Assembly: GCA_964396385.1 (NCBI GenBank)
Contig: CAYNFH010000002.1
Location: 1,047-65,046, forward strand
Length of the DNA stretch: 64,000 nucleotides
DNA from: an uncultured Chthonomonadaceae bacterium
GTDB taxonomy: Bacteria > Armatimonadota > Chthonomonadetes > Chthonomonadales > CAJBBX01
Direction: 5' to 3'
Shown: one piece after another, positions 1 through 64,000 of the stretch
How positions within the stretch are numbered: the first letter of the stretch is position 1
Layout of the letters: each line of letters opens with the position of its first letter
Translations under genes and position numbers: made by a program
The notes under the pieces: generated by a model
What the model was told of the DNA's origin: nothing
What the model saw: only the letters and a program-made list of their open reading frames with translations
Database searches by the model: none

Positions 1-1405
1 GGCCGAACGATTCCACCTCCGCGTCCCGGAGCGGGAGCTCGTGCGCGGCGCACTTGAGGTGGCCGACCACGATGTGCGGGTTGTCCGGGTCCACCACCGC
101 CTGCTCCGGATTCTGGGAGAACAGATAGGCGGAGTGGGCCATGAGGTACTGGTCGATGGGCGAGTTCTGCGCGACGAGCACCACCAGCGCCTCCTCCTTG
201 CCTCGGCCGGCGCGCCCCGCCTGCTGCCAGAGGCTCGCGATGGTGCCGGGGTAGCCGACGAGGATGCAGGCGTCCAGGCTGCCGATGTCGATGCCCAGCT
301 CCAGGGCGTTGGTGCTGGCGACGCCGAGCAGCTCTTTGCCGGCCAGCCGCCGCTCTATCTCCCGGCGCTCCTCCGGCAGGTAGCCGCCCCGGTAGGCGTG
401 GACGGAATCGGCCAGCTTACGGGAGACGGGCTGGAGCAGCTCCCGGCTGTTTCGGAAGAGCATCTCCGCGGCGAGCCGCGTCCGGACGAAGCCGATGGTC
501 TGCACACCCTCCCGGACCAGCGAGGTCATGAGCTGCGCCGCCTCCCGGGCCGCGCTCTTCCGGTCCCCGCCCACGCGCCAGGCGGGCGCGCTGCCCCGGG
601 CGGCGTCCTCCAGCTGCGGCGGGTTCCAGAGCACGAACCGCTTGGGCCCGCGCGGCGAGCCATCGTTGGTGACGACGGTCATGGAGCGGCCGGTGACCCG
701 CTCCGCGTGCTCGCCGGGATTGGCGATGGTGGCCGAGCAGCAGATGAACTGCGGCGACGCGCTGTAGTGGCGGCAGATCCGGTCCAGCCGGCGCAGGACA
801 TTGGCCAGGTGGGAGCCAAAGACGCCTCGGTAGGCGTGGATCTCGTCGACGACCACGTACCGCAGGTGCGAGAAGACGCGGTTCCAGCGGGCGTGCTGCG
901 GGAGGATGCCCTGGTGCAGCATGTCCGGATTGGTGAGCAGGATGCTTGCGCCGTCCCGCAGCTTGCGGCGCAGGTTCTGGGGCGTATCGCCATCGTAGGC
1001 GCCGCTTAGGAAGCGGAGGCCGTCGTCCGGCCGGTCGAACCGGGCGAGGCCGCGGAGCTGGTCCTGAGCGAGGGCCTTGGTGGGATAGAGGTAGAGGGCG
1101 GTGGCAAGCGGATTCTCGATCAGGGTCTCGACAGCCGGGATGTTGTAGCAGAGGGTCTTGCCGCTGGCGGTGCCGGTGACGATCACCACGTCGCGGCCGG
1201 CGCGGACCTCCGCGATGGCTTCCGCCTGGTGCGCGTAGAGCCTATCGATGCCGCTCCAGAGGAGGGCGCTCTCCACGAGCGGGTGCAGGCCACCCGGCAC
1301 GTCGGCATAGACGGCCTCACGCTGTGGCAGGACCTCGACATGGGCCACCTGGCCGCCGTATCCTCGCCGCGACTGAATCCGCTCCAGAAAAGCTCCCGCG
1401 TTCAC
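1..1405 (-). CDS. DEAD/DEAH-box helicase, YprA/MrfA-like (DUF1998 family) paralog; N-terminal ~468 codons only, 3' end lies outside the window
   Basis: Absent from the ORF track because it runs off the window edge. My minus-strand translation from GTG 1405 (GAGGAG 9 nt upstream) stays open to position 1. It reads YAHQAEAI, VTGTASGKTLCY (motif I), VVVDEIHAYRG (motif II), CCSATIANP (motif III) and YRGGYLPEERREIE, colinear with the 3579-6650 helicase. Confidence 0.85.
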   Translation of the reverse strand, partial: MNAGAFLERIQSRRGYGGQVAHVEVLPQREAVYADVPGGLHPLVESALLWSGIDRLYAHQAEAIAEVRAGRDVVIVTGTASGKTLCYNIPAVETLIENPLATALYLYPTKALAQDQLRGLARFDRPDDGLRFLSGAYDGDTPQNLRRKLRDGASILLTNPDMLHQGILPQHARWNRVFSHLRYVVVDEIHAYRGVFGSHLANVLRRLDRICRHYSASPQFICCSATIANPGEHAERVTGRSMTVVTNDGSPRGPKRFVLWNPPQLEDAARGSAPAWRVGGDRKSAAREAAQLMTSLVREGVQTIGFVRTRLAAEMLFRNSRELLQPVSRKLADSVHAYRGGYLPEERREIERRLAGKELLGVASTNALELGIDIGSLDACILVGYPGTIASLWQQAGRAGRGKEEALVVLVAQNSPIDQYLMAHSAYLFSQNPEQAVVDPDNPHIVVGHLKCAAHELPLRDAEVESFG

Positions 1406-1558
1406 GTTCCAATTCTCCTCGTCCGCCGCTCGGGCTGACGCAGTATTAGTCCCGCAATTGCCGTAACCCTGCCGGGCACAGGTAACTGTTCGAGCTGTGC
1501 CGCTGGGGTATGCTCCTGGCAATCGCTTGACGGTAACCCACCCAGAGAGGAGCACAGC

Positions 1559-1930
1559 ATGGAGCTCGGCGCGTTCTCGATCAGCCTGGCAGTAAAGGAT
1601 ATTGAGGCATCCAGGAGTTTCTACGAGAAGTTCGGTTTCCGCGAGTACGCAGGCGACGCCGCGCAGAACTGGCTGATCATGAAGAACGGCGACCACGTTA
1701 TCGGGCTGTTCCAGGGGATGTTCGAGAAGAATATATTGACCTTCAACCCAGGCTGGGACCAGAACGCCCAGAAGCTGGACAGTTTTAGCGACGTCCGAGA
1801 CCTGCAGCGCCAACTGAAGGCGCAGGGGGTGACGTTGGCGCCAGAGGCGGACGAAAGCACGACGGGCCCCGCGCACTTCATGGCGGTTGACCCGGACGGG
1901 AACCCGATTCTGGTCGATCAGCACGTTTGA
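1559..1930 (+). CDS. VOC (glyoxalase/bleomycin-resistance/dioxygenase) family protein
   Basis: 123 aa with GAGGAG-type SD before the ATG. Typical VOC strings are [22 protein letters not shown] and [15 protein letters not shown]. Confidence 0.85.
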
Positions 1931-2053
1931 GGAGTTAGGAGCCCTCACCCCATCCCCCGATATACCGGAAGGCCGTGCGCGCTGGAGGCCCTCACCCCGG
2001 CCTTCGGCCACCCCTCTCCCAAGAACAGGAGAGGGGGAGAAGGGGAAAGGCCG

Positions 2054-2270
2054 GAGTCTAGAGTCGCGAGTCGAGAGAACGGATTCCTCAGGAGGGCCGG
2101 TGGGTATGCACCCTGTAATCTTCGCGTGAGATCGTTGTCGCAAATCTGGCGCGGCGGCGCCACATTGCGGGCGGAGTCGAGAGTCGAGAGAGCGGATTCA
2201 GGAGGAGGGGCGGCGTGAGACATTGTCTCAATTTGGCGCTGCGACGCCAGATTCGAGTCCTCCGCCTCGG
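2054..2270. repeat. Two tandem ~100-118 bp composite units: GAGTCGA heptamer array, CGGATTC core, then a short hairpin
   Basis: Unit 1 starts gagtctagagtcgcgagtcgagagaacggattcc and unit 2 starts gagtcgagagtcgagagagcggattc. Both continue through ...gtgaga...gtc.caa.t.tggcgc...gcgcca.att.cg. Confidence 0.7.
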
Positions 2271-2299
2271 GCGCGGGCTGAACCGGCACTTCTCCCGCC

Positions 2300-2321
2300 A
2301 TTTGACACGCGCGTGTCAAAT
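2300..2321. repeat. Perfect 22-bp palindrome ATTTGACACGCGCGTGTCAAAT (operator-like or hairpin)
   Basis: Read directly; the reverse complement is identical. It lies in a ~1 kb region with no convincing CDS. Confidence 0.9.
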
Positions 2322-2457
2322 CAGCCTCCTGGGAATGTGGCGCCGGCTCCGTGTGGCCGGCGGCTGAAGCCGCGCCAACAGGTAAAGAGAGTCCGCCTGC
2401 GCGGACGCGGGATGTAGTGGCGGCACGTACCTTGCGCATGGCGGTGAGCTGTGCGGT

Positions 2458-2652
2458 CTACTGGTCCGGGGGGATGCTGCCGCTTTCGGCCTGTTTGAGC
2501 CAGAGGAAGCGCTGCTCCTGGGGAATGAGGCTGCGGCCGCCTTGCTGCCATTGCTCAAGGGACTCGGTCCAGGAGGAGGGGTCCGGTAGCAGGAGGACGG
2601 TGGAGACTTCCAGATCCTCCCGGTGGGTCTGCGGGGACGTGTTCTTGTGCAT
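2458..2652 (-). CDS. Hypothetical small protein (64 aa), weak call
   Basis: The internal ATG of the 2458-2715 ORF is preceded by GAAGGAAAG. The stretch is locally lower in GC and the sequence is non-repetitive (MHKNTSPQTHREDLEVSTVLLLPDPSSWTESLEQW...). No family recognised. Confidence 0.3.
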   Translation of the reverse strand: MHKNTSPQTHREDLEVSTVLLLPDPSSWTESLEQWQQGGRSLIPQEQRFLWLKQAESGSIPPDQ

Positions 2653-2956
2653 GAGTTTCTTTCCTTCATCCGGAATCTCCCAGGCTCCGGATACAGGGGC
2701 GTTTCTTGCAGCCATGTGTGGGGTGGGCCTCTCGGGCGAGCCTCCGCCGCCCGGTGCAGTAGAAACGATGTGGCAGCTTGGCAGGCCGGGCGTCGCCTCA
2801 CCCTGCCGACCCTCCCCACGCCCCTCCCGCAGATTCCGGAACGCAGCCGCGCGGCGCGGCTGCCTGGTTTCCCGCTGTACTAGCTTCGGACGGTCATGGC
2901 ATCCGTGGTCACCCAGGAACTCGGGGCTAAGTCGGCGGCAACACGAAGGGCAAGAT

Positions 2957-3205
2957 ATGGCTTATAGGGCGAATGTGCATCGGGCAGAAGAGGGCGGCTA
3001 CTGGGCGGAAGTTCCCGAGCTTCCAGGCCTGGTCACGGAAGCGGACAGCCTGAATGCGCTGATGGACAACCTGAACGACGCCATTCAGGGTTGGTTGGAA
3101 GCAGATGCCAAGCAGAATCCTGGACGACAAGTCCCTGAGTCAGCCGCCTCAACGCCAGCTAGAGTGGGACCTTCGAGTTCGTCGCGTGAAGTCCGTTTCA
3201 CGTAG
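2957..3205 (+). CDS. hicB: HicB-family antitoxin-like protein (UPF0150 fold)
   Basis: Only the last 82 codons of the 2351-3205 ORF look real. MAYRANVHRAEEGGYWAEVPELPGLVTEADSLNALMDNLNDAIQGWLE is a classic HicB N-domain, and GAAGGG lies 6 nt before ATG 2957. Confidence 0.7.
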   Translation: MAYRANVHRAEEGGYWAEVPELPGLVTEADSLNALMDNLNDAIQGWLEADAKQNPGRQVPESAASTPARVGPSSSSREVRFT

Positions 3206-3213
3206 CGCCATCG

Positions 3214-3441
3214 TTATCGTAGAGCGGCAGCAGAATCTCGTATCGCGCGAAGCGCATCGTCGGGATCGTCCTCGCGTATCAGATCGTACTTCACGCCCAG
3301 CTCATCGAGTAGTGAGAGTGCCGGTTCGGGCACGATGAACTGGTTGCCCCGCAGGGATACGACCCGTCCCCGCTTGGTCACTTCTAGGATCCCGCGGGAG
3401 CGTTGCTCTTTATCATCAATGCGTATCCGAAAGTGCTTCAT
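3214..3441 (-). CDS. Hypothetical small protein (75 aa)
   Basis: The internal ATG at 3441 is preceded by AAGGAG at 8 nt. Sequence is MKHFRIRIDDKEQRSRGILEVTKRGRVVSLRGNQFIVPEPALSLLDELGVKYDLI; no family recognised. Confidence 0.5.
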   Translation of the reverse strand: MKHFRIRIDDKEQRSRGILEVTKRGRVVSLRGNQFIVPEPALSLLDELGVKYDLIREDDPDDALRAIRDSAAALR

Positions 3442-3578
3442 GGTCCATCGCTCCTTTGGACCCTTTGTAACACGGTGCGGTTGCTCAGGCAAAGGGCCTC
3501 TCAGTCCATGAGGGGGTCTGGGAGTAGGCACTACCTACGAGGATTCCACCGCACCTCTCTTGCAGGGTCGCGGGCGGG

Positions 3579-6650
<3,072 letters not shown>

Positions 6651-6734
6651 TCGATGAGTCCTCGGTTCCGGAGTCCGCGGAGGCGGACTTCGCGTACTTC
6701 ATAGTCCACGGCTTCAGTCGCAGGGTACGGACCG

Positions 6735-7685
6735 TCACCGCTTTCCGCCGGGGACCTTCACGAACAGCTCGGCCAGAGTGAGCAGGTCCAGGGCGTTGTG
6801 GTGAAGGATGCGGGCCATCTGGGTGGCGTCCCCGGTGCGGACGAAGGCGTGGTACGCCTCCGGCACCGCGTGTCCGGGGATGTCGTCATTGCGGAAGCGG
6901 CGGCAGATCCAGCGCTCCAGCGTCTGGAGCCGGTGGTCCGGCACCTGGCCGCGCCAGGCGCGGCGGCAGACGTGCAGCAGGTCCATGTGGGGCAGGTCGC
7001 AGCGGAACGGGACGCCGGTGGCGGCGGCGCGCGTGCGCAGGTAGGGCAGGTCGAACGTCTTGCCGTTGTAGGAGATGAGCAGCCTCCTCCCGGCGGCGAT
7101 GGCGGCGAACAGCGCGGTGACGCAGGCTTCCTCCGCGTAGGTGCGGGCGAGGTACTGGCGGAGCGCGAGGCCCTCTTCCTCCAGATAGAGCAGGCCCACC
7201 AGGAAGACCGGCGCGTTGCTCAGGCCGGCAGTCTCCAGGTCCAGGAAGAGCAGGTCTTGCGGGCGGACGGTCTCGTCGTTGCAGAGGTCGCGGGCGCGGA
7301 TCATGGCGGGCGACTCGCAGGCCTCGCACCGTGCGCGAAAGGCGCGGCAGACCTCGGCCCCTTCCCGACCCATGTCGGCAGCGGTCCGGGCGACCAGGAA
7401 GGCGCGGCCCCATCCGGCAAGCTCCACCTCCACGCCGCTCACGGCCTGCTCCAGCGCGACGGGAGTGGCCGAAGGGGCGGCGGGGTGTTTCGCGGGCCCG
7501 GCCGCGCGGGGCAGGCCGCGCTCGTAGACCACGGGCGGGGCGGGGGCGACCGGCCTAGCGGGCGGGCGCTGGCCGAGCTTGCGCTTGAGGTCGCGGACTG
7601 CGGATTCGGTCTCGTCTGGGACATGCTCCAGCGGCCGGCCATTCAGCTCGGCGAGTCGTTTGAGGTAGTCGCGATCGGTAGGCAT
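6735..7685 (-). CDS. RNase H-like fold exonuclease, YprB/MrfB-like, with ~130-aa N-terminal extension
   Basis: DEDD-type strings LLFLDLETAGL, ISYNGKTFDLPYL, HMDLLHV and HHNALDLLTL. It lies immediately upstream of the helicase on the same strand. Confidence 0.75.
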   Translation of the reverse strand: MPTDRDYLKRLAELNGRPLEHVPDETESAVRDLKRKLGQRPPARPVAPAPPVVYERGLPRAAGPAKHPAAPSATPVALEQAVSGVEVELAGWGRAFLVARTAADMGREGAEVCRAFRARCEACESPAMIRARDLCNDETVRPQDLLFLDLETAGLSNAPVFLVGLLYLEEEGLALRQYLARTYAEEACVTALFAAIAAGRRLLISYNGKTFDLPYLRTRAAATGVPFRCDLPHMDLLHVCRRAWRGQVPDHRLQTLERWICRRFRNDDIPGHAVPEAYHAFVRTGDATQMARILHHNALDLLTLAELFVKVPGGKR

Positions 7686-7786
7686 CCTAAGCAGCGGTAC
7701 CGGAACAGGTGTCTAGCAGTTGGAGTAGGATTCCGCGACGGGCGGGCATTATCCTCCGAGGTGCCTCCTGATGCATTCTGGCACAT

Positions 7787-7824
7787 AGAAAAGGGCCGGG
7801 CTCCTCTTGAGAGAGGCCCGGCCC
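7787..7824 (-). terminator. Rho-independent terminator downstream of the GlsB-family gene
   Basis: Minus strand reads GGGCCGGGCCTCTCTCAAGAGGAGCCCGGCCC followed by TTTTCT. Confidence 0.7.
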
Positions 7825-7859
7825 GTACCGCGCTGCGTCGGCGCAGTGGCCATGCGCGG

Positions 7860-8123
7860 TTACGTGGTCGTTGTGCGGGTGCCGGTGATGGCGCGCAGGA
7901 TGAACAGCAGGATCACGGCGCCAACGAAGGCCACGATGGTGCTGCCGATCCAGCCGCCGTAGCTGTGCCCTAGTATGGCCTGAAACACGAAACCGCCGAT
8001 CAGGGCGCCGACGATTCCCACGATGAGGTCTCCGAGAACTCCTCCCGGCCCCTCACCCGGGACGACCATCTTGGCCAGCCAGCCGGCGATGATCCCAACT
8101 ATGATCCAGAAGATGATAGTCAA
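7860..8123 (-). CDS. GlsB/YeaQ/YmgE family stress-response membrane protein (transglycosylase-associated)
   Basis: 87 aa; IIVGIIAGWLAKMVVPGEGPGGVLGDLIVGIVGALIGGF is diagnostic for this family. Confidence 0.9.
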   Translation of the reverse strand: MTIIFWIIVGIIAGWLAKMVVPGEGPGGVLGDLIVGIVGALIGGFVFQAILGHSYGGWIGSTIVAFVGAVILLFILRAITGTRTTTT

Positions 8124-8248
8124 CTATTGTCACTCCTTTCATACTGGTGAAGGACTGACGCTAAAGGGCAGACAATTGTTCCTCTGCCAGGTCTCGCGTT
8201 TAGCGCCGCCACCCCTCGGTTCGATAGCGAGATAGGAGCAAATTCGCC

Positions 8249-9943
8249 ATGTCCAGACGGGGCGCAAAGAGAACACCGGGGCAGACGGCGACCGCCTCCA
8301 CGCCGGAGGGCGAGCTCCAGCGGCACCTGCGGGAGCTAGGGCTGGAGAGCGCGGAGATCTACCGAGCGTGGTGCGCGGCCCACGGATTCCGGCCGGGACT
8401 CCAGAAGACGTGGCAGGAGCGGCGAGCGGAGGTCCGGACGGCACAGCGGTTGGCGCAGGAGGCGGCCGAGCGGCGGGAGCTGGAGAAGCACGCCGCGGAC
8501 CTTGGGTTCGCGGACCTGGACGCCTACTCCGCATGGCGCCGGGAGCGCGGCTTTCCGGCGTCGATGCGACTCACGCCGGAGCAGCGGCGGCGCGAGCGGG
8601 AGACGCTGGAGCGGGAGCGGGCCCGGAGCGCCATGGCCGGCGCCCGGCAGAGGGCCCGGCGACCGGACGACGTGCTGCGGGCCATCGCGGCGGACACGAT
8701 AGCCGCGGAGGAGCTGCGTACTCCCGCGCTTCAGAAGGCGCATGCCGTCTTCGCCGGCATCCAGGATACCGGCGTGCGCGATTCTCTTCTGCGCCTGCTG
8801 CTCCACGCCCGAGCCCACACGGAGCTTCTGTCCCCCTCCCCCGTCATCCCCCACTTCGGGCCGCAGCCGGGGAATACGTTCATCGAGGCGCTTGCCGGAC
8901 TGGCGGCATGGCACGGATGCTGGCTGCGCGAGCCGGAGGAGTGGCGGCCGGATTCCCGCAGCTCACGACGGCAGTTTGCGGGACTGGCGCGGCACCTGCT
9001 AGCGCGGTACTTCGTGCCGTCCTTCATGGACGAACCCTGGTTCATTGCGCCAGGTCCCGAGGCCGCGCGGAGGCAGGGCTGGTTCATCCACGTGGGCGTC
9101 GGCCAGAACATCCGGAAGGCGGACATCCCGCTTCACCTGACCAAGATGATGGCCCACCATTTCCTGCTGGCGCCAAAGGACGTGACGCTGGTGGGGGCGC
9201 TGCGCTGGGGCCAGCTCCTGGCGCTAGGCGGGGACGGGTACCTTGCGCGTGCGGTCGCAGCGACCCGGCTGGGAGAGCTGCAGGAGGACGAGCCGTTCTG
9301 GGAGTCGTTCCTCCACTTCCTGGTAAACAACCCCATGCTGGACCGCGCCTGCATCGGCCCGATGGCGGACTTTATCCACCACCGCCGGTTCGAGCGGGTA
9401 GAGGCGGTAGAGGACGGTCAGGCCGTGCTGCTGGAGCCGCCGGAGCCCGGCTTCAGCATGAAGGGCCGCACCGTACCGGCGCTGTGGAAGCGCGTGGAGG
9501 AGTGGCACCGTGAGCTGGCCCGGCTGGACAGGCGGCAACCCCAGGAGTGGCCGCCCTCCGGTATCGGCGGCTTGGAACTCACCGAGCGGGATGAAGAGAC
9601 CGGGAAGCGGGTGCGGTGGCACGTGATGGAGCTGCTAACGCACCGGGAGCTGGTGGAGGAGGGCCGCGACATGCACCATTGCGTCGCCTCCTACTCCCGC
9701 TCCTGCGCTCGCGGGGCTACCAGTATCTGGTCCATCCGGCTGGAGGACCGGGAGGGATACTTCCGGCGCGTGATGACGGTGGAGGTCCACAACGGCCGCC
9801 GCTCCATCGTGCAGGCGCGCGGCGTGTGCAACAAGTCCCCCAACGGCCGGCGGGCCAGCACGCGGTTGCAGGAATCGCCGCGGATTCTGCGGATGTGGGC
9901 CGCGCAGGAGCGGCTGACGGTGCCGGGGCACCTGTTTCCATGA
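8249..9943 (+). CDS. PcfJ-like domain protein with N-terminal duplicated ~35-aa motif
   Basis: C-terminal EEGRDMHHCVASYSRSCARGATSIWSIR...VEVHNGRRSIVQARG matches my recollection of the PcfJ-like core. The N-terminal repeats are LGLESAEIYRAWCAAHGF and LGFADLDAYSAWRRERGF. Confidence 0.6.
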   Translation: MSRRGAKRTPGQTATASTPEGELQRHLRELGLESAEIYRAWCAAHGFRPGLQKTWQERRAEVRTAQRLAQEAAERRELEKHAADLGFADLDAYSAWRRERGFPASMRLTPEQRRRERETLERERARSAMAGARQRARRPDDVLRAIAADTIAAEELRTPALQKAHAVFAGIQDTGVRDSLLRLLLHARAHTELLSPSPVIPHFGPQPGNTFIEALAGLAAWHGCWLREPEEWRPDSRSSRRQFAGLARHLLARYFVPSFMDEPWFIAPGPEAARRQGWFIHVGVGQNIRKADIPLHLTKMMAHHFLLAPKDVTLVGALRWGQLLALGGDGYLARAVAATRLGELQEDEPFWESFLHFLVNNPMLDRACIGPMADFIHHRRFERVEAVEDGQAVLLEPPEPGFSMKGRTVPALWKRVEEWHRELARLDRRQPQEWPPSGIGGLELTERDEETGKRVRWHVMELLTHRELVEEGRDMHHCVASYSRSCARGATSIWSIRLEDREGYFRRVMTVEVHNGRRSIVQARGVCNKSPNGRRASTRLQESPRILRMWAAQERLTVPGHLFP

Positions 9944-10046
9944 GGAACGGTTGAAACGGTGCTATGCCCGCCACAGAGGCGGGCCGGGACGGCGCCCGAT
10001 TGACGGGAGCGGTTTCGCACCGGAGCAGAGCGGGCCGGAAGTCGCA

Positions 10047-10967
10047 CTATCGAATCCTATCTGCGTATGGTTTTTCGTGGGCGAGGAGGCGTTTGCGACG
10101 GCTGATGGCGACGTGGTCCGGGTACTTGCCGGCGTCGTGGTCCAGGCCGGTGTCCCGATCCAGGAAGAGCGGGAAGTCCGTGGCGGGCGGCTTGGTGTGG
10201 TCGTAGGCGTAGCTGTAGGATCGCATGATGATCCGCTGCTCCCGGTTGAGGGTCTGGAGCCACTCCGGGTCGTTCTGCAGCCGGTCCGCCGCCACGATCC
10301 AGGAGGGACAGTAGGCCAGGAAGATGTTCTTGCGGACCGTGTCCGTCTCGTTGGGCTCCACGCGGTGCCAGACGTTGCAGTTCATGAGGGTGATGGTGCC
10401 GCGCGGAACGCAGAGGACCATCTCGTCCGGCACGCTCTCGTGGGTGTCGTAGTAGGGGAAGTACTGCTCCCGCTGGGAGCGCGGGCGCATGACGATGTTG
10501 CCCATGCGCGGGTGCGGCAGATCCGTAAGCCAGTAGCCTATCTTGATCTGGCACGGCAGGTCCGGCGAGAATACCTGGTACGGCACGGCCCGTGCGCCAT
10601 CCGGGTGCCACTTGTTGTAGTCGCCGCCGCGAGGCCGCACGAAGAACTGGGAGAGGTGGAGCTTCAGGAGCTCGCCATAGAAGTCGTAGACGTAGCCGAC
10701 GTGGCGAGGATGGTCGATCAGCTCGGCGAAGACGGGGTCCAGCTCCACGATGTTCTCGCGAGCGTAGAAGCGCGACGGGTCGAAATGCTCGTCCTTGTGG
10801 ATGTGGCGGTCGATGGCATCTATGTAGCGAGCGATCTCGTCGTCCGTGAGGCGGTCCGGGAGGATGAGGTAGCCCTCGCGCTCGAAGAACTCGCGCTGCT
10901 CCGGGGTGAAGCCCGGTGGTGCGAGGCGGTATGTAGACTCGGTTGGGTCCTTTAACGTGGTTGTCAT
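10047..10967 (-). CDS. Phytanoyl-CoA dioxygenase (PhyH) family Fe(II)/2-oxoglutarate oxygenase
   Basis: FFEREGYLILPDRLTDDEI, WHPDG and NVWHRVEPNETDTVRKNIFLAY. Confidence 0.85.
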   Translation of the reverse strand: MTTTLKDPTESTYRLAPPGFTPEQREFFEREGYLILPDRLTDDEIARYIDAIDRHIHKDEHFDPSRFYARENIVELDPVFAELIDHPRHVGYVYDFYGELLKLHLSQFFVRPRGGDYNKWHPDGARAVPYQVFSPDLPCQIKIGYWLTDLPHPRMGNIVMRPRSQREQYFPYYDTHESVPDEMVLCVPRGTITLMNCNVWHRVEPNETDTVRKNIFLAYCPSWIVAADRLQNDPEWLQTLNREQRIIMRSYSYAYDHTKPPATDFPLFLDRDTGLDHDAGKYPDHVAISRRKRLLAHEKPYADRIR

Positions 10968-11007
10968 TGATTGTGCCTATTCAGATCTGAATCGCGGCAA
11001 GGTAAGG

Positions 11008-11097
11008 TGTCATTCTGAACCAAGTGAGGGATCTGCTTTTCTCCGGCAGAGTACGCTCCGTTACCGTAAAGCAGATTCCTCGCGGAGCTCGGGATGA
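11008..11097. repeat. REP/MITE-like palindromic element (GTCATTC...GGGATGAC termini)
   Basis: Left arm gtcattctgaaccaagtgagggatctgc and right arm gcagattcctcgcggagctcgggatgac are inverted repeats. The flank gatgacaggttggtgcg is shared with the copy near 4115. Confidence 0.75.
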
Positions 11098-11151
11098 CAG
11101 GTTGGTGCGCTCAAGGGTCCCTTCCTACAACTAGGCGCTTGTGCCGTCGGA

Positions 11152-11600
11152 TCACTCGGGAAGGCGGTTGCTGTAGTTCTCCCCTACCCGCATGCGAGTG
11201 GCGGCACCGTCCGGGCCGAGCTCGAACTCCACGAAGTCGCCATCCTCCACGAAGGGGCCGGTGGCGCGGGTGCGGAACCGGCGCGGGCCGATGGGCTCCA
11301 GCGTGACCTGCGTGGCGGCGGGTCCGCGAAGCCGAAGCCGCGGCACCAGATCAGCTCCTGGTCGTAGATGACGCCGAGGGTCATTCCCGGCAGGCCGGCG
11401 TAGGCCATGCGGCTCTCCACCCACGCCTCCAGGATCCGAATGCCGGCCTGGACCTCCGGACGCGCAGTGATGTCGCTGCCTATGGCTGCGGTTGTCTGTG
11501 CCAAGGGATGCTCACCTCCACCCGCACGTTCGGCTTTGTGGGGCCGCGCTCCTCCCCGGCAGGGCTGAGCGTACCTAGGCCCACCCACCGAGCGTCCCAC
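11152..11600 (-). pseudogene. Remnant of a beta-lactamase-family serine hydrolase with a large internal deletion and frame change
   Basis: One frame gives the N-terminal AGLPGMTLGVIYDQELIWCRGFGFAD. At about 11330 it switches frame directly into the C-terminal LEPIGPRRFRTRATGPFVEDGDFVEFELGPDGAATRMRV. The SxxK catalytic region is missing. Confidence 0.6.
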
Positions 11601-11694
11601 CCATTGCTCCGCTCCTCGCCCTCCCTGGGAGCGAGGGGCGCCACAACTCGGGTAGCGTTGGGCTGGCAGGGGCTTTGCAGCCGAGGGCAGAACG

Positions 11695-12810
11695 GTGGGA
11701 GCGAAAGGGGGGCGTGTGTCCTATCTCTGGTACTGGCCGTCAGGAGGGTGGGATTTCGAGCGGTGGCGGGACGGCTGCTCGTGGACGCCGGTGCGGGGGC
11801 CGCAGTCCGGACAGAAGGACCTCCGGCCTCCAATCCCGCGACGCGAATCTCTGCAAGAGTGGGAGGCTCTTCGGCCGGAGCTGCTGAGACTGACATGTGA
11901 GCTGCTGGGCGAAGTATCGGACTCACCGCCTGCCGAGATGCGCTGGGAGACGCTGGAGGAGTTTCCAGGCACCTCTTACCAGCTACGCCGCATCCGCTAC
12001 TCGCTCACGGACCGGGAGTGGGGCTACGCCTGGCTGCTGCTCCCTCGCGAGACAGACTCGCCACGACCCGCGGTGATCGCGCTGCACCAGACGGTGCCGC
12101 AGGGCAAGGACGAGCCCGTAGGAATCGAAGGCGATCCGGCGCTGGCGTACGGGCGAGAGCTGGCCGAGCGCGGGTTTGTGGTCCTGGCACCGGACGCGGT
12201 GGGGTTCGGGGAGCGGCGCATGGACCAACCGGGCGCCCTCTACCGGAGCGCCGACCGCTTCTTCCAGGCACACCCGGAGGGCTCCGTCATGGCGAAGATG
12301 GCGTTCGACACCTCGCGCGCGGTGGACTTCCTGGAACGGATGCCGGAGGTGGATTCCGCGCGCATCGGCTGCATCGGGCACTCCCACGGCGGTTATGGAA
12401 CGCTGTTCGCGATGCTGCGGGATGAGCGGATCCGCGCCGGGGTGATTAGCTGCGGCGTCACGCCCCTCCGGACCGACCCTACGCCGGAGCGCTGGTGGCG
12501 CCGAACCGCTCTCATCCCGAGGCTGGGCCTGTACGAGAGCGCGATGGAGGGGACGCCGGTGGACTTCCACCAATGGATCGCGCTCCTCGCGCCGCGGCCG
12601 GTGTTCCTCTCCGCCGCGCTGAACGACGCCATCTTCCCGAACACCGAATCGCTGCGGCGCCTCGCACGGCGGGCGCGTTCGGTGTATGGGGTGTACGGCG
12701 CGGTATCCTGTCTGCGCCCGTGGATCTTTCACGGACCGCACTGCTTCCCGCGTGAGGCGCGGACCAGAGCGTACCGGATGCTGGAGGAGACGTTTTGCTC
12801 ATTCCGATGA
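11695..12810 (+). CDS. Alpha/beta hydrolase (dienelactone hydrolase / acetyl-xylan-esterase-like); start uncertain
   Basis: Nucleophile elbow GHSHGG within IGCIGHSHGGYGTLFA, plus ALHQTVPQGKDEPVG. The N-terminal ~60 codons of the ORF may not be translated. Confidence 0.75.
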   Translation: MGAKGGRVSYLWYWPSGGWDFERWRDGCSWTPVRGPQSGQKDLRPPIPRRESLQEWEALRPELLRLTCELLGEVSDSPPAEMRWETLEEFPGTSYQLRRIRYSLTDREWGYAWLLLPRETDSPRPAVIALHQTVPQGKDEPVGIEGDPALAYGRELAERGFVVLAPDAVGFGERRMDQPGALYRSADRFFQAHPEGSVMAKMAFDTSRAVDFLERMPEVDSARIGCIGHSHGGYGTLFAMLRDERIRAGVISCGVTPLRTDPTPERWWRRTALIPRLGLYESAMEGTPVDFHQWIALLAPRPVFLSAALNDAIFPNTESLRRLARRARSVYGVYGAVSCLRPWIFHGPHCFPREARTRAYRMLEETFCSFR

Positions 12811-15548
12811 TCCTTCTCACGACTATGTCAGCCCACCCCGCCCATAGCGTCTTCTACCCGCCTGCGCTGGTGGCACGGGCGCGGGAGAACATCCGGCGCG
12901 GGGGATGGGCCGCCCAGGAGGGAGACCGGCTGGTGGCGGCGGCCCAGCCGTGGATGCGCATGCCGGACGACGAGCTGTGGCAGCTCATGTTCGGGAACAC
13001 CATCCGCAGGAGCTGGATGGTGTGGTCGAACGGGTTCTGCCCTGCCTGCAAGCAGCCGGTGCCCATGTACACCTGGGAGATAGACGCCCTCCGCACGCCG
13101 TGGAAGGTCCGCTGCCCCCACTGCGGGGAGCTGTTTCCCAAGAACGACTTCGCCCGTTTCTACCGCTCCGGACTGGATGAACACGGCATCTTCGAACCGG
13201 CCAGGGCGGACCGGTCTCTGCTGTACAACACGGAGCACCCCGATCCGCACGACCCGCTCCACCTGTTCGGCGTGGATGATGGCGAGGGCTACGTTCAGGG
13301 CGACCATCGCTGGCGCTTCATCGGCGCTTACCTCATCTACGGCCAGTGGAAGCAAGCCGTCTATGGGGGCATCGTTCGCCTGGCGGCGGCATACACCTTG
13401 ACCGGCGACCGCGCCTATGCCCATAAGGCGCTGGTACTCCTCGACCGCGTGGCGGACCTCTACCGCACGTTCGACTTCGGCCGCGAAGGCGTGATGTACG
13501 AGGGCCCGCCCAGCGCCGGATACGTCTCCACGTGGCATGACGCCTGCGAGGAGACACGTGAGCTGGCTCTGGCGTGGGATCAGGTTCGGGACGCACTGGA
13601 CGGCGACACGGGCCTGGTGGCGTTTCTTTCCGAGCAGGCTCACCGCTACGCTCTCGACAATCCCAAAACCACAGCCGAAGACATCCGCCGCAACGTAGAG
13701 GACCGCATCCTGCGGGACGCGCTGGCGCATCGAGACAGGATCCACTCCAACTATCCGCGGACCGAGATAGCCGTGGCGACTATCCTCACCGTGCTAGGGT
13801 GGCCCGAGAACCGGCAGGAGGTGCTTAGCCTGCTGGATCCGGTGCTGGATAAGTCCACGGCCGTGGACGGAGTTACGGGCGAGAAGGGGCTGGCGGGCTA
13901 CACCGCTTTCACCATTCGCGGGGTTGCTCTGCTCCTGGCGCAGTACGACCGGATGGACCCCACATTTCTGCCGGAGATGCTGCGCCGCCACCCGCGCCTC
14001 CATGCCATGTTCCGCTTCCACGTGGATACCCACTGCCTCTCGAGATACTATCCGGAGGTGGGGGATTCCGGTGGCTTTGCACAGCCTGTACCCACTTACC
14101 AGGGAGTCTCCTTCAGCTCGAATCCCGGCCTGGAGCCGAGTATGTACGGCTTCCTCTGGAGGCTATACCAGATCACCGGTGATGCTGCGTTTGTCCAGGC
14201 TCTGTACCAGGCAAACGGAGGCAAAGCGGACGGGCTGCCGTACGATCTGTTCGCAAAGGAGCCTCCGGCGTTCCAGCGGGGCGTACTGCAGGTCATCGCT
14301 CGCGAAGGTGTCGAGCCGCGGCTGCGCAGCGTCAACCTGAAGGAGTGGCATCTCGCGATACTCCGCTCCGGGCAAGGCGCGAACAGGCGGGCCGTGTGGT
14401 TGGAGTACGACAGCGGCGGGCCGCACGGCCACAAGAACGGCCTCAACCTGGGGCTGTTCGCGCACGGGCTGGATCTGCTGCCGGACTTCGGCTATCCGCC
14501 AGTCCAGTATGGCGGATGGTCCTCTCCCCGCGCCAACTGGTACCGTGCCACCGCGGCCCACAATACGGTGGTCGTGGACGGCCGGAACCAGCCCGACGGC
14601 GCGGGGACGTCCACGATCTGGGCGGACGGCGAGCGGTTTCATGCCGTCCGCGGGAACGCTCCAGCGCTGAACGGCGGGCACGAGTACGAGCGGACCATCG
14701 CGCTGGTGGACGTCTCCGACCGGGACGCCTACGTGGTGGACCTGTTCCGCGTGCAAGGCGGAGCGGACCACGCCATGTTCCTGCACGGTCCCTTCGGTAC
14801 GATCCAGGTCGAAGGCTTACCGCGCTCCCCTGCCCCGGAGTATGGACACGACGCGCTACTGCGCGACTTCCGCGGCGGGACACCCGCGGCGGAGAGCTGG
14901 TCCGCAGAATGGAATGTGGAGGACCGGTACCATGTGGCGTTGCCGGGCGCGCAAGTGCGTCTGCGCTGTACCGAACTGACCCGTGGCGCTCGGGGTTTTA
15001 CCTGCGAAGCCTGGGTCTCGCCCAGCGGCTTCCAGCAGACCGAGGAGGCCTGGATCCCATGCATCGTGGTCCGCCGCGGTAAGGAGGACGGAGGACCGAG
15101 GATGGGGGACGGACGGATCCCCCAGGCGCTGACGTCTACTTTTGTGTCCGTGCTGGAACCGTACGAGGGCTCTCGCGCTGCAAAGTCCATCCGCAGGCTG
15201 GATCCGGACGGGCAGGATTCCGAGGCGGTCGTGGAGGTCGGGCTTTCGGACGGGCGGCGTGACCTGCTGGCGGCACAAATGACCCAGGGTGCCCTCACGG
15301 AGCGAGGTTGGCGCCTGCATACGGACGCGGAGCTGTGCCATGTCCGGCGCGCCACGGATGGGCACGTGGAGCACATCGCCCTTTGCCACGGCAGCTTCCT
15401 GCAGGTGGGAGTGGTAAGACTGACGCTAACTGAGCCGGTAGAATTCGTGGAGGTGGCACTGGAGGGCAGCGGCGCCCGGATCGTGGGCGACAATGGTGCG
15501 ATCGTGAAGACGCTGACGGTTCGCGGGCGCACCGTCCCGGTGCGATGA
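12795..15548 (+). CDS. Heparinase II/III-like polysaccharide lyase family protein with N-terminal Cys4 ribbon
   Basis: GGPHGHKNGLNLGLFAHGLDLLPDFGYPPVQY...AAHNTVVVDGRNQ is the heparinase II/III C-domain signature. The ribbon is CPACKQ...CPHCGE. TTG 12795 overlaps the upstream stop; alternative ATGs are at 12807 and 12825. Confidence 0.8.
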   Translation: MLIPMILLTTMSAHPAHSVFYPPALVARARENIRRGGWAAQEGDRLVAAAQPWMRMPDDELWQLMFGNTIRRSWMVWSNGFCPACKQPVPMYTWEIDALRTPWKVRCPHCGELFPKNDFARFYRSGLDEHGIFEPARADRSLLYNTEHPDPHDPLHLFGVDDGEGYVQGDHRWRFIGAYLIYGQWKQAVYGGIVRLAAAYTLTGDRAYAHKALVLLDRVADLYRTFDFGREGVMYEGPPSAGYVSTWHDACEETRELALAWDQVRDALDGDTGLVAFLSEQAHRYALDNPKTTAEDIRRNVEDRILRDALAHRDRIHSNYPRTEIAVATILTVLGWPENRQEVLSLLDPVLDKSTAVDGVTGEKGLAGYTAFTIRGVALLLAQYDRMDPTFLPEMLRRHPRLHAMFRFHVDTHCLSRYYPEVGDSGGFAQPVPTYQGVSFSSNPGLEPSMYGFLWRLYQITGDAAFVQALYQANGGKADGLPYDLFAKEPPAFQRGVLQVIAREGVEPRLRSVNLKEWHLAILRSGQGANRRAVWLEYDSGGPHGHKNGLNLGLFAHGLDLLPDFGYPPVQYGGWSSPRANWYRATAAHNTVVVDGRNQPDGAGTSTIWADGERFHAVRGNAPALNGGHEYERTIALVDVSDRDAYVVDLFRVQGGADHAMFLHGPFGTIQVEGLPRSPAPEYGHDALLRDFRGGTPAAESWSAEWNVEDRYHVALPGAQVRLRCTELTRGARGFTCEAWVSPSGFQQTEEAWIPCIVVRRGKEDGGPRMGDGRIPQALTSTFVSVLEPYEGSRAAKSIRRLDPDGQDSEAVVEVGLSDGRRDLLAAQMTQGALTERGWRLHTDAELCHVRRATDGHVEHIALCHGSFLQVGVVRLTLTEPVEFVEVALEGSGARIVGDNGAIVKTLTVRGRTVPVR

Positions 15549-17470
15549 TCGATCCGACCTCCAGCCCGCTTCCAGAATCGCCCCAGCCGAAGCCTTCGCC
15601 CAGTCCTTTGCGCATCCGGGCGCGGGCGATTGCGGTCACCTTCGCCGCGCAGGCGGTCCTGATCGCGTGGACGGCGGACAGCGAGATCGCGCGCGGGATC
15701 TACCTCATCTGCTATGCCCTGATGATGCCGACGGTGCTCTACCTGCTGGCCGCACGGCTCCTGCAGGGATGGCTGGAGCGGCACGAGGTGCTGTTCAGCT
15801 ACGTGGTCCTCACCGGCACGCTGCCGATTATCGGCTTTGGCGCAATGCGGTTCCTGCTGCCCGGCGCGGGCTATCTGCCCTACTTCTCGGAGACCCAGCC
15901 GCAGTGGGCGCGGTACCTGGGCGCGGCGGCCCGCCTGCCGGTGCTGCACGATCCGGCGGCCATCCGCGGGCTATACCGCGGCGCGGAGGGCGTGCCGTGG
16001 GGCGCCTGGCTGCCGTTCATCGGGTTCTGGAGCGTGTACCTGCTGGCGCTGAGCGGCGTCTGGCTCGGCCTGGCAGCCCTGCTCCACCGCGTGTGGATCC
16101 GCCAGGAGCGGCTGACGTTCCCGGTAGCGGTCCTCCCTCTCCAGCTCACCGACCCGCGCGACGACGTGCTTCACCGCCCGCTCTTCTGGCTGGGCTGCGC
16201 CATCCCGGCCGTGATGCAGAGCCTGCTGGCGCTGCACGACTGGTTTCCCGCGGTACCCGCCGTGCAGCTCAAGGCGTTCGACGTGCGGCCACTATTCTTC
16301 ACCTCCCCGCCCTGGAGCTCCATCCCGGATATCTCCATCGGCTTCTACCCCATGGCCATCGGGCTGGCCTACTTCGTGCCCAGCCATGTGAGCCTGAGCT
16401 GCTGGCTCTTCTGGCTGGTCGCCAAGCTCTCCTACGTGGGCGGAGCGATGGCGGGCCTGGACTCGGGCGGGGCGGGCTCCTCGCGGTTCCCGTTCAAGGA
16501 GGAGCAGGCGGCGGGCGCCTGGATCGCGTTCGGGCTGATGGCGCTGTGGACGGCCCGCCGGTCTCTCCAAAGCGCCCGATCGGACTTGTCAGACCGGGCG
16601 GACAGGTCTGACAATGGGCAGATTCGACTCTGGGCTGGTGGCGCAGTGGCCTGCGGCGGCGTGTGCATCCTGATGATGCTGGCGGCAGGCATGACAGGTG
16701 CGATGGCCGCGCTGGTCCTGACGGTCTACGTGCTGTACGTGGTGAGCGGAGCGCGGGTCCGGGCGGAGGCCGGGGGGCAGTGGACCTTCGCGCCGGCCCT
16801 GTGGACGCCGTACAGAGTGGCAACCGCGGCGCTCGGCTCGCGGGACCTCGGGCTCCAGCCTCTGGCGGCGGGGGCGCACTTCGACTTGGTCCACGTGGAC
16901 ATCCGGGGTCAGTCGCTCCCCTACGTGCTGGAGGGGCTGAAGATCGCGGACTCCGCGGGGATTCCCTGGCAGACGGTTCTCCGATGGGTGGGGCTGGGCA
17001 CGGTGACGGCGCTGGCGCTCGGCTGGTGGAGCAGCCTGAGCAACTTCTACGCGGTGGGCGCGACGACGGCACATGGGAATGCGTACGTCCTCACCAAAGC
17101 GCGCATCGAGATGGACCAGATGCACGCGGCTGCCAACAGCCACGCGGGTCCCGACACGCCGGGGCTGGGGGCCATGGTCTTCGGGGCCACAGTAACGCTG
17201 CTTCTGGCGGCGCTCCGCGCTCGCTTCTCCGGCTTTCCGCTGCATGCGGTGGGTTACGTGCTGGCGAATACCTTCACGATGAACGCGTTTTTCGTGCCAT
17301 TCCTCCTGGCCTGGGCGGCCAAGGTGTTCATCCAGCGGCTTGGCAACATCACGTACCGCCGGAGCATCCCCTTCTTCGTGGGGCTCATCCTGGGCGATAT
17401 TGCCACGCAGGCGGGCTGGGCCATTATCGGGCGGATACTGGACAAGCCGGTGTATCAGTTTCTGTCGTGA
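15545..17470 (+). CDS. Large polytopic integral membrane protein of unknown function (possible transporter)
   Basis: 641 aa with many long hydrophobic segments. The ATGA start/stop overlap with the lyase gene implies translational coupling. No family motif recognised. Confidence 0.75.
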   Translation: MIDPTSSPLPESPQPKPSPSPLRIRARAIAVTFAAQAVLIAWTADSEIARGIYLICYALMMPTVLYLLAARLLQGWLERHEVLFSYVVLTGTLPIIGFGAMRFLLPGAGYLPYFSETQPQWARYLGAAARLPVLHDPAAIRGLYRGAEGVPWGAWLPFIGFWSVYLLALSGVWLGLAALLHRVWIRQERLTFPVAVLPLQLTDPRDDVLHRPLFWLGCAIPAVMQSLLALHDWFPAVPAVQLKAFDVRPLFFTSPPWSSIPDISIGFYPMAIGLAYFVPSHVSLSCWLFWLVAKLSYVGGAMAGLDSGGAGSSRFPFKEEQAAGAWIAFGLMALWTARRSLQSARSDLSDRADRSDNGQIRLWAGGAVACGGVCILMMLAAGMTGAMAALVLTVYVLYVVSGARVRAEAGGQWTFAPALWTPYRVATAALGSRDLGLQPLAAGAHFDLVHVDIRGQSLPYVLEGLKIADSAGIPWQTVLRWVGLGTVTALALGWWSSLSNFYAVGATTAHGNAYVLTKARIEMDQMHAAANSHAGPDTPGLGAMVFGATVTLLLAALRARFSGFPLHAVGYVLANTFTMNAFFVPFLLAWAAKVFIQRLGNITYRRSIPFFVGLILGDIATQAGWAIIGRILDKPVYQFLS

Positions 17471-17520
17471 GTCGAGAGTCGTGAGTCGTGAGACCGGATC
17501 CGGGTGTTCAGGTGTTCAGG
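17467..17520. repeat. Heptamer-array element: (GAGTCGW)n - GACCGGATCCGG - (GTGTTCA)2
   Basis: gtgagtcgagagtcgtgagtcgtgagaccggatccgggtgttcaggtgttcagg; the stop codon of the membrane-protein gene lies in the first unit. Confidence 0.85.
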
Positions 17521-17584
17521 CATGGGCAACGGTGGAGTTGCGTGAAGCCGCAGGACTGTTTGGGAGGAGGCGGAACATAGGGGC

Positions 17585-19327
17585 ATGGCTGCGCCGAACC
17601 TGCCGCTAGGAGTGTGTGTGCTGCCGGAGATGGGGCGGAACGCCGCGCGCACGGTGGCGTATCCGGGCTACGTGCACGAGATCCTGGCGCACGCCGGGAT
17701 CTGTTACGCGGCGGCGCCCTGGGATGAGCTGCCGGAGAAGTTGGATGGGCTGCGAATCCTGGTGACAGTTGGCGAAGCGGCTTTGCCCGAGGGGCTCCAG
17801 CAGCGGCTGCGGGAGTGGGTGGAAGCGGGCGGTGCGTGGCTCGCGGTGGCGGGCGTGTGCGGGATGGAGGAGCTGTTCGGCGTGCGGGTGGAGCAGCCGG
17901 CGTACTCCACGTGGGGCGGAGGGCTCTGCACGCTGGGCGAGGGGTATGTGCGGCCAGGCGGCGGGGGTGCGCTAATGGACCACGTCCAGTATCCGCTGCA
18001 CTATTTCAACGGGCTGCCGGTGCAGGCGGTGGGGGCGTCCACGCTGGCGACGTGTCTGGACGCGCACGGGCGTGAGACGGAGCGAAGCGCAATAACGGAG
18101 CGAGACGTCGGGCCGGGGTACTGCCTGTTGATTGCGCCGGACGTGACGGGCGCGGTGGTGCGGATACAGCAGGGAATCGCGGTCACGCGGGATGGGGTGC
18201 CGGCGGGCGACGGCACCGCGCCAGTGAACGACGCAGTACTCAAGAGCGATGATGGCGCGGTGCTGGACTGGATTCTGGACCGGGAGCCGGTACCGGGCGT
18301 GCCAGGATTCCGCGCCTTCCTCCAGCCCATCGCCGACCAGTGGCGCGAGCTGCTTATCCGCGCCATCCTCCATACTGCCCGGAGGCAGAAGGTACCGCTG
18401 CCCGTGCTCTGGTACTATCCCCGCAACTTGCCGGCCCTCGGCCATCTCTCCCACGACACGGACGGCAATGAGCCCGATCCGGCCTACGCGCTGCTGGATC
18501 ACGAGCAGAAGCTGGAGGTAAAGTCGACGTGGTGCGTGATCTTGCCGGGATACGACGGCGGACTCATCCGGTCCATCGGGAGGCACGGCCACGAGCTAGC
18601 GCTGCACTACGATGCCATGACGGACGGCTGCCCCTGGAGCGAGGAGGAGTTCGATCGGCAGTGGCGGCTGTTGACGGAGCTGTTTGGGGAACGACCTACC
18701 AGCAACAAGAACCACTACCTGCGATGGGAGGGCGATACGGAGCTGTGGGAGTGGTGCTGTGAACGGGGAATCCAGCTCGACCAGTCTAAAGGCGCTTCCA
18801 AGACCGGCGAGGCGGGATTCAACTTCGGGACGTGCCATCCGTACTTCCCGGTGGCGCGCGAGGGCGCCCTTCTCGACGTGCTGGAGCTGCCCACGCCCAC
18901 GCAGGACCTGGGAGTGTTCGCGCCGCCGGAACTGCTGGATCCGCTGCTGGGCGCCGTTACGCGCCACCACGGCGTGCTGCACCTGCTGTTCCACCCGGCG
19001 CACGTGACCAAGCCGGCGGTGGCGGCCGCGCTCATCGATGCCGTTGAGCGAGGCAGAAAAGCCGGGCTGGAGTGGTGGACGGCGGCGGAGATTAACCATT
19101 GGGAGCGCGCCCGCCGGCAGGTGGAGTGGCTCGGATATGAGTGCGCGGATGGAACCGTCCACGTGCGACTGCGGTGCGGGGTGCCATTCTCGGAGGCGAC
19201 GATTCTCTGGCTCGCCGGCGACGGGGAAGCGGATACGGTATGTCGGTGGGGTGTCCCGTTCCGCGCGCATCCGTTTGACGCGGGGGCGGGAGAAGTGGTG
19301 GAGATTTCGTCCGAAGGTACAGCGTAG
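17585..19327 (+). CDS. Hypothetical protein with polysaccharide-deacetylase-like central region
   Basis: 580 aa. GHLSHDTDGNEP and GHELALHYDAM resemble the His/Asp motifs of the deacetylase beta/alpha barrel. The N-terminal LRILVTVGEAALPEG...AGGAWLAVAG looks like a flavodoxin/GATase-like fold. Confidence 0.5.
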   Translation: MAAPNLPLGVCVLPEMGRNAARTVAYPGYVHEILAHAGICYAAAPWDELPEKLDGLRILVTVGEAALPEGLQQRLREWVEAGGAWLAVAGVCGMEELFGVRVEQPAYSTWGGGLCTLGEGYVRPGGGGALMDHVQYPLHYFNGLPVQAVGASTLATCLDAHGRETERSAITERDVGPGYCLLIAPDVTGAVVRIQQGIAVTRDGVPAGDGTAPVNDAVLKSDDGAVLDWILDREPVPGVPGFRAFLQPIADQWRELLIRAILHTARRQKVPLPVLWYYPRNLPALGHLSHDTDGNEPDPAYALLDHEQKLEVKSTWCVILPGYDGGLIRSIGRHGHELALHYDAMTDGCPWSEEEFDRQWRLLTELFGERPTSNKNHYLRWEGDTELWEWCCERGIQLDQSKGASKTGEAGFNFGTCHPYFPVAREGALLDVLELPTPTQDLGVFAPPELLDPLLGAVTRHHGVLHLLFHPAHVTKPAVAAALIDAVERGRKAGLEWWTAAEINHWERARRQVEWLGYECADGTVHVRLRCGVPFSEATILWLAGDGEADTVCRWGVPFRAHPFDAGAGEVVEISSEGTA

Positions 19328-19461
19328 GGGTGACGGCTTTGCCCCGGGCGACTGAAGTCGCGGGCAACAAAGACGCAAAGTCCACCTTCGTGGACTCGGG
19401 ATTCCGAAAAGGACCAGACGGGCGACCACACAGGGTCGCCCCTACCAGTTGGAGAAGACCC

Positions 19462-20709
19462 ATGACTTTGGCGATTGACGTGGAACGGCCGGCGGTGGCG
19501 GGGGGCGCGCCGGCCAAGACTCGGCCCTACGGCAAGGAGCCGCGATACGGAGCGGAGGAGCTGCGCGAGCTGGAAGAGGCGCTGGCGCAGGGCACCCTCT
19601 TCTACGCGCAGGGCCGCAAGGTTAAGGCGCTGGAGGAGGAGTTCGCGCGGCGCAACGGCGTGGGGTTTGCGGTCGCGTGCTCCAGCGGCACCTCCGCCAT
19701 CCACGCCGCCCTGGCCGCGCTGGAGGTCGGGCCCGGCGATGAGGTCATCACCTCCCCCATCACGGACGCCGGCACCATCGTGCCCATCCTCTACCAGGGC
19801 GCAATCCCGGTGTTCGCGGACCTGCATCCGCACACCTACTGCCTGTCGCCCGCTTCGGTCCGGGAGGCCATTACGCCGCGCACTCGTGCCGTTATCGCGG
19901 TGCACCTGGGCGGCAATGCCTGCGACCTGGACGCGCTGGCGGACCTCTGCCGCCGCCGCGGCGTCGCGCTCATCGAGGACTGCGCGCAGGCCCTCGGCGG
20001 CCGGTACCGCGGGCGCTCAATAGGTACTATCGGGAGGATAGGTTGTTTCTCGCTGAACGAGTTCAAGCACATCTCCTGCGGCGACGGGGGTCTCGTCATC
20101 ACGGACGATGAGGCACTGGCGGTGCGGCTCCGGCTGGCGACTGACAAGGGGTATGACCGCCGGCCCGAAGGGCCGGTGCGCAGTCCCACCTTCCTGGCCA
20201 ACAACTACCGCATGACGGAGCTGCAGGGCGCGGTCGCGCTCGCCCAGCTCCGCAAACTGGACAGCATTGTGGAGCGCCGCCGCGCCTGGTGCTCCGCGCT
20301 CACGCATCGCCTGCGCGGCCTGCCCGGTATCCACCTGCCGGAAGTGACGCCCGGCTGCAAATCGTCCTGGTGGTTCTACATGTTGCGCGTGGTCCCGCAA
20401 GAGCTAGGCGCGGACGCCACTACTTTCGCGCAGGCCCTCGGGTCCGAAGGGCTCCCGAGCTGGGCGCACTACATCGGCCAGTGCGTCTATGAAAAGCCGC
20501 TGCTGGCCGAGCACCGCGCGTTCGCCAAGGGAGAACATCCGTACACGGCGCGCGAGTACCGGCATGGTATCTGCCCCACCGCCGAGGCCATCCTGGACAC
20601 GTGCGTGGTCCTCAGCGTTAATGAGGCGTACACGGAGGAGGACCTGGAGGAGACGGCGCGGGCGATCCGGCGGAACGCGGCATGGTTCCGGTCCAGGGAT
20701 GAAGGATGA
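19462..20709 (+). CDS. DegT/DnrJ/EryC1/StrS family PLP-dependent aminotransferase
   Basis: GGAGAAG lies before ATG 19462. Contains VACSSGTSAIHAALAAL, ITSPITDAG and the active-site Lys region SLNEFKHISCGDGG. Confidence 0.9.
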   Translation: MTLAIDVERPAVAGGAPAKTRPYGKEPRYGAEELRELEEALAQGTLFYAQGRKVKALEEEFARRNGVGFAVACSSGTSAIHAALAALEVGPGDEVITSPITDAGTIVPILYQGAIPVFADLHPHTYCLSPASVREAITPRTRAVIAVHLGGNACDLDALADLCRRRGVALIEDCAQALGGRYRGRSIGTIGRIGCFSLNEFKHISCGDGGLVITDDEALAVRLRLATDKGYDRRPEGPVRSPTFLANNYRMTELQGAVALAQLRKLDSIVERRRAWCSALTHRLRGLPGIHLPEVTPGCKSSWWFYMLRVVPQELGADATTFAQALGSEGLPSWAHYIGQCVYEKPLLAEHRAFAKGEHPYTAREYRHGICPTAEAILDTCVVLSVNEAYTEEDLEETARAIRRNAAWFRSRDEG

Positions 20710-20802
20710 GGGATGAACGGCGGAGCGGGTGAGCGGGCGAGTGGGCGAGCGGGCGAACCCGAAGTCCGGTCTCACGACTCACGACTCACGACTCACGACT
20801 CG
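20696..20802. repeat. Triple heptamer-array element: (GATGARG)3 - (GGGCGAG)4 - CCCGAAGTCCGG - (TCACGAC)4
   Basis: Read directly. It spans the DegT stop and the first ~30 codons of the 20713 ORF. Confidence 0.9.
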
Positions 20803-21831
20803 CCGCCTGATCGCATAGAGAACGTCGGCCACCTAGAGGAGATGCTGAGCGAGCCCACGACCGGCGTGGTGGAGATGCTCGGCGGGCTGGATGGCGACGT
20901 GCTAGTGCTGGGTGCGGCCGGGAAGATGGGCCCGAGCCTCGCTCGCATGGCGCGTCGGGCGCTGGACGCCGCGGGTAGCCGCGCCCGAGTCATCGCCGTG
21001 TCGCGGTTCAGCGCGCCGGATTCCGAGGCCGGGTTCCACGCCCACAACGTGGAGACCGTTCGCTGCGACCTGCTCGACCTCGATGCGCTTGCGGGCCTGC
21101 CGGAAGTACCCAATGTGGTCTACATGGCCGGCATGAAATTCGGCTCGACAGGGGGCGAGCCGCTCACGTGGGCGCTCAACGCCTTCCTGCCGGGATTGGT
21201 CTGCCGGCGGTTTCGCAACAGCCGGATCGCCGCCTTTTCCACGGGCAATGTCTACCCGTTCACGCCGCCGGAGCGGGGCGGCAGCGTGGAGACCGACCCT
21301 CCGGCGCCGGTGGGAGAGTACGCGCAGAGCTGCCTGGGCCGCGAGCGCATCTTCGAGCACTTCAGCGGCTCCCTTGAAACGCCGGTCTCCATCATCCGGC
21401 TGAACTACGCGGTGGAGATGCGGTACGGCGTGCTGGCGGACCTGGCCCGCAGGGTGTATGAGGGCCAGCCCGTGGCTCTGGAGATGGGCTGGTTCAACTG
21501 CATCTGGCAGGCGGACGCCAACGCCATGGCGCTGCAGTCGCTGGCCCACGCCTCCAGCCCGCCCCTGGCGCTGAATGTCACGGGGCCTGAGCTGCTGAGC
21601 GTCCGCCAGGTCTGTATGGATCTGGGGTCCCTGCTGGGACGGGAACCTACCTTCACCGGCCAGGAGGCATCAGATGCCCTGCTGAGCAACGCAGCCCGCG
21701 CGTTCCGTCTTTTCGGGGGCCCGCGCGTGGATGCCGCGCAGCTCCTCCGCTGGACGGCCGACTGGGTGTCGCGGGGCGGCGCCAGCCTGGACAAGCCGAC
21801 GCACTTTGAGGAGCGGGAGGGGAGGTTTTGA
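20713..21831 (+). CDS. NAD-dependent epimerase/dehydratase (extended SDR) family protein; start ambiguous (ATG 20713 or 20842)
   Basis: Rossmann motif VLVLGAAGKMGPSLA. If ATG 20713 is used, the N-terminus (SHDSRLTTHDS) is encoded by the heptamer arrays. Confidence 0.8.
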   Translation: MNGGAGERASGRAGEPEVRSHDSRLTTHDSPPDRIENVGHLEEMLSEPTTGVVEMLGGLDGDVLVLGAAGKMGPSLARMARRALDAAGSRARVIAVSRFSAPDSEAGFHAHNVETVRCDLLDLDALAGLPEVPNVVYMAGMKFGSTGGEPLTWALNAFLPGLVCRRFRNSRIAAFSTGNVYPFTPPERGGSVETDPPAPVGEYAQSCLGRERIFEHFSGSLETPVSIIRLNYAVEMRYGVLADLARRVYEGQPVALEMGWFNCIWQADANAMALQSLAHASSPPLALNVTGPELLSVRQVCMDLGSLLGREPTFTGQEASDALLSNAARAFRLFGGPRVDAAQLLRWTADWVSRGGASLDKPTHFEEREGRF

Positions 21832-21858
21832 GGGATGAGGGATGAGGGATGAATCCGG
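21829..21858. repeat. Heptamer array (GAGGGAT)3 + GAATCCGG
   Basis: tgagggatgagggatgagggatgaatccgg. It contains both the upstream stop codon and the ATG at 21849. Confidence 0.9.
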
Positions 21859-22991
21859 AAAGTACGGGATCGGCATGGAGCGTTTCGCGGCATCTTCCAG
21901 TTCCTGTCGCGGAGGCGTTGGCGCGGGGGGTGGTGGTTCCGGCGATGCCGCTGGCGCTGGATGCGCGGCGCAGGCTGGACGAGCGGCGGCAGCGCGCCCT
22001 CATCCGATACTACGCGGACGCGGGCGCCGGCGGGCTGGCGGTAGGAGTACACACCACTCAGTTCGCCATCCGCGAGGCCGGGCTCTATCCCCCGCTCCTG
22101 GCCCTCGCCCGGGTAGAGATGGACCGCGCGGACAGCAGAGCGGGCGAGCGGGCGATTGCGGAATCCGCTCTCACGACTCACGACTCACGACTCACGACTC
22201 CGCTTGTCCGCATCGGTGGCATCTGCGGTGGCACGCAGCAGGCGGTGGCGGAGGCGGAGCTGCTGCGCGAGCATGGATTCCACGCCGGGCTCCTGAGTCT
22301 GGCGGCGCTGAAGGATGCGGATGACGCCGCGCTCTTGGCGCACTGCCGGGCCGTGGCGGAGGTCATCCCGGTGATCGGCTTCTACCTGCAGCCGGCTGTA
22401 GGCGGGCGGCGGCTCCCGTACCGATTCTGGCGCGAATTCGCGGAGATTGAGCGGGTGCTGGCGATAAAGATCGCGCCGTTCGACCGCTACGCCACGCTAG
22501 ACGTGGTGCGGGCCGTCGCCGAGTCCGCGCGCGAGGAGATCGCGCTCTATACGGGCAACGACGACAGCATCGTCCACGACCTGATCACCCCCTTCCAATT
22601 TGAAGTGGAGGGTGGGACCGTGGAGCGGCGCATTGTGGGCGGGCTGCTGGGCCACTGGGCGGTGTGGACGCGCCGCGCCGTGGAGCTGCTGGAGGAGTGC
22701 CATCGGGCGGTGGATGCGGGTGCTATTTCGGCCGAGCTGCTGCGGAAGGGCGAGGAGGTGACAGACTGCAACGCCGCTTTCTTCGACGCCGCGAACGGCT
22801 ACGCGGGCTGCATCGCCGGGCTGCACGAGGTGCTGCGCCGGCAGGGGCTGCTGGAGGGATTGTGGCTCCTGGATCCGGACGAGCGGCTCAGCCCCGGCCA
22901 ATTGGAAGAGATAGACCGTGTCTACCGCGCATACCCGCACCTCCACGACGACACCTTCGTGGCCGCCAATCTCCCGCGCTGGCTCTCCTGA
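21849..22991 (+). CDS. DHDPS/DapA-like class I aldolase family protein carrying an in-frame repeat insertion
   Basis: Family-like VVPAMPLALDARRRLDERRQRALIRYYADAGAGGLAVGVHTTQF and GICGGTQQAVAEAELLREHGF. The segment SRAGERAIAESALTTHDSRLTTP is encoded by the repeat element. Confidence 0.65.
   Translation: MNPESTGSAWSVSRHLPVPVAEALARGVVVPAMPLALDARRRLDERRQRALIRYYADAGAGGLAVGVHTTQFAIREAGLYPPLLALARVEMDRADSRAGERAIAESALTTHDSRLTTPLVRIGGICGGTQQAVAEAELLREHGFHAGLLSLAALKDADDAALLAHCRAVAEVIPVIGFYLQPAVGGRRLPYRFWREFAEIERVLAIKIAPFDRYATLDVVRAVAESAREEIALYTGNDDSIVHDLITPFQFEVEGGTVERRIVGGLLGHWAVWTRRAVELLEECHRAVDAGAISAELLRKGEEVTDCNAAFFDAANGYAGCIAGLHEVLRRQGLLEGLWLLDPDERLSPGQLEEIDRVYRAYPHLHDDTFVAANLPRWLS
22138..22202. 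repeat. Composite heptamer element (GGGCGAG)2 - TTGCGGAATCCGC - (TCACGAC)4 inside the DapA-like CDS
   Basis: gagcgggcgagcgggcgattgcggaatccgctctcacgactcacgactcacgactcacgactccg. Same composition as 20723-20802. Confidence 0.9.
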
Positions 22992-23022
22992 CCGCGCCCT
23001 TTGCGGCGCATACCGCCGACTC

Positions 23023-23490
23023 CTACGGATGCGTGTTGGGGTCATCTACGGTGAGCCCTTCAGAGGACGCGGCAGCGTTGAGTTTCGAATCAGATGAAAG
23101 GAGTGTAATGCGAGGCAGTCGCCCTCCGGTCCTCAGCGCATTAACCGCCAACGCAGCCGCGAGTTGAATGGCGTCGAATCCCCGGATGCCGTGCTTCTCA
23201 GCAAGTTCCATGGCCCGTTCTGCAAGGGCGGGAGAAAACTCTATCACCTGATAGTCCGTCGCGAGGTCCGAACGAAAATCCGTTCTCGCCTTGTGTGCAT
23301 CAATAGGCGTGAGGGAACCACCTCGTTCCCGCCGGGTAAGGGCCGCAATCATTTCCACCGCTGTAGTGCGAGCCACTATCACCTGGCAGCCGGCAGCCGG
23401 ATCTACAGTAGCACGGAGCCAGGTCGACCCCAGCTCTAGCACGTACCTCTTACAGAGAGCGCTGGTGTCGGCAAAGTAGGCAGCCGCCAC
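23023..23490 (-). CDS. vapC: PIN-domain toxin, VapC family
   Basis: 155 aa with YFADTSALCKRYV (first acidic residue), DAIQLAAAL and LLSSDSKLNAAA, typical of PIN domains. Confidence 0.85.
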   Translation of the reverse strand: MAAAYFADTSALCKRYVLELGSTWLRATVDPAAGCQVIVARTTAVEMIAALTRRERGGSLTPIDAHKARTDFRSDLATDYQVIEFSPALAERAMELAEKHGIRGFDAIQLAAALAVNALRTGGRLPRITLLSSDSKLNAAASSEGLTVDDPNTHP

Positions 23491-23753
23491 TAACGGCGGT
23501 CCTCAATAACCGTCTCGGAAAGCGGCTTGCCAGAAATCGGGACCGCGGGGCGGTCGAGCTTGCTAGAGCGATCGGGCCGCCTGATCTCGGTGATCAGTCC
23601 AGCCCGCATCAGACTCTGTAGGAACTGCTCCTCCGGGTCCGCGGCAGGCATATCGGTCAATCTGCCCTCCACCGCGTCCCGAACCCGCGCGAGCTCCCCT
23701 GGGGCCAACTGCTGGATATCCTTCAGTACCCGGTCAAGAATCGATTGTGCCAT
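23490..23753 (-). CDS. Putative cognate antitoxin of the VapC toxin
   Basis: 87 aa. Its stop overlaps the vapC start by 1 nt, giving the classic upstream small-gene arrangement. No family motif recognised. Confidence 0.6.
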   Translation of the reverse strand: MAQSILDRVLKDIQQLAPGELARVRDAVEGRLTDMPAADPEEQFLQSLMRAGLITEIRRPDRSSKLDRPAVPISGKPLSETVIEDRR

Positions 23754-23916
23754 AAGGGTTCCTCCTCAGGGCATTTTATCACACTGCGTGGAGCGCCCCG
23801 CCCGAGGCTCCGCCCCATGTTTCCGAAGTGGGTCGACACCTCTAACACCGACGGCTTGCCCCGCTACCCCACCATCACCGCCGTCTACCCCGCCACCGCC
23901 TGACCCGCCCCGCAGA

Positions 23917-23954
23917 ATCGCGGCCTCCAGTCCAGGTAGACCGGAGGCCGCGAT
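23917..23954 (-). terminator. Strong 12-bp stem hairpin downstream of the secreted-protein operon (no clear U-tract)
   Basis: ATCGCGGCCTCC-14 nt loop-GGAGGCCGCGAT, located 37 nt beyond the stop at 23991. Confidence 0.45.
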
Positions 23955-23990
23955 GGACCGAGAGCAGGCGCTGCCGAACCGCGCCCTTGC

Positions 23991-25325
23991 TCAAGGAAGG
24001 AGAGAACCGTCAAACACATCCAGGTCGACATTCATGCCGGTAGTGGTGTCATCCAGCACGTACTGCCTGCCCAGGCGGCTGGTCCAGCCACCATAGGGCT
24101 GCCATGCACCAGGGCCATCAGACCCCAACCTATCGTCCGTGCGGCTCCAATACCGCACTTCCCACAGTGGCGCCTCTGTCAGGGGGTAGTTGCCCGTAAT
24201 GAGCTGCCAGTCGGAGCGGCGCGTGTAGATGACCGCCTGCCCCGGAACGGCGTTGAGCGCCTCGTAGATGCGGGCTACGCGCGCCGCAATGGAATCCGGG
24301 TCCTGTGGTAGCGGCTCGTTGGAGAGCGGCTCGATGTCTATGGCAATGAAGGAGACGTTGCCCGCCTCCGCGCCAAGCGCCTTCAACGCCTGGCCCACCT
24401 GCCAGTCGCCCGTCTGGATGCCGTTTGGCGCAGGATCGTTCGGGTCGTCCTGGCCACTGTCATCAAAGTTGAGGAGGCAGTAGGCCGCTTTACTCACTCC
24501 CGGGATTGCGGCCCCGGCGCCGCTCAGGATGGACTCGGCGGGGAAGCGGTGTCGCCCGCCCCACGCATCGGCGATCACGAAGCGGGGATGGTACGCCGAG
24601 ACGATAGGACCCCAATTGGACGGGACGCTGGAGAGGTCTATCCCGTGCCGCACGTCGGAGTAGACCTCGAACTCGTAGATCCACCCATGGACGATGGGAT
24701 CGCCGCTCAGGGTGGCGCCAGAGTTGTCGAAGGAATACCGCACCTTACTGGCCGTCACCGGGTCGAAGACGTACTCGTCGGAGTTGGAGTACCCGGAGTT
24801 TGTGCCGTCCTCGTGGTAGTTGCCGTAAACGCGGGCAGCAGCGATGGGGACCCAGTTTGATCCGTCCCAGTAGCTGATGGTCGTATCTGCCGGCACGTGG
24901 TTTGTCTCATCGCCGTGGTGCCAGATTACGACCTTCTGGAAGGTGACGGGGGCGCCGAAGTCGATGGTAGCCTGGCGCGGGCCGGCCGGCTGGATCCAGC
25001 CTCCGCTGTCCCATCCGCCCGTGTGGCCGCCGGTGAAGGCCAGGCCGTTGGCCCAACTGTCGTAGTGCCTCCGGCCGTCTACAATGGACCACTGGTCGGA
25101 GCCGCCGCCCCAGCCTTGGTCGGAGGCCAGGGGGCTGGGATAGCCGGTACGCGAGGTGTTGACGGCAATGTTTACCAGTCCATCGTCCTGCGCGCACGCG
25201 GGCGTACCCAGTGCCGCCCCCAGGAACGCGCATGCTGCCAACGTGGACACAAGGCATCTGTAACTGCAGAGAGCGTTCCCGGCCTGTCTGTTCGGATGGT
25301 CCTTTCCGGAATTGCGGTAGCGCAT
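23991..25325 (-). CDS. Secreted protein: N-terminal discoidin/CBM-like domain + C-terminal GH25-like muramidase domain
   Basis: Signal peptide. FQKVVIWHHGDE...ISYWDGSNW...GWIYEFEVY resembles an F5/8-type C domain. The C-terminal GIDLSSV, FIAIDIEPL (DxE), IYTRRSDW, LWEVRYW and VDLDVFD resemble GH25. Confidence 0.6.
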   Translation of the reverse strand: MRYRNSGKDHPNRQAGNALCSYRCLVSTLAACAFLGAALGTPACAQDDGLVNIAVNTSRTGYPSPLASDQGWGGGSDQWSIVDGRRHYDSWANGLAFTGGHTGGWDSGGWIQPAGPRQATIDFGAPVTFQKVVIWHHGDETNHVPADTTISYWDGSNWVPIAAARVYGNYHEDGTNSGYSNSDEYVFDPVTASKVRYSFDNSGATLSGDPIVHGWIYEFEVYSDVRHGIDLSSVPSNWGPIVSAYHPRFVIADAWGGRHRFPAESILSGAGAAIPGVSKAAYCLLNFDDSGQDDPNDPAPNGIQTGDWQVGQALKALGAEAGNVSFIAIDIEPLSNEPLPQDPDSIAARVARIYEALNAVPGQAVIYTRRSDWQLITGNYPLTEAPLWEVRYWSRTDDRLGSDGPGAWQPYGGWTSRLGRQYVLDDTTTGMNVDLDVFDGSLLP

Positions 25326-25374
25326 AGCCTGTTCTCCTTTTCAACTGCGAGCAGTGCGACTTCTCGGTACGCGG

Positions 25375-26478
25375 CTACTGAGGCGTGAGCAGGAAGGCGT
25401 GGACCTGGTCGTTGATGTAGCCGTCGCCTATGATCTGGCCGGCGTCATTGATGGCCCAGGCCCGCAGCAGAACGCGCCAGCCGGAATCCGGGGGAATCAG
25501 GTCGTTGAGGTCGTAGACCGTCCCGCTGTCGTACAGGAAGGCGAAGTGGTAGCCGAAGTAGTACTCCGCATAGCCCACCACCTGCCCGAACGAATTGATG
25601 CTATAGGCCGTGCTGCTGGTGCTGGGTCCCAGCGCGCTTGCCGTCAGATCGGTCATTCCTACGGTGTCGCGCCACAGGAACGCATGCGACACGCCGCTGC
25701 CGGTAGTCGAGACGCCGACGACCTCGCCGTTAACCCCTATTCCCGACCCGGAGCTGAAGGTGCCGCCGAGCGTGCCGAGGTCCCGGATGGCTGCCGGTTG
25801 CGGGCTGTCCCACCGGACGGCGTGCGTCAGGCCCGCCGCGGTGAGAGAGGTCCCTGCGATCTGGTTGGCATCATTGACCCCGTTGGCGAAGCTCTCGGGA
25901 CCGCCAAGCGTGCCGAGGTCCTTCATGCCGTTCTGCCGGTTCCAGAAGAAGCCATGCCGCGGATTGGGATACGGGCCGGTTCGGGAGTAGCCGACCACTG
26001 CCAGGAGCGGCTCGTCGATGTTGTTGATGGCCTGCGCGGAAGCTTCCGCTCCCGGCGCGAGCACGCCCAGGTCCTGCGGGAAGTAGTCCGGCGGCTCCCA
26101 AAGGATGGCGTGATGGCCGCCGGAGTCCTGGATGTCGCCGGCTGCCGCGCCGGCCGCGTTGATGCCGTTGGCCACGCTGGGGGCGGTGGCGGGGAAGGCG
26201 GGAGCGTTGGGCAGCACCGCGATGGCGCCCGTCGTCGCGTTCGGGAAATCGGGCGTCCAGAGAAAGGCGCGGCCCGTCCCGTTTGGCAGGTAAGAACCGC
26301 CCACGACCTGGCCGCCGATGTTCAGTCCGAAGGCGTTAGAGCCCACCCGGCCGCTTGAGCCGCCGAGGGTGCCGAGGTCCGTGATGGCGAAGCTCGGCTG
26401 TGCGGCGGCGGGCCGCAGGATACACGACGCGGCGAGAGGGATTACAGCAGCGGTGATCTTGAGAATCGAGCGCATCAT
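25375..26478 (-). CDS. HAF-repeat extracellular protein
   Basis: Signal peptide plus repeated GG...A.GIN..GQVVG......HAFLW units (RAFLWTP, HAILWEP, HGFFWNR, HAVRWD, HAFLWRD, FAFLYD, HAFLLTPQ). Confidence 0.8.
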   Translation of the reverse strand: MMRSILKITAAVIPLAASCILRPAAAQPSFAITDLGTLGGSSGRVGSNAFGLNIGGQVVGGSYLPNGTGRAFLWTPDFPNATTGAIAVLPNAPAFPATAPSVANGINAAGAAAGDIQDSGGHHAILWEPPDYFPQDLGVLAPGAEASAQAINNIDEPLLAVVGYSRTGPYPNPRHGFFWNRQNGMKDLGTLGGPESFANGVNDANQIAGTSLTAAGLTHAVRWDSPQPAAIRDLGTLGGTFSSGSGIGVNGEVVGVSTTGSGVSHAFLWRDTVGMTDLTASALGPSTSSTAYSINSFGQVVGYAEYYFGYHFAFLYDSGTVYDLNDLIPPDSGWRVLLRAWAINDAGQIIGDGYINDQVHAFLLTPQ

Positions 26479-26541
26479 TTTCTACTCCCTTTCAGCGGGA
26501 AACACGAACGTTGTCAAACGTGGCCCTGCGTGGGCCGCGGA

Positions 26542-27786
26542 TCACGGGCTAAACGTGTAGACACTGACGTCGCTATTGCCACCGCGGTTGGCTGTGAAGA
26601 CCAGGGTTCCGTCGAAGCTGAAAATGACGCCGGCCGCGGATGCTCCAGAATCGTCGCTGGACTCAGGGGAGCCAGTCACGTTGGTCATGGTGGAGGTATC
26701 CAGTACAGACAATTTGTTTGAATACCGCAGCACTGCTACGACGTAGGCGCCCGTCGGGTCTACGACCAGTCCGCTGACGGCGTCCGCCACCGTGGTGGAA
26801 CCGATCTGCAAGAGCGAGAGTGCCCCTGTCCCAGGGTCAATGCTGTACTGTACGACTCTCCCATCATTCGTCCCGGCATAGAGGCTGGAAGCGTCTGGAC
26901 TGAGGGCTATGCTGCCCGAGCTCGAGACACCATTGGGAAGCGTGAATGGCGAGCCACCGACTGCCCCAAGAGTACCGTCATCGGCGATCTTGAACACAGA
27001 GATATTGTTCGATCCCTCGTTGTCAACATACAGCCGGTTATCCGGACCCGCAACCAGCCTTGGAGGAGCATACGCACCGCCGAACCCGGCGCCGCTCCCT
27101 CCTGTGGCCACAACCGCGCCAGCCGTCAATGTGCCGTTCGGGTTGACGCTGTAGCTGCGTACGGTGTTGGGCGAAGAGTTATTTGCGACGTAGATGAAGT
27201 CCCCACCTGGCACGGAGACATACTGGATGCCGTTCAGCGGCGCTGCCGAATCACCTGGGGATACTGCCTGAATTTGCGCAAGCGTACCGTCTGGTGCCAC
27301 CGAATACACCGTCAATTCGTCCGCGTTTCCGCTGATTACGTACAATCTGTCCCCAGCAGGACTGAGCGATAGTCCGGAAGCGGCGGTACATGGTGACGCG
27401 GAGTATGCGCCTTGGGGAGACAGCGAGCCGTCGCCGCCGACGTTTAGCACGGAGATGTTGTTGCTGTTCTGGTTCGTGGTGAACAGAAGGCTCTGATCGG
27501 GGCTGAGCGCCAGCATGTTGGTATAGCTGCCCTGGCTGAAGACGAAGGGCGAGCCCGGGATGCTGGTGAGTGGACCTTGGGCACCCCCCGCCGATGCCAA
27601 TGCCGCGCACAGGAGTCCTGCGCCGAGAGTCCAGGTCAGGTGCAGCGAATGGGGTACACGACTGCCATTGCCGGTTTTCAGATTGCACAAAGCTGATTCC
27701 CCCTTCAAGCGGTTTCCATGTTGTGCCGGACAACTCCGGTTGGATACTTCCTTTACCTCCATGCCGCGATGCCGAGACCCCTGCAA
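26542..27786 (-). CDS. Secreted 7-bladed beta-propeller (lactonase/YVTN-like) protein; start uncertain
   Basis: Repeated blades NNISVLNVGGDGSLSPQG, DELTVYSVAPDGTLAQ, NTVRSYSVNPNGTLTAG, NNISVFKIADDGTLGAV, VVQYSIDPGTGALSL and SDVSVYTF. The signal-like LGAGLLCAALASAGGAQG begins ~50 codons into the ORF. Confidence 0.7.
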   Translation of the reverse strand: MQGSRHRGMEVKEVSNRSCPAQHGNRLKGESALCNLKTGNGSRVPHSLHLTWTLGAGLLCAALASAGGAQGPLTSIPGSPFVFSQGSYTNMLALSPDQSLLFTTNQNSNNISVLNVGGDGSLSPQGAYSASPCTAASGLSLSPAGDRLYVISGNADELTVYSVAPDGTLAQIQAVSPGDSAAPLNGIQYVSVPGGDFIYVANNSSPNTVRSYSVNPNGTLTAGAVVATGGSGAGFGGAYAPPRLVAGPDNRLYVDNEGSNNISVFKIADDGTLGAVGGSPFTLPNGVSSSGSIALSPDASSLYAGTNDGRVVQYSIDPGTGALSLLQIGSTTVADAVSGLVVDPTGAYVVAVLRYSNKLSVLDTSTMTNVTGSPESSDDSGASAAGVIFSFDGTLVFTANRGGNSDVSVYTFSP

Positions 27787-27825
27787 GGATCATCTCGGGA
27801 GGTGTGCACCGGTCGCGTATCATGG

Positions 27826-28797
27826 TCATGGCAACTTAAGGCCGGTGAAGGTCCAGAAGAAGAACGACAGCGTGTTCCCAAACTGATCGTACATCGCCCC
27901 GTCCAGAGCCAGGTCGACATTGGCGCCCGGCGGGCCCGCCGTAGATGCAAACGTGAACGTAACCGTATTCGTGGTGTGGTTGGGAAGCGAGAAGTCTACA
28001 GGAAGGGGCGTGAGCGGGGAGACCTCCGCGCCCAGGCCCACATCGTCGACCTGAAGGACTGGGATATTGTCGTTGCTAAAGTTGTTGAACCGTAGGTCCG
28101 CGGAGTACTTCCCGTCGGCGAGCCGCCGCAGACCGACCAGCCGGATGAAGAAGCCGGTATCCTGGGGTGAACCCTGGCTCTCCGTGACCTCGACGGCGAA
28201 AGACCCCGTGTTCCCGCGCCAGCCCCACTCGTCCATCGTTCCCAGAAGCAGCCTGGTGGCCCCATCCGGCACCACGACCTGCCTCAGTGTTCCTGACTGG
28301 GTCACTCCCGAGCCGATGAAAAAGACTTGCTGTGCGTCGGGGGCAATGCTCCCGTAGTCCCGATCGTCACGCGTGCTGAAGTCAAGACTGGTGGGCCGAG
28401 GCAACTGGTTGGGCTGGAAAGGCCCGAGGAAGACGCCGAGCAGAGAATTCATAGGAGCAATGATGTTGGAGTTGTCAAACTCCGGTCCGGCCTGGTGCGT
28501 TCCGACGCGCAGGGCATCTCCATCCGGCGGATCGTGAGGAATGCCACCTCCCGCGTCAACGGAGCCGGTGGCCGCGAAAGTCACGATGTCACCCGGGTTG
28601 ACCGGGATGCCCGGCACCTGGATGGGCGATTCCGACGGAGCCGAGTCTCCCGCCCACGCCACCGTTCCGTTGGGCATTCCCGCCAACCATGGGTTTGCAT
28701 AACCTGGCACGCGCACGTTGACCGTGATTTGGGCAAAGGCGATTTGTGTGGTGAGCAGGAGCAGAGTGAGTGTTAGCAACCGCCGCAACAGATTCAT
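27826..28797 (-). CDS. Secreted hypothetical protein
   Basis: The internal ATG 28797 is preceded by GAAGGGGA. Clear signal peptide MNLLRRLLTLTLLLLTTQIAFA; no family recognised. Confidence 0.7.
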   Translation of the reverse strand: MNLLRRLLTLTLLLLTTQIAFAQITVNVRVPGYANPWLAGMPNGTVAWAGDSAPSESPIQVPGIPVNPGDIVTFAATGSVDAGGGIPHDPPDGDALRVGTHQAGPEFDNSNIIAPMNSLLGVFLGPFQPNQLPRPTSLDFSTRDDRDYGSIAPDAQQVFFIGSGVTQSGTLRQVVVPDGATRLLLGTMDEWGWRGNTGSFAVEVTESQGSPQDTGFFIRLVGLRRLADGKYSADLRFNNFSNDNIPVLQVDDVGLGAEVSPLTPLPVDFSLPNHTTNTVTFTFASTAGPPGANVDLALDGAMYDQFGNTLSFFFWTFTGLKLP

Positions 28798-29225
28798 CGT
28801 CTGGTCCCCTTCTAGTGTGTAGGTCGGGACGCGTGGCGCGGCCATGCATCCGCCACTCGCTGCAGGGCAGCATCCGAGGCAGGAGGGTTGAGGCACGGGG
28901 CCACGCGCCGGCAATGAGTGGAGTTGCCCGCCCGGTCCGGCGTCTGGGCCGGAGCATCGCGCGGGAGGAGGCTATGAGAGAACTGGCGGCGCCAACACTT
29001 CAGACCGCAGGCGTCGCACCCGTACAACTTCCTAAGCTATGTCGGCCACTATACCGGGAGCAGGGCTCCAGTTGCTGTTTTTCACCGCACTTTCACCCGA
29101 GCGCCCGGCACTAGGGGAACGGTGAAGAACTGGTGAATTCTAGGCGAACCGCGCGCTCGCCAGCGGGCCGGCGCCTGTTCGTCTGCTGGGGCTCCTGGAG
29201 CTGGCCTCCTAAACAGGCATGGCAC

Positions 29226-29272
29226 AATATAAGCCTCCGCTCGCCTCCTGTCAATGAGTATTTACACCCATT
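29226..29272 (-). promoter_or_regulatory. Sigma70-type promoter TTGACA-17-TATATT with upstream dyad AATGAGT-N6-ACCCATT
   Basis: On the minus strand the -35 is 29249-29254, the -10 is 29226-29231 and the dyad is 29253-29272. The elements are AT-rich against a GC-rich background. Confidence 0.55.
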
Positions 29273-29295
29273 TCTTGGCAGGCTGGGCACGTTCC

Positions 29296-30927
29296 TCACG
29301 CCGTGTACCCGCACACCCAGAGCCGGCCGGCGTTGCCTGACGCGGCGCTGGTGGGGACGAGGCCGGGTGACAAGGGCAGTCGGGACTGGACCTCTCCGGC
29401 GGGAGTCAGGACCGCGATCTCCCGTGTCCGGGAGCAGGGCACGTAGAGCCTGCCCTCGGAATCGACCGACAGGCGACATTCGTCGAGGCCGGTAAGCGGC
29501 ACGGACCGAACAAACTGGCCGTTCACATCGAACTGCTCCACCATCCGGTCCCCTTCCCGTCGCGCCACGGCGTACACGTGGCCGGCAGAGTTCACGGTCA
29601 GGCCGAGGTAGTGCCAGCCGGGGTCCGGCCCCGTTATGGCGCCCGCCGGTGTGCCGTCCGGGTCCCAGATCCGTATTAAGCCGGGCGTGAAGTCGCCAGG
29701 TGCTCCATAGATGCGGCCATCTGGCCCTACGGAGACCTGGAAGTACCAGCCGTCTATGAACCGGCGCACCGTGGTGCCGCCGTCCTCGAACGCCAGGATC
29801 GCATTTGTCAGCCAGCCCGATGTCGCCAGGAGCCGCCCGTCCGCATGGAATGCAAGGCTCAGCGGGCCCACCAGCCGGATCCCGATCTCCGATCCGCCGG
29901 TGAACGTCCGGACGTACTCCCCACCCGGGGTGGACTCCGTAATTGCTCCGCGGCTAAGCCCGTCCTGCGGATGCAGGTCGTGCGCGACCAGGAGATTGCC
30001 GGGCTTGAAACCGTGCTCCGCGGCACGGTCCGGTACGACCGCGATGCTCCGCGCTGCCTCAATGACCTCCTGGCCGAACACGCGTAGGATGCGGCCATCT
30101 GGTCGCAGCTCGCATATCGCGCCGCGCGGCCACTCACGGGGCGCGTCGCCATGGACCTGCCGCTCCATCGCCGCGCTCACCATCAGCAAGAACAGACCAA
30201 GCGCGGCGATAGGTGCGGCCCGACCGGTCTTAATCGGCGGCCTCATCTCCAGCGCCGTGGCGCAGAACGCCCGCAAGGGCTGGACGCCGCGCTCGTGCCG
30301 GCGCGACCTCTCGAGCGACATATCCAGTCCGTCCGGGTCGTGGTACCCCAGCTCTCTGGCGCGGGCAGCCGCCTGGATGGGACCCCGCACGCCGAGCTTG
30401 CGGTAGATGTTCCCGACGTGGCGGTCCACCGTTCGCGGGGCGATGTCCAGGAGCACCGCAATGTCGGCGTGCGGTTTGCCGGACGTGAGTTGCCACAGCA
30501 CCTCGAGTTCGCGGCTGGACAGGAAAGGATGGCCCGCGCAGTCCGGCATCGGGGCCGGCCGCTCGCGCGGGAAGAGACTTCGAAAGAGAAACGCTAAGGC
30601 ATCGCCGCTACCGAGCGATTCAGGCAGGCCCAGGATCTGCTCTGCCAGCACGCCGCCGGAGCCCAGCAGCCCGCCGATGTCCTCCGCGATACGCAGGAGC
30701 GGCTGCAGGTCACCGGCCGGTTCCGGTGCGTCCAGCGGTTGAGCGTGCTGGACCTTGAGCGTGCCTGTGCCTACCACCGGCGCGGCGAGGGCCTCGGCGG
30801 CCAGCAGGATGGTGGTGAGCTGGCCGCGCTGCGCCGCCGTGGGGCCGGTGTAGGCGGGCGGTAGCTGCACCGGCTCGGAATCGGCTGGACGGGACTTCTG
30901 GGTGGAGCGCGTGTGACGCCTGCTCAT
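29296..30927 (-). CDS. Membrane-anchored LuxR/GerE-type HTH regulator with C-terminal NHL/beta-propeller domain
   Basis: HTH is LSSRELEVLWQLTSGKPHADIAVLLDIAPRTVDRHVGNIYRKLGV. There is a single hydrophobic segment, APIAALGLFLLMVSAAM. About 290 aa of propeller-like repeats follow (DGRLLATS, DGRIYGAP, AGHVYAVA, EGRLYVPC). Confidence 0.8.
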   Translation of the reverse strand: MSRRHTRSTQKSRPADSEPVQLPPAYTGPTAAQRGQLTTILLAAEALAAPVVGTGTLKVQHAQPLDAPEPAGDLQPLLRIAEDIGGLLGSGGVLAEQILGLPESLGSGDALAFLFRSLFPRERPAPMPDCAGHPFLSSRELEVLWQLTSGKPHADIAVLLDIAPRTVDRHVGNIYRKLGVRGPIQAAARARELGYHDPDGLDMSLERSRRHERGVQPLRAFCATALEMRPPIKTGRAAPIAALGLFLLMVSAAMERQVHGDAPREWPRGAICELRPDGRILRVFGQEVIEAARSIAVVPDRAAEHGFKPGNLLVAHDLHPQDGLSRGAITESTPGGEYVRTFTGGSEIGIRLVGPLSLAFHADGRLLATSGWLTNAILAFEDGGTTVRRFIDGWYFQVSVGPDGRIYGAPGDFTPGLIRIWDPDGTPAGAITGPDPGWHYLGLTVNSAGHVYAVARREGDRMVEQFDVNGQFVRSVPLTGLDECRLSVDSEGRLYVPCSRTREIAVLTPAGEVQSRLPLSPGLVPTSAASGNAGRLWVCGYTA

Positions 30928-30972
30928 CCGCTGGAGCTCCTTTGTCGTGGTCTCTTGAACAGGCGCAGCCTC

Positions 30973-31019
30973 ATTATCGTGCCCGGCCTGCGTTGCGTCA
31001 ATGGGTATTTACACCCATT
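30973..31019 (-). promoter_or_regulatory. Sigma70-type promoter TTGACG-17-GATAAT of the LuxR-type gene with perfect dyad AATGGGT-ATTTAC-ACCCATT
   Basis: -35 at 30996-31001, -10 at 30973-30978, dyad at 31000-31019. AAAGGAG SD and ATG 30927 follow after a ~39 nt leader. Confidence 0.65.
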
Positions 31020-31175
31020 TTTGTGGCGCTTGGCCGCGAATCCTGGCAGAACCGCGGCGCGGTTGACTTTTGCGCCGGGCGGCCCTAAGATTCCATGCAG
31101 GGCGGAGCCGAGACGGGAGGAAGCGCAGGGTGTCGAAGAGGGACGTCTACCACGAGGTATAGAAGAGGTCGCCGA

Positions 31176-31511
31176 ATGGATCGAATGAGGAACTATACGG
31201 CAATCGTACGAAGTGTCTTGCGAGAACTAGCGGATCGCTTTCCGCCTAACGACGACGTAACCGCCGAGCTCATACTGGATGATGCCGCCGGTCACTACGA
31301 GCTGATGCTCGTGGGATGGGAAGGTGATGACCGTGTCCACGGCTGCGTGGTTCACATGGACGTGCGCGATGGCAAGGTCTGGATCCAGCATGACGGAACG
31401 GAGGACGGCCTCGCGAGCGATCTGGTGGCCGGGGGCATTCCCAAGGACCACATCGTGCTCGCCGTCCACCCTTCCTACGAGCGACCCTACACGGGCCACG
31501 CCGTCGCCTGA
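31176..31511 (+). CDS. xisI: XisI family protein
   Basis: 111 aa starting at ATG 31176 (AGAAGAGG SD). YTAIVRSVLRELA...HYELMLVGWEGDDRVHGCVVHMDVRDGKVWIQHDGTEDG...LVAGGIPKDHIVLA is the XisI signature. Confidence 0.85.
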   Translation: MDRMRNYTAIVRSVLRELADRFPPNDDVTAELILDDAAGHYELMLVGWEGDDRVHGCVVHMDVRDGKVWIQHDGTEDGLASDLVAGGIPKDHIVLAVHPSYERPYTGHAVA

Positions 31512-31523
31512 AGCAGAGAGAAA

Positions 31524-31545
31524 GGGCGGCCCAACCGGGCCGCCC
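31524..31545. terminator. Bidirectional terminator hairpin between xisI and the giant operon
   Basis: GGGCGGCCC-AACC-GGGCCGCCC. T-rich runs follow on both strands (TCATATTT on plus, TTTCTCTCT on minus). Confidence 0.6.
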
Positions 31546-31555
31546 TCATATTTGC

Positions 31556-31584
31556 GATTCCTGAACCCCGAACCTTGAACCCTC
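31556..31584. repeat. Heptamer array GATTCC-(TGAACCC/CGAACCT)3 abutting the stop of the 613-aa ORF
   Basis: gattcctgaaccccgaaccttgaaccctc. Confidence 0.8.
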
Positions 31585-33425
31585 TATTGGAGCGGTATGG
31601 CGTCCGCGAAGACGAGGCGGCGCGTGGCCTCCGGGTTCGAGGGGCTCCAGCCGCCGTCTAGGACCTCGAACTCCTGGATCACCAGCCGGTAGTTGCTCTT
31701 GTCTCCGGGCAGCGTGATGTTTCCACGGTAGTTGGCGGGAGAGCCGCCGTCGTCCTTCAACTCGATTGGATCGATTCCCGCCGCCGGCACCCAGCCGATG
31801 GTTGGGCCGGTCTGCCCGGCCAGAGCGTTAGGCGCAGAGGCGCCGAGGTTTGCCGCCGTATTCGGTTGCTTGGTCTCGATGATCACCACCACCTCCGCCC
31901 GACCGCGCTTCGGCGTTTGAGAAACCACGCCGGTGAAGGTCACGGCCACCTGGTCTGCTGTGCCGCCCGGCACCGGCGCCAGCGTCACGCTTCGCTCCGG
32001 AGTGAGCTGGATAAAGTCCGCGCGCACCACCTTGGAGAGATGGCAGTCGTTCACCGCGTACGGCTGGTACCGCGCCAGCGCCAGCCGCACAAAGGGCGTG
32101 TACTGCTCCGGCATCTTGATCTCGATGTCGCAGTACCAGAGGTCCCGCGTGGGGTCGTACTTCACGTCGTGCGGCGCGATGTTCACCGCGAAGTTGTAGT
32201 TGTCCGCCAGCTCCGCAAGCGTGTACTTCGGCGCCTGCGGCAGAATGCCGGGGTTGATGCGGATGATACTGGTGGGAGCGGGCGACGGCTTGACCTGCAT
32301 AACGGTTGACCTCGGAATGGCCAGCCGCAGCAGCGGCTTCGACGCGGGGGCGGGCGCCGGAGCGGGCGCCGCAGGCTGCTTCATGAGCGTGACCGCCTTC
32401 ACCAGGGTCAGTACCAGCGGCGGCTTGTCGCCGGCAAGAGACTGGACCGCCAGCGGGAAGTCTCCCACCCCCAGCTCGGCGTTCCGCGCAGGAGCGGTGT
32501 TCCAAATCGGGTCCTTGCCCCAGAGCGTCACATACGGCTCCAGCGTGGGATTGACAGCGGCGGCCGGCAGCAGTCCCCCTGTGGGCGCCAGAAGTACCGC
32601 CAGCTTCTCGTCGTCGCCGGAGGAGTACCAGGGCCGATCCAGGTAGATTCGGAGCCCGCCTCCGGATCGCTTGGTGGCGTTGGCGCTGCGCTCCCACTTG
32701 AACTGCGGCACGATGTACAGCAGGCTCGGCGCGTCCGGCCGCTTGGAGCTCGGCACGTGCAGGTCCACCGTGGCGGAAGGCCTCTGAAAGTCCGTGGGCT
32801 GCAGGTTCTTATCGGCGAAGAACTGCGGATACCGGGTGGTTGCCACGCAGGAGTAGGTCACCTTCCGGTGCTTAGTGTCGTGGAACTCGTGTCGGAAGCC
32901 GTTGGCCGAGTCGGGAGGAAGCACAAGCTGCTTCTGACCGTAGAACACCTGGGTCTCAAATGCCACGGACTGTCCCGGCACCTGGAGCGGAGGCCCCGCG
33001 GCGCGCAGGTCCACCCACTCCGTCCACGTGCCGCCGATGTTAATCTTCTGCGTGCTGTTGCCGTGGACGTACAGGTTGTCATCGGCCAGGATGGCATATG
33101 TATCGCCCACCGCCCGTCCGGCCCGGAAGTTGGGGCCGAACTTGGGTGGATCGATGGGCTGCTGAACGGCGTGAACAATAGTAATCTGCCGGTAGGGCGT
33201 GAACATCCAGTGCTGGCCGGAGCCCGCCAACTGGCGGAGCTGGTCCATTCGAGGCGCCGCGATACCCTCCTCCAGCAGCCACCGGTAGAGCCCCATGCTG
33301 GTGACGGCATTCGGGTCCATTACGGAGCTGATCAGCACGTTCTCGTGCATCTCGCCCTTGGGTACGGAGACCGTCAGCACGCGGGCCGCCGGGTCCCACC
33401 TGGGCGGAGCCGAGCCCTCCACCAC
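31584..33425 (-). CDS. Giant-operon ORF3 (613 aa), uncharacterised; probably the C-terminal continuation of ORF2 across an in-frame TAG
   Basis: Complex, non-repetitive sequence with no SD before GTG 33425. It is in the same frame as ORF2, five sense codons after that ORF's TAG. Confidence 0.75.
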   Translation of the reverse strand: MVEGSAPPRWDPAARVLTVSVPKGEMHENVLISSVMDPNAVTSMGLYRWLLEEGIAAPRMDQLRQLAGSGQHWMFTPYRQITIVHAVQQPIDPPKFGPNFRAGRAVGDTYAILADDNLYVHGNSTQKINIGGTWTEWVDLRAAGPPLQVPGQSVAFETQVFYGQKQLVLPPDSANGFRHEFHDTKHRKVTYSCVATTRYPQFFADKNLQPTDFQRPSATVDLHVPSSKRPDAPSLLYIVPQFKWERSANATKRSGGGLRIYLDRPWYSSGDDEKLAVLLAPTGGLLPAAAVNPTLEPYVTLWGKDPIWNTAPARNAELGVGDFPLAVQSLAGDKPPLVLTLVKAVTLMKQPAAPAPAPAPASKPLLRLAIPRSTVMQVKPSPAPTSIIRINPGILPQAPKYTLAELADNYNFAVNIAPHDVKYDPTRDLWYCDIEIKMPEQYTPFVRLALARYQPYAVNDCHLSKVVRADFIQLTPERSVTLAPVPGGTADQVAVTFTGVVSQTPKRGRAEVVVIIETKQPNTAANLGASAPNALAGQTGPTIGWVPAAGIDPIELKDDGGSPANYRGNITLPGDKSNYRLVIQEFEVLDGGWSPSNPEATRRLVFADAIPLQ

Positions 33426-33440
33426 CTGGATCAGGAACGG

Positions 33441-35834
33441 CTACGCGTCGAACCAGATCGAAGCCGCATCGAAGGTCACCACCTGCACGGCCATCTGTGC
33501 TCCCGCCGGCAGGTTGCGCAGCGACACTCCGGTGACTATCGGGTCGGGAAGGTAAGGCAGGGCGGTGAGCTGGCCGGAAGGGATGATCACCGGCTTCTCA
33601 CCGCGCACCGGGTCCGCGGTCATCTTGCTCTTATCCAGGTCGCGCAGAGTGCCCTCATGGGTAGAGAGCACCGTGTAGGTCTTGTTGCCCTTGGAGTCCT
33701 GGAGCATGGTGTTCGGGCCATCGAACTTGCCGTACTGCTCCGCGGTCATCTGGTCCGATACGGGCGGTGTGACGTAACGGCGCGTGTCCGGCTCCAGCGT
33801 GGGCGTGTTGTAGTTGCTGCGGATCACGAGGGTATCGACCGATTCGGCCGGCTTCGGGTCCGCACAGTAGGTAAGGTCCGGCGAGCCCAGCGGGTTGTAC
33901 CGGCCGTACAGGTAGTCGCCCGTAGCCACATTGGCGGCGTTGGCCTGGGGCGAGTCCATGGCCAAAGTGTTGCCGGCCAGATCCACGATTCGGGCACGAA
34001 TGCGGTAGGTTGTGCCGTACCGCAGGCGAGGAAGGGATCCTGGGGGCACCGTAAAGGTGGGCACGACCTTTATGCCCGTTGAAGCTGTGTTGGCCGCCGG
34101 ATCGTACTTCGTCATCTGGCCCTTGTTGTCCAGGGACTTGCCGGGCCGCTCCACCGCCAGGCTCCAGCCGGTCCAGCGGATGATGGCGTCGTTGACGAAT
34201 AGCTCTTTGGTATTGGGGTCACTGGAAGCGGCGAGCTGAATGAAGCCTTCGTCCGTCACGCCGGAGATGGGTGGCGCGCTCGGGTCTATGAACTTGTAGG
34301 TGCCCGTGCGCTGGCATACGGAGTGCCACTTCTTGGTCTGATTGTCCCAAACGTCCACGGCGTAGCCGCGCACGAGGTCGGATGCATAAAGGATCTTTTC
34401 ACCGGCTACCGCGCTGGCGGGCTCGACCGCTCCGCCTATTCTCGGCCGAAGGAGCTGCCTGGCAGCCCCTGGCCGCACTGCGCCTGCGACCGGCGCCTCT
34501 ACGACGGCCGTTCGGAGAATGTTCCTGTTGCCGATGATGCCGGCCTCAAGCTCAAGCGCCCTCTTGAAACCGAAGTACGTGAACTTGGCCCGTTCGTTCT
34601 TCGTCACGGCCAGACCGGAAGCGTAGATCGCCGGAAGCCCCTGCTCGTCTACGGGCTCCTGGTTGGCCATCGCCAGGATGGCGGCCTTCTGCGAGACCTT
34701 CATCAACTGTGCGACTGTCGGGCTGAACGTCTGGACCTGGTCCGGCGAACAGAGCCCGTGCCTGACAGCCATGTCCCTAAACGCGATGGTCTGCCGCTCG
34801 GAGCGGAGCAACTTACGCTCCATCCGCCGCTGGAGCATGGTGCTAAACTCGATGAGGTTTAGCGCCGCCCCCTCCACGTCCAAACTGATGAGCTGATAGT
34901 TGGGAGGGCTCAGAACCAGCATCCCGCTCTTCACGTCGCTGCCCGCCGGGTCCGGCGCGGGCAGGAAGGCCGGCATCTCGATGGCGGTCTTGGGCGTCGT
35001 GTTCGTTGTTGCTGCGGGAGCGGTCACCTCCACGTTCACGGTGGAAGCCGCGGGCGCGGTTGGGGGAAGCGTAAACTCCAGGTCGATGACCAGTCCGACG
35101 CGGCGCATGATCACCGGCAGAGAGCCGAGAGAGGCTACCTGCTGATGGAAGTCGAGCACGGGCGGCGCTGGCTTCGGCGTTACTTTCCGGATGGCCGAGC
35201 CGGCCGATGCCTGGCGAACGAAGAAGCCCTTCACCGCCGCGAAATTCAGCCTGGCCGCATCGGCGTTGATCTGGCCGTTCTGCAGAATCGGCGTTTTGGC
35301 CATGAAGATGTTCTTCTGGACCGTGGTGTGGATCTCCGTGAACAGCTTTTCCTCGGGCGTAGGCTCACTGGGCGAGGCGTCCAGGCCGCCATAGTAGCCA
35401 ATGGGCGCCAGGTACGCCTGGGTGGTCAGGATTTCCGTGGGCGGGGGCGCCTCCGGGTGCTGTTCCGCCACCTGCGCGTACTGCTTGCGTATGAATCCGT
35501 GCACCTCGGCCACATCGTACGAATGGATGGGCTTGGCCGTGTTGTCCACGAAGTTGAAGGAGTTAACCGGCGTGCTGGCGGGGAACAGCGCCTTCCAGTA
35601 CTGGCTGCTGGGCTTGTCGCCCACCACCGTCGCCGGAGTCACGGTATTGCCGTAGCGCACCGTCCACTTCTGCGTAGCCAGCGTAGCCGGCCAGTCCAGA
35701 AAGCTGGGAAACTCCGCCAGCGTGGTTGTCTTCGCATTTCCGGTCAGCCGTGGTGAGACCAGGACCGAAACCTGGAGCTTACCGTTCTTAACGCCGTTCG
35801 GCACGGCCGTCCATATTATCGTCTGCGAGCTCAT
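33441..35834 (-). CDS. Giant-operon ORF2 (797 aa), uncharacterised, no signal peptide
   Basis: GGAG SD 6 nt before ATG 35834. N-terminus is MSSQTIIWTAVPNGVKNGKLQVSVLVSPRL; no catalytic motif recognised. Confidence 0.8.
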   Translation of the reverse strand: MSSQTIIWTAVPNGVKNGKLQVSVLVSPRLTGNAKTTTLAEFPSFLDWPATLATQKWTVRYGNTVTPATVVGDKPSSQYWKALFPASTPVNSFNFVDNTAKPIHSYDVAEVHGFIRKQYAQVAEQHPEAPPPTEILTTQAYLAPIGYYGGLDASPSEPTPEEKLFTEIHTTVQKNIFMAKTPILQNGQINADAARLNFAAVKGFFVRQASAGSAIRKVTPKPAPPVLDFHQQVASLGSLPVIMRRVGLVIDLEFTLPPTAPAASTVNVEVTAPAATTNTTPKTAIEMPAFLPAPDPAGSDVKSGMLVLSPPNYQLISLDVEGAALNLIEFSTMLQRRMERKLLRSERQTIAFRDMAVRHGLCSPDQVQTFSPTVAQLMKVSQKAAILAMANQEPVDEQGLPAIYASGLAVTKNERAKFTYFGFKRALELEAGIIGNRNILRTAVVEAPVAGAVRPGAARQLLRPRIGGAVEPASAVAGEKILYASDLVRGYAVDVWDNQTKKWHSVCQRTGTYKFIDPSAPPISGVTDEGFIQLAASSDPNTKELFVNDAIIRWTGWSLAVERPGKSLDNKGQMTKYDPAANTASTGIKVVPTFTVPPGSLPRLRYGTTYRIRARIVDLAGNTLAMDSPQANAANVATGDYLYGRYNPLGSPDLTYCADPKPAESVDTLVIRSNYNTPTLEPDTRRYVTPPVSDQMTAEQYGKFDGPNTMLQDSKGNKTYTVLSTHEGTLRDLDKSKMTADPVRGEKPVIIPSGQLTALPYLPDPIVTGVSLRNLPAGAQMAVQVVTFDAASIWFDA

Positions 35835-35864
35835 AGTTATCTCCGTTGAACAGCTCTACCACCT

Positions 35865-35927
35865 CCCCCAACCCCTCCTTGGTAAGGAGGGGGAACTCCC
35901 TCCCCTTCGCAAGGGGAGGGTTGGGGT
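35865..35927 (-). other. Intercistronic nested hairpins (possible three-way junction) built from CCCCTCC/GGAGGGG-type repeats
   Basis: Hairpin 1 is CCCCTCC-ttggtaa-GGAGGGG (35872-35892). Hairpin 2 is CCCTCCCC-ttcgcaa-GGGGAGGG (35898-35920). They are enclosed by CCCCAACC / GGTTGGGG. Confidence 0.6.
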
Positions 35928-35935
35928 GGGGTGTG

Positions 35936-38900
35936 CTACGCAAAAGCAAACGACGCGCAGTAGGCATCCCAGTCCGGCTCATCCACCTGATCGTGGAATT
36001 TGCCGGTGCCGCCCTGCGGCGCCTGGCCGAGAGCGAACCCCGTTGGGAGCGTGAGGCTGGCAAGCCTCCGGTCCTCCACCGGCAGCGCAGCCGTGTGGGC
36101 CGGCGAACCGGCGAAGGTCTTGGTATACGTGCATCCCACGGTGGCGCTGAAGAATAGGATGCTGATGTGGAACTCTATCTGCGCCGTGCCGGTGACGGAA
36201 CTGGAGTTGTCGACGTTCTGCACATACTCCAGTCCCAAGTACAGCTCAAGAGACAGGCTGATGATTCCCAGCACGCTCACGTACCCACCGGCCTGGAGGT
36301 AGCCCGTCAGGTCGGTCGGATGTCGGGTTACGTCTTTGCCGTGCGAGTCCTTCAACGGGGTCTTACCGTCTGCGGCGAGGACAGTCTCCGGCTTCTTCAG
36401 GCTATAGGTGAGACCTGCCTTGATGTAGACGCCACCGCTCGCGATGGTGATGTCGAAGTTGATCATCGCGCCGAACTGGAAGCCCGCGGTGAGCTCCTGG
36501 AGCTCGTGCACGTCCAGCAGCAAGTGGCACCAGCCTCCGCCGCCGAGCAGCCACACCGTTAACAGGAACGGGTCGCTCTGGGAGCAGAAGTCGAAGGCGA
36601 AGTTCACGGGATCGCCGGTGAATGGTATCCCGACGCCTGCCTTCACCTTGATGTTCTGGAGGCTGAACAGCCCCACGGAGATGGTGGGTATGCCCACCTT
36701 AACCCCGGCATAGATGCCGAGCGGGCTGGTGGTGGGATGGATGTCCGGTCCGATATCGAAGCCGCCTACATTGGGCATGGCGCACGCTGCGGGCAGCATG
36801 GTGTCTGTGTCGGCGTGGCCCCCGCCACCGGAACTGGAGCTGCTGCCCATTCCGGGGATGATGTCCTTCAGCTTATTCACGAAGGCCAGGGCGCCCATGA
36901 ACTTGATGCCGTCGTCCTTGATGCTGGGATCCGGCTTGAAGCTGCTTTCCGGCGACGAGGTGAACTTGAAGTAGTTGAAGTCGATCTCGATACAGCCGAA
37001 CAGCGCCATCTTGAATTCGTTGAGCTTGCCCTCCACGCTCCACGTAGGCGCGGGCGGTTTGGTGCCCGCCATGTCCTTGATGTTCTTGGCGATGTTCGCC
37101 GCCGCCTGGGTCGCGCTCAGGCTCGCGCTTGGGTTCGTGGGCGCGGCCGTGGGTTTGATCACCTCGATCTTGGCCTTGAGCGAAAAGCAGTTCTTCACGT
37201 CCTTGGGCACGAAGAGCGTGCTAGCCGCCGGTGGGTCGTCGGCATAATTCGCGCTCGGAGGGATCGCGATGATCTCCGGCGCCCAGTCCAGGATGATCTC
37301 TACCCCCGACTTCTTCTTGTTCTCCTCGCTGTCATCGTTGGGATACTCCACGGAGTGGATCTTGGGGACGTTCTTGCCGTCCCCGCCCACACCGCCCTTC
37401 ACGAGGTCCGCAAGCACCAGGCAGCCCAGGATGGCGCCGTTATTGGCAAAGAACTGCTTGGGGTCAAAGTTCCAGTCGGTGCCGTCACCGAAAGCACATT
37501 CACCAGGGCGAGCGTCGTCCCGTAACGCGATCTTGCCCGGTACGGCTCCCCCGACCGGCCCGTACTTGCGGGAGAGGGCCGTCATATTCATATTGGGCGA
37601 GCCCACTCCCCCGGTTTTGTCCCCGTTCGCGGCCATGCTGCCGTCGGGTTTCTGGCCGGAGAAGGTCACGTTTACCGGCGCGCCGGCCACCTGAACGTAC
37701 AGCTCGCTGGCGTTACCGGGGCCGAATCCGTTCTTGAGGAAGAGGTCCGGATAGTCCACGCTGGTTGCGTTGTTGAGGTCCGCGAAGGCCCGCAACGCCG
37801 GAACGTTCACCTCCGCCATCTCCAGCGCGGGATAGAACTGCACGCGGCCCGCGGCCACAGTCTGCGGAGGCTGCGCCTTCCAGGTGATGGACTCGGTCTC
37901 CAGCCGCGTGTCGCCCAGCTTCAGGCTGTCCGCGAATACAATCTTGGCCCCGTTTGTAGGACCGATGCGGCGCGCGGCATTCTCCGGTCTGTTATAGTCA
38001 AACATGATGCCCAGCAGGGGCATGGGGTTTCCCGATGGCAGGGCGAGGCTGGACTCTACCCAGCCCAACGGCATAGTGAACTGGGTCTGGTAGCCGTTGC
38101 GGTCGGTGCCGATGAGCACGAAGCGGAAGTCCTCGCCCCCAACGCGCGGCCAGAAGGCGTCCTGTCCGTGCCCGGCCAGGCTGTTCTTGGCGGGATCCCT
38201 GGTCGGATCGTCCAGCATGGGAGTGACCTTCGTGAGGATCTGCACGTCCGTGAACGGCGTGTTGCGCCCGCCGAACATCTGCAGGCCGTCCGGATAGCTC
38301 TTTTCCGGTTCCCGCACCACAATGAACATCCGCTGCCGGTTGACCGCTATCCGCTGGCTGTTCACGAGCACCACCTTGCGCTCCGTGATCTTCACGAGCG
38401 AAGCGCGGTGGCCAAACGGCATCAGGTAGCCTCGATACACCACCTTCACGAACTGGTCACGGCCCATTGTGGCGCGGTGCTGCCACTCCTCCACATCCAG
38501 GCCCTGCACTTCTTCCCAGTGTCCATCCAGCTCTATCCAGGCGCCGATGGAGGAGAGCATGAGCCGGTCCACCGGGATTGCCGACGGAGTCACCGGCTTG
38601 CCGGTAGGAGTTTTGAGGCCGGTGAAGTCCGAGGAGAGCCGCACTATCTCGTAACGGTCGTCCGCATCCAGCGACGTCCGGAACGGGTTTATGGCGTCTC
38701 CCGGATACATGTAGTGGCCCGGCTTGGCGGCGGTGTTGCTTGGACAATCCGGAGACCAGACCGCCCTCACCGTGCGGTAGTAGGCGTCACTCTCGTCCGG
38801 CTTGCCGTTGTTCATCACGGCGAGCCGGGTGTGCCACAACTCCGTCCTCCCGTCAAAGCTAATAGGAGCGGATGCGTGGCTCCAGCCTGAGCCGCCGTGA

Positions 38901-41011
38901 GGCGAAAGGTGAAGCCGCCATGGCGCCTCGATGGTGGTCTCCGTCGGCAGGGGCTCGCGAATCTGGGGCAGGAGTATGATCCCGGGATTTATCTTGATGA
39001 TGGATTCCGGAGGACGAGTGAGTGCCACGGGCGACTTCAGCGTGCTCTGTAGCAGTGCGGTCGCCGGCGGCTTCGGAGGCGGCGTAACCTGGTGGGACTG
39101 GAGGTCCTTGCCGCGACTCGCAAGCGTCGTCTGGAGCTTGTTTATCCTCAGACGGTTCGCATCAGCCGCCGCAAAGGCCGCGACGCTGACCTGCTTATCG
39201 TTTAGGATGTTGCCAAGCTGGCCCAGGAAAAACACAGGGGCAGGCGGCGGCTCCGCGACGGGTACTACGCTCGGTGTGAGCTTGGTCCAGTCAAGCAGCG
39301 CCTCGATCGTGTATGGGATCGCGTTGACGGACTGCGGCACGAAGAACGCCAGCCGCGACTCCCCCGCGAGACGGGATGCAGCGGGCAGCGTGATGGGCTC
39401 ATCTCCACTCTTGCTCGCGTCCGGGTCTTTCGCGCCCGGTGGATTCTTGTCGCCCGGCTTCACGCCCGGCTGGGTTTCAAAGAAGGCCTGTTCGGCGATG
39501 TTCTGAGACGGGAAGTGAACGATCAGGAAAGCGCCCTCGCTCGAGCTCGTCCTTTCCAGTCGGGGCCCGCTGCCGTCGCTCTTGAAGTTGAGGTTCACCA
39601 TCTCTATCTCGAGCGCCAGCATGTCGTCGGGGCGGGTGATTTTCATGCTGGGGCCCTGGCGGCCCAAGGCCATGAGGATTGCCGGGCTCAACTTGATCTG
39701 AAGCCTGGCCTGAGGCTGAAGGGCCGCTCGCTGTCCCAACCCGTAGGATGCGAGCTCAATGTGGGCATCCTGCGGCATGGGGCCGTAATTGACGATGGCG
39801 CCCTCCAGCGGGGCCGCGAATCCAAGCAGCGCCGGAGCGACGTGCAGGCGGTGCGCGCGGTCCTCGTCCCCCACCAGCTCGAACGGCGCCGCGCCGTCGC
39901 GGTGGCCTACGAGCACGCTGCAGCCGTTGCCGTGCAGCCAGCGGGGCTCGTCCTCATAATCCGCCAGCAGCGCGTGGCGCTCCCTGCCGCCGTCGAACCC
40001 GATGGCATAGCGGACGTTGCGCAGCCCAACGGAAAACGGCGCGCCGTCATCCGCCAGGGCGACATCGCCCGGCTCATACCGCGCCGCACTTCGGGAGGAG
40101 GTGGACTCGCCCAGCAGCGCGTAGCGCCGCCCGCCCTCCGCGGTCTCGGAGCACTCCAGCCGCAGCGTGTCGAGCAGGCCGTCTTCCTGCACCAGACGCC
40201 CAATGCGCGGCTTGGCAATGCGCGGCTTGAGCGGCCAATTCTCCTCCCCCCGTCTGAGCGATACGAGCGTCCGCCGGCTATCCGGGGACAGCATCGCGCT
40301 TGCCGCACCCGGAGCCAGCAGCGCAATCTCCACGCACTGCGCCTCGACGGCCCCATCCGGCGTATCCGCCCGCGCAATGCTGCCCTCTGACGACTGACGA
40401 CCGACGACCGACGACAGGCTGAATGTCCAGTCCGGCCGGAAGCTGGCCTGTGCTCTGCCCCCGAGCCGAAGGCCATACCTGCCATTGAGCGCCCACTCAT
40501 AAGCCTGGAGGCGGACCGGAGAAGCCGCCTCCGCCTGCCCCAACAGCCACCGCTCGAAGGGCGCCTCACACCGGAATCCCCCGACCGCCATCTGGAGCGA
40601 CATCTTCCATCCAGCGCCTGAGCGGCGAAGCTCACAGGTGAAGTCGGCGGGAAGGTCTGTGCCGGGGTACCTGCCGCCTTCCAGCGCCACTCGGATGTGC
40701 CGTGCGCTCTCCTCTACCTTCAGCTTGGGAGTGCCGGAGAAGCAGCGGGCGTCCACCACCCACCGTTCCTTTCCTTCCAGCTTGAATGCGATGCGGTTAT
40801 CGGAGCGCTCCACCTCCAGCGGCGCTCGCAATGTGTCCCCCAGCGCACGGGCGACCGGCGAGACCGCGGCCGCAGCGGCGCCGGTGAGGCCGAGCAGGTC
40901 GCGGCGGGAGAGGACGAAGCGGCCGGGCGGGACTTGTTGGGTTGTGGCCGCGCGCGCGCCGGGGAGCCGGCGGGTGCGGAGCGCGTTCAGGTCCAGACGA
41001 ACAGCTTTCAT
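35936..41011 (-). CDS. Giant-operon ORF1 (1691 aa), uncharacterised, with a twin-arginine (Tat) signal
   Basis: N-terminus has FVLSRRDLLGLTGAAAAAVSPVARALG. The body is long and non-repetitive. The C-terminal ~330 aa are Gly-rich with alternating hydrophobic strands. Confidence 0.85.
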   Translation of the reverse strand: MKAVRLDLNALRTRRLPGARAATTQQVPPGRFVLSRRDLLGLTGAAAAAVSPVARALGDTLRAPLEVERSDNRIAFKLEGKERWVVDARCFSGTPKLKVEESARHIRVALEGGRYPGTDLPADFTCELRRSGAGWKMSLQMAVGGFRCEAPFERWLLGQAEAASPVRLQAYEWALNGRYGLRLGGRAQASFRPDWTFSLSSVVGRQSSEGSIARADTPDGAVEAQCVEIALLAPGAASAMLSPDSRRTLVSLRRGEENWPLKPRIAKPRIGRLVQEDGLLDTLRLECSETAEGGRRYALLGESTSSRSAARYEPGDVALADDGAPFSVGLRNVRYAIGFDGGRERHALLADYEDEPRWLHGNGCSVLVGHRDGAAPFELVGDEDRAHRLHVAPALLGFAAPLEGAIVNYGPMPQDAHIELASYGLGQRAALQPQARLQIKLSPAILMALGRQGPSMKITRPDDMLALEIEMVNLNFKSDGSGPRLERTSSSEGAFLIVHFPSQNIAEQAFFETQPGVKPGDKNPPGAKDPDASKSGDEPITLPAASRLAGESRLAFFVPQSVNAIPYTIEALLDWTKLTPSVVPVAEPPPAPVFFLGQLGNILNDKQVSVAAFAAADANRLRINKLQTTLASRGKDLQSHQVTPPPKPPATALLQSTLKSPVALTRPPESIIKINPGIILLPQIREPLPTETTIEAPWRLHLSPHGGSGWSHASAPISFDGRTELWHTRLAVMNNGKPDESDAYYRTVRAVWSPDCPSNTAAKPGHYMYPGDAINPFRTSLDADDRYEIVRLSSDFTGLKTPTGKPVTPSAIPVDRLMLSSIGAWIELDGHWEEVQGLDVEEWQHRATMGRDQFVKVVYRGYLMPFGHRASLVKITERKVVLVNSQRIAVNRQRMFIVVREPEKSYPDGLQMFGGRNTPFTDVQILTKVTPMLDDPTRDPAKNSLAGHGQDAFWPRVGGEDFRFVLIGTDRNGYQTQFTMPLGWVESSLALPSGNPMPLLGIMFDYNRPENAARRIGPTNGAKIVFADSLKLGDTRLETESITWKAQPPQTVAAGRVQFYPALEMAEVNVPALRAFADLNNATSVDYPDLFLKNGFGPGNASELYVQVAGAPVNVTFSGQKPDGSMAANGDKTGGVGSPNMNMTALSRKYGPVGGAVPGKIALRDDARPGECAFGDGTDWNFDPKQFFANNGAILGCLVLADLVKGGVGGDGKNVPKIHSVEYPNDDSEENKKKSGVEIILDWAPEIIAIPPSANYADDPPAASTLFVPKDVKNCFSLKAKIEVIKPTAAPTNPSASLSATQAAANIAKNIKDMAGTKPPAPTWSVEGKLNEFKMALFGCIEIDFNYFKFTSSPESSFKPDPSIKDDGIKFMGALAFVNKLKDIIPGMGSSSSSGGGGHADTDTMLPAACAMPNVGGFDIGPDIHPTTSPLGIYAGVKVGIPTISVGLFSLQNIKVKAGVGIPFTGDPVNFAFDFCSQSDPFLLTVWLLGGGGWCHLLLDVHELQELTAGFQFGAMINFDITIASGGVYIKAGLTYSLKKPETVLAADGKTPLKDSHGKDVTRHPTDLTGYLQAGGYVSVLGIISLSLELYLGLEYVQNVDNSSSVTGTAQIEFHISILFFSATVGCTYTKTFAGSPAHTAALPVEDRRLASLTLPTGFALGQAPQGGTGKFHDQVDEPDWDAYCASFAFA
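40387..40418. repeat. Heptamer array (GACGACY)4 inside ORF1
   Basis: ctgacgactgacgaccgacgaccgacgacagg, encoding SSVVGRQSSEG. Confidence 0.8.
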
Positions 41012-41254
41012 GCGCTCAACTCCTAGCGGGATTCGACAGCATAGGTTAGGCGTACGTGCTCATTGCACGTGGATGGTAGACCGTTCTGAGGCGGAGGCAG
41101 CGCTCGCACCGGTCCGTCCCTCGCTTCGAGGCGCGGGACAGACCGGCTATAGCTCGCGGGGGCGGTGGATGAATCAGCGAAGGAAGAGGTACAGCCTTCT
41201 CTAAGCCATCGGATTCCGCTGCCAGCGGACGGATGAGCGGACTATAGTGCGGCC

Positions 41255-41297
41255 AGTATATCGGCGGGCCCACTCACCGTCAAGTGACGTATTTCAC
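41255..41297 (-). promoter_or_regulatory. Sigma70-type promoter TTGACG-17-TATACT of the giant operon with upstream dyad GTGA-CGTATT-TCAC
   Basis: -35 at 41278-41283, -10 at 41255-41260, dyad at 41284-41297. The string GGTGTGAAATAC resembles GGTGTAAATAC of the other two boxes. Confidence 0.55.
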
Positions 41298-41398
41298 ACC
41301 GCTCGACCGGACTAATTTACAGACCAGCGCCTAGGAATCCTACCAGCCGGGCGTGACGGGAGCGTGAACCCACAGGCTTATCTGCGTGACATGGCGGC

Positions 41399-42334
41399 TT
41401 AACTTCGTCCGCCGAGCAGATGGAGCGCGGCGCGAGCCGATGCCGTGTCCCTGGCGCCCGTCACCATGCCGAGGATGGATCCACGTAGCCGGGCGCCGGT
41501 GCCTTTCTGCCGGGAATCCATGCCGGCGAAGGAGTCCGGCAGGCCGGCGGGGGCGGGCGCTGCTTTGCGGGACACAAGGTACCGCCGATAGGCTTCGAAA
41601 GCGGCCCGCGCCGCCCCCGCGTTGGGGTATCGGATGAGGATGAGCGTGGGCTTCACGCCCGCCAGGCTGTACTCCGCCCCCACCGCCTCCGCCCCCTTCG
41701 CGATGTCGAACACGTCCCTGGGCGTGAAGATGAGCGTTGCGTCAAAGGCGGACTTGCCGCGGATGTAGCGCGCCGAACCCAGGACTATGCCCGCCTGCGG
41801 CAACCGTCCTAGCAGGTCCGGGAGACGGCCCTTCTCGCGAATGCGCGCCGAAACGGCGCGGGCGAACTGCAGCAGGGTGGCGTCATCCGGGCGGCCGATC
41901 TCGGGCTGAACGACGACCGTGTACCGGCCCTTCCAGAAGGTGAGCACGCCCACGGCCTCATAGAGCCTGGCCGGATGGTCCAGCGGAATCTGCCTGTCGC
42001 GGGAGCGCGGGCTGTGCTCCAGAAAGCTGCGCGCGCTGAAGTACCCGAACGCGTCTGCCGGACGGCCCATCTCGAAGATAGCCACCTCCAGCGTAGCCTT
42101 GCCCTTCCGGTACCTGGCGGAGCCGAGTTGCCGCAGCCCATATCCGCGCGGGATCTCCCCCGCCCCATCCATATAGTCGAACACGCGCTCGCCGGGGTAG
42201 AGCTTCGGCGGGCCCTGCACCACCCAGCCCGCCACCTGGTTGGAGGCGGGGAACAGAGCCTGAATCGGCGGCTGTGCTCGCGCACTTTGAATTGCCAGCA
42301 GCCAGACAAAAAGCAGCAGCGAGTGAGCGCGCAT
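41399..42334 (-). CDS. Secreted hypothetical protein (311 aa)
   Basis: The internal ATG 42334 overlaps the upstream TGA (TGATG). Signal peptide is MRAHSLLLFVWLLAIQSARA; no family recognised with confidence. Confidence 0.7.
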   Translation of the reverse strand: MRAHSLLLFVWLLAIQSARAQPPIQALFPASNQVAGWVVQGPPKLYPGERVFDYMDGAGEIPRGYGLRQLGSARYRKGKATLEVAIFEMGRPADAFGYFSARSFLEHSPRSRDRQIPLDHPARLYEAVGVLTFWKGRYTVVVQPEIGRPDDATLLQFARAVSARIREKGRLPDLLGRLPQAGIVLGSARYIRGKSAFDATLIFTPRDVFDIAKGAEAVGAEYSLAGVKPTLILIRYPNAGAARAAFEAYRRYLVSRKAAPAPAGLPDSFAGMDSRQKGTGARLRGSILGMVTGARDTASARAALHLLGGRS

Positions 42335-43278
42335 CAGACCAAGACGCGGCGGACATCGATGCGGCGGAGGTCGGAGACGCCGGCGTGGTACTCGGCGTCC
42401 GCGCGCTCCACGTGGTACAGGGGGTCTATCCGGCCGGAAGGCTGGCCGACCTTCAGGTACATGTCGAAGGCCACGCGATCCGCCGCTACGGGATCGGTGG
42501 AGAGGACCAGGCTCTTGGTGTAGACCCAGCCGTCCGGATAGGCGGTCCAGCCGCGCGAGGTCGTTCCTACGCGCAGCAGGTCCACCACGTGGAGCTTGCG
42601 CTGCAGCTTGAAGTCGTTGGCCGGCACCCAGCCGCAGGCCCCCATGCCGCCGCCCACCACGCCGTCCCAGCGAGGATCGTTGCGGGGCACCTCCGTGTGG
42701 TAGTTCCACGGCCCCTTCTTGGAGAAGCAGGCGTAGAGCTTGAGCGTGCCGCTGATGCCGGCAATCTCGTGGTGCTTGATGGTCGGCGTAACCACCAGCG
42801 CGTCCATCGGCAGGTCCGCGATCCCGAACAGCCGGTTGGTGATCAGCTCCGGCATCCGGTCCTGCATGGAGGCGGTGACCCGCTCGCGCCAGCCGGAGGA
42901 CATGCGGTGGGTGCCGACTACCATCCGGTGGACGCCCAGGCGGGCGATCGCGCGGTAGACCGCGACGTTCACCTCCGGCACGTTCTCAAGCTGGCCCCCG
43001 GCGGTAGGCAGGGCCACCGTATCGGTCTTGCGGACGAACGTGGACCAGGCCTGGAGCGGGTCGCTCACGCCGGCCAGGGTAGTGATGCCCTTCTCCAGCA
43101 TCCGCTCCACGAGGGGCAGCGTGGGCGGGTTCGCCGGGCCCATGGCCTCCCGGGCGGTGACCACCACGACCTTCGCGCGCGCAGCCGCCCATTCCGGGAA
43201 CACCAGCGCGCCCGCCGCCGCGCCGGCCCGCGCTACGAACTGCCGCCGGGTCACCGGCCGGCCGATCCGGTGCTCCAT
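42334..43278 (-). CDS. DUF362-domain protein with Tat signal
   Basis: The twin-arginine motif is TRRQFVARAGAAAGALVFPEWAAARA. VVVVTAREA...HHEIAGISGTLKLYAC...DPVAADRVAFD is DUF362-like. Confidence 0.75.
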   Translation of the reverse strand: MEHRIGRPVTRRQFVARAGAAAGALVFPEWAAARAKVVVVTAREAMGPANPPTLPLVERMLEKGITTLAGVSDPLQAWSTFVRKTDTVALPTAGGQLENVPEVNVAVYRAIARLGVHRMVVGTHRMSSGWRERVTASMQDRMPELITNRLFGIADLPMDALVVTPTIKHHEIAGISGTLKLYACFSKKGPWNYHTEVPRNDPRWDGVVGGGMGACGWVPANDFKLQRKLHVVDLLRVGTTSRGWTAYPDGWVYTKSLVLSTDPVAADRVAFDMYLKVGQPSGRIDPLYHVERADAEYHAGVSDLRRIDVRRVLV

Positions 43279-43293
43279 CTCTATCCTCCTTGA

Positions 43294-43337
43294 GGACCAC
43301 AGACCACAGACGACAGATCACTCCGGAATCCGTGGTC
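43294..43337. repeat. Heptamer array (CCACAGA)3 + TCCGGAATCCG core
   Basis: ggaccacagaccacagacgacagatcactccggaatccgtggtc. Confidence 0.85.
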
Positions 43338-43431
43338 CCCCAACCCTCGAATCAGTGGTGGGGCTGGCACTCCGGCCCATGGTCCGTGGTCCATGCGCGC
43401 ATCGGGTAGCATAGCGGAGAATCCCTTAGCA

Positions 43432-43465
43432 CTGAACGCCCGAACGCCTGAACGCCTGAACGCCC
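43432..43465. repeat. Heptamer array (TGAACGC)4 ending at the GTG start of the glycosidase gene
   Basis: ctgaacgcccgaacgcctgaacgcctgaacgccc. Confidence 0.85.
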
Positions 43466-45600
43466 GTGTCCTTCCGCCTCTTACTACACACGCTCCCATT
43501 GTCCCTGCTGGTCTTGCCTCTGGCAACGTGGGCATTGCCGGATCCTTCCACCCTGCGCATCGCACCTTCGCCGATGTTGGACCTGGTGGGCAACCGGCCG
43601 GACAAGAACAGCGTGGGGCACGGGAAGAACGTGGCCCTCTATACCGGCGCCCCATCCCGGTTCTTCTTCGCCACGCACGAGCTGGGCGACGTCTTCAGCG
43701 CGGTGGACGGGGCGACGGAGCGCTGGTACCCGGACCAGGTGATCGTCCGCCCCGCGGCGCCCGAGGCGGGCATCGAAGAGAGGCGGCAGGTGTGCGTTAC
43801 GGAAGATGACGTGGTCGTCTCCCGCATCCACCTGTACAACTCCGGCGGGGCGCCGGTCCGGCGTCGCATCGAGGTGACGGGCGATTGCCGCGGTTCCTTC
43901 GACTGGCGCGGAAAGCCCGGCGGGCTCAAAGAGACGCGGCGGGACGGCCGCGCCATCCTGCTGGTGGACCACAACGTCTATCCCGAGTTCCTGCCGCACG
44001 GGCTGAGCATGGCCATCGGCGGGACGGCCGCGCCGTCCGAGGTGGATACCTCTACGCCGGGGGCGTACCGGCTGGGCTACGACGTGGAGGTGCCGGCGCA
44101 CGGCTCCCGCGTCCTCACGCTGGCCTGCGCCATCCACCGCGACGAAGCGGAGGCGCGCCGGCTGCTGGCCGCCACGCTCAGGCAGGGTGACCCGGTCGCT
44201 CGAAACCGGACCCGTTGGGCCGAGTTCTACGCGCGCGAGGCGCCCCGCTTCGAATGCTCCGACCGCAGCCTGACGGAGCTCTACGCGTTCCGCTGGTTCC
44301 TGCTGAAGTTCTCCACGGCTGGCGGCAGCCTGGGTCTCTATAAGTACACGGTGGTGATGGAGGGACGGCAGGCCTTCCAGACCTACTGCTGCTACAGCGC
44401 GCCGTTCATGGCCTTCGATACCAACTGGCTCGTGGATCCCGAGGCGGGATTCGGCCAGATCGCCAACATGGCTGAGGTGGCGTACGAGGACGGCCGCTTC
44501 CCGTGGTACACGTCGCCGCGCACGAACCACGTGCCGCTGGACCATGCCTCCAAGACCGGGCTCTCCCTGCTGCCGCTGGCTGCCTGGAAGCACTACCAGG
44601 TCCACGGCCGGAAGGACCTGCTGCGCCGTGTCTATCCGGCCATGAAGCGGAACATGGAGTGGTGGATCTCGGACCGGGACCCGGACGGTAACGGCCTCTT
44701 CGCCATCGACGATCAGCTCGAGACGGGTATGGACGACCTCGTGCGCCGCTGGAAGGGACCCCGTCCTCGCCGCTATGAGGCGGTGGACGCCACGAGCTAT
44801 GCGGTCGCCAATCTGCGCGCCGTTGCGAAGATGGCGAAGGAGCTGGGAAATGGGGAGGATGCGCGCCGCTATGGGGAGTACGCGGATCGGGCGGAATCGG
44901 CGCTCCACCACATCGCCTGGGACGCCGGCTCCGCCCGGTTCCTGGACCGGAACCCGCAGGACGGCGAGCGGAGCGACTACACCGCCATTACCATCTTCTA
45001 CCCGCTCTTCGCGGGAGTTCTGAACCGCGAAGAGCTATCCATCCTCCCGCTCCGCCTGCTGAGCGAGCAAGAGTTCTGGCTGCCGCATCCCCTGCCGGCG
45101 CTCTCCCGCTCCGACCCGGAGTTCGACCCGGTGCACCGCTACTGGGCCGGCCCGAGCTGGCCCGCCGCGACCTGTCACGTCATCGAGGGGTTCGCCGACA
45201 CAGCCAAGCGGATGGACCGGTCGCTGCTGCCGCAGGCGGCGGAGCTGTTCCTCCGCGCCGCCGCCAACCACCTGCAGCCCCGGCCGGACTTCTACGAGCG
45301 GTACGATCCCTTCAGCGGGAAGCCGCTCAGCCGGTTCCGGGACTACATGCACTCCTGGTGGATAGACCTGTTCATCCGGCACGTGGCGGGACTAATGCCG
45401 CAGGAAGACGGGAGCCTGGTGATCGATCCGCTACCGCTGGGCCTCACGCGGTTCGCCCTGCGCGGCGCTCCCCACCGCGGCCACCGCGTGGACGTGCTGT
45501 GGAGCAACACCGACGGTCTCACCGTGCGCCAGGACGGCCGAACCATCCTCCGCCGCCCCACCTTCCACCCCGGCGGCGCACGGATCGGGATTCCAGCGCG

Positions 45601-45604
<4 letters not shown>
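43466..45604 (+). CDS. Secreted (alpha/alpha)6-barrel glycoside hydrolase, GH63/MGH1/trehalase-like
   Basis: Signal peptide. DRDPDGNGLFAIDDQLETGMDD and FYERYDPFSGKPL are typical of this clan. Confidence 0.65.
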
Positions 45605-46887
<1,283 letters not shown>

Positions 46888-47004
46888 GCCGCCTCCTAAG
46901 TGAAAGTCTGAGAATACTCTAACCCCGGCTGGACGAACAAAGGAATTGCCCGCCCGTCCAACAGGATGTTAGCAGCGAACAGTACCTGGACGGAGGTTGA
47001 GATA

Positions 47005-47205
47005 ATGACGAAGCGATACGGGACCTGCCCCTTCTGCAGGGCTCAGAATATGGCGCACCGCGGTGAATGCTGGTGCTGCGGCCTGCCTCTGCCGCCGGGA
47101 TTCTACCTGACCGACGAGCAGGCGGCGGTGCGGCAGATACCGCGGGACAACCATCGGACGCCCGGCTTCTTCGGCTTCGGGAAGCTGAGGACCATGGGCC
47201 GGTAG
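47005..47205 (+). CDS. Small Cys4 zinc-ribbon protein (66 aa), weak call
   Basis: GAGGTTGAG lies before ATG 47005; contains CPFCRAQNMAHRGECWCCG. Confidence 0.4.
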   Translation: MTKRYGTCPFCRAQNMAHRGECWCCGLPLPPGFYLTDEQAAVRQIPRDNHRTPGFFGFGKLRTMGR

Positions 47206-47231
47206 GTGTAATGCCAACACGGGCCCCACTT

Positions 47232-47335
47232 GTCATTCCGACTGGGGAGCCGAGCGAGCGCAGGCTCCGTTGGAGGAATCTGGCTCCGGGGCAGAGCGGC
47301 CAGATTCCCCAGTCGCTCCGCTCCTTCGGAATGAC
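47232..47335. repeat. REP/MITE-like palindromic element (GTCATTCCGA...TCGGAATGAC)
   Basis: Arms gtcattccgactggggag...ggaatctggc and gccagattccccagtcgc...cggaatgac are inverted repeats. It lies just downstream of the nrfD-like stop. Confidence 0.75.
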
Positions 47336-47358
47336 AACGGTACTGATCCGCAGTGGAG

Positions 47359-48357
47359 TTATGCCCGGCTTACGTCGCGGTCTGCCTGTGGATCGCCCGC
47401 GGAGGTGTGGCCGGCGTAGACCAGGGCCCACCGGAGGGCGAGGCCGCCGACCAGACCGAGTACAGCGGCCGTTACCTTGAGCCACGGGGCGGCGCGGCGG
47501 AACTTGCGGCCCGCCGCCTGCGCGATAGCTGGCGCGATCATCCCGGCGCCCACCGCTCCACCCCACAGGTGCGGCGCGTAGGGTCCGGAGGTGAGCGGCT
47601 TCGCCAGCGAGCCAGCGGCGGAGAGGAAGCCCGCTACCGTCGCGGCCTCCGCGACGTGGGTGACCTGCTCGATGGTTTCGATCGTGTCTGCCTGCTCCGT
47701 CCGCTGCTGCTCCTCCTGCGGCTTACCGGCCGCCAGTAGAAGGTGGATGGCGGAGGCGCCCGTGCTGAGCGCTCCGGTACTGAAGAGCGGGCCGATCCAG
47801 GGATTCCGCGCCCAGATGGGCGTGGCGGTCGTGCTCAGCAGCACGCCGGTGTACCCGGCGACCAGCAGCGCCAGCGGGATGCCCGCTGCGTCAGACAGAA
47901 GGCCGATGAGGCGATGAGCTGATGAGCCGATGAGGCGTCCCGGATTCCGAACGTCCTCTCCCGTCGGACCGCTGCGCTCGAATAACTCGTCCAGCGCCGC
48001 AAGTGTGACTATTCCGCCGTAGCCGGTGAGCGCCCAGGCGCCGAGGTTCATGGGAGAGCCGGGCTTGAAGACCCGAAGCATGTAGTGGAACCGCTTATGG
48101 TCCCCCAGGTCCTTGATGAGCAGCGGCGCGCAGGGCAGCATGGTGGTCCAGGCGACCATCGTGCCGGCCCGGGTCACGTCGCGGTAGCGCGGCCCCCCGA
48201 ACCGCTCGGCCATGCGCGCCAGCAGATAGGCCCCCGTGGAGAGACCACCGAGGAAGAAATAGGTAGCGATCTCCCAGCCCCATACGGGCGGCTTCAGCAT
48301 CGGCACGTCGTAGTACGCCGGCGCCGGCGGTTCCCGCGTCACCAGTGCTTCGGTCAA
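47359..48357 (-). CDS. NrfD/PsrC-type integral membrane quinone-interacting subunit of the formate dehydrogenase operon
   Basis: YYDVPMLKPPVWGWEIATYFFLGGLSTGAYLLA is the NrfD family N-terminus. TTG start with GAAGGGAG SD. It carries a heptamer-array insertion. Confidence 0.8.
   Translation of the reverse strand: MTEALVTREPPAPAYYDVPMLKPPVWGWEIATYFFLGGLSTGAYLLARMAERFGGPRYRDVTRAGTMVAWTTMLPCAPLLIKDLGDHKRFHYMLRVFKPGSPMNLGAWALTGYGGIVTLAALDELFERSGPTGEDVRNPGRLIGSSAHRLIGLLSDAAGIPLALLVAGYTGVLLSTTATPIWARNPWIGPLFSTGALSTGASAIHLLLAAGKPQEEQQRTEQADTIETIEQVTHVAEAATVAGFLSAAGSLAKPLTSGPYAPHLWGGAVGAGMIAPAIAQAAGRKFRRAAPWLKVTAAVLGLVGGLALRWALVYAGHTSAGDPQADRDVSRA
47903..47953. repeat. Heptamer array (GATGAGN)4 + CCGGATTCCG core inside the nrfD-like CDS
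   Basis: ccgatgaggcgatgagctgatgagccgatgaggcgtcccggattccgaacg, encoding RLIGSSAHRLIGLL. Confidence 0.85.
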
Positions 48358-48380
48358 GTTGATGCTCCCTTCAAACCTGG

Positions 48381-48421
48381 CGCTCAGGCGTTCAGGCGTT
48401 CAGGTCCGACGTCAGAACGCC
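48381..48421. repeat. Heptamer array (CAGGCGT)3 with short hairpin, in the spacer between fdhB and the nrfD-like gene
   Basis: cgctcaggcgttcaggcgttcaggtccgacgtcagaacgcc. Confidence 0.8.
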
Positions 48422-49261
48422 CTACTCATCGCCCTTGGCAAATAGCACTGCGGAAAGGGCGGTGAGGGCGATGCCGGCGGCCAGGCTGAAGAGGTACCGG
48501 GCGCCCATCCCGTCCTTGGGCCTGCGGGGCTTCGCCGGCAGGTTGTACGCATTGGGGTGGTCCTTGAGCAGGAAGAAAGCGTTCAGCCGACTGTAGGAAT
48601 CGGTCTCCTCTTCTCCATAGAGGTAGGCGTCTGTCTCGCCGCGCGCGTGCAGCTCCTCCACGCGTCTGCGCGCCTTGTCGCGGAGCTCGTTCACCGGTCC
48701 AAACTGGATGGATTCCGTCGGGCATGCTTTGGCGCAGGCCGGCTCCAGACCGCCTCGCTGCCGGTCGTAACAGAGCGTACACTTGTGGACGTGGCCGTCC
48801 ACCTTGCTCCGGCCCAGCACCCCGAACGGGCAGGCCACGATACAGTAGCCGCACCCATTGCAGATATCCGGCTGGACGTAGACGTCGCCGAACTCGTTGT
48901 AGATGAGCGAGCCGGTGGGGCAGGCGTTCTGGCACGGGGCGTCTTCGCAGTGCTTGCAGACGTCGCTCATCATCAGCCAGCGGGGCCGGCCACGCGCGTC
49001 CGTCTGCTCCGTGAAGGCGACGTGCCGCCAGGTGGTCTCGGAGAGATGGCCCGTGTTGTCGTAGCTGTTGCCGGTCCACTTCAGCCCGTCCGAGGGGAGC
49101 TGGTTCCACTGCTTGCACGCCACCTCACACGCCTTGCAGCCGATGCACAGCGTGGTGTCCGTGAAGAAGCCCATCTGCGGCTTCTCACGGCGCGCATCCT
49201 GCACGCGCAGCACCTCGTCTTGCGGCGCAAGGGCGAAGACGTTGCGTATGTCTGCTAACAA
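48422..49261 (-). CDS. Formate dehydrogenase iron-sulfur (beta) subunit, FdnH/FdoH-like, with C-terminal membrane anchor
   Basis: CIGCKACEVACKQWN, CKHCEDAPCQNACP, CNGCGYCIVACPF and CTLCYDR ferredoxin motifs. C-terminal hydrophobic helix. TTG start with GGAG SD. Confidence 0.9.
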   Translation of the reverse strand: MLADIRNVFALAPQDEVLRVQDARREKPQMGFFTDTTLCIGCKACEVACKQWNQLPSDGLKWTGNSYDNTGHLSETTWRHVAFTEQTDARGRPRWLMMSDVCKHCEDAPCQNACPTGSLIYNEFGDVYVQPDICNGCGYCIVACPFGVLGRSKVDGHVHKCTLCYDRQRGGLEPACAKACPTESIQFGPVNELRDKARRRVEELHARGETDAYLYGEEETDSYSRLNAFFLLKDHPNAYNLPAKPRRPKDGMGARYLFSLAAGIALTALSAVLFAKGDE

Positions 49262-49276
49262 AGCAGTCTCCTAGAG

Positions 49277-49343
49277 ATTTTCAATTTTCGATTTTCAATT
49301 GCCGGCCCGCAAGTCCGAAATGGAAAATTGGAAATTGAAAATC
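49277..49343 (-). other. 24-bp AT-rich imperfect hairpin formed by two complementary heptamer arrays around a GC-rich loop, between fdhA and fdhB
   Basis: attttcaattttcgattttcaatt (49277-49300) pairs with aatggaaaattggaaattgaaaat (49319-49342). That is 21/24 Watson-Crick pairs plus 2 G-U, with an 18-nt loop gccggcccgcaagtccga. Confidence 0.8.
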
Positions 49344-52300
49344 ACCTGAACTGTCCTTCCGGCTGCGCAGCCCTCGGGGTATCCGGGGCCGGTTCGCGAG
49401 TGGGCCAGGGAGCGTAGGGCTGCGTCGGCTCCGTGGGCGTCTCCTCCACCCGGCCGGGGCGCACCTGGCAGGAGAACACCTTGCCCTCGTGCATGCTCAC
49501 GTTGGGATCCGCCACCAGCGAGGTAAGGTCGTTGGCGTTGCTGCCCACGGTCTCCCCGGCGTAGCCCCAGTGGAACGGCAGCCCGATCTGGTGAATGGTG
49601 CGCCCCTCCACCACCATCGGGCGAATGCGGCGGGTCACCATGGCGCGCGCAGAGATGGAGGCGCGCGCCGTGCTCACGGTTACCCAGCTCCCATGCTGGA
49701 TGCCCCTCTCGGCCGCCAGCTCCGGGCTCATCTCCACGAACATCTCCGGCTGGAGCTCGTTGAGCCAGCTATTGAACCGGCTCATGGGGCCGCTCAGGTA
49801 GTGCTCCGTGAGCCGGAACGTGGTGCCGACAATCGGGTACTCCTCGGTCGGGCCCTGCGCGATAACGTTGAGCGGCCCCTCGAAGAGGCGAACGGTGGGG
49901 CTCTCCTGCTGCTTGTACAGGGGATTGCGGACGGGAGACTCCACCGGCTCGTAGTGGGTGGGGAATGGCCCGTCCTTGGTGCCGCCCGGCGCGAAGATCC
50001 AGCCGCGGCCATCCGGCTTCATGATGAACGGCGCGTCGCCTGCGATGGCCTCCATGCCCTTCGCTCCGGGGCTTGGGCGGTAGTCCGGCGGCTTGTTAGG
50101 CTCGAAGTCCGGCTCATCGATCCCGACCCACTTCCGCTCCTTCTCGTCCCACCAGATGTACTTCTTCCGCTCCGACCACGGACGGCCCTGCGGGTCTGCC
50201 GAGCAGCGGTTGTACATCATGCGACGGTTGTGCGGCCAGGCAAAGCCCCACTCCGGCTGCACCCGGTTGTTGGTGATCTTCCGCTCCCGCGCCCGGTTCC
50301 GGTTGTACGCGGGGAAGACGCCGCTGTAGATCCAGCAGCCGCAGGCGGTAGTCCCATCGTCCTTGCACTCCGAAAAGCCGCTCAGGAGCAGGGGCTTGCC
50401 GTTGTTGGGATCGGTCTGATTCAGGTGGTATCCATTAACCTCCTGCATCACTTTCTCTACGTCCGGCTCGCCTTCTATGCGGGTCATACGGCCGTCCGGC
50501 AGTCGGGGCGGATCCTCGTGCTCGTACTCCCACGTGAGGTTCTGGATGGCCGCGTCCCGGGGATCCAGGGAGCCGGCGTACATCGCCTTGAGCCGCTTGC
50601 CCAGGTTATAGACAAACCAGGCGTCCGAGCGACAGTCGTCCGGAGGGTCCACGGCCTTGTCGTGCCACTGGACCAGGCGCTGCGTGTTGGTAAAGCTGCC
50701 CTCCTTCTCCGGGGCGGCGGCGGCCGGCACGAAGAAGACTTCCGTCTTGATCTGGTCCGGCGGCGGGCCGGTCGGATCGTTTTTCCAGAAAGTAGCGCTC
50801 TCCGTCTCAAACCAGTCCGCCACCACCAGCCAATCGAGCTGGCGGAGTCCCGCCCGGTGCAGGCCCGCGTTGGGGCCGCCGCCGCCAGGGTTCTGGCCGA
50901 AGAGGAAGTACCCTTTCATCTCGCCGCGACTCATACGGTCGAAGGTGGGGAGCTGCGAGTAGTCGCCATCCAGCCGCGGGATCCAGCCGAAGCCCCAGTC
51001 GTTCTCCTTCGTCGCGGCGGGGCCGAACCACGCCTTGAGCAGGCTCACCGCGAATTTCGGGAAGTTAGCCCAGTAGCCCTCTGTCATTCCCTCATAGTCG
51101 CAGTAGCCCTGTAGGGTGCTATGGTGCTCGTCCGCGATGGGCTGCGGCAGGTAGCCAGGAAGCAGATCGTAGAGGGTCGGGATGTCCGTGGAGCCCTGGA
51201 TGGAGCAGTGGCCGCGGAGCGCCATAATGCCTCCGCCCGGGCGGCCCATGTTGCCCAGCAGAAGCTGGATAATGCCGGCCGTGCGGATGATCTGAACTCC
51301 CGTGGTGTGCTGCGTCCAGCCGACGGCGTAGCAGATAGCGCTGGTCCGATCCGGTCCCGAGTTGCGGCAGAGCGTCTCCGCGACCTCGATTAGCTCTTCC
51401 GGCGAGCAGCCGCAAATGTCCGCGACCACCTCCGGCGTGTACCGCTCGTAGTGGCGGCGCAAGTACTGGAATACGGAGCGCGGGTTCTGCAGAGTCTCGT
51501 CCCGTGGGGGCTGGCCACCCGGCTCCTCCGTGGGACCGGACTTGCGCGAAGTATGGGAGCTGGCGCCGCCCATCAGGCCGGGGCCGTGGACGCCGTGGCG
51601 CCCGGACTGGGATTTGGCCTCTCCCCCACCGGCGCGCGTCTCACCTTTCGCCGCTTTACGGCCCTTGGCCTGGGCCTTCTCCTCCGCCGTGGACCCGGCG
51701 TACCCCCACTTGCCCTTGGCGCTGTCGTAGGTATGCTGCTCCGGGTTGTAGCCGCTGAAGATGCCCCCAAGCTCCTCCGCGTCCTGGAACCCCTCCTCCA
51801 CGATGGTGGACGCGTTGGTAAAGGCGAGCACGTACTCCTTGAACCACCTGTCGCGGGTCAGGATGTAGTTGATGATGCCGCCGAGGAAGGCGATGTCACT
51901 GCCGGCGCGGATCTGCACGTGCCGGTTGCACATGGCGGATGTGCGCGAGAAGCGCGGGTCCACGTGGATGAGCGTGGCGCCCTTCTCGCGCGCCCGCATG
52001 GGATAACGGAACCCTACCGGATGGGCCTCCGCCATGTTGGAGCCCATGATCAGGATGCAGTCGCTATTCTCAAGGTCTTGCTGGAAGGTGGTGGCCGCTC
52101 CGCGTCCAAAGGAGGCGCCCAGACCGGGCACCGAGGCGGAGTGTCATATACGGGCCTGGTTTTCGATGGAGAGAACCCCCAGCCCGCCGCTGAACAGCTT
52201 CTTGATAAGGTAGTTCTCTTCGTTGTCAAGCGTGGCTCCGCCGAGGGTCCCGAATGACTTTACAGGCGGGTTGTGGGGTATGCCGGTATTGGTTGAGGGT

Positions 52301-52779
52301 TGAGGGTTGAGGGTTGACAAGCCGGGATCCGGATTCCGCTCTCTCGGCTCTCGACTCTGGACTTTCGACTCCGGTTGCTCCCCCTCTCTCAGTTCCGCGT
52401 CTCGCGTCTCCTTCACGCGGCGCGCGATCTGTTCCATCGCCCACTCCAGCGTCCTCGTCTCCCACCGGTCGGAGTAGGGAGCACGGTACAGGACCTGGGT
52501 GATGCGGTGCGGGTTGACCGCGAGCTGATAGCTATTGGCGCCCTTGGGGCATAGCGTGCCCTCGTTGATGGGGCTGCGCGGGTTGCCCTCGATGTCTATC
52601 ACCTTGCCGCGTTTGGTGTAGACCAGCAGGCCGCATCCCACGGCGCAGTACGGGCAGACGCTCTCCGTGACGGTGGCGCCCTCTATGCGCGGATGCTTCT
52701 CGATGGACTGGGGGCTGTACGGCTGCGGCGGCTTCTGGGCCGCCTTATTCGCGTTGAGGCGGTACGGACTCAAGGCCAT
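49342..52779 (-). CDS. fdhA: Formate dehydrogenase catalytic (alpha) subunit, molybdopterin oxidoreductase, selenocysteine-containing (UGA at 52144-52146)
   Basis: The two track ORFs (49342-52131 and 52144-52974) are one gene: IENQARI-UGA-HSASVPGLGASFGRGA parallels E. coli FdnG/FdhF around Sec. N-terminal CPYCAVGCG Fe-S motif. GGAGGAG SD before ATG 52779. Confidence 0.9.
52098..52143 (-). promoter_or_regulatory. SECIS-like hairpin immediately 3' of the UGA
   Basis: mRNA is UGA CAC UCC GCC UCG GUG CCC GGU CUG GGC GCC. The upper stem GGUGCC/GGCGCC carries a CGGUCUG loop. GGUCUG lies the same distance from UGA as I recall for E. coli fdhF. An outer stem CUCCGC/GCGGAG is also possible. Confidence 0.65.
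52291..52374. repeat. Composite heptamer element (GAGGGTT)4 - GCCGGGATCCGGATTCCGC - (degenerate GAGTCGA)n inside the fdhA CDS
   Basis: ggttgagggttgagggttgagggttgacaagccgggatccggattccgctctctcggctctcgactctggactttcgactccgg, encoding ESKVQSREPRERNPDPGLSTLNPQPST. Confidence 0.9.
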
Positions 52780-53010
52780 GCGGAAACTCCTCCGGAAAGG
52801 GCGCGTTGCGCCCGACGCTACATCTCGCGGCGCGACACGGCAGCCCTCAAGGCTTGACGGCCCGGCCCGACCGCAAGTTCCCTTGCCTGCCGGGCCGCCA
52901 ATTCCTTCGGATTTCGATAAGCCGCCGCTCGATTCCCGCCATGCCTCAGGGAGCGCCGCCCCGATCCTGTGCAAGCCTGTCGCAGGGTGACTCGGTGGCG
53001 GTTCGAGTGT

Positions 53011-53217
53011 TGGCCGTTCACGGTCCGGCAGAAACTCCCGTGCATCTGGGTGCCACTTACAGAAGGCGAGCCAGAAGTAGTCCTGGACCTTCAGGCCGCC
53101 TTCGACTCAGTCTACGACGAAGGAGCCTACGCCCGCCGCATAGACTACTCCAAGCCCCCGGCAGTCTCGCTCTCACCCTCTGATGCGAATTGGGCTGCCT
53201 CTCTTCTGAAAAGGTAA
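53011..53217 (+). pseudogene. 3' fragment of a DUF4058-family gene
   Basis: IWVPLTEGEPEVVLDLQAAFDSVYDEGAYARRIDYSKPPAVSLSPSDANWAASLL matches my recollection of the conserved DUF4058 C-terminus. The ~180 N-terminal residues are absent. Confidence 0.5.
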
Positions 53218-53233
53218 TGGTGACACTGCACCC

Positions 53234-54157
53234 TCAATCAACGTGATCCGTCGGGCGCACGTTCGACTTGTTCTCCTCCAGCCATATCGCCTCGTTGACC
53301 AGCCGTGGAGGCAGCAGTTTTCCAGCCAGATGGGAATACTCCTTCGGGAGCCATTCCTCCCGAATCCGAGTGTCATGGCACCATTGTACGAAGGCCTCGG
53401 GATCCTCCGGCAGTCCGTACCTTCTGTGCGCGGTTCCGAGGAACACGCTGTCCGGCTTGTAGCCGCTTAACCACTCGATTCGGCCCTCGCGCCAGAGCCA
53501 CAGCAGCCAATCGCAAATCATGTAGGCTGACAGAGCAGGGCCGACATTGTAGAAGTCCCGCTCAACTGCTTTGATCCAGTTCTGCTCGGCGGCTAGAACG
53601 TCTCGCCCCAGGGCCGGCTCAATCGGGCATACTCGATCCAAGTATCCGCGAAAGCTGGAACCGTGCTCCGTGAGCAGTGCCGAGTTCTGAATGTACGACC
53701 GGATCATGCCGTTCGTTGCGTGCGAAATGTGATGCCCCCGAAGCGATGCAATTGCCTCCGCTAAGATCCGCGTTGCGGCGTTGCCAGACGCACCTACCAG
53801 CAGCTCCATTAACGGCCGGATTCCCTGGCGTTTCAGTTCCGCCGGCCGCATCGGATTGCTGTGAAGGATCAGCGCCTGTTTCGCATCGGAATCGTCCCAT
53901 AGGAGTGCAAGGCCCTGAATCAAGCTCTTGCTGTCTCGCCAACGCTCCCGCAATCCGCGGTAGCTTGGATCGGATGGGTTGGTCCCTTCGTTCGGGCCGC
54001 CGGTGAAAATGTCCGCTCGGAAGCCTTGCATGTCCTGGCTGTGGGCGAAGAAGAGCCGCCAGTTCATCTCCTCCTCGTTGTCCGGGACGCACACTCCATC
54101 GCCGGAAAGGATCTTGGGACACCACTTTGTCAGCACCGCGTCTACCTTATCCATCAT
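53234..54157 (-). CDS. Hypothetical 307-aa protein, possibly HhH-GPD-like, translationally coupled to the NADAR gene
   Basis: ATG 54157 overlaps the NADAR TGA (ATGA) and has a GAGGAGGA SD. FYNVGPALSAYMICDW...KPDSVFLGTAHRRYGL loosely resembles the HhH-GPD hairpin plus Asp region. Confidence 0.7.
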   Translation of the reverse strand: MMDKVDAVLTKWCPKILSGDGVCVPDNEEEMNWRLFFAHSQDMQGFRADIFTGGPNEGTNPSDPSYRGLRERWRDSKSLIQGLALLWDDSDAKQALILHSNPMRPAELKRQGIRPLMELLVGASGNAATRILAEAIASLRGHHISHATNGMIRSYIQNSALLTEHGSSFRGYLDRVCPIEPALGRDVLAAEQNWIKAVERDFYNVGPALSAYMICDWLLWLWREGRIEWLSGYKPDSVFLGTAHRRYGLPEDPEAFVQWCHDTRIREEWLPKEYSHLAGKLLPPRLVNEAIWLEENKSNVRPTDHVD

Positions 54158-54612
54158 CGCTGTCCTCCTCTCTCTGCCTGAATCGCCCTGCGCTCGGCCA
54201 TCAGTATTCTGCCAAGCCAGTTCAGTCCCGTGCCACAGGTCCGCCGCTTGCCACAGGTACAGTTTCCCCAATAGTTGTCGTGCCAGGTGTTACCTTCCAC
54301 CAGCTCCTCGTCGCCCGTGTTCGCCAGAGCCTCGCCGAGCGCCTGATTGGTAAACTTGCCTCGAACAAGTTGCTTCATTATCTGCACCCGTTCGTAGTCC
54401 CAGTTAGGCCTCAACTCCACCTTCTTGCCCATCCGCTTGGCAAGTGCGGGGGGCACGGTCTCGAATGGCCTCCGCTCCTCTACGTTGAGAGTCTTTGCAG
54501 CCTGGAAGGCGTTCTCAACGGTGGGATACATGACGCCTTCGTATTCCACTCCGCCCTCCACCGGAAAGAAGTTTGACAGGAACGCGTATTCACCACGAAA
54601 CGAATCGATCAA
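54154..54612 (-). CDS. NADAR (DUF1768/YbiA-like) domain protein
   Basis: TTG 54612 lies 7 nt after GGAG. IDSFRGEYAFLSNFFP...GVMYPTVENAFQAAK...VEGNTWHDNYWG is the NADAR signature. 152 aa. Confidence 0.8.
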   Translation of the reverse strand: MIDSFRGEYAFLSNFFPVEGGVEYEGVMYPTVENAFQAAKTLNVEERRPFETVPPALAKRMGKKVELRPNWDYERVQIMKQLVRGKFTNQALGEALANTGDEELVEGNTWHDNYWGNCTCGKRRTCGTGLNWLGRILMAERRAIQAERGGQR

Positions 54613-54670
54613 TACTCTTCTCCTCTCTGCGGTTCTCAATGTGCTTGGCCGGCAGCGTTGTCCGACGCAA

Positions 54671-54716
54671 CAAAAAAGCAGCGCAACCGATGCAGGCGGA
54701 TACGCCTGCGGTTGCC
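54671..54716 (-). terminator. Rho-independent terminator between the small antitoxin-like gene and the NADAR operon
   Basis: Minus strand reads GCAACCGCAGGCG-tatc-CGCCTGCATCGGTTGC followed by GCTGCTTTTTTG. Confidence 0.75.
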
Positions 54717-54810
54717 CTGCCGTGTACACTCTCTCGACCGGGTTCCGACATCGAGAGCGGCTATTTGGTTATTCCTACACGTCTATTGTACTGGAGTGAT
54801 CAGCCAAGCG

Positions 54811-55011
54811 TCAAGGATGAGATTGAGTGCCGTGCAGCAGTTTCCGCGACTTGGCCCGGAGGATGGCGATGAAGTGGCTGGCACGGATGTAGGTTTCGTA
54901 CTCCTCCCGCTCTTCGGGTGTGAGCTGACCCTCGGTTGACTTTTCTGCCAGCGTGTCAGTCCGCCTCTGAAGCTGCGGAGAGGCACGCAGCTCCACAATC
55001 CTCTTCGCCAC
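54811..55011 (-). CDS. Small antitoxin-like protein of a common uncharacterised family; canonical start missing or N-terminally truncated
   Basis: QLQRRTDTLAEKSTEGQLTPEEREEYETYIRASHFIAILRAKSRKLL. The family-like sequence (EAITLDRLLDPLGRCLTSEVAKRIVEL) continues upstream in frame to a TAG, with no ATG/GTG/TTG before GTG 55011. Confidence 0.5.
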   Translation of the reverse strand: MAKRIVELRASPQLQRRTDTLAEKSTEGQLTPEEREEYETYIRASHFIAILRAKSRKLLHGTQSHP

Positions 55012-55114
55012 CTCAGACGTTAAGCACCGGCCCAGAGGGTCCAGAAGTCTGTCCAGAGTGATAGCTTCACGTGTCTCGCTCGCGAACCGATTCTACCACG
55101 GGAACAACCGCTCG

Positions 55115-55270
55115 CCTCCCGCCGTTGAATACGCTACGTCAAGAAGGCGGAAGGAAGAGCAAAATGCGGCGGAGAGTGAGTGAGGCGGGGTTGGCGCCGG
55201 CGAGCGAGGGGCGGCTGCTGGCGCTGCTGGGCACGGCGCTCGGGGCGGTCATGGGCGAGCAGCAGCAGAA
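55115..55270 (+). repeat. Left copy of a ~160-bp direct repeat (diverged duplicate of the esterase promoter and 5' end)
   Basis: cctcccgccgttgaatacgct...ggaagagcaaaatg...ggcgccggcgagcgaggggcggctgctgg...gggcgagcagc matches 56228-56385 with scattered mismatches. Confidence 0.75.
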
Positions 55271-55418
55271 CTAGGTCAGTTGTCTGGTGATCGGCAGGCC
55301 TTCAGCCCCGTCCCTGTCCGTACCGTGCGGGTAACGCCATGGATGCATTGAATGGGACCCACGAAGTCCGACAGGCTTCTGTGCCTCCTGGTGCCGCTTC
55401 CTCAATCAAAGTGTTACA

Positions 55419-55772
55419 ATGAACACAACGCGGCGCTCGGGACAAGGACAGCAAGGAACAAGAATGAGTGGAACCGTAGGACTGACTGGGGCCAGGAGAC
55501 GTTCAACCCCCTCGGCCGGACAGATTGTTGACCTATTCCTTTCGCAGGTAGCTGCGATACCGGGAGTGCTTGAAGCGAAGGCTCTCAGTCCGGGAACACC
55601 AGAAGGCCAGCCGATCCTCGTCCGCATCCAACGGAGAAATCTGGACGCTGAGCGGAGGGTATACAGCCTGGAGGGCGAGATGTACGATCAGCACCCGGAT
55701 GCGCGCCTGGAGGTGCTGATTGAAGAGGCGGACGAGCCCGGCTGCAGAGCCGAGGATCTGAGCTCCGTCTGA
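55419..55772 (+). CDS. Hypothetical protein (first gene of a two-gene cassette); start uncertain
   Basis: 117-aa ORF; the region IVDLFLSQVAAIPGVLEAKAL...ILVRIQRRNLDAERRVYSLEGEMYDQHPDARLEVLIEE looks protein-like. No family recognised. Confidence 0.45.
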   Translation: MNTTRRSGQGQQGTRMSGTVGLTGARRRSTPSAGQIVDLFLSQVAAIPGVLEAKALSPGTPEGQPILVRIQRRNLDAERRVYSLEGEMYDQHPDARLEVLIEEADEPGCRAEDLSSV

Positions 55773-55784
55773 CGCACCTGCGTA

Positions 55785-56198
55785 ATGGCTCTCACTAGAT
55801 CCCTCGCGCTCGCGCACCTGGAGCAGGCACGTAGCAACTACAGATTGTATCAACGCCTCAAAGGCGAGGGTGATCACCTCGACTGGGCGGCGACACTCCT
55901 CTTCTACACGGCTCTTCAGCTTGCGCAAGCCTATCTCGTGGAAGTCGCTTCGGACGGCTTCGACTACCCGCGGGGACATACAGACCGCGAGAGCTTCATC
56001 CGTCGGCGCATTCCCGAAATCTTCGAGCCGTTCAGATTCCTCGAAACGCGAAGCAGGTGGGCTCGCTATCACCAGGATCGCCCCGACCCTACGGTCGCAG
56101 ATCTCGATCAGTACGAACGCTCCTGGTTCACGCCTGTAGTTGATGCCATGTCAAAGAGAGGTGTTTCCCTGGTCGAATCGGAGGTTCAATCGTCCTAA
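55785..56198 (+). CDS. HEPN-like domain protein (tentative)
   Basis: 137 aa and helical. LDWAATLLFYTALQLAQAYL and a C-terminal R-x4-H (RWARYH) fit the HEPN pattern. It follows the upstream ORF by 12 nt. Confidence 0.45.
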   Translation: MALTRSLALAHLEQARSNYRLYQRLKGEGDHLDWAATLLFYTALQLAQAYLVEVASDGFDYPRGHTDRESFIRRRIPEIFEPFRFLETRSRWARYHQDRPDPTVADLDQYERSWFTPVVDAMSKRGVSLVESEVQSS

Positions 56199-56227
56199 CC
56201 ACCGCCACGGACTGGAACATCGGGACT

Positions 56228-56385
56228 CCTCCTGCCGTTGAATACGCTGCCTTAGGAAGATGGAGGGAAGAGCAAGATGGGGAGCGGAGTTGGGGCGGGA
56301 ATGGCGCCAGCGAGCGAGGGGCGGCTGCTGGCTCGGCCTGGCGCAGTGTCGGGGGCCGCAGTCACGGGCGAGCAGCGGCTGGGGA
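56228..56385 (+). repeat. Right copy of the ~160-bp direct repeat (functional 5' end of the esterase gene)
   Basis: See 55115-55270. Confidence 0.75.
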
Positions 56386-56990
56386 CTGGCGGACGGAGGG
56401 AGGCGATCCTCTACGTGCCGCCAGGATACACGCCGGAGAGCCCCGCGCCGTTCGCGCTGTCGCTCCACGGAGCAGGCGGCCGGGCGGAGAATGGGCTGTG
56501 GCCACTGCGTGAGCTGGCCGATTCGGCGGGCATTATCCTGCTCGCGCCCAGCTCGCGGCGGCAGACCTGGGACCTGCTGACGGGAGGCTTCGGTCCGGAC
56601 GTGGCCGTGCTGGACGATGCGCTCCGCCAGACCTTCGACCGGTATGCCGTCGACCCCCATCGCCTCGCCATCGGCGGATTCTCGGACGGGGCTTCCTACG
56701 CGCTCACGCTCGGATTGATGAACGGCGACATGTTCACCCACATCCTGGCCTACTCGCCCGGGTTCATGGCCCCCATGGACCAGCGGGGCTCGCCGCGGGT
56801 CTACATCTCCCACGGAACGAACGATTCGGTGCTCGCCATAGACCGGTGCAGCCGCCGGATCGTCCCACAGCTTCAGCGGGCGGGCTACGATGTAACGTAT
56901 CGCGAGTTTATGGGGCCGCACACGGTACCGCCGGAGATTGCACGGGAATCTTTGAGCTGGTTGCTTGGCGCACCGGTAAAGCAGAGCTAG
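56277..56990 (+). CDS. Phospholipase/carboxylesterase-type alpha/beta hydrolase
   Basis: LSLHGAGG, nucleophile elbow GFSDGA and ISHGTNDSV. Confidence 0.8.
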   Translation: MGSGVGAGMAPASEGRLLARPGAVSGAAVTGEQRLGTGGRREAILYVPPGYTPESPAPFALSLHGAGGRAENGLWPLRELADSAGIILLAPSSRRQTWDLLTGGFGPDVAVLDDALRQTFDRYAVDPHRLAIGGFSDGASYALTLGLMNGDMFTHILAYSPGFMAPMDQRGSPRVYISHGTNDSVLAIDRCSRRIVPQLQRAGYDVTYREFMGPHTVPPEIARESLSWLLGAPVKQS

Positions 56991-57196
56991 AAGCCACCCT
57001 TATCATTGCTGCCGGCTGCTTGGAGAGCATCCGCGCGATTCATTTCCAGAGCCTCTTCCAGGGCGGGCCGGCGGGCACATTGCGGGAACATGCGTCCCCG
57101 GCCCAACCGTCGCACCGAGCGGGGAAAGTGCTCACGCCGGACACCCGCGCTCAAGACGGAAGTGCCCGCCTGGATGTTCCCCGCCGGACAGAACTC

Positions 57197-57640
57197 ATGC
57201 CCAATTGCCCCTCCAACGCAACGCGCGCGCTGCTGGCCCCGGCCTGGATGCTCGCGGCGGCCGGCCTCGTGGGGCTCGGGATGCGGCTGGGCGGCTCCGC
57301 GGGCCACGCCGACGGGATGCCGCCCGCCATGGCCACCGCGGAACAGCGCCGGATATACTCCACGCCGGCAGGACTTTACAGGCGTGCCGACATCCGCGCG
57401 AACGGCGCGGCACCCGCTTCCGAGAAGTACCGCGGGCAGATGCCCCACCACGACATGCACCCCAGGCCGGGTGACGTCATCTGCCCGATCACCGCGACAA
57501 AGGCCGACCCACGCTTCGCCTGGACCGTGGAAGGCAAACAGTACCTCTTCTGCTGCCCGGCCTGCATCGACGAGTTCGTGCAGCGCGCCAGGACGAACTC
57601 CACTTCGATCCGCCCGCCCGAGGGCTACATCGAGCGATGA
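57197..57640 (+). CDS. Membrane-anchored YHS/TRASH-like metal-binding protein heading the oxidase operon
   Basis: ICPITATKADPRFAWTVEGKQYLFCCPACIDEF resembles a YHS domain, and there is an HHDMH motif. The ATGA overlap couples it to the subunit II gene. Confidence 0.6.
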   Translation: MPNCPSNATRALLAPAWMLAAAGLVGLGMRLGGSAGHADGMPPAMATAEQRRIYSTPAGLYRRADIRANGAAPASEKYRGQMPHHDMHPRPGDVICPITATKADPRFAWTVEGKQYLFCCPACIDEFVQRARTNSTSIRPPEGYIER

Positions 57641-58548
57641 ACCAGTCCGCCCTGCACCCGGCCGGACCGGCGGCGTCCCATATCGCTGGCTTGTGGTGGT
57701 ACCTGTTCACGGTCTCGGCAGTCGTCTTTGCCGCCACCATGGGGCTGCTGATAGTGGCGGTAGTGCGGAGGCCTCGTGAAGCGCCGGGGCCCCACAGCGG
57801 GACCGGCCTCGTGCTCGTGGGCGGCATCGTGCTGCCCGGCATCATCCTGGTGATCACTCTGTTCATCTCTCTCAGCACGACCATGGCGCTCAAGAACCCG
57901 GCGCGGGGGCTTACCGTTCAGGTCATTGGGCACCAGTGGTGGTGGGAGGTGAGATACCCGCAGCAGGGCATCGCAACCGCCAACGAGATCACCGTTCCGG
58001 CAGGCAGGCCGGTGCGCCTGGAGCTGGATTCCGTGGACGTGGTGCACAGCTTCTGGGCGCCCAGCCTCAACGGTAAGATGGACCTGGTGCCGGGCCATCC
58101 GAACACGTTCTGGATATCAGCGGACCATCCCGGCGTCTACCGGGGCCAGTGCGCCGAATACTGCGGGCTCCAGCACGCGCACATGGCCTTTGAAGTGCAC
58201 GCCCTGTCGCCGGACGCGTTCCAGCAGTGGCTGGCCTCGGAGCAGCAGCCTCACACGCAGTCGGCAGATCCCGCCATCGCGCGCGGCAAGCAGGTCTTCT
58301 TCGGCGCCGCCTGTAAGGACTGCCATACCATCTCCGGCACCGCCGCGCACGGTAAGATCGGTCCGGACCTCACGCACGTGGCGAGCCGCCACACCCTCGC
58401 CGCCGGCACGCTGCCGAACACGCCGGGAACCCTGGAGGGCTGGATCTCCGACTCCCAGTCCATCAAGCCCGGCAACAAGATGCCGCGCACCTTCCTTAAG
58501 CCGGAAGACCTGCATGCCGTACGCGCCTACCTGGAAACGTTGAACTGA
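57637..58548 (+). CDS. ctaC: Cytochrome c oxidase subunit II with fused C-terminal cytochrome c domain (caa3 type)
   Basis: CuA site HSFWAPSLNGKMD...CAEYCGLQHAHM; heme c site CKDCH. Confidence 0.95.
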   Translation: MNQSALHPAGPAASHIAGLWWYLFTVSAVVFAATMGLLIVAVVRRPREAPGPHSGTGLVLVGGIVLPGIILVITLFISLSTTMALKNPARGLTVQVIGHQWWWEVRYPQQGIATANEITVPAGRPVRLELDSVDVVHSFWAPSLNGKMDLVPGHPNTFWISADHPGVYRGQCAEYCGLQHAHMAFEVHALSPDAFQQWLASEQQPHTQSADPAIARGKQVFFGAACKDCHTISGTAAHGKIGPDLTHVASRHTLAAGTLPNTPGTLEGWISDSQSIKPGNKMPRTFLKPEDLHAVRAYLETLN

Positions 58549-58550
58549 CC

Positions 58551-61070
58551 ATGGCGCTTACGGTGGATCGGCCAAAGGAGGCCCCGTCAGCGCCTAATCC
58601 GTGGGAGAACCCCAAAGGCTGGATGGGCGTGCTCTGCACCATCGACAACCAGTCCCTGGGGAAGATGTTCATGGGTACGGCCGTGGCGTTCTTTCTTCTG
58701 GCAGGGCTGATGGCCGTGCTCATGCGGACTCAGCTTGCTTCGCCGGAGAACCACTTCCTGGGGCCGGAGGTGTACAACCGCCTCTTCACCATGCACGGCT
58801 CGACCATGATGTACCTTGTGGTGGTGCCGTTCCTGGAGGGGCTGGGCATCTACCTCCTGCCCATGATGCTCGGCTCCCGCGACGTCGCGTTCCCCTACAT
58901 CACCGCCTTCAGCTACTGGACCTACCTGATGGGCGGCATCACCTTCTATGGCAGCTTCCTGACCGGCGGGGTGCCGAATGTGGGCTGGTTCGCCTACCCG
59001 CCGCTGGCCGGCCCGAACTACTCCGGCATCGGCACCGACTTCTGGTCGCTGGCGCTTACGCTCGTCTCCGTGGGCGACCTGGCGGCCGGCGCGGGGCTCA
59101 CGGTGAGCGTGATCAAGCTGCGCGCTCCCGGCATGTCCATCAACCGGATGCCGCTCTTTGCGTGGACGTGGCTGGTTACGGGCGTGATGATCACCTTCGC
59201 CTTCACCACGCTTTTCTGCATCACCACACTCATGCTGCCCCTGGACCGGTCCATCAATACGCACTTCTTCGACCCGAACCACGGCGGCAGCACCCTGCTC
59301 TGGCAGCACCTGTTCTGGTTCTTCGGCCATCCGGAGGTCTACATCATGTTCATCCCTGCCACCGGGATCGTTTCTTCCGTGCTGCCGGTCTTCGTCCACA
59401 AACCCATCGTCGGCTACACCTACATCGCAGTGGCCATCGTTATCACCGCCTTCGTAAGCTTCGGGCTCTGGGTCCACCACATGTTTGCAACGGGGCTTCC
59501 ATGGCTTTCCATGAGCTTCTTCACCGCCGCCAGCCTCATGATCGCCATCGCCAGCGGCATCCAGGTGTTCGCGTGGATCGCGACGCTCTGGGGTAGCCGG
59601 CCGCGCCTGACTGTCCCCATGCTCTATCAACTGGGCTTTGTTGCGCTCTTCGTGGTAGGCGGACTGACGGGAGTGATGGTCGCCATCGTGCCGTTCGATT
59701 GGCAAGTCCACGACACGTACTTCCTGGTAGCGCACTTCCACTACGTGCTGATTGGCGGCGTGGTCTTTCCCACGCTGGGCGGCATCTACTACTGGCTGCC
59801 CAAGATGACGGGCCGTATGCCGAGCGAGCGGCTGGGTCACTGGAGCTTCTGGCTGGCCTTTATCGGCTTCAACGTGGCGTTCTTTCCCATGCACCTGATG
59901 GGATTCGCCGGGATGCCTCGCCGCGTCTACACCTATGCGCCGGGGCTGGGCGTGAGCGGCTACAACTTGACCTCTACCATCGGGGCATATATCGTGGCCA
60001 CAGGTTTCCTGCTGTTCGTGCTGAACGCCTACCTGAGCGCGCGTACCGGTACGCGCGCCGAGCCGGATCCGTGGGCGGCCGACTCCCTGGAGTGGCTGCT
60101 GGCGTCGCCGCCTCCCAACGACAATTTCCGCACGCCGCCCATCGTCCACAGCCGGCACCCGCTCTGGTCGGAGCGCTCGGCCGAGCTGGGCAGCCCGGAC
60201 GAGATGCGGGTGCGGGAAGCGATCCACGATACGCCGCGCGGCTGGCGCATCGCCCTCTCGACCACCGTGCTCAACGCGCAGCCGGAGGCGCTCCAGCCGT
60301 GGCCCAAGCCCAGCATCATTCCTTTCGCCGCGTCGGCCACTCTGACGGTGCTGCTGCTGGGCTCCATCGCCAAGTCCAACGCCATGATGCTGGTAGGTAC
60401 GCTCGCGACGCTGCTGATCGTGGCGCGATGGTTCCGGCCGGAGGACGAGCTGCTGGACACACTGCGGGACAGCGGCCTGGAGGAGAAGGCTGGCCTGCCG
60501 CTGGTGACGAGCGGTCCCAAGACGATGGACTGGTGGGGAATGCTCTTCTGCTTCGCGGTGCTGGGCGTGGTGTACGGCAACTTCCTCTACTCTTACTTCT
60601 ACATCCGGCTGTACTCGCCGTCGTGGCCGCAGGGTCACATCGCGAGGCCGGATCTCTTGGCCGGGGCAGTGCCCTACGGGCTCCTGGCGGCGAGCATCGT
60701 GCCGCAGATGATGGCCAGCCGCGCCTTCCACGCCGACAATGCCATTCGCGCGAAAGCGGGACTGGCGCTGAGCACTTGCCTGGGCGCCATCGTGTTCGCA
60801 CTGCTGTTCATGGGGCTGCACAGAATGAAGTTCCACTACGACACCAACGCCTACGGATCACTCATCTTTGTGATGACGTGGGTGCTGGCGGGTAACATCG
60901 CGGCGGCGTGCGGGGTGAATGTGGGGGCGCAGCTCCGGCTGTGGCGCGAGGGCACGCGGAAGGATAGATACGTGGCGCTCCAGGTGGAGCGCGCCGCCTA
61001 CTTCTGGGCGCTGACGGTGGGGATAGGAGTTCTACTCTATCTGGTGCTGTATGTATCGCCGTACCTTTGA
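58551..61070 (+). CDS. ctaD: Cytochrome c oxidase subunit I fused to subunit III (caa3 type)
   Basis: WFFGHPEVYI, HHMF and VAHFHYV heme-copper ligand motifs. A ~280-aa subunit III-like C-terminal extension follows. Confidence 0.95.
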   Translation: MALTVDRPKEAPSAPNPWENPKGWMGVLCTIDNQSLGKMFMGTAVAFFLLAGLMAVLMRTQLASPENHFLGPEVYNRLFTMHGSTMMYLVVVPFLEGLGIYLLPMMLGSRDVAFPYITAFSYWTYLMGGITFYGSFLTGGVPNVGWFAYPPLAGPNYSGIGTDFWSLALTLVSVGDLAAGAGLTVSVIKLRAPGMSINRMPLFAWTWLVTGVMITFAFTTLFCITTLMLPLDRSINTHFFDPNHGGSTLLWQHLFWFFGHPEVYIMFIPATGIVSSVLPVFVHKPIVGYTYIAVAIVITAFVSFGLWVHHMFATGLPWLSMSFFTAASLMIAIASGIQVFAWIATLWGSRPRLTVPMLYQLGFVALFVVGGLTGVMVAIVPFDWQVHDTYFLVAHFHYVLIGGVVFPTLGGIYYWLPKMTGRMPSERLGHWSFWLAFIGFNVAFFPMHLMGFAGMPRRVYTYAPGLGVSGYNLTSTIGAYIVATGFLLFVLNAYLSARTGTRAEPDPWAADSLEWLLASPPPNDNFRTPPIVHSRHPLWSERSAELGSPDEMRVREAIHDTPRGWRIALSTTVLNAQPEALQPWPKPSIIPFAASATLTVLLLGSIAKSNAMMLVGTLATLLIVARWFRPEDELLDTLRDSGLEEKAGLPLVTSGPKTMDWWGMLFCFAVLGVVYGNFLYSYFYIRLYSPSWPQGHIARPDLLAGAVPYGLLAASIVPQMMASRAFHADNAIRAKAGLALSTCLGAIVFALLFMGLHRMKFHYDTNAYGSLIFVMTWVLAGNIAAACGVNVGAQLRLWREGTRKDRYVALQVERAAYFWALTVGIGVLLYLVLYVSPYL

Positions 61071-61115
61071 GGGTTCAGGGTTCGGGGTTCAGGAGTCGGA
61101 GATCCGGGTCCGAAG
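61068..61115. repeat. Heptamer array (GGGTTCA)3 + GAGTCGGAGATCCGGGTCCGAAG, starting at the ctaD stop
   Basis: tgagggttcagggttcggggttcaggagtcggagatccgggtccgaag. Confidence 0.85.
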
Positions 61116-61134
61116 CGCAAGCCGGAGGTGAGCG

Positions 61135-61587
61135 ATGGCGAGTGAACACAAGAGTCCGGATTCATCCTTCATCCCTCATCCTTCATCCCTGCCGTCGCAG
61201 GACGTCCCGGTGAGCCCGCGCATCCTCTGGTTCAGCCAGTTGGGCGGCGCGGTGGCCTGGGTGCTGCACCTGACCGGTTCCTACTCCGTCGGCGAGTGGG
61301 GCTGTGCCAGCCCGTTTGCGCGGGACCAGTTCCTCTCATTGACTGGACCAGTCTGGCTGCTCTTCGTGGTGACGGCGACAGCCATGGCTCTGGCGCTGGC
61401 CGCCGCGTGGACCGGCCATCGTGCCGAGGCGGAGCTACGCGCAAAGGAGCGCTTCCCGGGGCGAGTGGGCGAGACACGACACCCTGGGATCTATATGGCG
61501 AGATCCGGCCTTATGACCAGCGGACTGTTTGCGTTCATTATCCTGGTGCAGTCCGTTCCGACGTTCTATTTCTTGCGGAGCTGTTAG
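61135..61587 (+). CDS. Small membrane protein in the oxidase operon (possible subunit IV-like); start uncertain
   Basis: Three hydrophobic segments. The first ~20 codons (SPDSSFIPHPSSLP) are encoded by a heptamer array. Confidence 0.5.
   Translation: MASEHKSPDSSFIPHPSSLPSQDVPVSPRILWFSQLGGAVAWVLHLTGSYSVGEWGCASPFARDQFLSLTGPVWLLFVVTATAMALALAAAWTGHRAEAELRAKERFPGRVGETRHPGIYMARSGLMTSGLFAFIILVQSVPTFYFLRSC
61152..61190. repeat. GAGTCCGGATTC core + (ATCCYTC)4 array
   Basis: gagtccggattcatccttcatccctcatccttcatccct. Confidence 0.85.
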
Positions 61588-61628
61588 TGGCTACGATCTA
61601 CGGTGTAGGCATACCGTGGTTCAACTGA

Positions 61629-62474
61629 GTGGGAATACAAGTGTTTAGAGTGTGGACGGCGTGGGACCTGGATCCGACGCTGCTTCTGGGGCTGGCGCTG
61701 CTCTGGTGGCTCTATGGTCGCGGCCTATTGGAGCTCTGGACGAGGGCCGGCGTGGACCACGGCGTCTCCCGCAGCCATGCCTGGGCCTTCCTCGGCGCCA
61801 TGGCCGCGCTGCTCCTGGCGCTCGTGAGTCCCCTGGACGGGCTGGCGGAAGACCTCTCTTCCGCGCACATGGCCCAGCACATGCTGCTCATGCTGGTGGC
61901 TGCGCCGCTGCTGGCCATGGCCGCACCGCTACCGGCCCTTCTGTGGGGTCTGCCGCCAGTAGCACGCAAGATGCTGGCCCCCGCAATCCAGCGGCTCGAG
62001 ACACTCAAGTGGGCCTCGTACCACGCATTCCAGCCTCTGTTGGCCTGGTGGCTCTTCACGGGGACGCTCTGGATCTGGCACGTGCCGCGCCTGTATCAGG
62101 CGGCGCTGCGCAGTCCTGTGCTCCACGATCTGGAACACCTTTCATTCCTGCTGACCGCCTATCTCTTCTGGCGCATAGTGCTCGATCCGGCTGCGCGAAG
62201 CCGGATGAACCGAGGTGCAGGCGTGATCTACTTGTTCGCCGCCTGTCTACAGGCGGGCGCGCTGGGGATCTTTCTTACACTCTCGCCTTCCGTCTGGTAC
62301 CCGGCCTATGCCTCGAGGGTCGCGGCGTGGGGCCTCACTCCCCTGGAGGACCAGCAGCTTGCCGGACTGATCATGTGGGTACCCGGCTGCGCCATCTACG
62401 CCGGGGCCGCGGCAGCCGTGTTCGCCGCGTGGCTCCGGGAGCCTGGCTTGGCGGATGAGGGGGTGAGAGGGTGA
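61629..62474 (+). CDS. ctaG: Cytochrome c oxidase assembly factor CtaG (caa3 CtaG family membrane protein)
   Basis: SAHMAQHMLLMLVAAPLL, HDLEHLSFLLTAYLFW and IMWVPGCAIY. Confidence 0.85.
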   Translation: MGIQVFRVWTAWDLDPTLLLGLALLWWLYGRGLLELWTRAGVDHGVSRSHAWAFLGAMAALLLALVSPLDGLAEDLSSAHMAQHMLLMLVAAPLLAMAAPLPALLWGLPPVARKMLAPAIQRLETLKWASYHAFQPLLAWWLFTGTLWIWHVPRLYQAALRSPVLHDLEHLSFLLTAYLFWRIVLDPAARSRMNRGAGVIYLFAACLQAGALGIFLTLSPSVWYPAYASRVAAWGLTPLEDQQLAGLIMWVPGCAIYAGAAAAVFAAWLREPGLADEGVRG

Positions 62475-62492
62475 AAAGGGTGAGGGGGTGAC
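62454..62492. repeat. Heptamer array (GGGTGAG-like)5 spanning the ctaG stop and the next start
   Basis: gatgagggggtgagagggtgaaaagggtgagggggtgac. Confidence 0.8.
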
Positions 62493-63108
62493 AGTGGGCA
62501 CGCCACAAGAGCGGACATCGTGGGCACCGCTCCTAATTGGCCTCGGAGCTGTTGCACTAGCGTCCATGGCCGCGATCCTGGCGCTGCGACACTGGGTCCG
62601 TCCGGAATCCGGCCTCTCACCTCTCACCTCTCACCTCTCACCTGAACCACCCCCTCACACCTCGCCGCCTCCGGACCCGAAGGAAGAGCATGAGCGGTCG
62701 GCAACCGGCAGCAGGCTCTCGGTGCTGCTGGCGGGGAGCGGTTTCGCTTTGCTGGCGCTCCTGGTGGGCTCCCTGGCGCTGGGTGGACTGCAGCGGCATC
62801 CGGCGCCGCCCCTGTGGCAGGTGCCAGGCGGCAGCTCAGACCGGGGCAAGCAGGCCATCCGCCGCTACGGGTGCGGCGGGTGTCACACCATCTCGGGAAT
62901 CCCGGAGGCGGCTGGACGCGTAGGGCCGCTGCTGCTGGACTTCCGCCGGGAGGCCTACATCGTGGGCCGGCTGCCGAACGTCCCCCACTACCTGGTGATA
63001 TGGCTTCAGAATCCCCAGCAGTACGAGCCGGGCAGCGCCATGCCCAACCTCGGTATCCCCGAATCCGATGCCCGCGATATAGCAACCTACCTGTACGGAA
63101 ACCCCTAG
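62488..63108 (+). CDS. Membrane-anchored monoheme c-type cytochrome
   Basis: Two hydrophobic segments, then CGGCHTISG...MPNLGI. The linker PESGLSPLTSHLSPEPPPH is encoded by a heptamer array. Confidence 0.75.
   Translation: MTVGTPQERTSWAPLLIGLGAVALASMAAILALRHWVRPESGLSPLTSHLSPEPPPHTSPPPDPKEEHERSATGSRLSVLLAGSGFALLALLVGSLALGGLQRHPAPPLWQVPGGSSDRGKQAIRRYGCGGCHTISGIPEAAGRVGPLLLDFRREAYIVGRLPNVPHYLVIWLQNPQQYEPGSAMPNLGIPESDARDIATYLYGNP
62596..62663. repeat. Exact CCGGAATCCGG core + (CTCTCAC)4 array inside the cytochrome c CDS
   Basis: gtccgtccggaatccggcctctcacctctcacctctcacctctcacctgaacc... Confidence 0.9.
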
Positions 63109-63115
63109 AGCTGGC

Positions 63116-63763
63116 CTACCGCGGCGGATACACACGCCGAAGGTAAGTGATAATGGCCCAGCGGTCCTGGGCGGTGGTGAGGTTGCGAACGGAGTGCCAG
63201 TCCTCGGGCAGGTACTCGGCGGCCTCCGGCGTGGGAGTGGAGCGGATGCCGGCGGTGATCTGGTAATAGAGCCGGCCGTCTGAAGAGCTGGGGACGCGCG
63301 CGGCCAGGTCCGGCGGCTTCGGGATGTACGCCTCCCCTACCGGGCCCATGCCTTTTCCCGGTTCCCCGTGGCACATGGCGCAGTTCACGGCGTACGCCTT
63401 CTGTCCCTGAGCCACGACGGTGGCGCCGCCCGCGAGCGGGTTTGGAATTATATCCACTACGGGCGGAACCGGCTCTCCGGCAGCCCCAACCGGCGGCAGG
63501 TCGGGTCCGGAGGCAGCGAGCATCCCTCTTGCAACGGTTCCAGTCGGGACGGTCTGACGAGTCGGACCGACCTCACTGGTCGGGCTGCCCGGAGGTGGGG
63601 CGTAGCCGGTGGAGGACGTGGCGTAGGACCGCATCTCCGCGGGCGGCAGTTCCATACCCAAGTAGACCGCCCAGCCGGCCGAAATCAGCGCCAGCACGAG
63701 CAGCGCCGCAAGTGCCAGGATGATACGCAGGTTGCGGACCTGCTCCTCCCCTACCGATGGCAT
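63116..63763 (-). CDS. Membrane-anchored monoheme c-type cytochrome
   Basis: The internal ATG 63763 gives MPSVGEEQVRNLRIILALAALLVLALISAGWAVYL (anchor). Then CAMCHG heme site and RWAIITYL. Confidence 0.7.
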   Translation of the reverse strand: MPSVGEEQVRNLRIILALAALLVLALISAGWAVYLGMELPPAEMRSYATSSTGYAPPPGSPTSEVGPTRQTVPTGTVARGMLAASGPDLPPVGAAGEPVPPVVDIIPNPLAGGATVVAQGQKAYAVNCAMCHGEPGKGMGPVGEAYIPKPPDLAARVPSSSDGRLYYQITAGIRSTPTPEAAEYLPEDWHSVRNLTTAQDRWAIITYLRRVYPPR

Positions 63764-64000
63764 GACCAGCACTCCACACTCGCCTTCGCCGCCCGATGGC
63801 ACTGCAGGCACCAGCCCATGGTGAGCGGGACCGCCTGCTGGAGACGGTCGTACTGCTCCACCTGGCCGTGGCAGACGTCGCAGCCCAGCCTTGCCGTCAC
63901 GGTGTGCGCGCGGTGGCTGAAGAACACGTGCGCAGGCAGCTTGTTGACTCGCTCCCACGGGATGGGCGCTCCCATCTCCCAGTAGCTCCGCAGCTTCCAG
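63751..64000 (-). CDS. Multiheme c-type cytochrome, C-terminal part (N-terminus outside the window)
   Basis: Three CxxCH motifs in the last 74 aa (CDVCH, CLQCH, CWSCH). The frame stays open to the window edge. Confidence 0.7.
   Translation of the reverse strand, partial: WKLRSYWEMGAPIPWERVNKLPAHVFFSHRAHTVTARLGCDVCHGQVEQYDRLQQAVPLTMGWCLQCHRAAKASVECWSCHR

Follow-up and report, generated by a model that had tools for sequence, protein, structure and literature searches.

The window, meaning the whole 64-kb stretch analysed here, comes from one genome and carries many short tandem arrays of 7- or 8-nt units. About 15 of them fill operon spacers, as the first-pass annotation had described, or untranslated regions, and others lie inside genes. 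The host genes are housekeeping ones (FDH alpha, NrfD, a DHDPS-family enzyme, the cytochrome oxidase operon). The host genome is high-GC. The loci are as follows, recurrent modules being labelled M1 to M5.

2054-2089, plus: M1 module, (GAGTCKN)3.4, then GAGAACGGATTCC, then AGGAGG; in a poorly coding stretch of about 1 kb past the VOC-family ORF 1559-1930
2174-2199, plus: M1 module, (GAGTCGA)2.4, then GAGAGCGGATTC, then AGGAGG
15083-15113, plus: imperfect (GGAGGAC)4.4, 75% matches, inside ORF 12795-15548 (heparinase II/III-like)
17464-17520, plus: composite of M1 (GTCGTGA)4.1, core CCGGATCCGG and (GGTGTTCA)2.2; the M1 array holds stop codon 17468-70 of gene 15545-17470
20697-20801, plus: three-array spacer, (GGATGAR)3 holding stop 20707-09, (GAGCGGGY)4.2 and, beyond a 14-nt centre, (CTCACGA)4.4 (M1 reversed)
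21829-21859, plus: M2 module, (TGAGGGA)3.4 then ATCCGGA; it forms the entire 17-nt spacer and holds stop 21829-31 and ATG 21849
22138-22200, plus: 63-nt composite of (GAGCGGGC)2.2, GCGGAATCCGC and (CTCACGA)4.4, in the DHDPS-family gene 21849-22991
31560-31583, minus: M3 module, three GGGTTCR on the minus strand, directly past stop 31584-86 of minus-strand gene 31584-33425
40389-40415, plus: (GACGACY)3.9 inside minus-strand ORF 35936-41011 (1691 aa, no Pfam match)
43295-43333, minus: (GACCACA)3.9 then CCGGAATCCGT, just upstream of AAGGAGG and the ATG of gene 42334-43278
43434-43466, plus: M4 array, (TGAACGCC)4.1, abutting GTG 43466 of a glycoside hydrolase ORF
47902-47950, plus: (GCCGATGA)4.1 followed by CCGGATTCCGA, within the NrfD gene 47359-48357 of the minus strand
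48379-48404, minus: M4 array (minus-strand unit TGAACGCC) in the spacer that runs from the stop of the FeS subunit (48422) to the ribosome-binding site and start of NrfD (48357)
49277-49342, unstranded: inverted pair (ATTTTCA)3.4 / (AAATTGA)3.6 lacking the CCGGA core; it occupies the whole spacer between the stop of FDH alpha (49342-44) and the FeS-subunit ribosome-binding site
52291-52371, plus: 81-nt composite of (GGTTGAG)3.9, CCGGGATCCGGATTCCGC and (CTCTCGR)4.4 (a degenerate M1 reversed), in the selenocysteine FDH alpha gene of the minus strand
61070-61110, plus: M3 module, (AGGGTTC)3.4 then GGAGTCGGAGATCCGGG, beginning on the last base of the COX1 stop (61068-70)
61155-61190, minus: M2 reversed, TCCGGATTC then (ATCCYTC)4, in the first 20 codons of ORF 61135-61587
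62456-62491, plus: M5 array, (TGAGRGGG)4.4, matching the canonical G-quadruplex motif; the ctaG stop 62472-74 and the next ORF's GTG 62488 fall within it
62602-62643, minus: M5 reversed, the exact core CCGGAATCCGG followed by (CCTCTCA)4.4, lying in-frame within the linker past the membrane anchor of the cytochrome c ORF 62488-63108

Abundance and unit types

Arrays listed by TRF with at least three copies number 17 at period 7 in the 64 kb, against a mean of 0.22 (maximum 2) in 50 dinucleotide-preserving shuffles. At period 8 there are 6, against a mean of 0.30 (maximum 4). The pervasive heptamer family reported by the first-pass annotation is thus real, all the arrays that it named being in the TRF list. 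Several of its heptamer units prove to be octamers (GAGCGGGC, TGAACGCC, GCCGATGA, GGTGTTCA, TGAGAGGG). Five exact arrays of at least three copies were found, all of period 7; the window has none at periods 4-6 or 8-12. TRF gives 100% matches at 20771, 21829, 22170, 52291 and 62613, and many other arrays are imperfect. At least ten unit types occur side by side, at a steady 3-4.4 units per array, and the canonical G-quadruplex motif is met by two arrays only. Control loci from other genomes contain 1.6 period-7 arrays per 64 kb (81 loci, 1.38 Mb).

A palindromic core and shared junctions

The core CCGGAWTCCGG, with at most one mismatch allowed, has 12 matches for 2.6 expected, a count that none of 100 shuffles reached. 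As previously annotated, it is exact at 62602 and matches 10/11 at 43323, 47940 and 52329; a further exact copy, at 25481, has no array. A core-like motif lies within 12 nt of 11 of the 24 arrays, where random placement gives 1.9 (0 of 5000 placements reach 11), and the array-core-array composites described before do exist.

The way in which arrays join the core is also conserved, which the first-pass annotation had overlooked, as it had the frequency of TGA in the units. The M1 junction, (GAGTCGW)n-GAGA-N-CGGAWTCC, is found at six loci (2054, 2174 and 17464 on the plus strand; 20771, 22170 and 52341 on the minus strand). The M2 junction, (GGATGAR)n-ATCCGGA, occurs at 21829 (plus) and 61161 (minus), and the M3 junction, stop-(GGGTTCR)3-GGARTCG, at 61070 (plus) and 31560 (minus). 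Some copies are nearly identical: 20743-20801 and 22142-22200 share 90% identity over 59 nt, with 4.2 and 2.2 copies in their left arms, and the 31560-31583 locus matches 61069-61094 at 96% over 26 nt, with the variants in the same order. Three more pairs reach 96% when one member is reverse-complemented: 2174-2199 with 52335-52357 (23 nt), 43434-43466 with 48379-48401 (23 nt) and 61155-61190 with 21833-21859 (27 nt). Such common junctions, in both orientations, speak for dispersal by copying and not for independent microsatellites, and the unequal arms of sister copies indicate that slippage acts after spread. At the level of sequence comparison, these data show that the copies owe their spread to copying, to insertion or to recombination at the core, and not to independent slippage.

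Beyond the window, the M1 junction was found in 0 of 246 fetched loci, and the spacers of an orthologous operon (L203) hold other, unrelated arrays without the core. Both results point to lineage specificity and turnover.

Spacers, codons and host genes

In at least nine spacers the array lies exactly between a stop codon and the following ribosome-binding site or start. Five arrays contain or begin at the stop of the upstream gene. Stops 17468-70, 20707-09, 21829-31 and 62472-74 fall inside arrays, stops 49342-44 and 61068-70 each share a single base with the end of an array, and stop 31584-86 abuts its array; ATG 21849 and GTG 62488 are internal and GTG 43466 is adjacent. The contact with stops or starts claimed by the first-pass annotation was thus retrieved at 17467, 21829, 31584, 43465, 49342, 61068 and 62474, and fails at 48421, where stop 48422 is 17 nt away. 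At 21829-21852, one unit provides a GAGGG 7 nt upstream of the ATG carried by the next. TGA is present in 15 of 23 units, for an expectation of 13%; since 7 and 8 are coprime with 3, three such units give a stop in all three frames. Within genes, TGA is always on the antisense strand, or lost.

Significant hairpins are predicted at only 4 of 19 loci, and two of these four end at a ribosome-binding site. They include the minus strand of 43295-43333 (-28.9 kcal/mol, z = -3.5), the 49277-49342 pair (plus strand -27.5 kcal/mol, z = -4.6; minus strand -21.4, z = -2.6) and the plus strand of 52291-52371 (-45.1 kcal/mol, z = -3.75, 11 G-U pairs; minus strand -21.1). Most single arrays fold worse than their shuffles (z +0.5 to +1.9). 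A search against Rfam gave no match.

Insertion into conserved genes, also claimed earlier, was borne out by homologue alignments in two cases, both of them clean in-frame insertions. The 81 nt (27 codons) in selenocysteine FDH alpha correspond to about 29-30 extra residues absent from 13 of 13 homologues. The 63 nt (21 codons) in the DHDPS-family gene add about 17-20 residues (net +17 aa) that 11 of 13 homologues lack, the other two having unrelated insertions in the same loop; pLDDT is 64-67 in this segment and 94-96 in the flanking blocks. The NrfD array (47902-47950) does not qualify as a clean insertion, the variable inter-helix loop exceeding that of homologues by no more than about 5-8 residues. 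The arrays at 20723-20801 are probably intergenic and not N-terminal coding sequence, since residue 55 of ORF 20713-21831 is where the epimerase orthologue begins.

Related repeats and competing explanations

Heptamer repeats are known elsewhere, such as GGGGAYT in Nostoc and GGGAATC in Xanthomonas (PMC4692102) or TAACTGA in Beggiatoaceae (PMC4679880). The analogy drawn earlier with cyanobacterial STRR repeats is fair: these are also short tandem heptamer arrays at many, mostly intergenic loci, often near start or stop codons and at times paired in inverted orientation, without established function. They differ in having one or a few units per genome, whereas at least ten types of 7 and 8 nt coexist here, and in lacking the attached palindromic core. 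None of the known STRR, Nostoc, Xanthomonas or Beggiatoaceae units is present in the 64 kb, which is not cyanobacterial by its best protein matches and has the G-quadruplex motif in the two arrays only. The Rickettsia palindromic elements, the other earlier analogy, are likewise dispersed between genes and in-frame within conserved genes, adding peptide that orthologues lack. They measure about 100-150 bp, each forming one stable palindrome over its full length, and have no tandem heptamers, in contrast to elements of 25-90 nt with significant folding at only 4 of 19 loci. REP/BIME and MITEs share the small non-coding format, the concentration in operon spacers, both orientations and occasional head-to-head pairs. 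The GTAG or CGTC tag that belongs to the defining features of REP/BIME (PMC3733652) is missing here, most copies have no stable stem-loop and no RAYT or transposase gene was seen; unlike REP/BIME and MITEs, the elements lack terminal inverted repeats and target-site duplications, and some copies sit inside genes.

A close parallel is found in Geobacter metallireducens (Aklujkar et al. 2009, PMC2700814), and the architecture, for which no precedent had been recognised, is therefore not without one. That paper describes Gmet_H4 elements of four heptanucleotides and Gmet_I paired sites of classes 1-3, in dozens of copies per genome and absent from G. sulfurreducens, one class having the unit MTYCTGA, TGA included. 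As in the window, 3-5 tandem units of 7-9 nt lie in operon spacers and also inside genes, frequently as opposite-strand pairs at variable distance, species-specific and without known function. In the text consulted, no CCGGA(W)TCCGG-type core is reported. In-frame insertion is not demonstrated there by orthologue comparison as it is for the two genes here, and none of the Geobacter consensus units is present in the 64 kb. The Geobacter elements are moreover deltaproteobacterial, whereas the best protein matches of the window are Armatimonadota MAGs.

With moderate confidence, the arrays are best seen as a lineage-specific family of interspersed repeats, very short ones of about 25-90 nt, which copying has dispersed and slippage has remodelled; in both orientations, loci have in common the unit, the junction and even the order of internal variants. 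It is improbable that slipped-strand mispairing instead produced each array in place, making it a plain heptamer-biased microsatellite seeded by neutral duplication of a stop codon plus 4 nt, any resemblance between loci being coincidence or convergence. Heptamer microsatellites are indeed over-represented in many bacteria (according to PMC4692102, citing a 2007 survey), 187 period-7 arrays of varied units occur in the 403 kb of metagenomic contigs fetched, arrays of arbitrary heptamers are common (5 viral contigs have GAGTCGW, while composition-matched permuted units gave 10, 13 and 13), and five arrays begin at or contain a stop. Local birth nevertheless leaves unexplained the junction conserved at six loci, the near-identical copies of 59 and 26-36 nt in both orientations, the array-core association and the composites cleanly inserted in two genes; it is already largely contradicted by the first three. 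Phase variation by gain or loss of units, raised by the first-pass annotation, is very hard to credit. Units of 7 and 8 nt would shift frame or spacer length and so switch genes on or off, some arrays are perfect and sister copies differ in unit number, but 3-4.4 often imperfect units, housekeeping hosts and spacers rather than surface or restriction-modification genes, and mid-protein positions where a frameshift simply destroys the enzyme all argue against contingency loci.

A cis-acting regulatory function, with or without the core, is a possibility of some substance, yet clearly a less probable one. On DNA, a multimeric global regulator or nucleoid protein would bind, as proposed for the Geobacter elements (PMC2700814); for the Beggiatoa TAACTGA repeats, too, hypotheses have been put forward (PMC4679880). 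On mRNA, the arrays would be punctuation between cistrons, whether as a barrier of stops in three frames, as ribosome standby or ribosome-binding-phased tracts, as hairpins for translational coupling or as processing and stability signals. The placement in spacers, the GAGGG motif, the steady copy number, the hairpins ending at ribosome-binding sites and the poor folding of most single arrays, which would leave accessible single strands, fit such roles. They sit less well with modules in both orientations relative to transcription, in-gene copies antisense to the mRNA, unrelated arrays in the L203 spacers, more unit types than one binding protein could easily accommodate and the lack of an Rfam match.

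The interspersed-repeat reading has its own difficulties. Neither terminal inverted repeats nor target-site duplications were found for the elements, nor any empty site, and the 64 kb contain no transposase or recombinase gene. To our knowledge, no well-studied mobile element is as short as these. The exactness with which they adjoin stops, ribosome-binding sites and starts could reflect selected function instead. Under the interspersed-repeat reading, the basic module would be 3-4.4 tandem units joined at a fixed junction to the palindrome, and two modules, often of unlike units, would meet head-to-head on it to give the composites. Elements would persist where extra sequence is tolerated, in operon spacers, untranslated regions and protein surface loops. 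Their three-frame stops would explain why in-gene copies keep TGA antisense or lose it, and why, at the five gene ends, the host gene takes its stop, sometimes with its last few residues, from the element. A regulatory role is possible; effects on expression, through hairpins at four loci, GAGG ribosome-binding-like motifs or unstructured tracts near starts, are likely side effects, perhaps co-opted. The family is a lineage-specific version of a repeat type known from cyanobacteria and Geobacter.

Tandem arrays, their core and shared junctions

Tandem Repeats Finder detects 17 period-7 arrays with at least three copies in the 64-kb window (60-70% GC), against a mean of 0.22 and a maximum of 2 in 50 dinucleotide-preserving shuffles. 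Period 8 contributes 6 arrays of at least three copies (mean 0.30, maximum 4 in 50 shuffles), all other periods together contribute 4, and the five exact arrays of this length have period 7 exclusively. In control loci from other genomes (n=81, 1.38 Mb), the density is 1.6 period-7 arrays per 64 kb. Every array named in the first-pass annotation is on the Tandem Repeats Finder list, and the enrichment that it implied is borne out by the shuffled controls of the window. Its description of the units as heptanucleotides holds for the dominant period, but some units are octamers instead (GAGCGGGC, TGAACGCC, GCCGATGA, GGTGTTCA and TGAGAGGG).

The palindromic core CCGGAWTCCGG, with at most one mismatch, occurs 12 times in the window versus 2.6 expected. 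A core-like motif is found no more than 12 nt away from 11 of the 24 arrays, compared with 1.9 for random placement, and none of 5000 random placements attained 11, which upholds the association of core and arrays proposed from the first reading. When all loci are oriented on the core and compared by short-word self-BLAST, five module types, each consisting of a unit and its junction, recur at different loci (orientation after each coordinate):

M1, (GAGTCGW)n-GAGA-N-CGGAWTCC: 2054+, 2174+, 17464+, 20771-, 22170-, 52341-; identity up to 97% over 35 nt
M2, (GGATGAR)n-ATCCGGA: 21829+, 61161-; also 20697+, without the core
M3, (GGGTTCR)3-GGARTCG, right behind a stop codon: 61070+, 31560-; 96% identity over 26 nt, with variant units in identical order
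M4, (TGAACGCC)n: 43434+, 48379-
M5, (GGTGAGAG)n: 62456+, 62613-

Such a relationship is also seen between 20743-20801 and 22142-22200, which are 90% identical over 59 nt; their right arms are identical (4.4 units), while the left arms count 4.2 and 2.2 units. The partner array of M1 across the core varies, being GTGTTCAG, GCCCGCTC, CAACCCT or none, so that the core behaves as the place where half-elements are joined. None of 246 other fetched loci, among them 80 metagenomic contigs with GAGTCGW arrays, has the M1 junction. The existence of junctions common to several loci argues for dispersal by copying and thus, at the sequence level, for a copied family rather than independent microsatellites. 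Alignment of the DNA on either side of all six M1 copies reveals no duplicated flank, a partial unit (CG) alone preceding the array. Because no transposase-like gene was found in the window, nor any terminal repeats, target duplications or empty sites, the mechanism of spread is one that we infer.

Other repeats are also present in the window. A 40-nt repeat, AGCAGATYCCTCGC...GCTCGGGATGACAGGTTGGTGCG, unrelated to the arrays, lies at 4092-4131 and 11070-11109 (90% identity), and a motif related to it, GCTCGGRATGACA, forms, inside the stretch covered by ORF 3579-6650, a 21-22-nt tandem array of about three copies (4186-4255). A 24-nt sequence with the palindrome AATGGGTATTTACACCCATT brackets the minus-strand gene 29296-30927 (29250-29273 and 30997-31020, 96% identity) and may serve as an operator or a promoter. 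A 31-nt stretch, GGCGCCGGCGAGCGAGGGGCGGCTGCTGGC, recurs at 55192-55222 and 56302-56332 (97% identity), and a 158-nt similarity between 237-394 and 5476-5633 (82% identity) is probably paralogous coding sequence.

Gene boundaries and copies inside genes

The gene map, drawn from third-position GC, Pfam and homologues, places about 15 arrays in non-coding DNA, which makes up about one-tenth of the window, and 9 in coding sequence. The earlier view that arrays fill operon spacers and touch stops and starts is supported by these non-coding arrays and by the following stop codons:

17468-70, upstream gene's stop, within or overlapping an array
20707-09, upstream gene's stop, likewise
21829-31, upstream gene's stop, likewise
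49342-44, upstream gene's stop, likewise
62472-74, upstream gene's stop, likewise
61068-70, stop overlapped or abutted by an array
31584-86, stop overlapped or abutted by an array

The 17-nt spacer 21832-21848 lies wholly inside a (TGAGGGA)3.4 array, from which come the stop, the ATG and, 7 nt ahead of the latter, a GAGGG. In a similar way, both the stop of ctaG and the GTG of the following ORF fall within the array 62456-62491. An XisI-family ORF (31095-31511) adjoins the array at 31560, and a HicB/UPF0150-like antitoxin domain (about 2966-3205) forms the end of ORF 2351-3205; neither shows any link to the repeats.

Gene callers are misled by these elements, which give rise to false N-terminal extensions. 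The arrays at 20723-20801 look like N-terminal coding sequence of the epimerase ORF, a reading rejected on comparison with the orthologue. Since the orthologue start corresponds to residue 55 of this ORF, the arrays at 20697-20801 are most likely intergenic. The copies located in coding sequence are:

52291-52371, composite (array-core-array) of 81 nt, or 27 codons, in the minus-strand gene of the formate dehydrogenase (FDH) alpha subunit
22138-22200, composite of 63 nt, or 21 codons, in the DHDPS-family gene 21849-22991
47359-48357, minus-strand NrfD gene with an array in a variable inter-helix loop
12795-15548, ORF with an array
35936-41011, ORF with an array
61135-61587, ORF with an array
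62488-63108, ORF with an array

At the FDH alpha composite, alignment with 13 homologues (47-74% identity) reveals about 29-30 extra residues, located in a loop that separates the Fe4S4 domain from the molybdopterin domain. The DHDPS-family protein has about 17-20 extra residues (net +17 aa), missing in 11 of 13 homologues (67-75% identity). The two other homologues have unrelated insertions in the same loop, which is thus permissive, and an AlphaFold model gives the inserted stretch a pLDDT of 64-67 versus 94-96 in the flanking blocks. Both insertions are dated by their absence from homologues. The NrfD loop exceeds its counterparts in homologues by no more than about 5-8 residues and is therefore not a clean insertion; a sequence search of the PDB with NrfD returned no match. 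Insertion in frame into conserved genes, as first suggested, is consequently retained for FDH alpha and the DHDPS-family protein, which have extra residues relative to homologues, but not for NrfD. Immediately before the first arrays, at 2011-2036, lies a GC-rich hairpin, CCCCTCTCC-N8-GGAGAGGGG (-20.2 kcal/mol). One that resembles it, CCCTCTCCC/GGGAGAGGG (10255-10330 of the comparison locus L204), belongs to a 53-residue in-frame insertion of the homologue P0222, at the DHDPS loop that in the window holds the heptamer element.

The FDH alpha gene (49342-52974, minus strand) is called as two ORFs, split by an in-frame TGA at 52144-52146 (motif ENQARI-U-HSASV), which almost certainly encodes selenocysteine; the gene hosting the composite reads through this UGA ('ENQARI*HSASV'). 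The array stands beside a codon that already splits the gene call. The RNA just downstream of the UGA, UGACACUCCGCCUCGGUGCCCGGUCUGGGCGCC, folds as a hairpin (z-score only -1.1) whose apical loop is GGUCU and which resembles the E. coli fdhF SECIS element.

TGA or its complement is present in 15 of 23 array units, versus 13% of random window heptamers. Neither 7 nor 8 has a factor in common with 3, so a run of three TGA units puts a stop in all frames. In every in-gene copy, TGA is on the antisense strand or lost. The arm of the FDH element that would give TGA on the sense strand is CTCGRCT instead of the perfect complement CTCAACC. The plus strand of this element folds with -45.1 kcal/mol (z = -3.75) and 11 G-U pairs, the mRNA strand with -21.1; removal of TGA on the sense strand of the in-gene arm accounts most simply for the G-U pairs. 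Antisense-RNA selection was considered from this strand asymmetry and dropped, stop-codon purging being simpler. The TGA-rich units provide a simple rule for the location and orientation of surviving copies. A TGA enrichment general to heptamer arrays was rejected, the figures being 4/15 versus 3.9 expected in a Chloroflexia locus (L075) and about 1.6-2-fold in metagenome loci.

Folding is significant (z < -2, either strand) at 4 of 19 loci (49270-49345, 52285-52375, 43285-43345 and 22130-22205), and the majority of single arrays fold less stably than shuffled sequence (z > 0), so the hairpin was discarded as a defining trait. The window gives no Rfam match to known RNA families and no tRNA gene. 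A G-quadruplex explanation (GGGAATC-type heptamer repeats) was also set aside: the motif (at least four G3 tracts, loops of 1-7 nt) fits 2 of 24 arrays only (20727-20753 and 62459-62488), and GAGTCGW, the commonest unit, has no G3 tract.

Comparable repeats in other genomes

The likeness to cyanobacterial STRR sequences noticed at first reading is confirmed as to type, with short dispersed heptanucleotide arrays in both (17 in the window versus 0.22 in shuffles). The STRR units, whose hosts are (heterocystous) cyanobacteria, are CCCCAGT (STRR1), TTGGTCA (STRR2) and CAACAGT (STRR3), and no dimer of any of them is found on either strand of the window. Rickettsia palindromic elements share with the window in-frame insertions missing from orthologues (FDH alpha, DHDPS-family). 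They are about 100-150 bp long and the whole element folds as a stable palindrome, whereas the window elements span 25-90 nt and fold significantly at few loci. MITEs are defined by terminal inverted repeats and target-site duplications. Contingency loci belong to surface or restriction-modification genes and carry a tract that is long and homogeneous, placed in the promoter or the 5' coding region; the window arrays, in contrast, have 3-4.4 units and are hosted by FDH, NrfD, the DHDPS-family gene, a cytochrome oxidase operon and spacers. The one further assembly found to match, Logan SRR12266077, covers a gene that is devoid of arrays. We know of no established origin mechanism or function for the heptamer arrays of STRR, Geobacter, Beggiatoaceae, Xanthomonas or Chloroflexus.

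REP/BIME are extragenic, RAYT-associated imperfect palindromes of 20-40 bp with a GTAG or CGTC tag (PMC3733652), while the window modules have no such tag at their ends, include copies inside genes and are accompanied by no transposase-like gene in the window. An excess of heptamer microsatellites in bacteria is mentioned in PMC4692102. A dispersed 14-nt satellite family is specific to Chloroflexus aurantiacus (PMC6749651), and in Beggiatoaceae TAACTGA repeats closely precede start codons (PMC4679880). The closest precedent is the set of tandem-repeat elements of Geobacter metallireducens (PMC2700814): a 49-copy element of four tandem heptanucleotides, between and within genes, and three classes of opposite-strand paired sites with 3-5 tandem 7-9-mers, one unit being MTYCTGA, which its authors guessed to be binding sites of global regulators. 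These elements match the window in the multicopy arrays of 3-5 units of 7-9 nt, both intergenic and intragenic, and in opposite-strand pairing at variable distance (49277/49318, 62456/62613, 43434/48379 and the composites). Their consensus units (GGACCGG, GTTGCTYN, TCTCCGTS and MTYCTGA) have no dimer in the window, and more generally the known heptamer units are absent from it. The array-core-array architecture, not recognized at first reading, thus has a precedent in these paired elements. Literature string searches with the array strings and the core returned nothing relevant.

Among named protein matches of the window, those from Armatimonadota MAGs are the best, with about 70% identity; a COX1 search of genome contigs found relatives at 51% identity or less and no close relative. 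The Chloroflexia MAG OY969916 (11.3-Mb chromosome) has 15 period-7 arrays in the 22 kb of locus L075, denser than the window. They are mostly inverted same-unit pairs forming hairpins (for example GAGATTG/CAATCTC, AGAACAA/TCTTTGT, TGAAACG/TTCACGT), and these 22 kb lack a CCGGA core, any other core shared by the arrays, and an enrichment of stop codons. In the metagenomic contig L203 (63% GC), the orthologous epimerase/DHDPS operon is accompanied by arrays of different units (GCTGATG/GCTATCA, GATGCWG, CTATCAA, plus a 9-mer in the equivalent spacer), and here too the CCGGA core is absent. Between them, the stretches 1476-1673 and 16921-17030 of this contig contain a long inverted pair, (GCTGATG)9.9 ... 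(GCTATCA)6, and a hexamer array with 18 copies of TCTTCC. When metagenomes were scanned for (GAGTCGW)3GAG, there were matches in at least 120 contigs of 38-74% GC, many in hairpin form, and the core is absent at this string among the matches listed. Composition-matched permuted heptamer arrays are found in 10, 13 and 13 viral contigs versus 5 for GAGTCGW. Permuted units being at least as frequent, GAGTCGW is not special and heptamer arrays of any unit are common, so that a universally conserved GAGTCGW motif was rejected. The fetched metagenomic contigs (403 kb) contain 187 period-7, 14 period-8 and 20 period-6 arrays.

Origin and consequences

The reading we favor, with about an even chance of being right, is a lineage-specific family of ultra-short interspersed repeats. 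Modules made of an array and a palindromic core would spread by copying or by recombination at the core, slippage would later reshape the dispersed copies, and copies would be kept where extra sequence is tolerated. Their TGA content would set orientation inside genes and provide stops at gene ends. Pure slippage on the spot looks highly unlikely, being contradicted by the shared junctions. A regulatory role of the arrays on mRNA or DNA, plausible given their exact abutment to stop, ribosome-binding site and start, is judged rather unlikely, being weakened by their orientation-independence and by array turnover between orthologous spacers.

Phase variation by gain or loss of units, raised in the first-pass annotation, has nothing in its favor beyond arithmetic (7 and 8 are not multiples of 3); with arrays of 3-4.4 units, in hosts that are not surface or restriction-modification genes, its probability looks close to negligible. 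A bolder possibility, which we regard as improbable, is that of undescribed ultra-short mobile or recombining elements whose core joins and exchanges half-elements, whose TGA arms serve as three-frame stop 'punctuation' between cistrons and whose machinery writes protein loops. If true, such machinery would occasionally add new protein loops, including in a selenoenzyme.

The repeats of the window are a variant, not yet described, of a known but unexplained type of bacterial repeat. The window offers an unusually clear case, with common junctions, two insertions in conserved enzymes and TGA-rich units. With the whole genome and sister strains, the spread of such arrays, as well as any effect of theirs on operon expression or protein loops, could become directly testable.

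Follow-up and report, generated by a model that had tools for sequence, protein, structure and literature searches.

NarL recognizes heptamers of the consensus TACYYMT. Its site at the Escherichia coli yeaR promoter, TAACCAATAAATGGTA, has the 7-2-7 arrangement and is centered at position -43.5, with Lys188 of NarL contacting bases (PMC10853779), while an engineered NarL site has the sequence TACCCCTAAAGGGGTA (PMC4549865). In Vibrio fischeri, LuxR acts at the lux box, a 20-bp inverted repeat situated at about -42.5 and overlapping the -35 region, in a circuit comprising autoregulation and an adjacent target operon (PMC3376562). Regulators of the ToxR/CadC type are one-component proteins in which an N-terminal DNA-binding domain in the cytoplasm is joined through a single transmembrane helix to a sensor on the extracytoplasmic side, and they act on few, mostly neighboring, target promoters; how membrane-tethered regulators reach their promoters is an open point for the whole class (PMC10269533).

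The window (the whole 64-kb stretch of DNA analyzed in the current work) contains a locus that resembles each of these systems in part. As is the case for NarL and NarP at their 7-2-7 sites, its regulator carries a GerE/LuxR-type helix-turn-helix, for which dimer binding of the dyad is proposed, and, as at yeaR, this dyad (16-20 bp in the two systems) consists of TAC-type heptamers and abuts the -35 hexamer, although the -35 of yeaR is weak and those in the window are near consensus. With Vibrio fischeri LuxR the locus has in common the LuxR-family helix-turn-helix, a 20-bp inverted repeat in the corresponding position and a putative autoregulatory circuit with an adjacent target operon, yet the sequence of the window box is unrelated to that of the lux box. 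With ToxR and CadC the regulator shares its predicted domain order and a small set of putative, mostly neighboring, target promoters. We consider it probable that the two boxes described below are operators of the membrane regulator encoded between them, that promoter P2 originated from a duplication of promoter P1, and that promoter P3 is a separate entity. The locus therefore provides a concrete candidate regulator-operator pair for a membrane-tethered LuxR/NarL-type family that is apparently unstudied, the putative targets being the regulator's own gene and the neighboring operon. General principles are left unchanged, a LuxR-type dimer at about -43 being textbook logic.

Sigma-70-like promoters and their associated boxes

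A promoter scan of the segment between 24 and 43 kb returned P1, P2 and P3 as the three best promoters (10/12, 11/12 and 10/12, respectively), all with a 17-nt spacer. P1 (30973..31001, minus strand; TTGACG-17-GATAAT, 10/12) precedes the regulator ATG at 30927, P2 (29226..29254, minus strand; TTGACA-17-TATATT, 11/12) is an internal promoter for the secreted-protein operon, and P3, taken together with its upstream dyad (41255..41300, minus strand; TTGACG-17-TATACT), is a promoter candidate ahead of the giant operon. In the whole window only four sites scored at least 10/12, as compared to 0.67 expected, the fourth being located at 54814 on the minus strand and lacking the box. The hexamers and dyads of all three sites were thus recovered on the minus strand where the original prediction had placed them, and its description of these promoters as near consensus with 17-nt spacers was borne out. 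The same holds for its leader lengths (39 nt, about 420 nt, found here to be ~422 nt, and ~240 nt to the respective start codons) and its dyad centers (-43.5, -43.5 and -42.5), provided that transcription starts, as was assumed, 7 nt below the -10 hexamer. As to the likeness to class II activators that it had drawn from this position, the dyads of P1 and P2 would on the same assumption match the lux box at -42.5 (PMC3376562) and, more exactly, the NarL site of yeaR at -43.5 (PMC10853779).

Box 1 (31000..31019, minus strand; AATGGGTGTAAATACCCATT) is a 20-bp dyad with perfect 7-nt arms and represents the putative operator at the regulator's own promoter. It holds the NarL-like heptamers GGGTGTA and TACCCAT, the latter of which fits the NarL heptamer consensus. 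Box 2 (29253..29272, minus strand; AATGGGTGTAAATACTCATT) differs from box 1 by one mismatch and begins 23 nt past the regulator stop codon. When extended to 24 nt, the box common to both sites (AAATGGGTGTAAATACYCATTGAC) is identical at 23 of the 24 positions. The 24-mer AAATGGGTGTAAATACCCATTGAC occurs twice in the 64-kb window at up to one mismatch and nowhere else at up to three mismatches, and matches to it appeared in 0 of 100 shuffles. A scan for ATGGGTGTAAATACNCAT across 185,579 representative genomes (the source genome not being among them) generated 37 single matches in unrelated taxa, many of them within genes' coding sequence; two matches on one contig did not occur. From the end of the window box to the -10 hexamer the distance is 21 nt, with the -35 hexamer starting at the final TT of the box, and the center of the box would be at -43.5 if the transcription start sits 7 nt below the -10.

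A predicted single-pass regulator with an NHL propeller

The regulator gene (29296..30927, minus strand) specifies a protein of 543 amino acids encompassing a GerE/LuxR helix-turn-helix (residues 136-192), a transmembrane helix (238-260) and a six-bladed NHL beta-propeller (269-543). The helix-turn-helix is of the GerE type (PF00196, residues 136-188, E=7.5e-14 in Pfam), and a phmmer search against the PDB matched the regulator to structures of GerE, EsrB, CviR, RhlR, LasR, FixJ and VraR. In the AlphaFold2 model helices 138-192 form the helix-turn-helix, and the transmembrane helix and the propeller are likewise present; Foldseek matched the latter to NHL propellers, among them the sensor domain of the kinase PknD (PDB 1rwi), the extracellular domain of PknD being the closest likeness of this sensor. 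The hydrophobic helix 238-260 has Arg/Lys on its N-terminal side and, according to the family alignment, the transmembrane segment is kept in all full-length relatives. Based on the positive-inside rule, the helix-turn-helix is predicted to be cytoplasmic and the propeller to lie outside. As modeled, the protein is a single-pass membrane-anchored one-component regulator, a property which the original prediction had overlooked. Residues 1-135 form a conserved, family-specific region with the motif LPxAFGDG...LF..LFP (family alignment).

In several respects this architecture departs from that of the known systems. Unlike Vibrio fischeri LuxR, the regulator is devoid of an acyl-homoserine-lactone-binding domain (no Autoind_bind match at E<=0.01 in Pfam), and is membrane-anchored with a helix-turn-helix that is central rather than C-terminal, being followed by the transmembrane helix and a propeller of 275 residues. 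Unlike NarL and NarP, it is without a receiver domain (no Response_reg match in Pfam) and a histidine kinase, and is itself predicted to reside in the membrane, with its NHL propeller on the extracytoplasmic side; ToxR and CadC, in turn, contain an OmpR-like winged helix in contrast to its GerE/LuxR-type domain. At 50% identity, the family makes up about 60 clusters in a set of 1.84 billion representative proteins, and no characterized protein with the combination of GerE domain, transmembrane helix and NHL propeller was found in the literature searched.

A NarL-type palindrome in the loci of relatives

Among the loci of relatives of the regulator (31-43% identical), a 20-bp NarL-like 7-2-7 palindrome, AATACGCCAAAAGGCGTATT, was found in six of seven distinct loci, the family footprint being AATAC(N)CC(C/A)AA(A)GNNGTATT, whereas none was seen at L006 (one relative). 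A metagenome scan with the family alignment added four loci only. The palindrome is positioned before the regulator gene in L001 (position 1965) and L005 (position 64), and 2-50 nt past the regulator stop codon, ahead of a signal-peptide or lipoprotein gene, in L002 (11510), L003 (2142), L004 (1747) and L007/L008 (5415). This placement, either before the regulator gene or after it and ahead of a gene for a secreted protein, supports autoregulation combined with control of the secreted operon. No further matches at up to two mismatches were present in those loci, and the only constant neighbor of the family box is the regulator. The box is always located 20-23 nt upstream of the -10 hexamer, as is the window box, and in the relatives, too, the final TT of the dyad is the start of the -35. 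The conserved dyad at a matching distance from the -10 in six relative loci supports what the original prediction had proposed for the LuxR-type regulator, namely control of its own gene and of the secreted operon. Judged from sequence, the adjacent LuxR-type regulator very likely has its operator in the dyad at P1 and P2.

In all six loci the core of the family box, TACGCCA-AA-AGGCGTA, constitutes a NarL-type 7-2-7 site that is almost identical to the engineered site TACCCCT-AA-AGGGGTA, which fits the GerE-type helix-turn-helix of the regulator. The window box is not the same as this family box. While NarL sites have the TAC ends of their heptamers directed outward, the window heptamers run in the opposite manner, with the TAC ends inward (GGGTGTA-AA-TACCCAT), and hence do not form a NarL-type 7-2-7 site. 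A family-type 7-2-7 box was not found elsewhere in the 64-kb window either, where the best score with the family position-weight matrix was 12 bits, as compared to 29-35 bits for true sites. Because the two box sequences disagree, what links the window box to the family is its position, size and heptamer resemblance.

At the position of the base-contacting Lys188 of NarL, the window regulator has Asp168, whereas Lys, Arg or His is present in six of the six relatives carrying the 7-2-7 box. This is consistent with the different operator sequence of the window; relative P0005 also has Asp at this position, as do the family members P0170, P0171, P0175, P0185, P0188 and P0195. Across 50 family members the recognition helix displays an invariant Thr-Val followed by high variability. 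It is conceivable, though we regard it as rather doubtful, that the operator of this lineage was turned inside-out, both NarL-like heptamers having been flipped in place with retention of the site position at the -35 and alongside a switch from Lys/Arg/His to Asp, in an uncharacterized family with an extracellular NHL sensor whose regulon grew by duplication of an autoregulated promoter plus a piece of the gene. The family 7-2-7 box, set against the flipped-heptamer box of the window and its Asp at the NarL-Lys188 position, bears on the co-evolution of operator and recognition helix.

With regard to the sign of regulation, activation would be more likely than repression by analogy, since most of the homologous promoters have poor -35 hexamers (GGTTCA, TTTGTT, TCGCCG and AGACCT). 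The -35 hexamers of the window are TTGACG and TTGACA, and not the poor ones of class II promoters; repression would therefore be possible, near-consensus -35 hexamers being unusual for class II activation, a point which the original prediction had not taken into account.

P3 and the giant operon

The giant operon (31584..41011, minus strand) is a separate transcription unit encoding a 1691-aa Tat-signal protein followed by ORFs of 797 and 613 aa, which together correspond to one protein of ~1390 aa elsewhere. After it comes an intrinsic terminator-like hairpin (31515..31545, minus strand; GGGCGGCCC-GGTT-GGGCCGCCC and then TTTCTCTCT; -28.2 kcal/mol, z = -5.0), and then an xisI-family gene (31176..31511, plus strand; PF08869, E=3.8e-36) which runs convergently to the giant operon and divergently from the regulator gene. 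Between the giant operon and the regulator gene there are thus a strong terminator and a gene of opposite orientation.

The original prediction had assigned all three promoters, including that of the giant operon, to the LuxR-type regulator, which would act on them by way of related dyads at about -43. This can be retained for P1 and P2, which carry the putative operator, but P3 is not convincingly a member of the set. There are grounds for its inclusion: the window has only three near-consensus promoters besides P3, an AT-rich dyad is centered at -42.5 of P3, GGTGT(G)AAATAC and TTGAC occur both there and in the box, and the giant operon adjoins the regulator locus. Nevertheless, the alignment of site 3 to the box (GGTGT-AAATAC-TCA-TTGAC) requires three 1-nt indels, and when the dyads are aligned by their centers only 6 of 14 arm positions agree. 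The box-like string is, moreover, displaced by ~4 nt from the register of the GTGA-N6-TCAC dyad, so that both resemblances cannot be meaningful together; at up to one mismatch, GGTGTNAAATAC is expected 0.2 times per window. No blastn similarity connects the promoter-3 region to promoters 1 and 2, and the likeness of the site 3 dyad, which had been described as related but diverged, is no greater than chance. Three loci with relatives of the giant protein (L010-L012) contain neither the box nor the regulator gene. With the terminator and xisI gene in between, and with a loosely similar site that agrees with the CRP consensus at nine of ten positions, co-control of the giant operon is not upheld, and a regulon of all three promoters is unlikely. 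On sequence grounds P3 is probably outside the regulon, and is more simply regarded as a separate, strong promoter whose dyad is a CRP/FNR-type site or due to chance. Within the window no Rfam match was obtained at gathering thresholds, nor was any found for the P3 leader at E<=1.

Probable duplication of P1 ahead of the secreted operon

The exported-protein operon (23991..28797, minus strand) consists of four genes, which specify an unknown 323-aa protein with a signal peptide, a lactonase-like beta-propeller, a DUF3466 protein (a homologue of which is encoded downstream of the regulator in L002) and an F5/8 type C protein. Most of its leader of about 420 nt is filled by a decayed partial duplicate of P1, the 5' leader and the ~135 first regulator codons (28926..29273, minus strand). 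This duplicate was revealed by two colinear blastn matches (29273-29172 versus 31020-30917, 104 nt at 70%, with E=1.5e-5 in a comparison with the whole window; and 28981-28926 versus 30587-30532, 56 nt, 77%, E=4e-6), which are the two best non-self matches in the window and extend the paralogy of P1 and P2 across about 350 nt. In the duplicate the start codon has changed from ATG to ACG. Sites 1 and 2 are thus paralogous through promoter duplication, which had been overlooked, and, as copies of one ancestral sequence, the two boxes count as one observation. A proposed link between the P2 leader (TATAGTGGCCGAC...GCTTAGGAAG..TGTAC) and P3 was rejected, as the P2 stretch aligns to regulator coding sequence and a blastn comparison of the P2 and P3 leaders gave nothing significant; paralogy between two L003 promoters was likewise rejected, the alignment being unconvincing.

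Such paralogy raises the question of whether the box is a mere relic of segmental duplication, the promoters being constitutive, and the 350 nt of colinearity as well as the near-consensus state of both promoters, which would fire without an activator, agree with that reading. The box is conserved far above its flanks, however: it is identical at 23/24 positions, as compared to identities within the paralogous segment of 41% for the spacer, 33% for the upstream part and 69% for the leader (permutation p = 0.0013), although relative to the best-aligned blocks, which are 70-77% identical, 23/24 reaches only moderate significance (p about 0.01-0.05, window choice allowed for). In addition, the arms of the P1 dyad are perfectly symmetric, and six distantly related loci have a dyad of equal size that is positioned alike with respect to the -10 and -35, which makes a functionless relic quite unlikely.

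If the boxes are operators of the membrane regulator, a regulator dimer would bind the 20-bp dyad centered at about -43.5, the last two bases of which are the first two of the -35, and would thereby control its own gene from P1 and the adjacent four-gene exported-protein operon from P2, presumably in answer to something sensed by the propeller. P2 would have arisen by copying of P1 and the 5' part of the regulator gene, after which the gene fragment may have decayed into the long leader with retention of box, -35 and -10. P2 is still an 11/12 promoter, while only 70-77% identity is left in the decayed gene fragment that follows it. The locus would accordingly record the growth of a regulon, in which an autoregulated promoter was copied before a neighboring operon with the gene fragment still recognizable behind it.

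Other explanations for the dyads

A different dimeric factor, for example of the CRP/FNR family, might bind TGnGn-N6-nCnCA at all three promoters in a class II manner, the LuxR-type gene being a bystander. Site 3 indeed resembles a class II CRP promoter in having TGTGA-N6-TCAC(t) (TGTGA-AATACG-TCAC) centered about 42.5 nt before the presumed start and adjoining the -35, and differs from one in a single consensus mismatch (9/10 versus TGTGA-N6-TCACA, 41283-41298) and in that P3 is already near consensus. Sites 1 and 2 read TGGGT-N6-AC(C/T)CA, by which the 6-nt spacing and both Gs are kept, and the centers at -42.5 and -43.5 come close to -41.5, the position canonical for class II (PMC10853779). 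Against this, a CRP-like match with no more than one mismatch is expected by chance 0.87 times per window, none of about 47 window ORFs scanned with Pfam showed a Crp/Fnr-family match, and the regulator-associated box of the relatives is of the NarL 7-2-7 and not of the CRP type, all of which renders this explanation very unlikely.

A role of the dyad as a stability or termination hairpin near the 3' end of the regulator mRNA, instead of as a DNA operator, is highly improbable. Although box 2 and the boxes of L002, L003, L004 and L007 are directly past the regulator stop codon and some fold well (L007 -11.1 kcal/mol, L003 -9.2 kcal/mol), box 1 and the boxes of L001 and L005 precede the promoter from which the regulator gene would be read. 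Four of the seven hairpins are weak (-2.6 to -4.1 kcal/mol), a U-tract is absent from all of them, conservation applies to the sequence (AATAC...GTATT with an asymmetric CCCAAAG center) and not to pairing via compensatory changes, and the distance from the dyad to the -10 hexamer is fixed.

The shared box at P1 and P2

A promoter scan of the 24-43 kb interval returned P1 (promoter of the LuxR-type regulator gene), P2 (promoter of the four-gene exported-protein operon) and P3 (the giant-operon promoter) as exactly the top three sites, with scores of 11/12 (P2), 10/12 (P1) and 10/12 (P3) and 17-nt spacers throughout. Across the entire 64 kb, four sites reach at least 10/12 against 0.67 expected from Markov shuffles, namely P1, P2, P3 and 54814(-). 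No dyad was found upstream of the 54814(-) promoter, and the box is therefore not a general property of strong promoters in the window. Reading of the minus-strand sequences confirmed all promoter and dyad coordinates of the original prediction, which had assigned P1 (region caaaAATGGGTGTAAATACCCATTGACGcaacgcaggccgggcacGATAATg), P2 (region aagaAATGGGTGTAAATACTCATTGACAggaggcgagcggaggctTATATTg) and P3 to a single regulon of the LuxR-type regulator, with dyads at about -43.

The 24-mer common to P1 and P2 has no further copy in the window at ≤3 mismatches and never appeared in shuffles, and a window search with dyad plus core patterns matched the P1 and P2 places only. The 20-bp dyads, box 1 at P1 and box 2 at P2, end 21 nt before the -10 hexamer, their terminal TT overlapping the start of the -35 position.

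A conserved family box beside regulator relatives

DNA was retrieved for nine loci encoding relatives of the regulator, L007 being equal to L008 in sequence and L009 matching the helix-turn-helix only. A single conserved 20-bp dyad, referred to as the family box, is present in six distinct loci: L001 (position 1965, GATACGCCCAAAGGAGTATG), L005 (64, AATACGCCCAAAGTAGTATT), L002 (11510, AATACACCCTAAAGAGTATT), L003 (2142, AATACACCCAAAAGTGTATT), L004 (1747, AATACCCCCAAAGAGGTAAT) and L007/L008 (5415, AATACGCCAAAAGGCGTATT, a perfect palindrome), with no further match at ≤2 mismatches in those six. The dyad is located upstream of the regulator gene in L001 and L005. In L002, L003, L004 and L007/L008 it begins 2-50 nt past the regulator stop codon and is followed by a gene encoding a lipoprotein or a protein with a signal peptide; the L002 gene is homologous to the DUF3466 gene that stands third in the window operon. 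In all six cases the 3' end of the dyad is 20-23 nt from a -10-like hexamer, and its terminal TT represents the first bases of the -35 position. Relatives for which both intergenic regions were available carry the box in only one of the two.

Across loci the regulator gene is the sole constant neighbour of the box, which is the principal reason to regard the window box as the putative operator of the adjacent regulator; the regulator would then autoregulate at P1 and control the exported-protein operon at P2. A scan of representative genomes with the window box produced 37 scattered single matches only. Upstream of the regulator's own gene in L003 (96-127) no family box was found; a different dyad is present there (AAGGGTAG-N12-CTACCCTT, with GAAATACC inside), which is vaguely like the window box and ends ~20 nt before TACATT. 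The regulator homologue of L002 (9830-11472, on a nanopore-derived contig) is frameshift-broken into ORFs of 334 aa and 156 aa, and its N-terminus is also interrupted.

The regulator is a predicted membrane protein

The regulator gene (29296-30927, minus strand) specifies 543 aa, of which residues 136-188 form a GerE helix-turn-helix (Pfam E=7.5e-14) that matches the GerE, RhlR, LasR, CviR, FixJ and VraR structures, the N-terminal region being family-specific. Residues 238-260 correspond to a hydrophobic helix with Arg and Lys flanking its N-terminal side, followed by a confidently modelled all-beta domain (269-543, pLDDT 85-95) whose best structural matches are NHL propellers with six blades, among them the extracellular sensor domain of the PknD kinase. 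Based on the hydrophobic helix and the propeller architecture, the regulator is a single-pass membrane protein with, in the predicted topology, a cytoplasmic DNA-binding domain. It belongs to the class named transmembrane transcription regulators (PMC10269533), but carries a LuxR/NarL-type helix-turn-helix.

A word-indexed search yielded six relatives (31-43% identity), and an exhaustive profile search of 1.84 billion representative proteins retrieved ~60 clusters that are similar in length and match over the full length. The family is real, rare and unnamed. A LuxR/NarL-type dimer at about -43 is a mechanism already known; here it would occur in a membrane-anchored family that is uncharacterised, together with an unusual arrangement of the operator and a clear history of promoter duplication.

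Operator type and recognition helix

At its core the family box reads TACGCCA-AA-AGGCGTA, two heptamers 2 bp apart, and is thus a "7-2-7" site of the NarL type. Known NarL sites are TACCCCTAAAGGGGTA, engineered for high affinity (PMC4549865), and TAACCAATAAATGGTA, which occurs naturally at yeaR immediately before the -35, with its centre at -43.5 (PMC10853779). The lux box, an inverted repeat of 20 bp, is located at -42.5 (PMC3376562). Under the assumed TSS, the positional analogy with the lux box drawn previously therefore holds, NarL/yeaR being the nearer match to the P1/P2 geometry.

At the level of sequence, the window box is distinct from the family box: with a matrix derived from the six sites, true sites score 29-35 bits, whereas nothing in the window exceeds 12 bits. 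Split into heptamers, the window box reads GGGTGTA-AA-TACCCAT, and compared to the 7-2-7 family box both heptamers are reversed, with the TAC ends inward. The first heptamer, GGGTGTA, reads TACACCC on the opposite strand, which is the heptamer farther from the promoter in L002 and L003; the second, TACCCAT, conforms to TACYYMT, the heptamer consensus of NarL.

In NarL the base-contacting residues are Lys188, Val189 and Lys192 (PMC10853779). The Lys188-equivalent position is Lys, Arg or His in the six relatives with a 7-2-7 box (188/189-equivalent pairs KR, RK, KK, HT, KK and KK), whereas the window regulator has Asp168-Arg169. The numbering of the three NarL contact residues agrees with the NarL sequence. 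Across the seven regulator-operator pairs compared, the flipped heptamers and Asp168-Arg169, taken side by side, would fit co-evolution of operator and protein, as judged from seven proteins.

P2 as a duplicate of P1

P1 and P2 resemble each other beyond the box as well, across the 5' leader and the ribosome-binding site and into the initial codons (ATGAGCAGGCG vs ACGAACAGGCG). The 29273-29172 segment aligns with 31020-30917 (104 nt, 70%, E=1.5e-5 against the whole window) and, colinear with it, 28981-28926 aligns with 30587-30532 (regulator codons ~114-132; 56 nt, 77%, E=4e-6), these blocks being the top two non-self matches of the P2-to-operon interval in the whole window. On these colinear matches, the ~420-nt leader of the exported operon reads as a decayed copy of P1 plus approximately the first 135 regulator codons, up to just before the helix-turn-helix. 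With P2 duplicated from P1, boxes 1 and 2 are one ancestral sequence rather than two independent occurrences; the presence of two boxes, which seems a trait of this lineage, is explained by the duplication.

In one rival reading, an unlikely one, the shared box is a pure relic of that event. How the copies have decayed is informative: identity between P1 and P2 is 23/24 for the box plus TTGAC, 41% for the 17-nt spacer, 33% for the 40 nt upstream and 69% for the leader. By permutation, 23 matches in a stretch of 24 columns had p=0.0013; measured against the 70-77% of the well-aligned blocks the excess is smaller, ~0.01-0.05 allowing for the choice of stretch. P2 retains an 11/12 promoter.

Under the operator reading, the regulated unit is the set of four co-oriented genes with short gaps downstream of the regulator, encoding a 323-aa unknown protein, a lactonase-like propeller, a DUF3466 protein and an F5/8 type C protein; three of the four carry an N-terminal signal peptide, and for the propeller gene, a TTG ORF, it is uncertain where translation starts. 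The 22 nt between the regulator stop codon and box 2 lack a terminator, so that P1 transcripts likely read through into the exported operon, for which P2 would act as an internal, regulated booster.

Poor -35 hexamers are expected of activator-dependent promoters. Most homologous promoters have such hexamers (GGTTCA, TTTGTT, TCGCCG, AGACCT), good ones being present in L007 (TTGACC) and in the window (TTGACG, TTGACA), and activation is therefore slightly favoured over repression; a site that overlaps a consensus -35 could just as well block access to it.

The giant operon and P3

P3 (minus strand, gcGGTGTGAAATACGTCACTTGACGgtgagtgggcccgccgaTATACTg) is a credible promoter, scoring 10/12 on the correct strand inside a 387-nt intergenic region. 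Its alignment to the box is confined to GGTGT-AAATAC-TCA-TTGAC with three single-base indels, GGTGTNAAATAC at ≤1 mismatch is expected 0.2 times per window, and blastn detected no similarity between the P3 region and P1/P2. The box-like string is moreover ~4 nt out of register with the P3 dyad GTGA-N6-TCAC, and when the dyads are centre-aligned, only 6 of 14 arm positions agree between P3 and the box. The dyad observation is thus real for P1 and P2, while the proposed relatedness of the P3 dyad is at chance level.

In a further rival reading, likewise unlikely, a different factor acts on all three sites. The P3 dyad, TGTGA-AATACG-TCACt, is 9/10 to the CRP consensus and the only such site in the window (0.87 expected by chance), centred at -42.5 from an assumed TSS. 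The reading of the dyad as an RNA hairpin is the weakest: four of the seven hairpins are weak, and conservation is of the sequence, not of the pairing.

The first gene of the giant operon encodes a 1691-aa protein (35936-41011, minus) with a twin-arginine (Tat) signal (RRDLLGLTGAAAAAV) and no Pfam domain, followed by ORFs of 797 aa and 613 aa. The operon, which is located upstream of the regulator gene, ends at a strong terminator-like hairpin (31515-31545, -28.2 kcal/mol, z = -5.0) and is separated from P1 by the oppositely oriented xisI gene (31176-31511, +), which together make it a separate transcription unit. Three loci with giant-protein relatives (L010-L012, 34-40% identity) have neither box type upstream and no regulator homologue nearby. 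Regulation in kind as originally envisaged is right for P1 and P2, but co-control of the giant operon is unsupported, and it is quite unlikely that P3 belongs to the regulon.

The P3 leader of ~240 nt (41011-41250, minus) has an unusually stable fold (-95.5 kcal/mol, z = -2.8) that includes a long hairpin at ~41105-41145, contains a perfect 15-bp palindrome (TCCGCTGGCAGCGGA, 41215-41229) and has no match in Rfam. The 797-aa and 613-aa ORFs share a frame, the gap being an in-frame TAG plus 15 nt (...FDA*PFLIQVVEG..., 33423-33443, minus), and correspond to one continuous ~1390-1410-aa protein in L010, L011 and L012; the split could stem from a nonsense mutation or a sequencing error, or the stop codon may be read through. 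The 1691-aa protein family has ~27 detectable relatives, none annotated, and in L011 a tatA gene (9699-9869) is located directly upstream of the homologue. The xisI-family gene (PF08869, E=3.8e-36) has a listed ORF start 27 codons too early and a candidate plus-strand promoter, TTGACT-17-TAAGAT (31063-31091).

Other features of the window

The window derives from a deep-branching uncultured bacterium. The fourth near-consensus promoter (54785-54814, minus, TTGACG-18-TACAAT) is located upstream of a NADAR-domain gene (54154-54729), in a stretch of lower GC (0.59-0.62) at ~52-56 kb. One respiratory cluster (47359-52974, minus) specifies a molybdopterin oxidoreductase whose catalytic subunit appears split into ORFs of 276 aa and 929 aa, along with a 4Fe-4S subunit and a membrane subunit of the NrfD type. 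A second respiratory cluster, for a caa3-type cytochrome oxidase (57637-63108, +), encodes a fused subunit I+III and CtaG, and the best named relatives of subunit I are from Armatimonadetes (55%), followed by Planctomycetes and Verrucomicrobia (~50-53%).

Follow-up and report, generated by a model that had tools for sequence, protein, structure and literature searches.

One described NHL-propeller sensor is that of PknD, which is extracellular and is thought to read an envelope or external cue. Among transmembrane transcription regulators, defined as proteins that combine a DNA-binding domain with at least one predicted transmembrane (TM) region, GerE is the third commonest DNA-binding domain, found in 4,943 of 50,302 proteins (9.8%; PMC10269533 and its supplement). 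The same survey includes Rcas_0145 of Roseiflexus castenholzii, given there as a protein of 454 aa with GerE, four Kelch repeats and one predicted TM region. A membrane GerE regulator that has been studied is BguR, whose sensor is a periplasmic propeller (bioRxiv 10.64898/2026.01.10.698779), and the characterisation of propeller-sensing one-component regulators has only just begun. Furthermore, LuxR-type regulators with 12 TM helices have been described from Coriobacteriia (DadR, HcdR and CadR; PMC9734109).

Here we analysed P0001, a LuxR-type regulator encoded in a 64-kb window, the whole stretch of DNA under study. Its family adds an unstudied arrangement in which a family-specific N-terminal domain precedes an internally placed GerE helix-turn-helix (HTH), a sequence-conserved hydrophobic helix and an NHL propeller. 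Its locus offers a ready testable regulon: one dyad is shared by two promoters, and the association with secreted proteins of the HAF-repeat and propeller types is conserved. It is also a cautionary case, in which a "TM helix" called from the hydropathy of a single sequence is upheld neither by family statistics nor by a structure prediction of greater depth. The expected return is modest, and nothing established would be overturned.

Domain order and family of P0001

The original prediction for this gene had listed, from the amino terminus, a region of about 130 aa, a GerE/LuxR HTH, a basic stretch, one hydrophobic helix and a beta-propeller-like domain, and we found a helical amino-terminal region, the HTH, a linker, a hydrophobic helix and a propeller in this order (Table 1). 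P0001 matches its homologues in length (543 aa vs 542–568 aa), and the full-length homologues show 31–43% identity. The family is small and uncharacterised, with about 60 clusters at 50% identity. A search of genome contigs with the family-alignment profile returned zero relatives, a further homologue search with the 41-sequence profile, bounded by a word index, added no members, a scan of metagenome contigs yielded weak partial propeller or HTH matches and nothing else, and in cluster look-ups every queried window protein present in the collection (all but one) was a nameless singleton. Cytochrome oxidase subunit I, scanned against genome contigs, reached a best identity of 51%, with matches spread over many phyla.

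Table 1 Features of the P0001 locus (positions in the window; all on the minus strand).
Feature	Position	Strand	Details
Regulator promoter and operator	30973–31020	-	dyad ATGGGTgtaaatACCCAT at 31001–31018, −35 TTGACG, 17-nt spacer, −10 GATAAT
Regulator gene P0001 (543 aa), coordinates including the stop codon	29296–30927	-	from the ORF list; ATG start, intact
N-terminal region, residues 1–130	30538–30927	-	family-specific helical domain, motif LPxAFGDGxxLxxLFxxLFP
GerE/LuxR helix-turn-helix, residues 136–188	30364–30522	-	PF00196
Variable linker, residues 189–236	30220–30363	-	two short predicted helices, local basic run ERSRRHER
Hydrophobic helix, residues 237–260 (core 237–254)	30148–30219	-	family motif LAxFGLLL; hydropathy, AF2
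Six-bladed NHL-type beta-propeller, residues 269–543, presumed sensor	29299–30123	-	AF2, Foldseek, profile
Second operator and promoter copy	29226–29273	-	dyad ATGGGTgtaaatACTCAT at 29254–29271, −35 TTGACA, 17-nt spacer, −10 TATATT
First downstream gene, 323 aa	27826–28797	-	signal peptide MNLLRRLLTLTLLLLTTQIAFAQ; no family match
Second downstream gene, secreted seven-bladed lactonase/SGL-type propeller	26542–27786	-	PF10282, E=2.7e-21; ORF limits, true start uncertain
Third downstream gene, secreted HAF-repeat (DUF3466) protein	25375–26478	-	TIGR02913, E=5.2e-46, six repeats
Fourth co-directional gene, signal-like N-terminus, F5/8 type C (discoidin) domain	23991–25325	-	PF00754, PF22633

The amino-terminal region is without Pfam or NCBIfam match but family-conserved, and it is predicted to be helical: in an AlphaFold2 (AF2) model based on 41 sequences, helices comprise residues 31–52, 75–89, 93–99, 101–105 and 109–118, with 10-residue block means of the pLDDT of 73–93 for residues 21–130. 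The HTH matched the Pfam GerE model at E=7.5e-14 with 51.5 bits vs a cut-off of 23.5, as did, at Pfam level, 41/41 family members scanned. The family profile in turn matched the GerE structure in the PDB (1fse) at E=8e-16, and the carboxy-terminal domains of GerE, VraR and NarL at E values of about 1e-16 to 3e-12. The assignment of P0001 to the LuxR/GerE family, as a transcription factor of the one-component kind, is supported. The linker following the HTH exhibited the second lowest conservation in the family (mean top-residue frequency 0.33), the lowest being that of residues 257–268 (0.23), and a pLDDT of 67–75 in the 41-sequence model. The basic stretch claimed for this part exists in P0001 as the run ERSRRHER at about residues 205–212 but is not a conserved feature, residues 190–233 containing 8 K/R vs 7 D/E.

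Propeller domain

The carboxy-terminal domain was modelled with a pLDDT mostly above 90 by AF2, and its best Foldseek matches were six-bladed NHL propellers (TRIM2/3/71, Brat, Pizza6 and the PknD sensor; probability 1.0, target TM-score 0.63–0.76), in line with the propeller originally proposed. The family profile matched NHL propellers at E=1e-19 to 1e-31 and PknD (1rwi) at E=2.7e-19. With Pfam, the NHL model stayed below threshold for P0001 (E=0.73), and among the 41 members SGL was matched in 13, NHL in 10 and SBBP in 3. The propeller is the sole candidate sensor domain in P0001 and remains its presumed sensor.

We further inspected the Cys content of the propellers; patterns of Cys in exported proteins have been described (PMC2823432). 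Cys makes up 2.5% of the family propellers, or about 7 residues in each, and no even-number bias was found among them (33 even vs 25 odd, non-discriminating at n=58, with relatives treated as independent). In the mature parts of the adjacent secreted proteins we counted by eye 0–1 Cys in 5/9 and 1–4 in the rest. The four Cys of P0001 itself are uninformative, other exported window proteins (Tat or Sec) having about 1% Cys. C272 and C539, located in the first and last propeller strands, co-occur in the family with an odds ratio of 7.8 (p=0.001, uncorrected and with kinship ignored), and this pair could form a disulfide.

Hydrophobic helix

In agreement with the original prediction, P0001 contains one hydrophobic helix, AAPIAALGLFLLMVSAAM, with 18 uncharged residues and a best 19-residue Kyte–Doolittle (KD) mean of 1.84 at residues 237–255, the only segment of the protein to reach the criterion of at least 1.6. 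On the scale set by the window itself, this value lies above the scored Pfam-assigned cytoplasmic enzymes (up to 1.59) and the signal peptides (1.43–1.71), and below the membrane proteins (2.1–2.8). For the homologous segment in 58 family members, the 19-residue KD median was 1.66, with values of at least 1.6 in 34/58 and below 1.3 in 8/58. The apolar run, often broken by charged residues, had a median length of 15 residues and was shorter than that in 27/58, and in the family alignment a charged or polar residue frequently stands two positions ahead of the invariant Gly. Approximate summed Hessa-scale values had a median of +3.7 and were at or below zero in only one of the 58.

The charge bias flanking the helix across the family is the reverse of positive-inside. 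The K+R count averaged 1.72 on the HTH side vs 2.26 on the propeller side, and the net charge −0.48 vs +0.60 (Wilcoxon p=0.0014, n=58, relatives again taken as independent); the carboxy-terminal flank was more positive than the amino-terminal one in 36/58 and less positive in 15/58. In conservation the helix comes close to the HTH, with top-residue frequencies of 0.55 and 0.58, respectively; G244, L245 and L247 are each shared by 90% or more of 41 members, and both flanks of the helix are the most variable parts.

The 41-sequence AF2 model had a mean pLDDT of 88.2, a helix pLDDT of 91–93 and a pTM of 0.84; in a shallow model from 7 sequences the helix was isolated and of low confidence. As the propeller makes up only 51% of the chain, so high a pTM requires that the mutual arrangement of all domains be predicted with confidence. 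The model hence suggests a compact protein, with burial of the helix judged from pTM and pLDDT values only.

Shared operator and the secreted-protein genes

The dyad at the regulator promoter is perfect over 18 bp, and at both promoters the dyad abuts the −35 box; the second copy of operator and promoter begins 23 nt past the regulator stop codon, facing the downstream genes. In a promoter scan the two scored 10/12 and 11/12, respectively. The 24-nt operator/promoter element (repeat D5) occurs in exactly two copies in the window vs 0 expected, both adjoining the regulator gene and each fused to a strong sigma-70-like promoter. Searching the homologous loci, we found the window dyad absent as such and in its place a related, differently arranged dyad, which in four homologous loci lies at the same distance from the −10 hexamer; by hand count, the dyad starts 40–42 nt upstream of a −10-like hexamer in 6/6 promoters. 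The 18-mer ATACACCCAAAAGTGTAT, taken from locus L003, has one site in each of L001–L003 at up to 3 mismatches, vs about 0–0.1 in shuffles, and each site falls in an intergenic region touching the regulator gene. An Rfam scan of the intergenic regions gave a chance-level match only (M23 RNA, E=0.51).

A leader of about 410 nt separates the predicted second promoter from the ATG of the first downstream gene, which is followed by the second after 39 nt. The HAF-repeat protein shares 46% identity, over the best 201-residue BLASTP segment, with the product of the L002 gene that follows the regulator homologue there, and in 5/5 loci the next gene behind the regulator codes for a signal-peptide or lipobox protein (HAF repeat, propeller or Tricorn/PD40). 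For the fourth gene, the F5/8 type C match (E of about 7e-6) lies slightly under the Pfam cut-offs. The secreted neighbours had been named as propeller, HAF-repeat and muramidase proteins; a lactonase-type propeller and a HAF-repeat protein are there, both with signal-peptide-like amino termini, while no muramidase was found among the scanned neighbours.

Judged from these sequence features, P0001 probably controls its own promoter and the neighbouring secreted-protein operon. The downstream genes are very probably targets because the same 24-nt element fronts both regulator and operon and homologous loci carry a related dyad. Since the −35 boxes of both window promoters are close to consensus, the dyad could serve in repression instead of activation.

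Proposed mechanism and alternative topologies

We propose that a P0001 dimer would bind the 18-bp dyad, centred near −43.5 in what would be a lux-box or class II position, at the promoters of its own gene and of the four-gene downstream operon. The entire protein would most likely be cytoplasmic and form one compact unit, in which the six-bladed NHL propeller binds a signal and the LAxFGLLL helix may act as a buried coupling element, packing with the amino-terminal helical domain and linking the propeller rigidly to the HTH. A ligand or partner on the propeller would then alter HTH dimerisation or DNA access. We give this proposal, taken as a whole, an even chance of being correct.

The original prediction had instead assigned P0001 a ToxR/CadC-like topology, with the DNA-binding domain inside and the propeller outside the cell. 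Such a bitopic regulator would hold its amino-terminal domain and GerE HTH in the cytoplasm, cross the membrane with residues 237–254 and sense an envelope or external cue with the NHL propeller, the helix face formed by A241, G244, L245, L248 and S251 serving TM dimerisation and signalling. What counts against our compact cytoplasmic reading is that a uniformly hydrophobic helix of 18–24 residues between variable linkers is the look of a bitopic protein: the hydropathy of the P0001 segment, with its 18 uncharged residues, is surpassed in the window by membrane proteins only, the hydrophobic block aligns throughout the family, and the helix stood isolated at low confidence in the shallow model. 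An outward sensor would be biologically sensible for a regulator of secreted proteins, the C272/C539 pair with its possible disulfide fits an exported domain, and precedents are at hand in the GerE share of transmembrane regulators, Rcas_0145, BguR and the extracellular PknD sensor; the first three of these make the word unusual, as applied to this topology among LuxR-family proteins, an overstatement at the level of architecture. However, the ToxR-like assignment drew on the hydropathy of one protein, and it disagrees with the short, interrupted hydrophobic span and the reversed flanking charge seen family-wide. A conserved Arg directly follows the helix in the A2 subgroup, the closest homologues of P0001, the sequence conservation of the helix is not what a lipid-facing single-pass segment typically shows, and the Cys-rich propellers lack a parity bias. 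The helix pLDDT of 91–93 together with the pTM of 0.84 is hard to reconcile with a bilayer between two domains. Structure prediction, one of the checks proposed along with the topology, bore out the propeller, as a six-bladed one, and rendered domains split by a bilayer doubtful. Membrane spanning in the manner of ToxR is therefore doubtful, and we consider both an extracytoplasmic propeller and the bitopic reading built upon it unlikely. If true, the bitopic reading, a less exotic version of the helix switch described below, would make P0001 the first characterised N-in/C-out LuxR protein with an external NHL sensor.

A different use of the same helix would be peripheral or amphitropic, with HTH and propeller both cytoplasmic and the helix dipping monotopically into the inner membrane face, perhaps reversibly, such that signal binding may switch between a membrane-held and a DNA-bound state. 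This would suit a hydrophobicity higher than in signal peptides but lower than in true TM helices, and an apolar run of 9–18 residues, which in many members could not cross a bilayer but would do for interfacial insertion, and it would not need a positive-inside bias. The helix is, however, not amphipathic, its conserved half being uniformly apolar, the high pTM points to one compact state, and membrane association would enter here as a proposal from sequence; we regard it as quite improbable. Slightly more of a long shot is that the conserved, marginally hydrophobic LAxFGLLL helix is itself a switch, either buried between amino-terminal domain and propeller or inserted into the membrane, so that the regulator would toggle between membrane-held and DNA-bound states according to what the NHL propeller binds. 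Finally, the family might be mis-filed and represent NarL/FixJ response regulators, quorum-sensing LuxR proteins or sigma/anti-sigma fusions, as the JGI names of homologues, among them P0003 annotated as a NarL/FixJ response regulator, and weak Sigma70_r4_2 matches in 26/41 members might imply. Response_reg, Autoind_bind and Sigma70_r2 are nevertheless all absent even at E values up to 1, and GerE scores 51.5 bits vs 17.4 for sigma region 4, which leaves a mis-filing barely credible. By identity, P0001 is not a NarL/FixJ response regulator, since the receiver domain PF00072 is absent from it and the 41 members and the NCBIfam matches cover the HTH portion only; nor a quorum-sensing LuxR, with PF03472 not found and an all-helical amino terminus of about 130 aa; nor a sigma/anti-sigma fusion, with Sigma70_r2 missing and GerE well above sigma region 4.

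Comparison with known systems

The Coriobacteriia regulators DadR, HcdR and CadR resemble P0001 in being LuxR-family activators without autoinducer-binding or receiver domain and with possible autoregulation, but they have 10–12 amino-terminal TM helices, a carboxy-terminal HTH and no propeller. ToxR, CadC and TcpP share the one-component logic and the order proposed earlier for P0001, from an amino-terminal DNA-binding domain through a hydrophobic helix to a carboxy-terminal sensor. ToxR-like proteins, however, use an OmpR-type winged helix (Trans_reg_C) and have unambiguous TM helices, whereas P0001 combines GerE with reversed flanking charges and a compact AF2 model; by its DNA-binding domain it does not belong to the ToxR/CadC group, with no Trans_reg_C match at E values up to 1 and GerE instead. 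The PknD sensor (PDB 1rwi/1rwl) is likewise a six-bladed NHL propeller by profile and fold, joined by a single helix to a signalling module, which in PknD is a Ser/Thr kinase and in P0001 an HTH. As far as its Pfam domain string tells, Rcas_0145 shares with P0001 the leading GerE, one predicted TM region and a carboxy-terminal beta-propeller, differs in having Kelch instead of NHL repeats and about 90 aa less (454 vs 543), and is uncharacterised as well.

In BguR and the SusR-type regulators of Bacteroidota the order is reversed, with a signal peptide, tandem Reg_prop propellers, Y_Y_Y, a TM helix and a carboxy-terminal GerE. P0001 has no signal peptide, Reg_prop or Y_Y_Y, carries its HTH ahead of the helix and an NHL propeller behind it, with membrane spanning doubtful, and is thus not a member of this group. 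What the two have in common is a direct coupling, free of any phosphorelay, between a beta-propeller sensor and a GerE output, a single hydrophobic helix between sensor and HTH, and, for BguR, action on an intergenic motif beside its own gene, as the dyad next to P0001 would provide.

Domain organization of the regulator and its family

The regulator P0001 is encoded by one long ORF with an ATG start, whose length and N-terminus agree with those of its homologues (542–568 aa), so that the gene model is sound. Its domain order as originally predicted, comprising an N-terminal region, a GerE HTH, a hydrophobic helix and a propeller, was confirmed by Pfam, Kyte–Doolittle (KD) hydropathy, AlphaFold2 and Foldseek. 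NCBIfam matches were confined to the HTH, and a domain search with E values up to 1 yielded no receiver, autoinducer-binding, OmpR-type or sigma region 2 domain. The family profile matched GerE (1fse, HTH part, E=8e-16) as well as the NHL protein PknD (1rwi, E=2.7e-19). Against the PDB, Foldseek aligned the P0001 propeller with six-bladed NHL propellers (TRIM2/3/71, Brat, Thin, the Pizza6 designs and the PknD sensor) with a probability of 1.0 and target TM-scores of 0.63–0.76. The family profile recovers these proteins at the sequence level as well. Residues 1–130, for which we obtained no database match, are family-conserved with the motif LPxAFGDGxxLxxLFxxLFP and predicted to be helical. The expected basic stretch exists locally as ERSRRHER, but the region is near charge-neutral overall and among the family's least conserved parts.

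Features of the window and of the homologous loci L001–L004
Feature	Position	Properties
Regulator P0001	29296–30927 (-)	543 aa
GerE/LuxR HTH	residues 136–188	E=7.5e-14; sole Pfam domain above threshold
Hydrophobic segment	best 19-residue window at residues 237–255	AAPIAALGLFLLMVSAAM; KD mean of this window 1.84; sole strongly hydrophobic segment
Propeller	residues 269–543	confident all-beta domain in AlphaFold2 models
C272; C539	~30112–30114; ~29311–29313	first; last propeller strand
Regulator promoter	in front of regulator gene	TTGACG-17-GATAAT
Second promoter	starts 23 nt past regulator stop codon	TTGACA-17-TATATT
Leader block	29172–29273 vs 30917–31020 (-)	regulator promoter/5' UTR; 70% over 104 nt
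Leader block	28926–28981 vs 30532–30587 (-)	regulator codons ~114–132; 77% over 56 nt
Downstream gene	27826–28797	323 aa; clear signal peptide; no family match
Downstream gene	26542–27786	lactonase/SGL-type propeller
Downstream gene	25375–26478	HAF-repeat protein, TIGR02913 E=5e-46
Downstream gene	23991–25325	discoidin-domain (F5/8 type C) protein
Promoter-like site, weaker	31063–31091 (+)
XisI-family gene	31095–31511 (+)	PF08869 E=3.8e-36
Three consecutive large ORFs	31584–41011 (-)	613, 797 and 1691 aa
L001 downstream product		Tricorn/PD40 propeller
L002 downstream products		HAF repeat, then Kelch
L003 downstream product		HAF-like
L004 downstream product		YNCE/NHL propeller
P0006 and adjacent ORF	L002 10001–11472	334 aa, then 156 aa in another frame

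Among 5.8 billion proteins, a word-indexed search retrieved only six relatives (31–43% identity). When 1.84 billion cluster representatives were searched exhaustively with HMMER, 187 proteins were recovered at E ≤1e-30. About 60 are single-stretch matches of 220–650 aa spanning most or part of the profile (~42 full-length), the remainder being giant NHL-repeat or multi-HTH proteins. These giants, including P0056 and P0067–P0071 (1,500–7,700 aa, 6–25 separate matches to NHL or HTH profile parts), have another architecture than P0001 and inflate the match count at this threshold. GerE was detected in 41 of 41 full-length members scanned, with the SGL, NHL and SBBP propeller models matching subsets. 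Family members carry generic JGI labels only, such as 'NarL/FixJ family response regulator' or 'CsgD family regulator' on the homologues P0003 and P0004; the former identity is wrong, as the receiver domain is absent, and these labels are annotation transferred from the HTH alone. The gene of another homologue, P0006, is apparently split by a frameshift; its contig name (np1212) suggests a nanopore assembly, and the split probably stems from misassembly and not from a genuine truncation of the protein.

Assessment of the hydrophobic helix as a membrane span

The hydrophobic segment had been taken as the single TM span of a ToxR-like, bitopic protein with the propeller outside. Its hydropathy exceeds that of the scored Pfam-assigned cytoplasmic enzymes (KD ≤1.59) and of the signal peptides (1.43–1.71) of the window, and every relative has a hydrophobic block aligned at this position, whereas the bona fide membrane proteins of the window reach 2.1–2.8. 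In 58 relatives, with the invariant Gly244 as anchor, the run devoid of D, E, K, R, H, Q and N is short, with a median of 15 residues and fewer than 15 in 27 relatives, down to nine in P0043 with lysines on its flanks. The median KD is 1.66, below 1.3 in eight of the 58, and Hessa biological-hydrophobicity values, simply summed, have a median of +3.7, only one relative being at or below 0. The flanking charge is reversed as well: the mean K+R count is 1.72 on the HTH side vs 2.26 on the propeller side, the net charge -0.48 vs +0.60, and the propeller-side flank carries the more positive charge in 36 of the 58 and the less positive in 15 (Wilcoxon p=0.0014, phylogeny uncorrected). The flanks thus run counter to the positive-inside rule if the N-terminus is inside; in the A2 subgroup, the closest homologues of P0001, a conserved Arg-Gln directly follows the helix. 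By mean top-residue frequency the helix (0.55) is conserved similarly to the HTH (0.58) and more strongly than the propeller (0.49), while the linkers on both its sides are the most variable parts of the family (0.33 and 0.23); within its core, LAxFGLLL, G244, L245 and L247 are at least 90% conserved.

AlphaFold2 modelling with seven sequences gave a pTM of 0.64 with an isolated, low-confidence helix, and with 41 sequences a mean pLDDT of 88.2 and a pTM of 0.84, with values of 91–93 for helix 237–260 and 73–93 for the N-terminal domain. The propeller itself is modelled confidently, but as it comprises only about half of the chain, we infer that a pTM this high depends on every domain being positioned with confidence against the others, which is not the usual outcome for two domains joined solely via a membrane helix. 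The family propellers are moreover rich in cysteine (2.5%, ~7 per domain; positions vary, and the count is even in 33 and odd in 25), and exported proteins mostly exclude cysteine or contain even numbers of it (PMC2823432); by our own count, nine secreted proteins adjoining family members have 0–1 cysteines in the mature part in five cases and 1–4 in the other four. This case against export of the propeller is a soft one, since other exported proteins of the window reach ~1% cysteine and P0001 has an even count of four. Taken together, family hydropathy, flank charge and the pTM render the propeller-outside topology doubtful, and we consider it rather unlikely. Our preferred model is a compact protein confined to the cytoplasm, with the helix as a buried coupling element; peripheral or amphitropic membrane association is a minor alternative.

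Across the family, C272 and C539 occur together in 17 members, singly in 13 and 4, and neither in 24 (odds ratio 7.8, phylogeny uncorrected); they could pair as a disulfide or through a metal and so close the propeller.

A duplicated putative operator and the adjacent secreted-protein genes

There are exactly two copies of the 24-nt element AAATGGGTGTAAATAC(C/T)CATTGAC in the 64-kb window, where chance predicts none. Each copy consists of an 18-bp dyad, ATGGGT-N6-ACCCAT, abutting the -35 of a strong sigma-70-like promoter on the regulator gene's strand; the dyad is perfect in the upstream copy and has one mismatch in the downstream copy. A promoter scan detected four promoter-like sites in 2.7 kb vs 0.3 expected. 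With its start 40 nt upstream of the -10 hexamer, the dyad is centred near -43.5, where lux boxes and class II activator sites are classically placed. In front of the second promoter lie four genes in the same orientation, with 39–63 nt between them. They include the propeller and HAF-repeat genes that had been predicted; the expected muramidase was not detected among the neighbours scanned. The ~410-nt leader between this promoter and the first gene contains two blocks colinear with the regulator 5' region (blastn E ~1e-7). In appearance, the operon promoter is a partial and decayed copy of the regulator promoter and 5' end.

In L001–L004, the same-strand gene ~200–270 nt after the regulator always encodes a signal-peptide or lipobox protein. 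L003 carries a perfect palindrome, ATACACCCAAAAGTGTAT, which served as an independent probe: allowing up to three mismatches, we found exactly one site each in L001 and L002 (~0–0.1 in shuffles), both within the intergenic stretch that adjoins the regulator gene. At the corresponding place, the copy in L004 is more diverged. In all loci the dyad begins 40–42 nt upstream of a -10-like hexamer (hand count), and the half-site GGGTGTA/TACACCC is common to these dyads and the window element, in a different arrangement. With moderate confidence, these patterns suggest that the regulator binds the dyads and controls its own gene and the adjacent secreted-protein genes. The poor -35 regions of L001–L004 fit activation; both window -35 boxes are near consensus, so repression is possible there.

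The XisI-family gene lies divergently upstream of the regulator. The three large ORFs had no significant Pfam or NCBIfam match; the 797-aa ORF showed a sub-threshold Big_3_2 match (E=0.0073), and the 1691-aa protein begins with a twin-arginine-like motif, SRRDLLGLTGAAAAAV. The cytochrome oxidase I of the window is a fused 839-aa form with ≤51% identity to any GTDB species representative, and each window protein found in the collection is a singleton at 90% identity, indicating that the contig stems from a poorly sampled lineage.

Comparison with known systems

Membrane-bound LuxR-family regulators are not rare, and calling such a topology unusual for this family was overstated. In the census of Demey et al. 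(PMC10269533), GerE (4,943 of 50,302) ranks third by frequency among the DNA-binding domains of transmembrane regulators, and the single-TM list includes Rcas_0145, which combines GerE with a Kelch propeller, as well as proteins combining Trans_reg_C with PD40. BguR, a GerE regulator that has been studied experimentally, carries its propeller sensor in the periplasm (bioRxiv 10.64898/2026.01.10.698779) and has the opposite orientation to P0001. DadR-type LuxRs have twelve TM helices (PMC9734109). P0001 lies outside the ToxR/CadC family because of its different DNA-binding fold. Even with the propeller outside, P0001 would represent a new family within a known class and not a new class. The family is distinguished by its own N-terminal domain, an internal HTH, a sequence-conserved hydrophobic helix, an NHL propeller and a conserved genomic association with secreted proteins of the HAF-repeat and propeller types.
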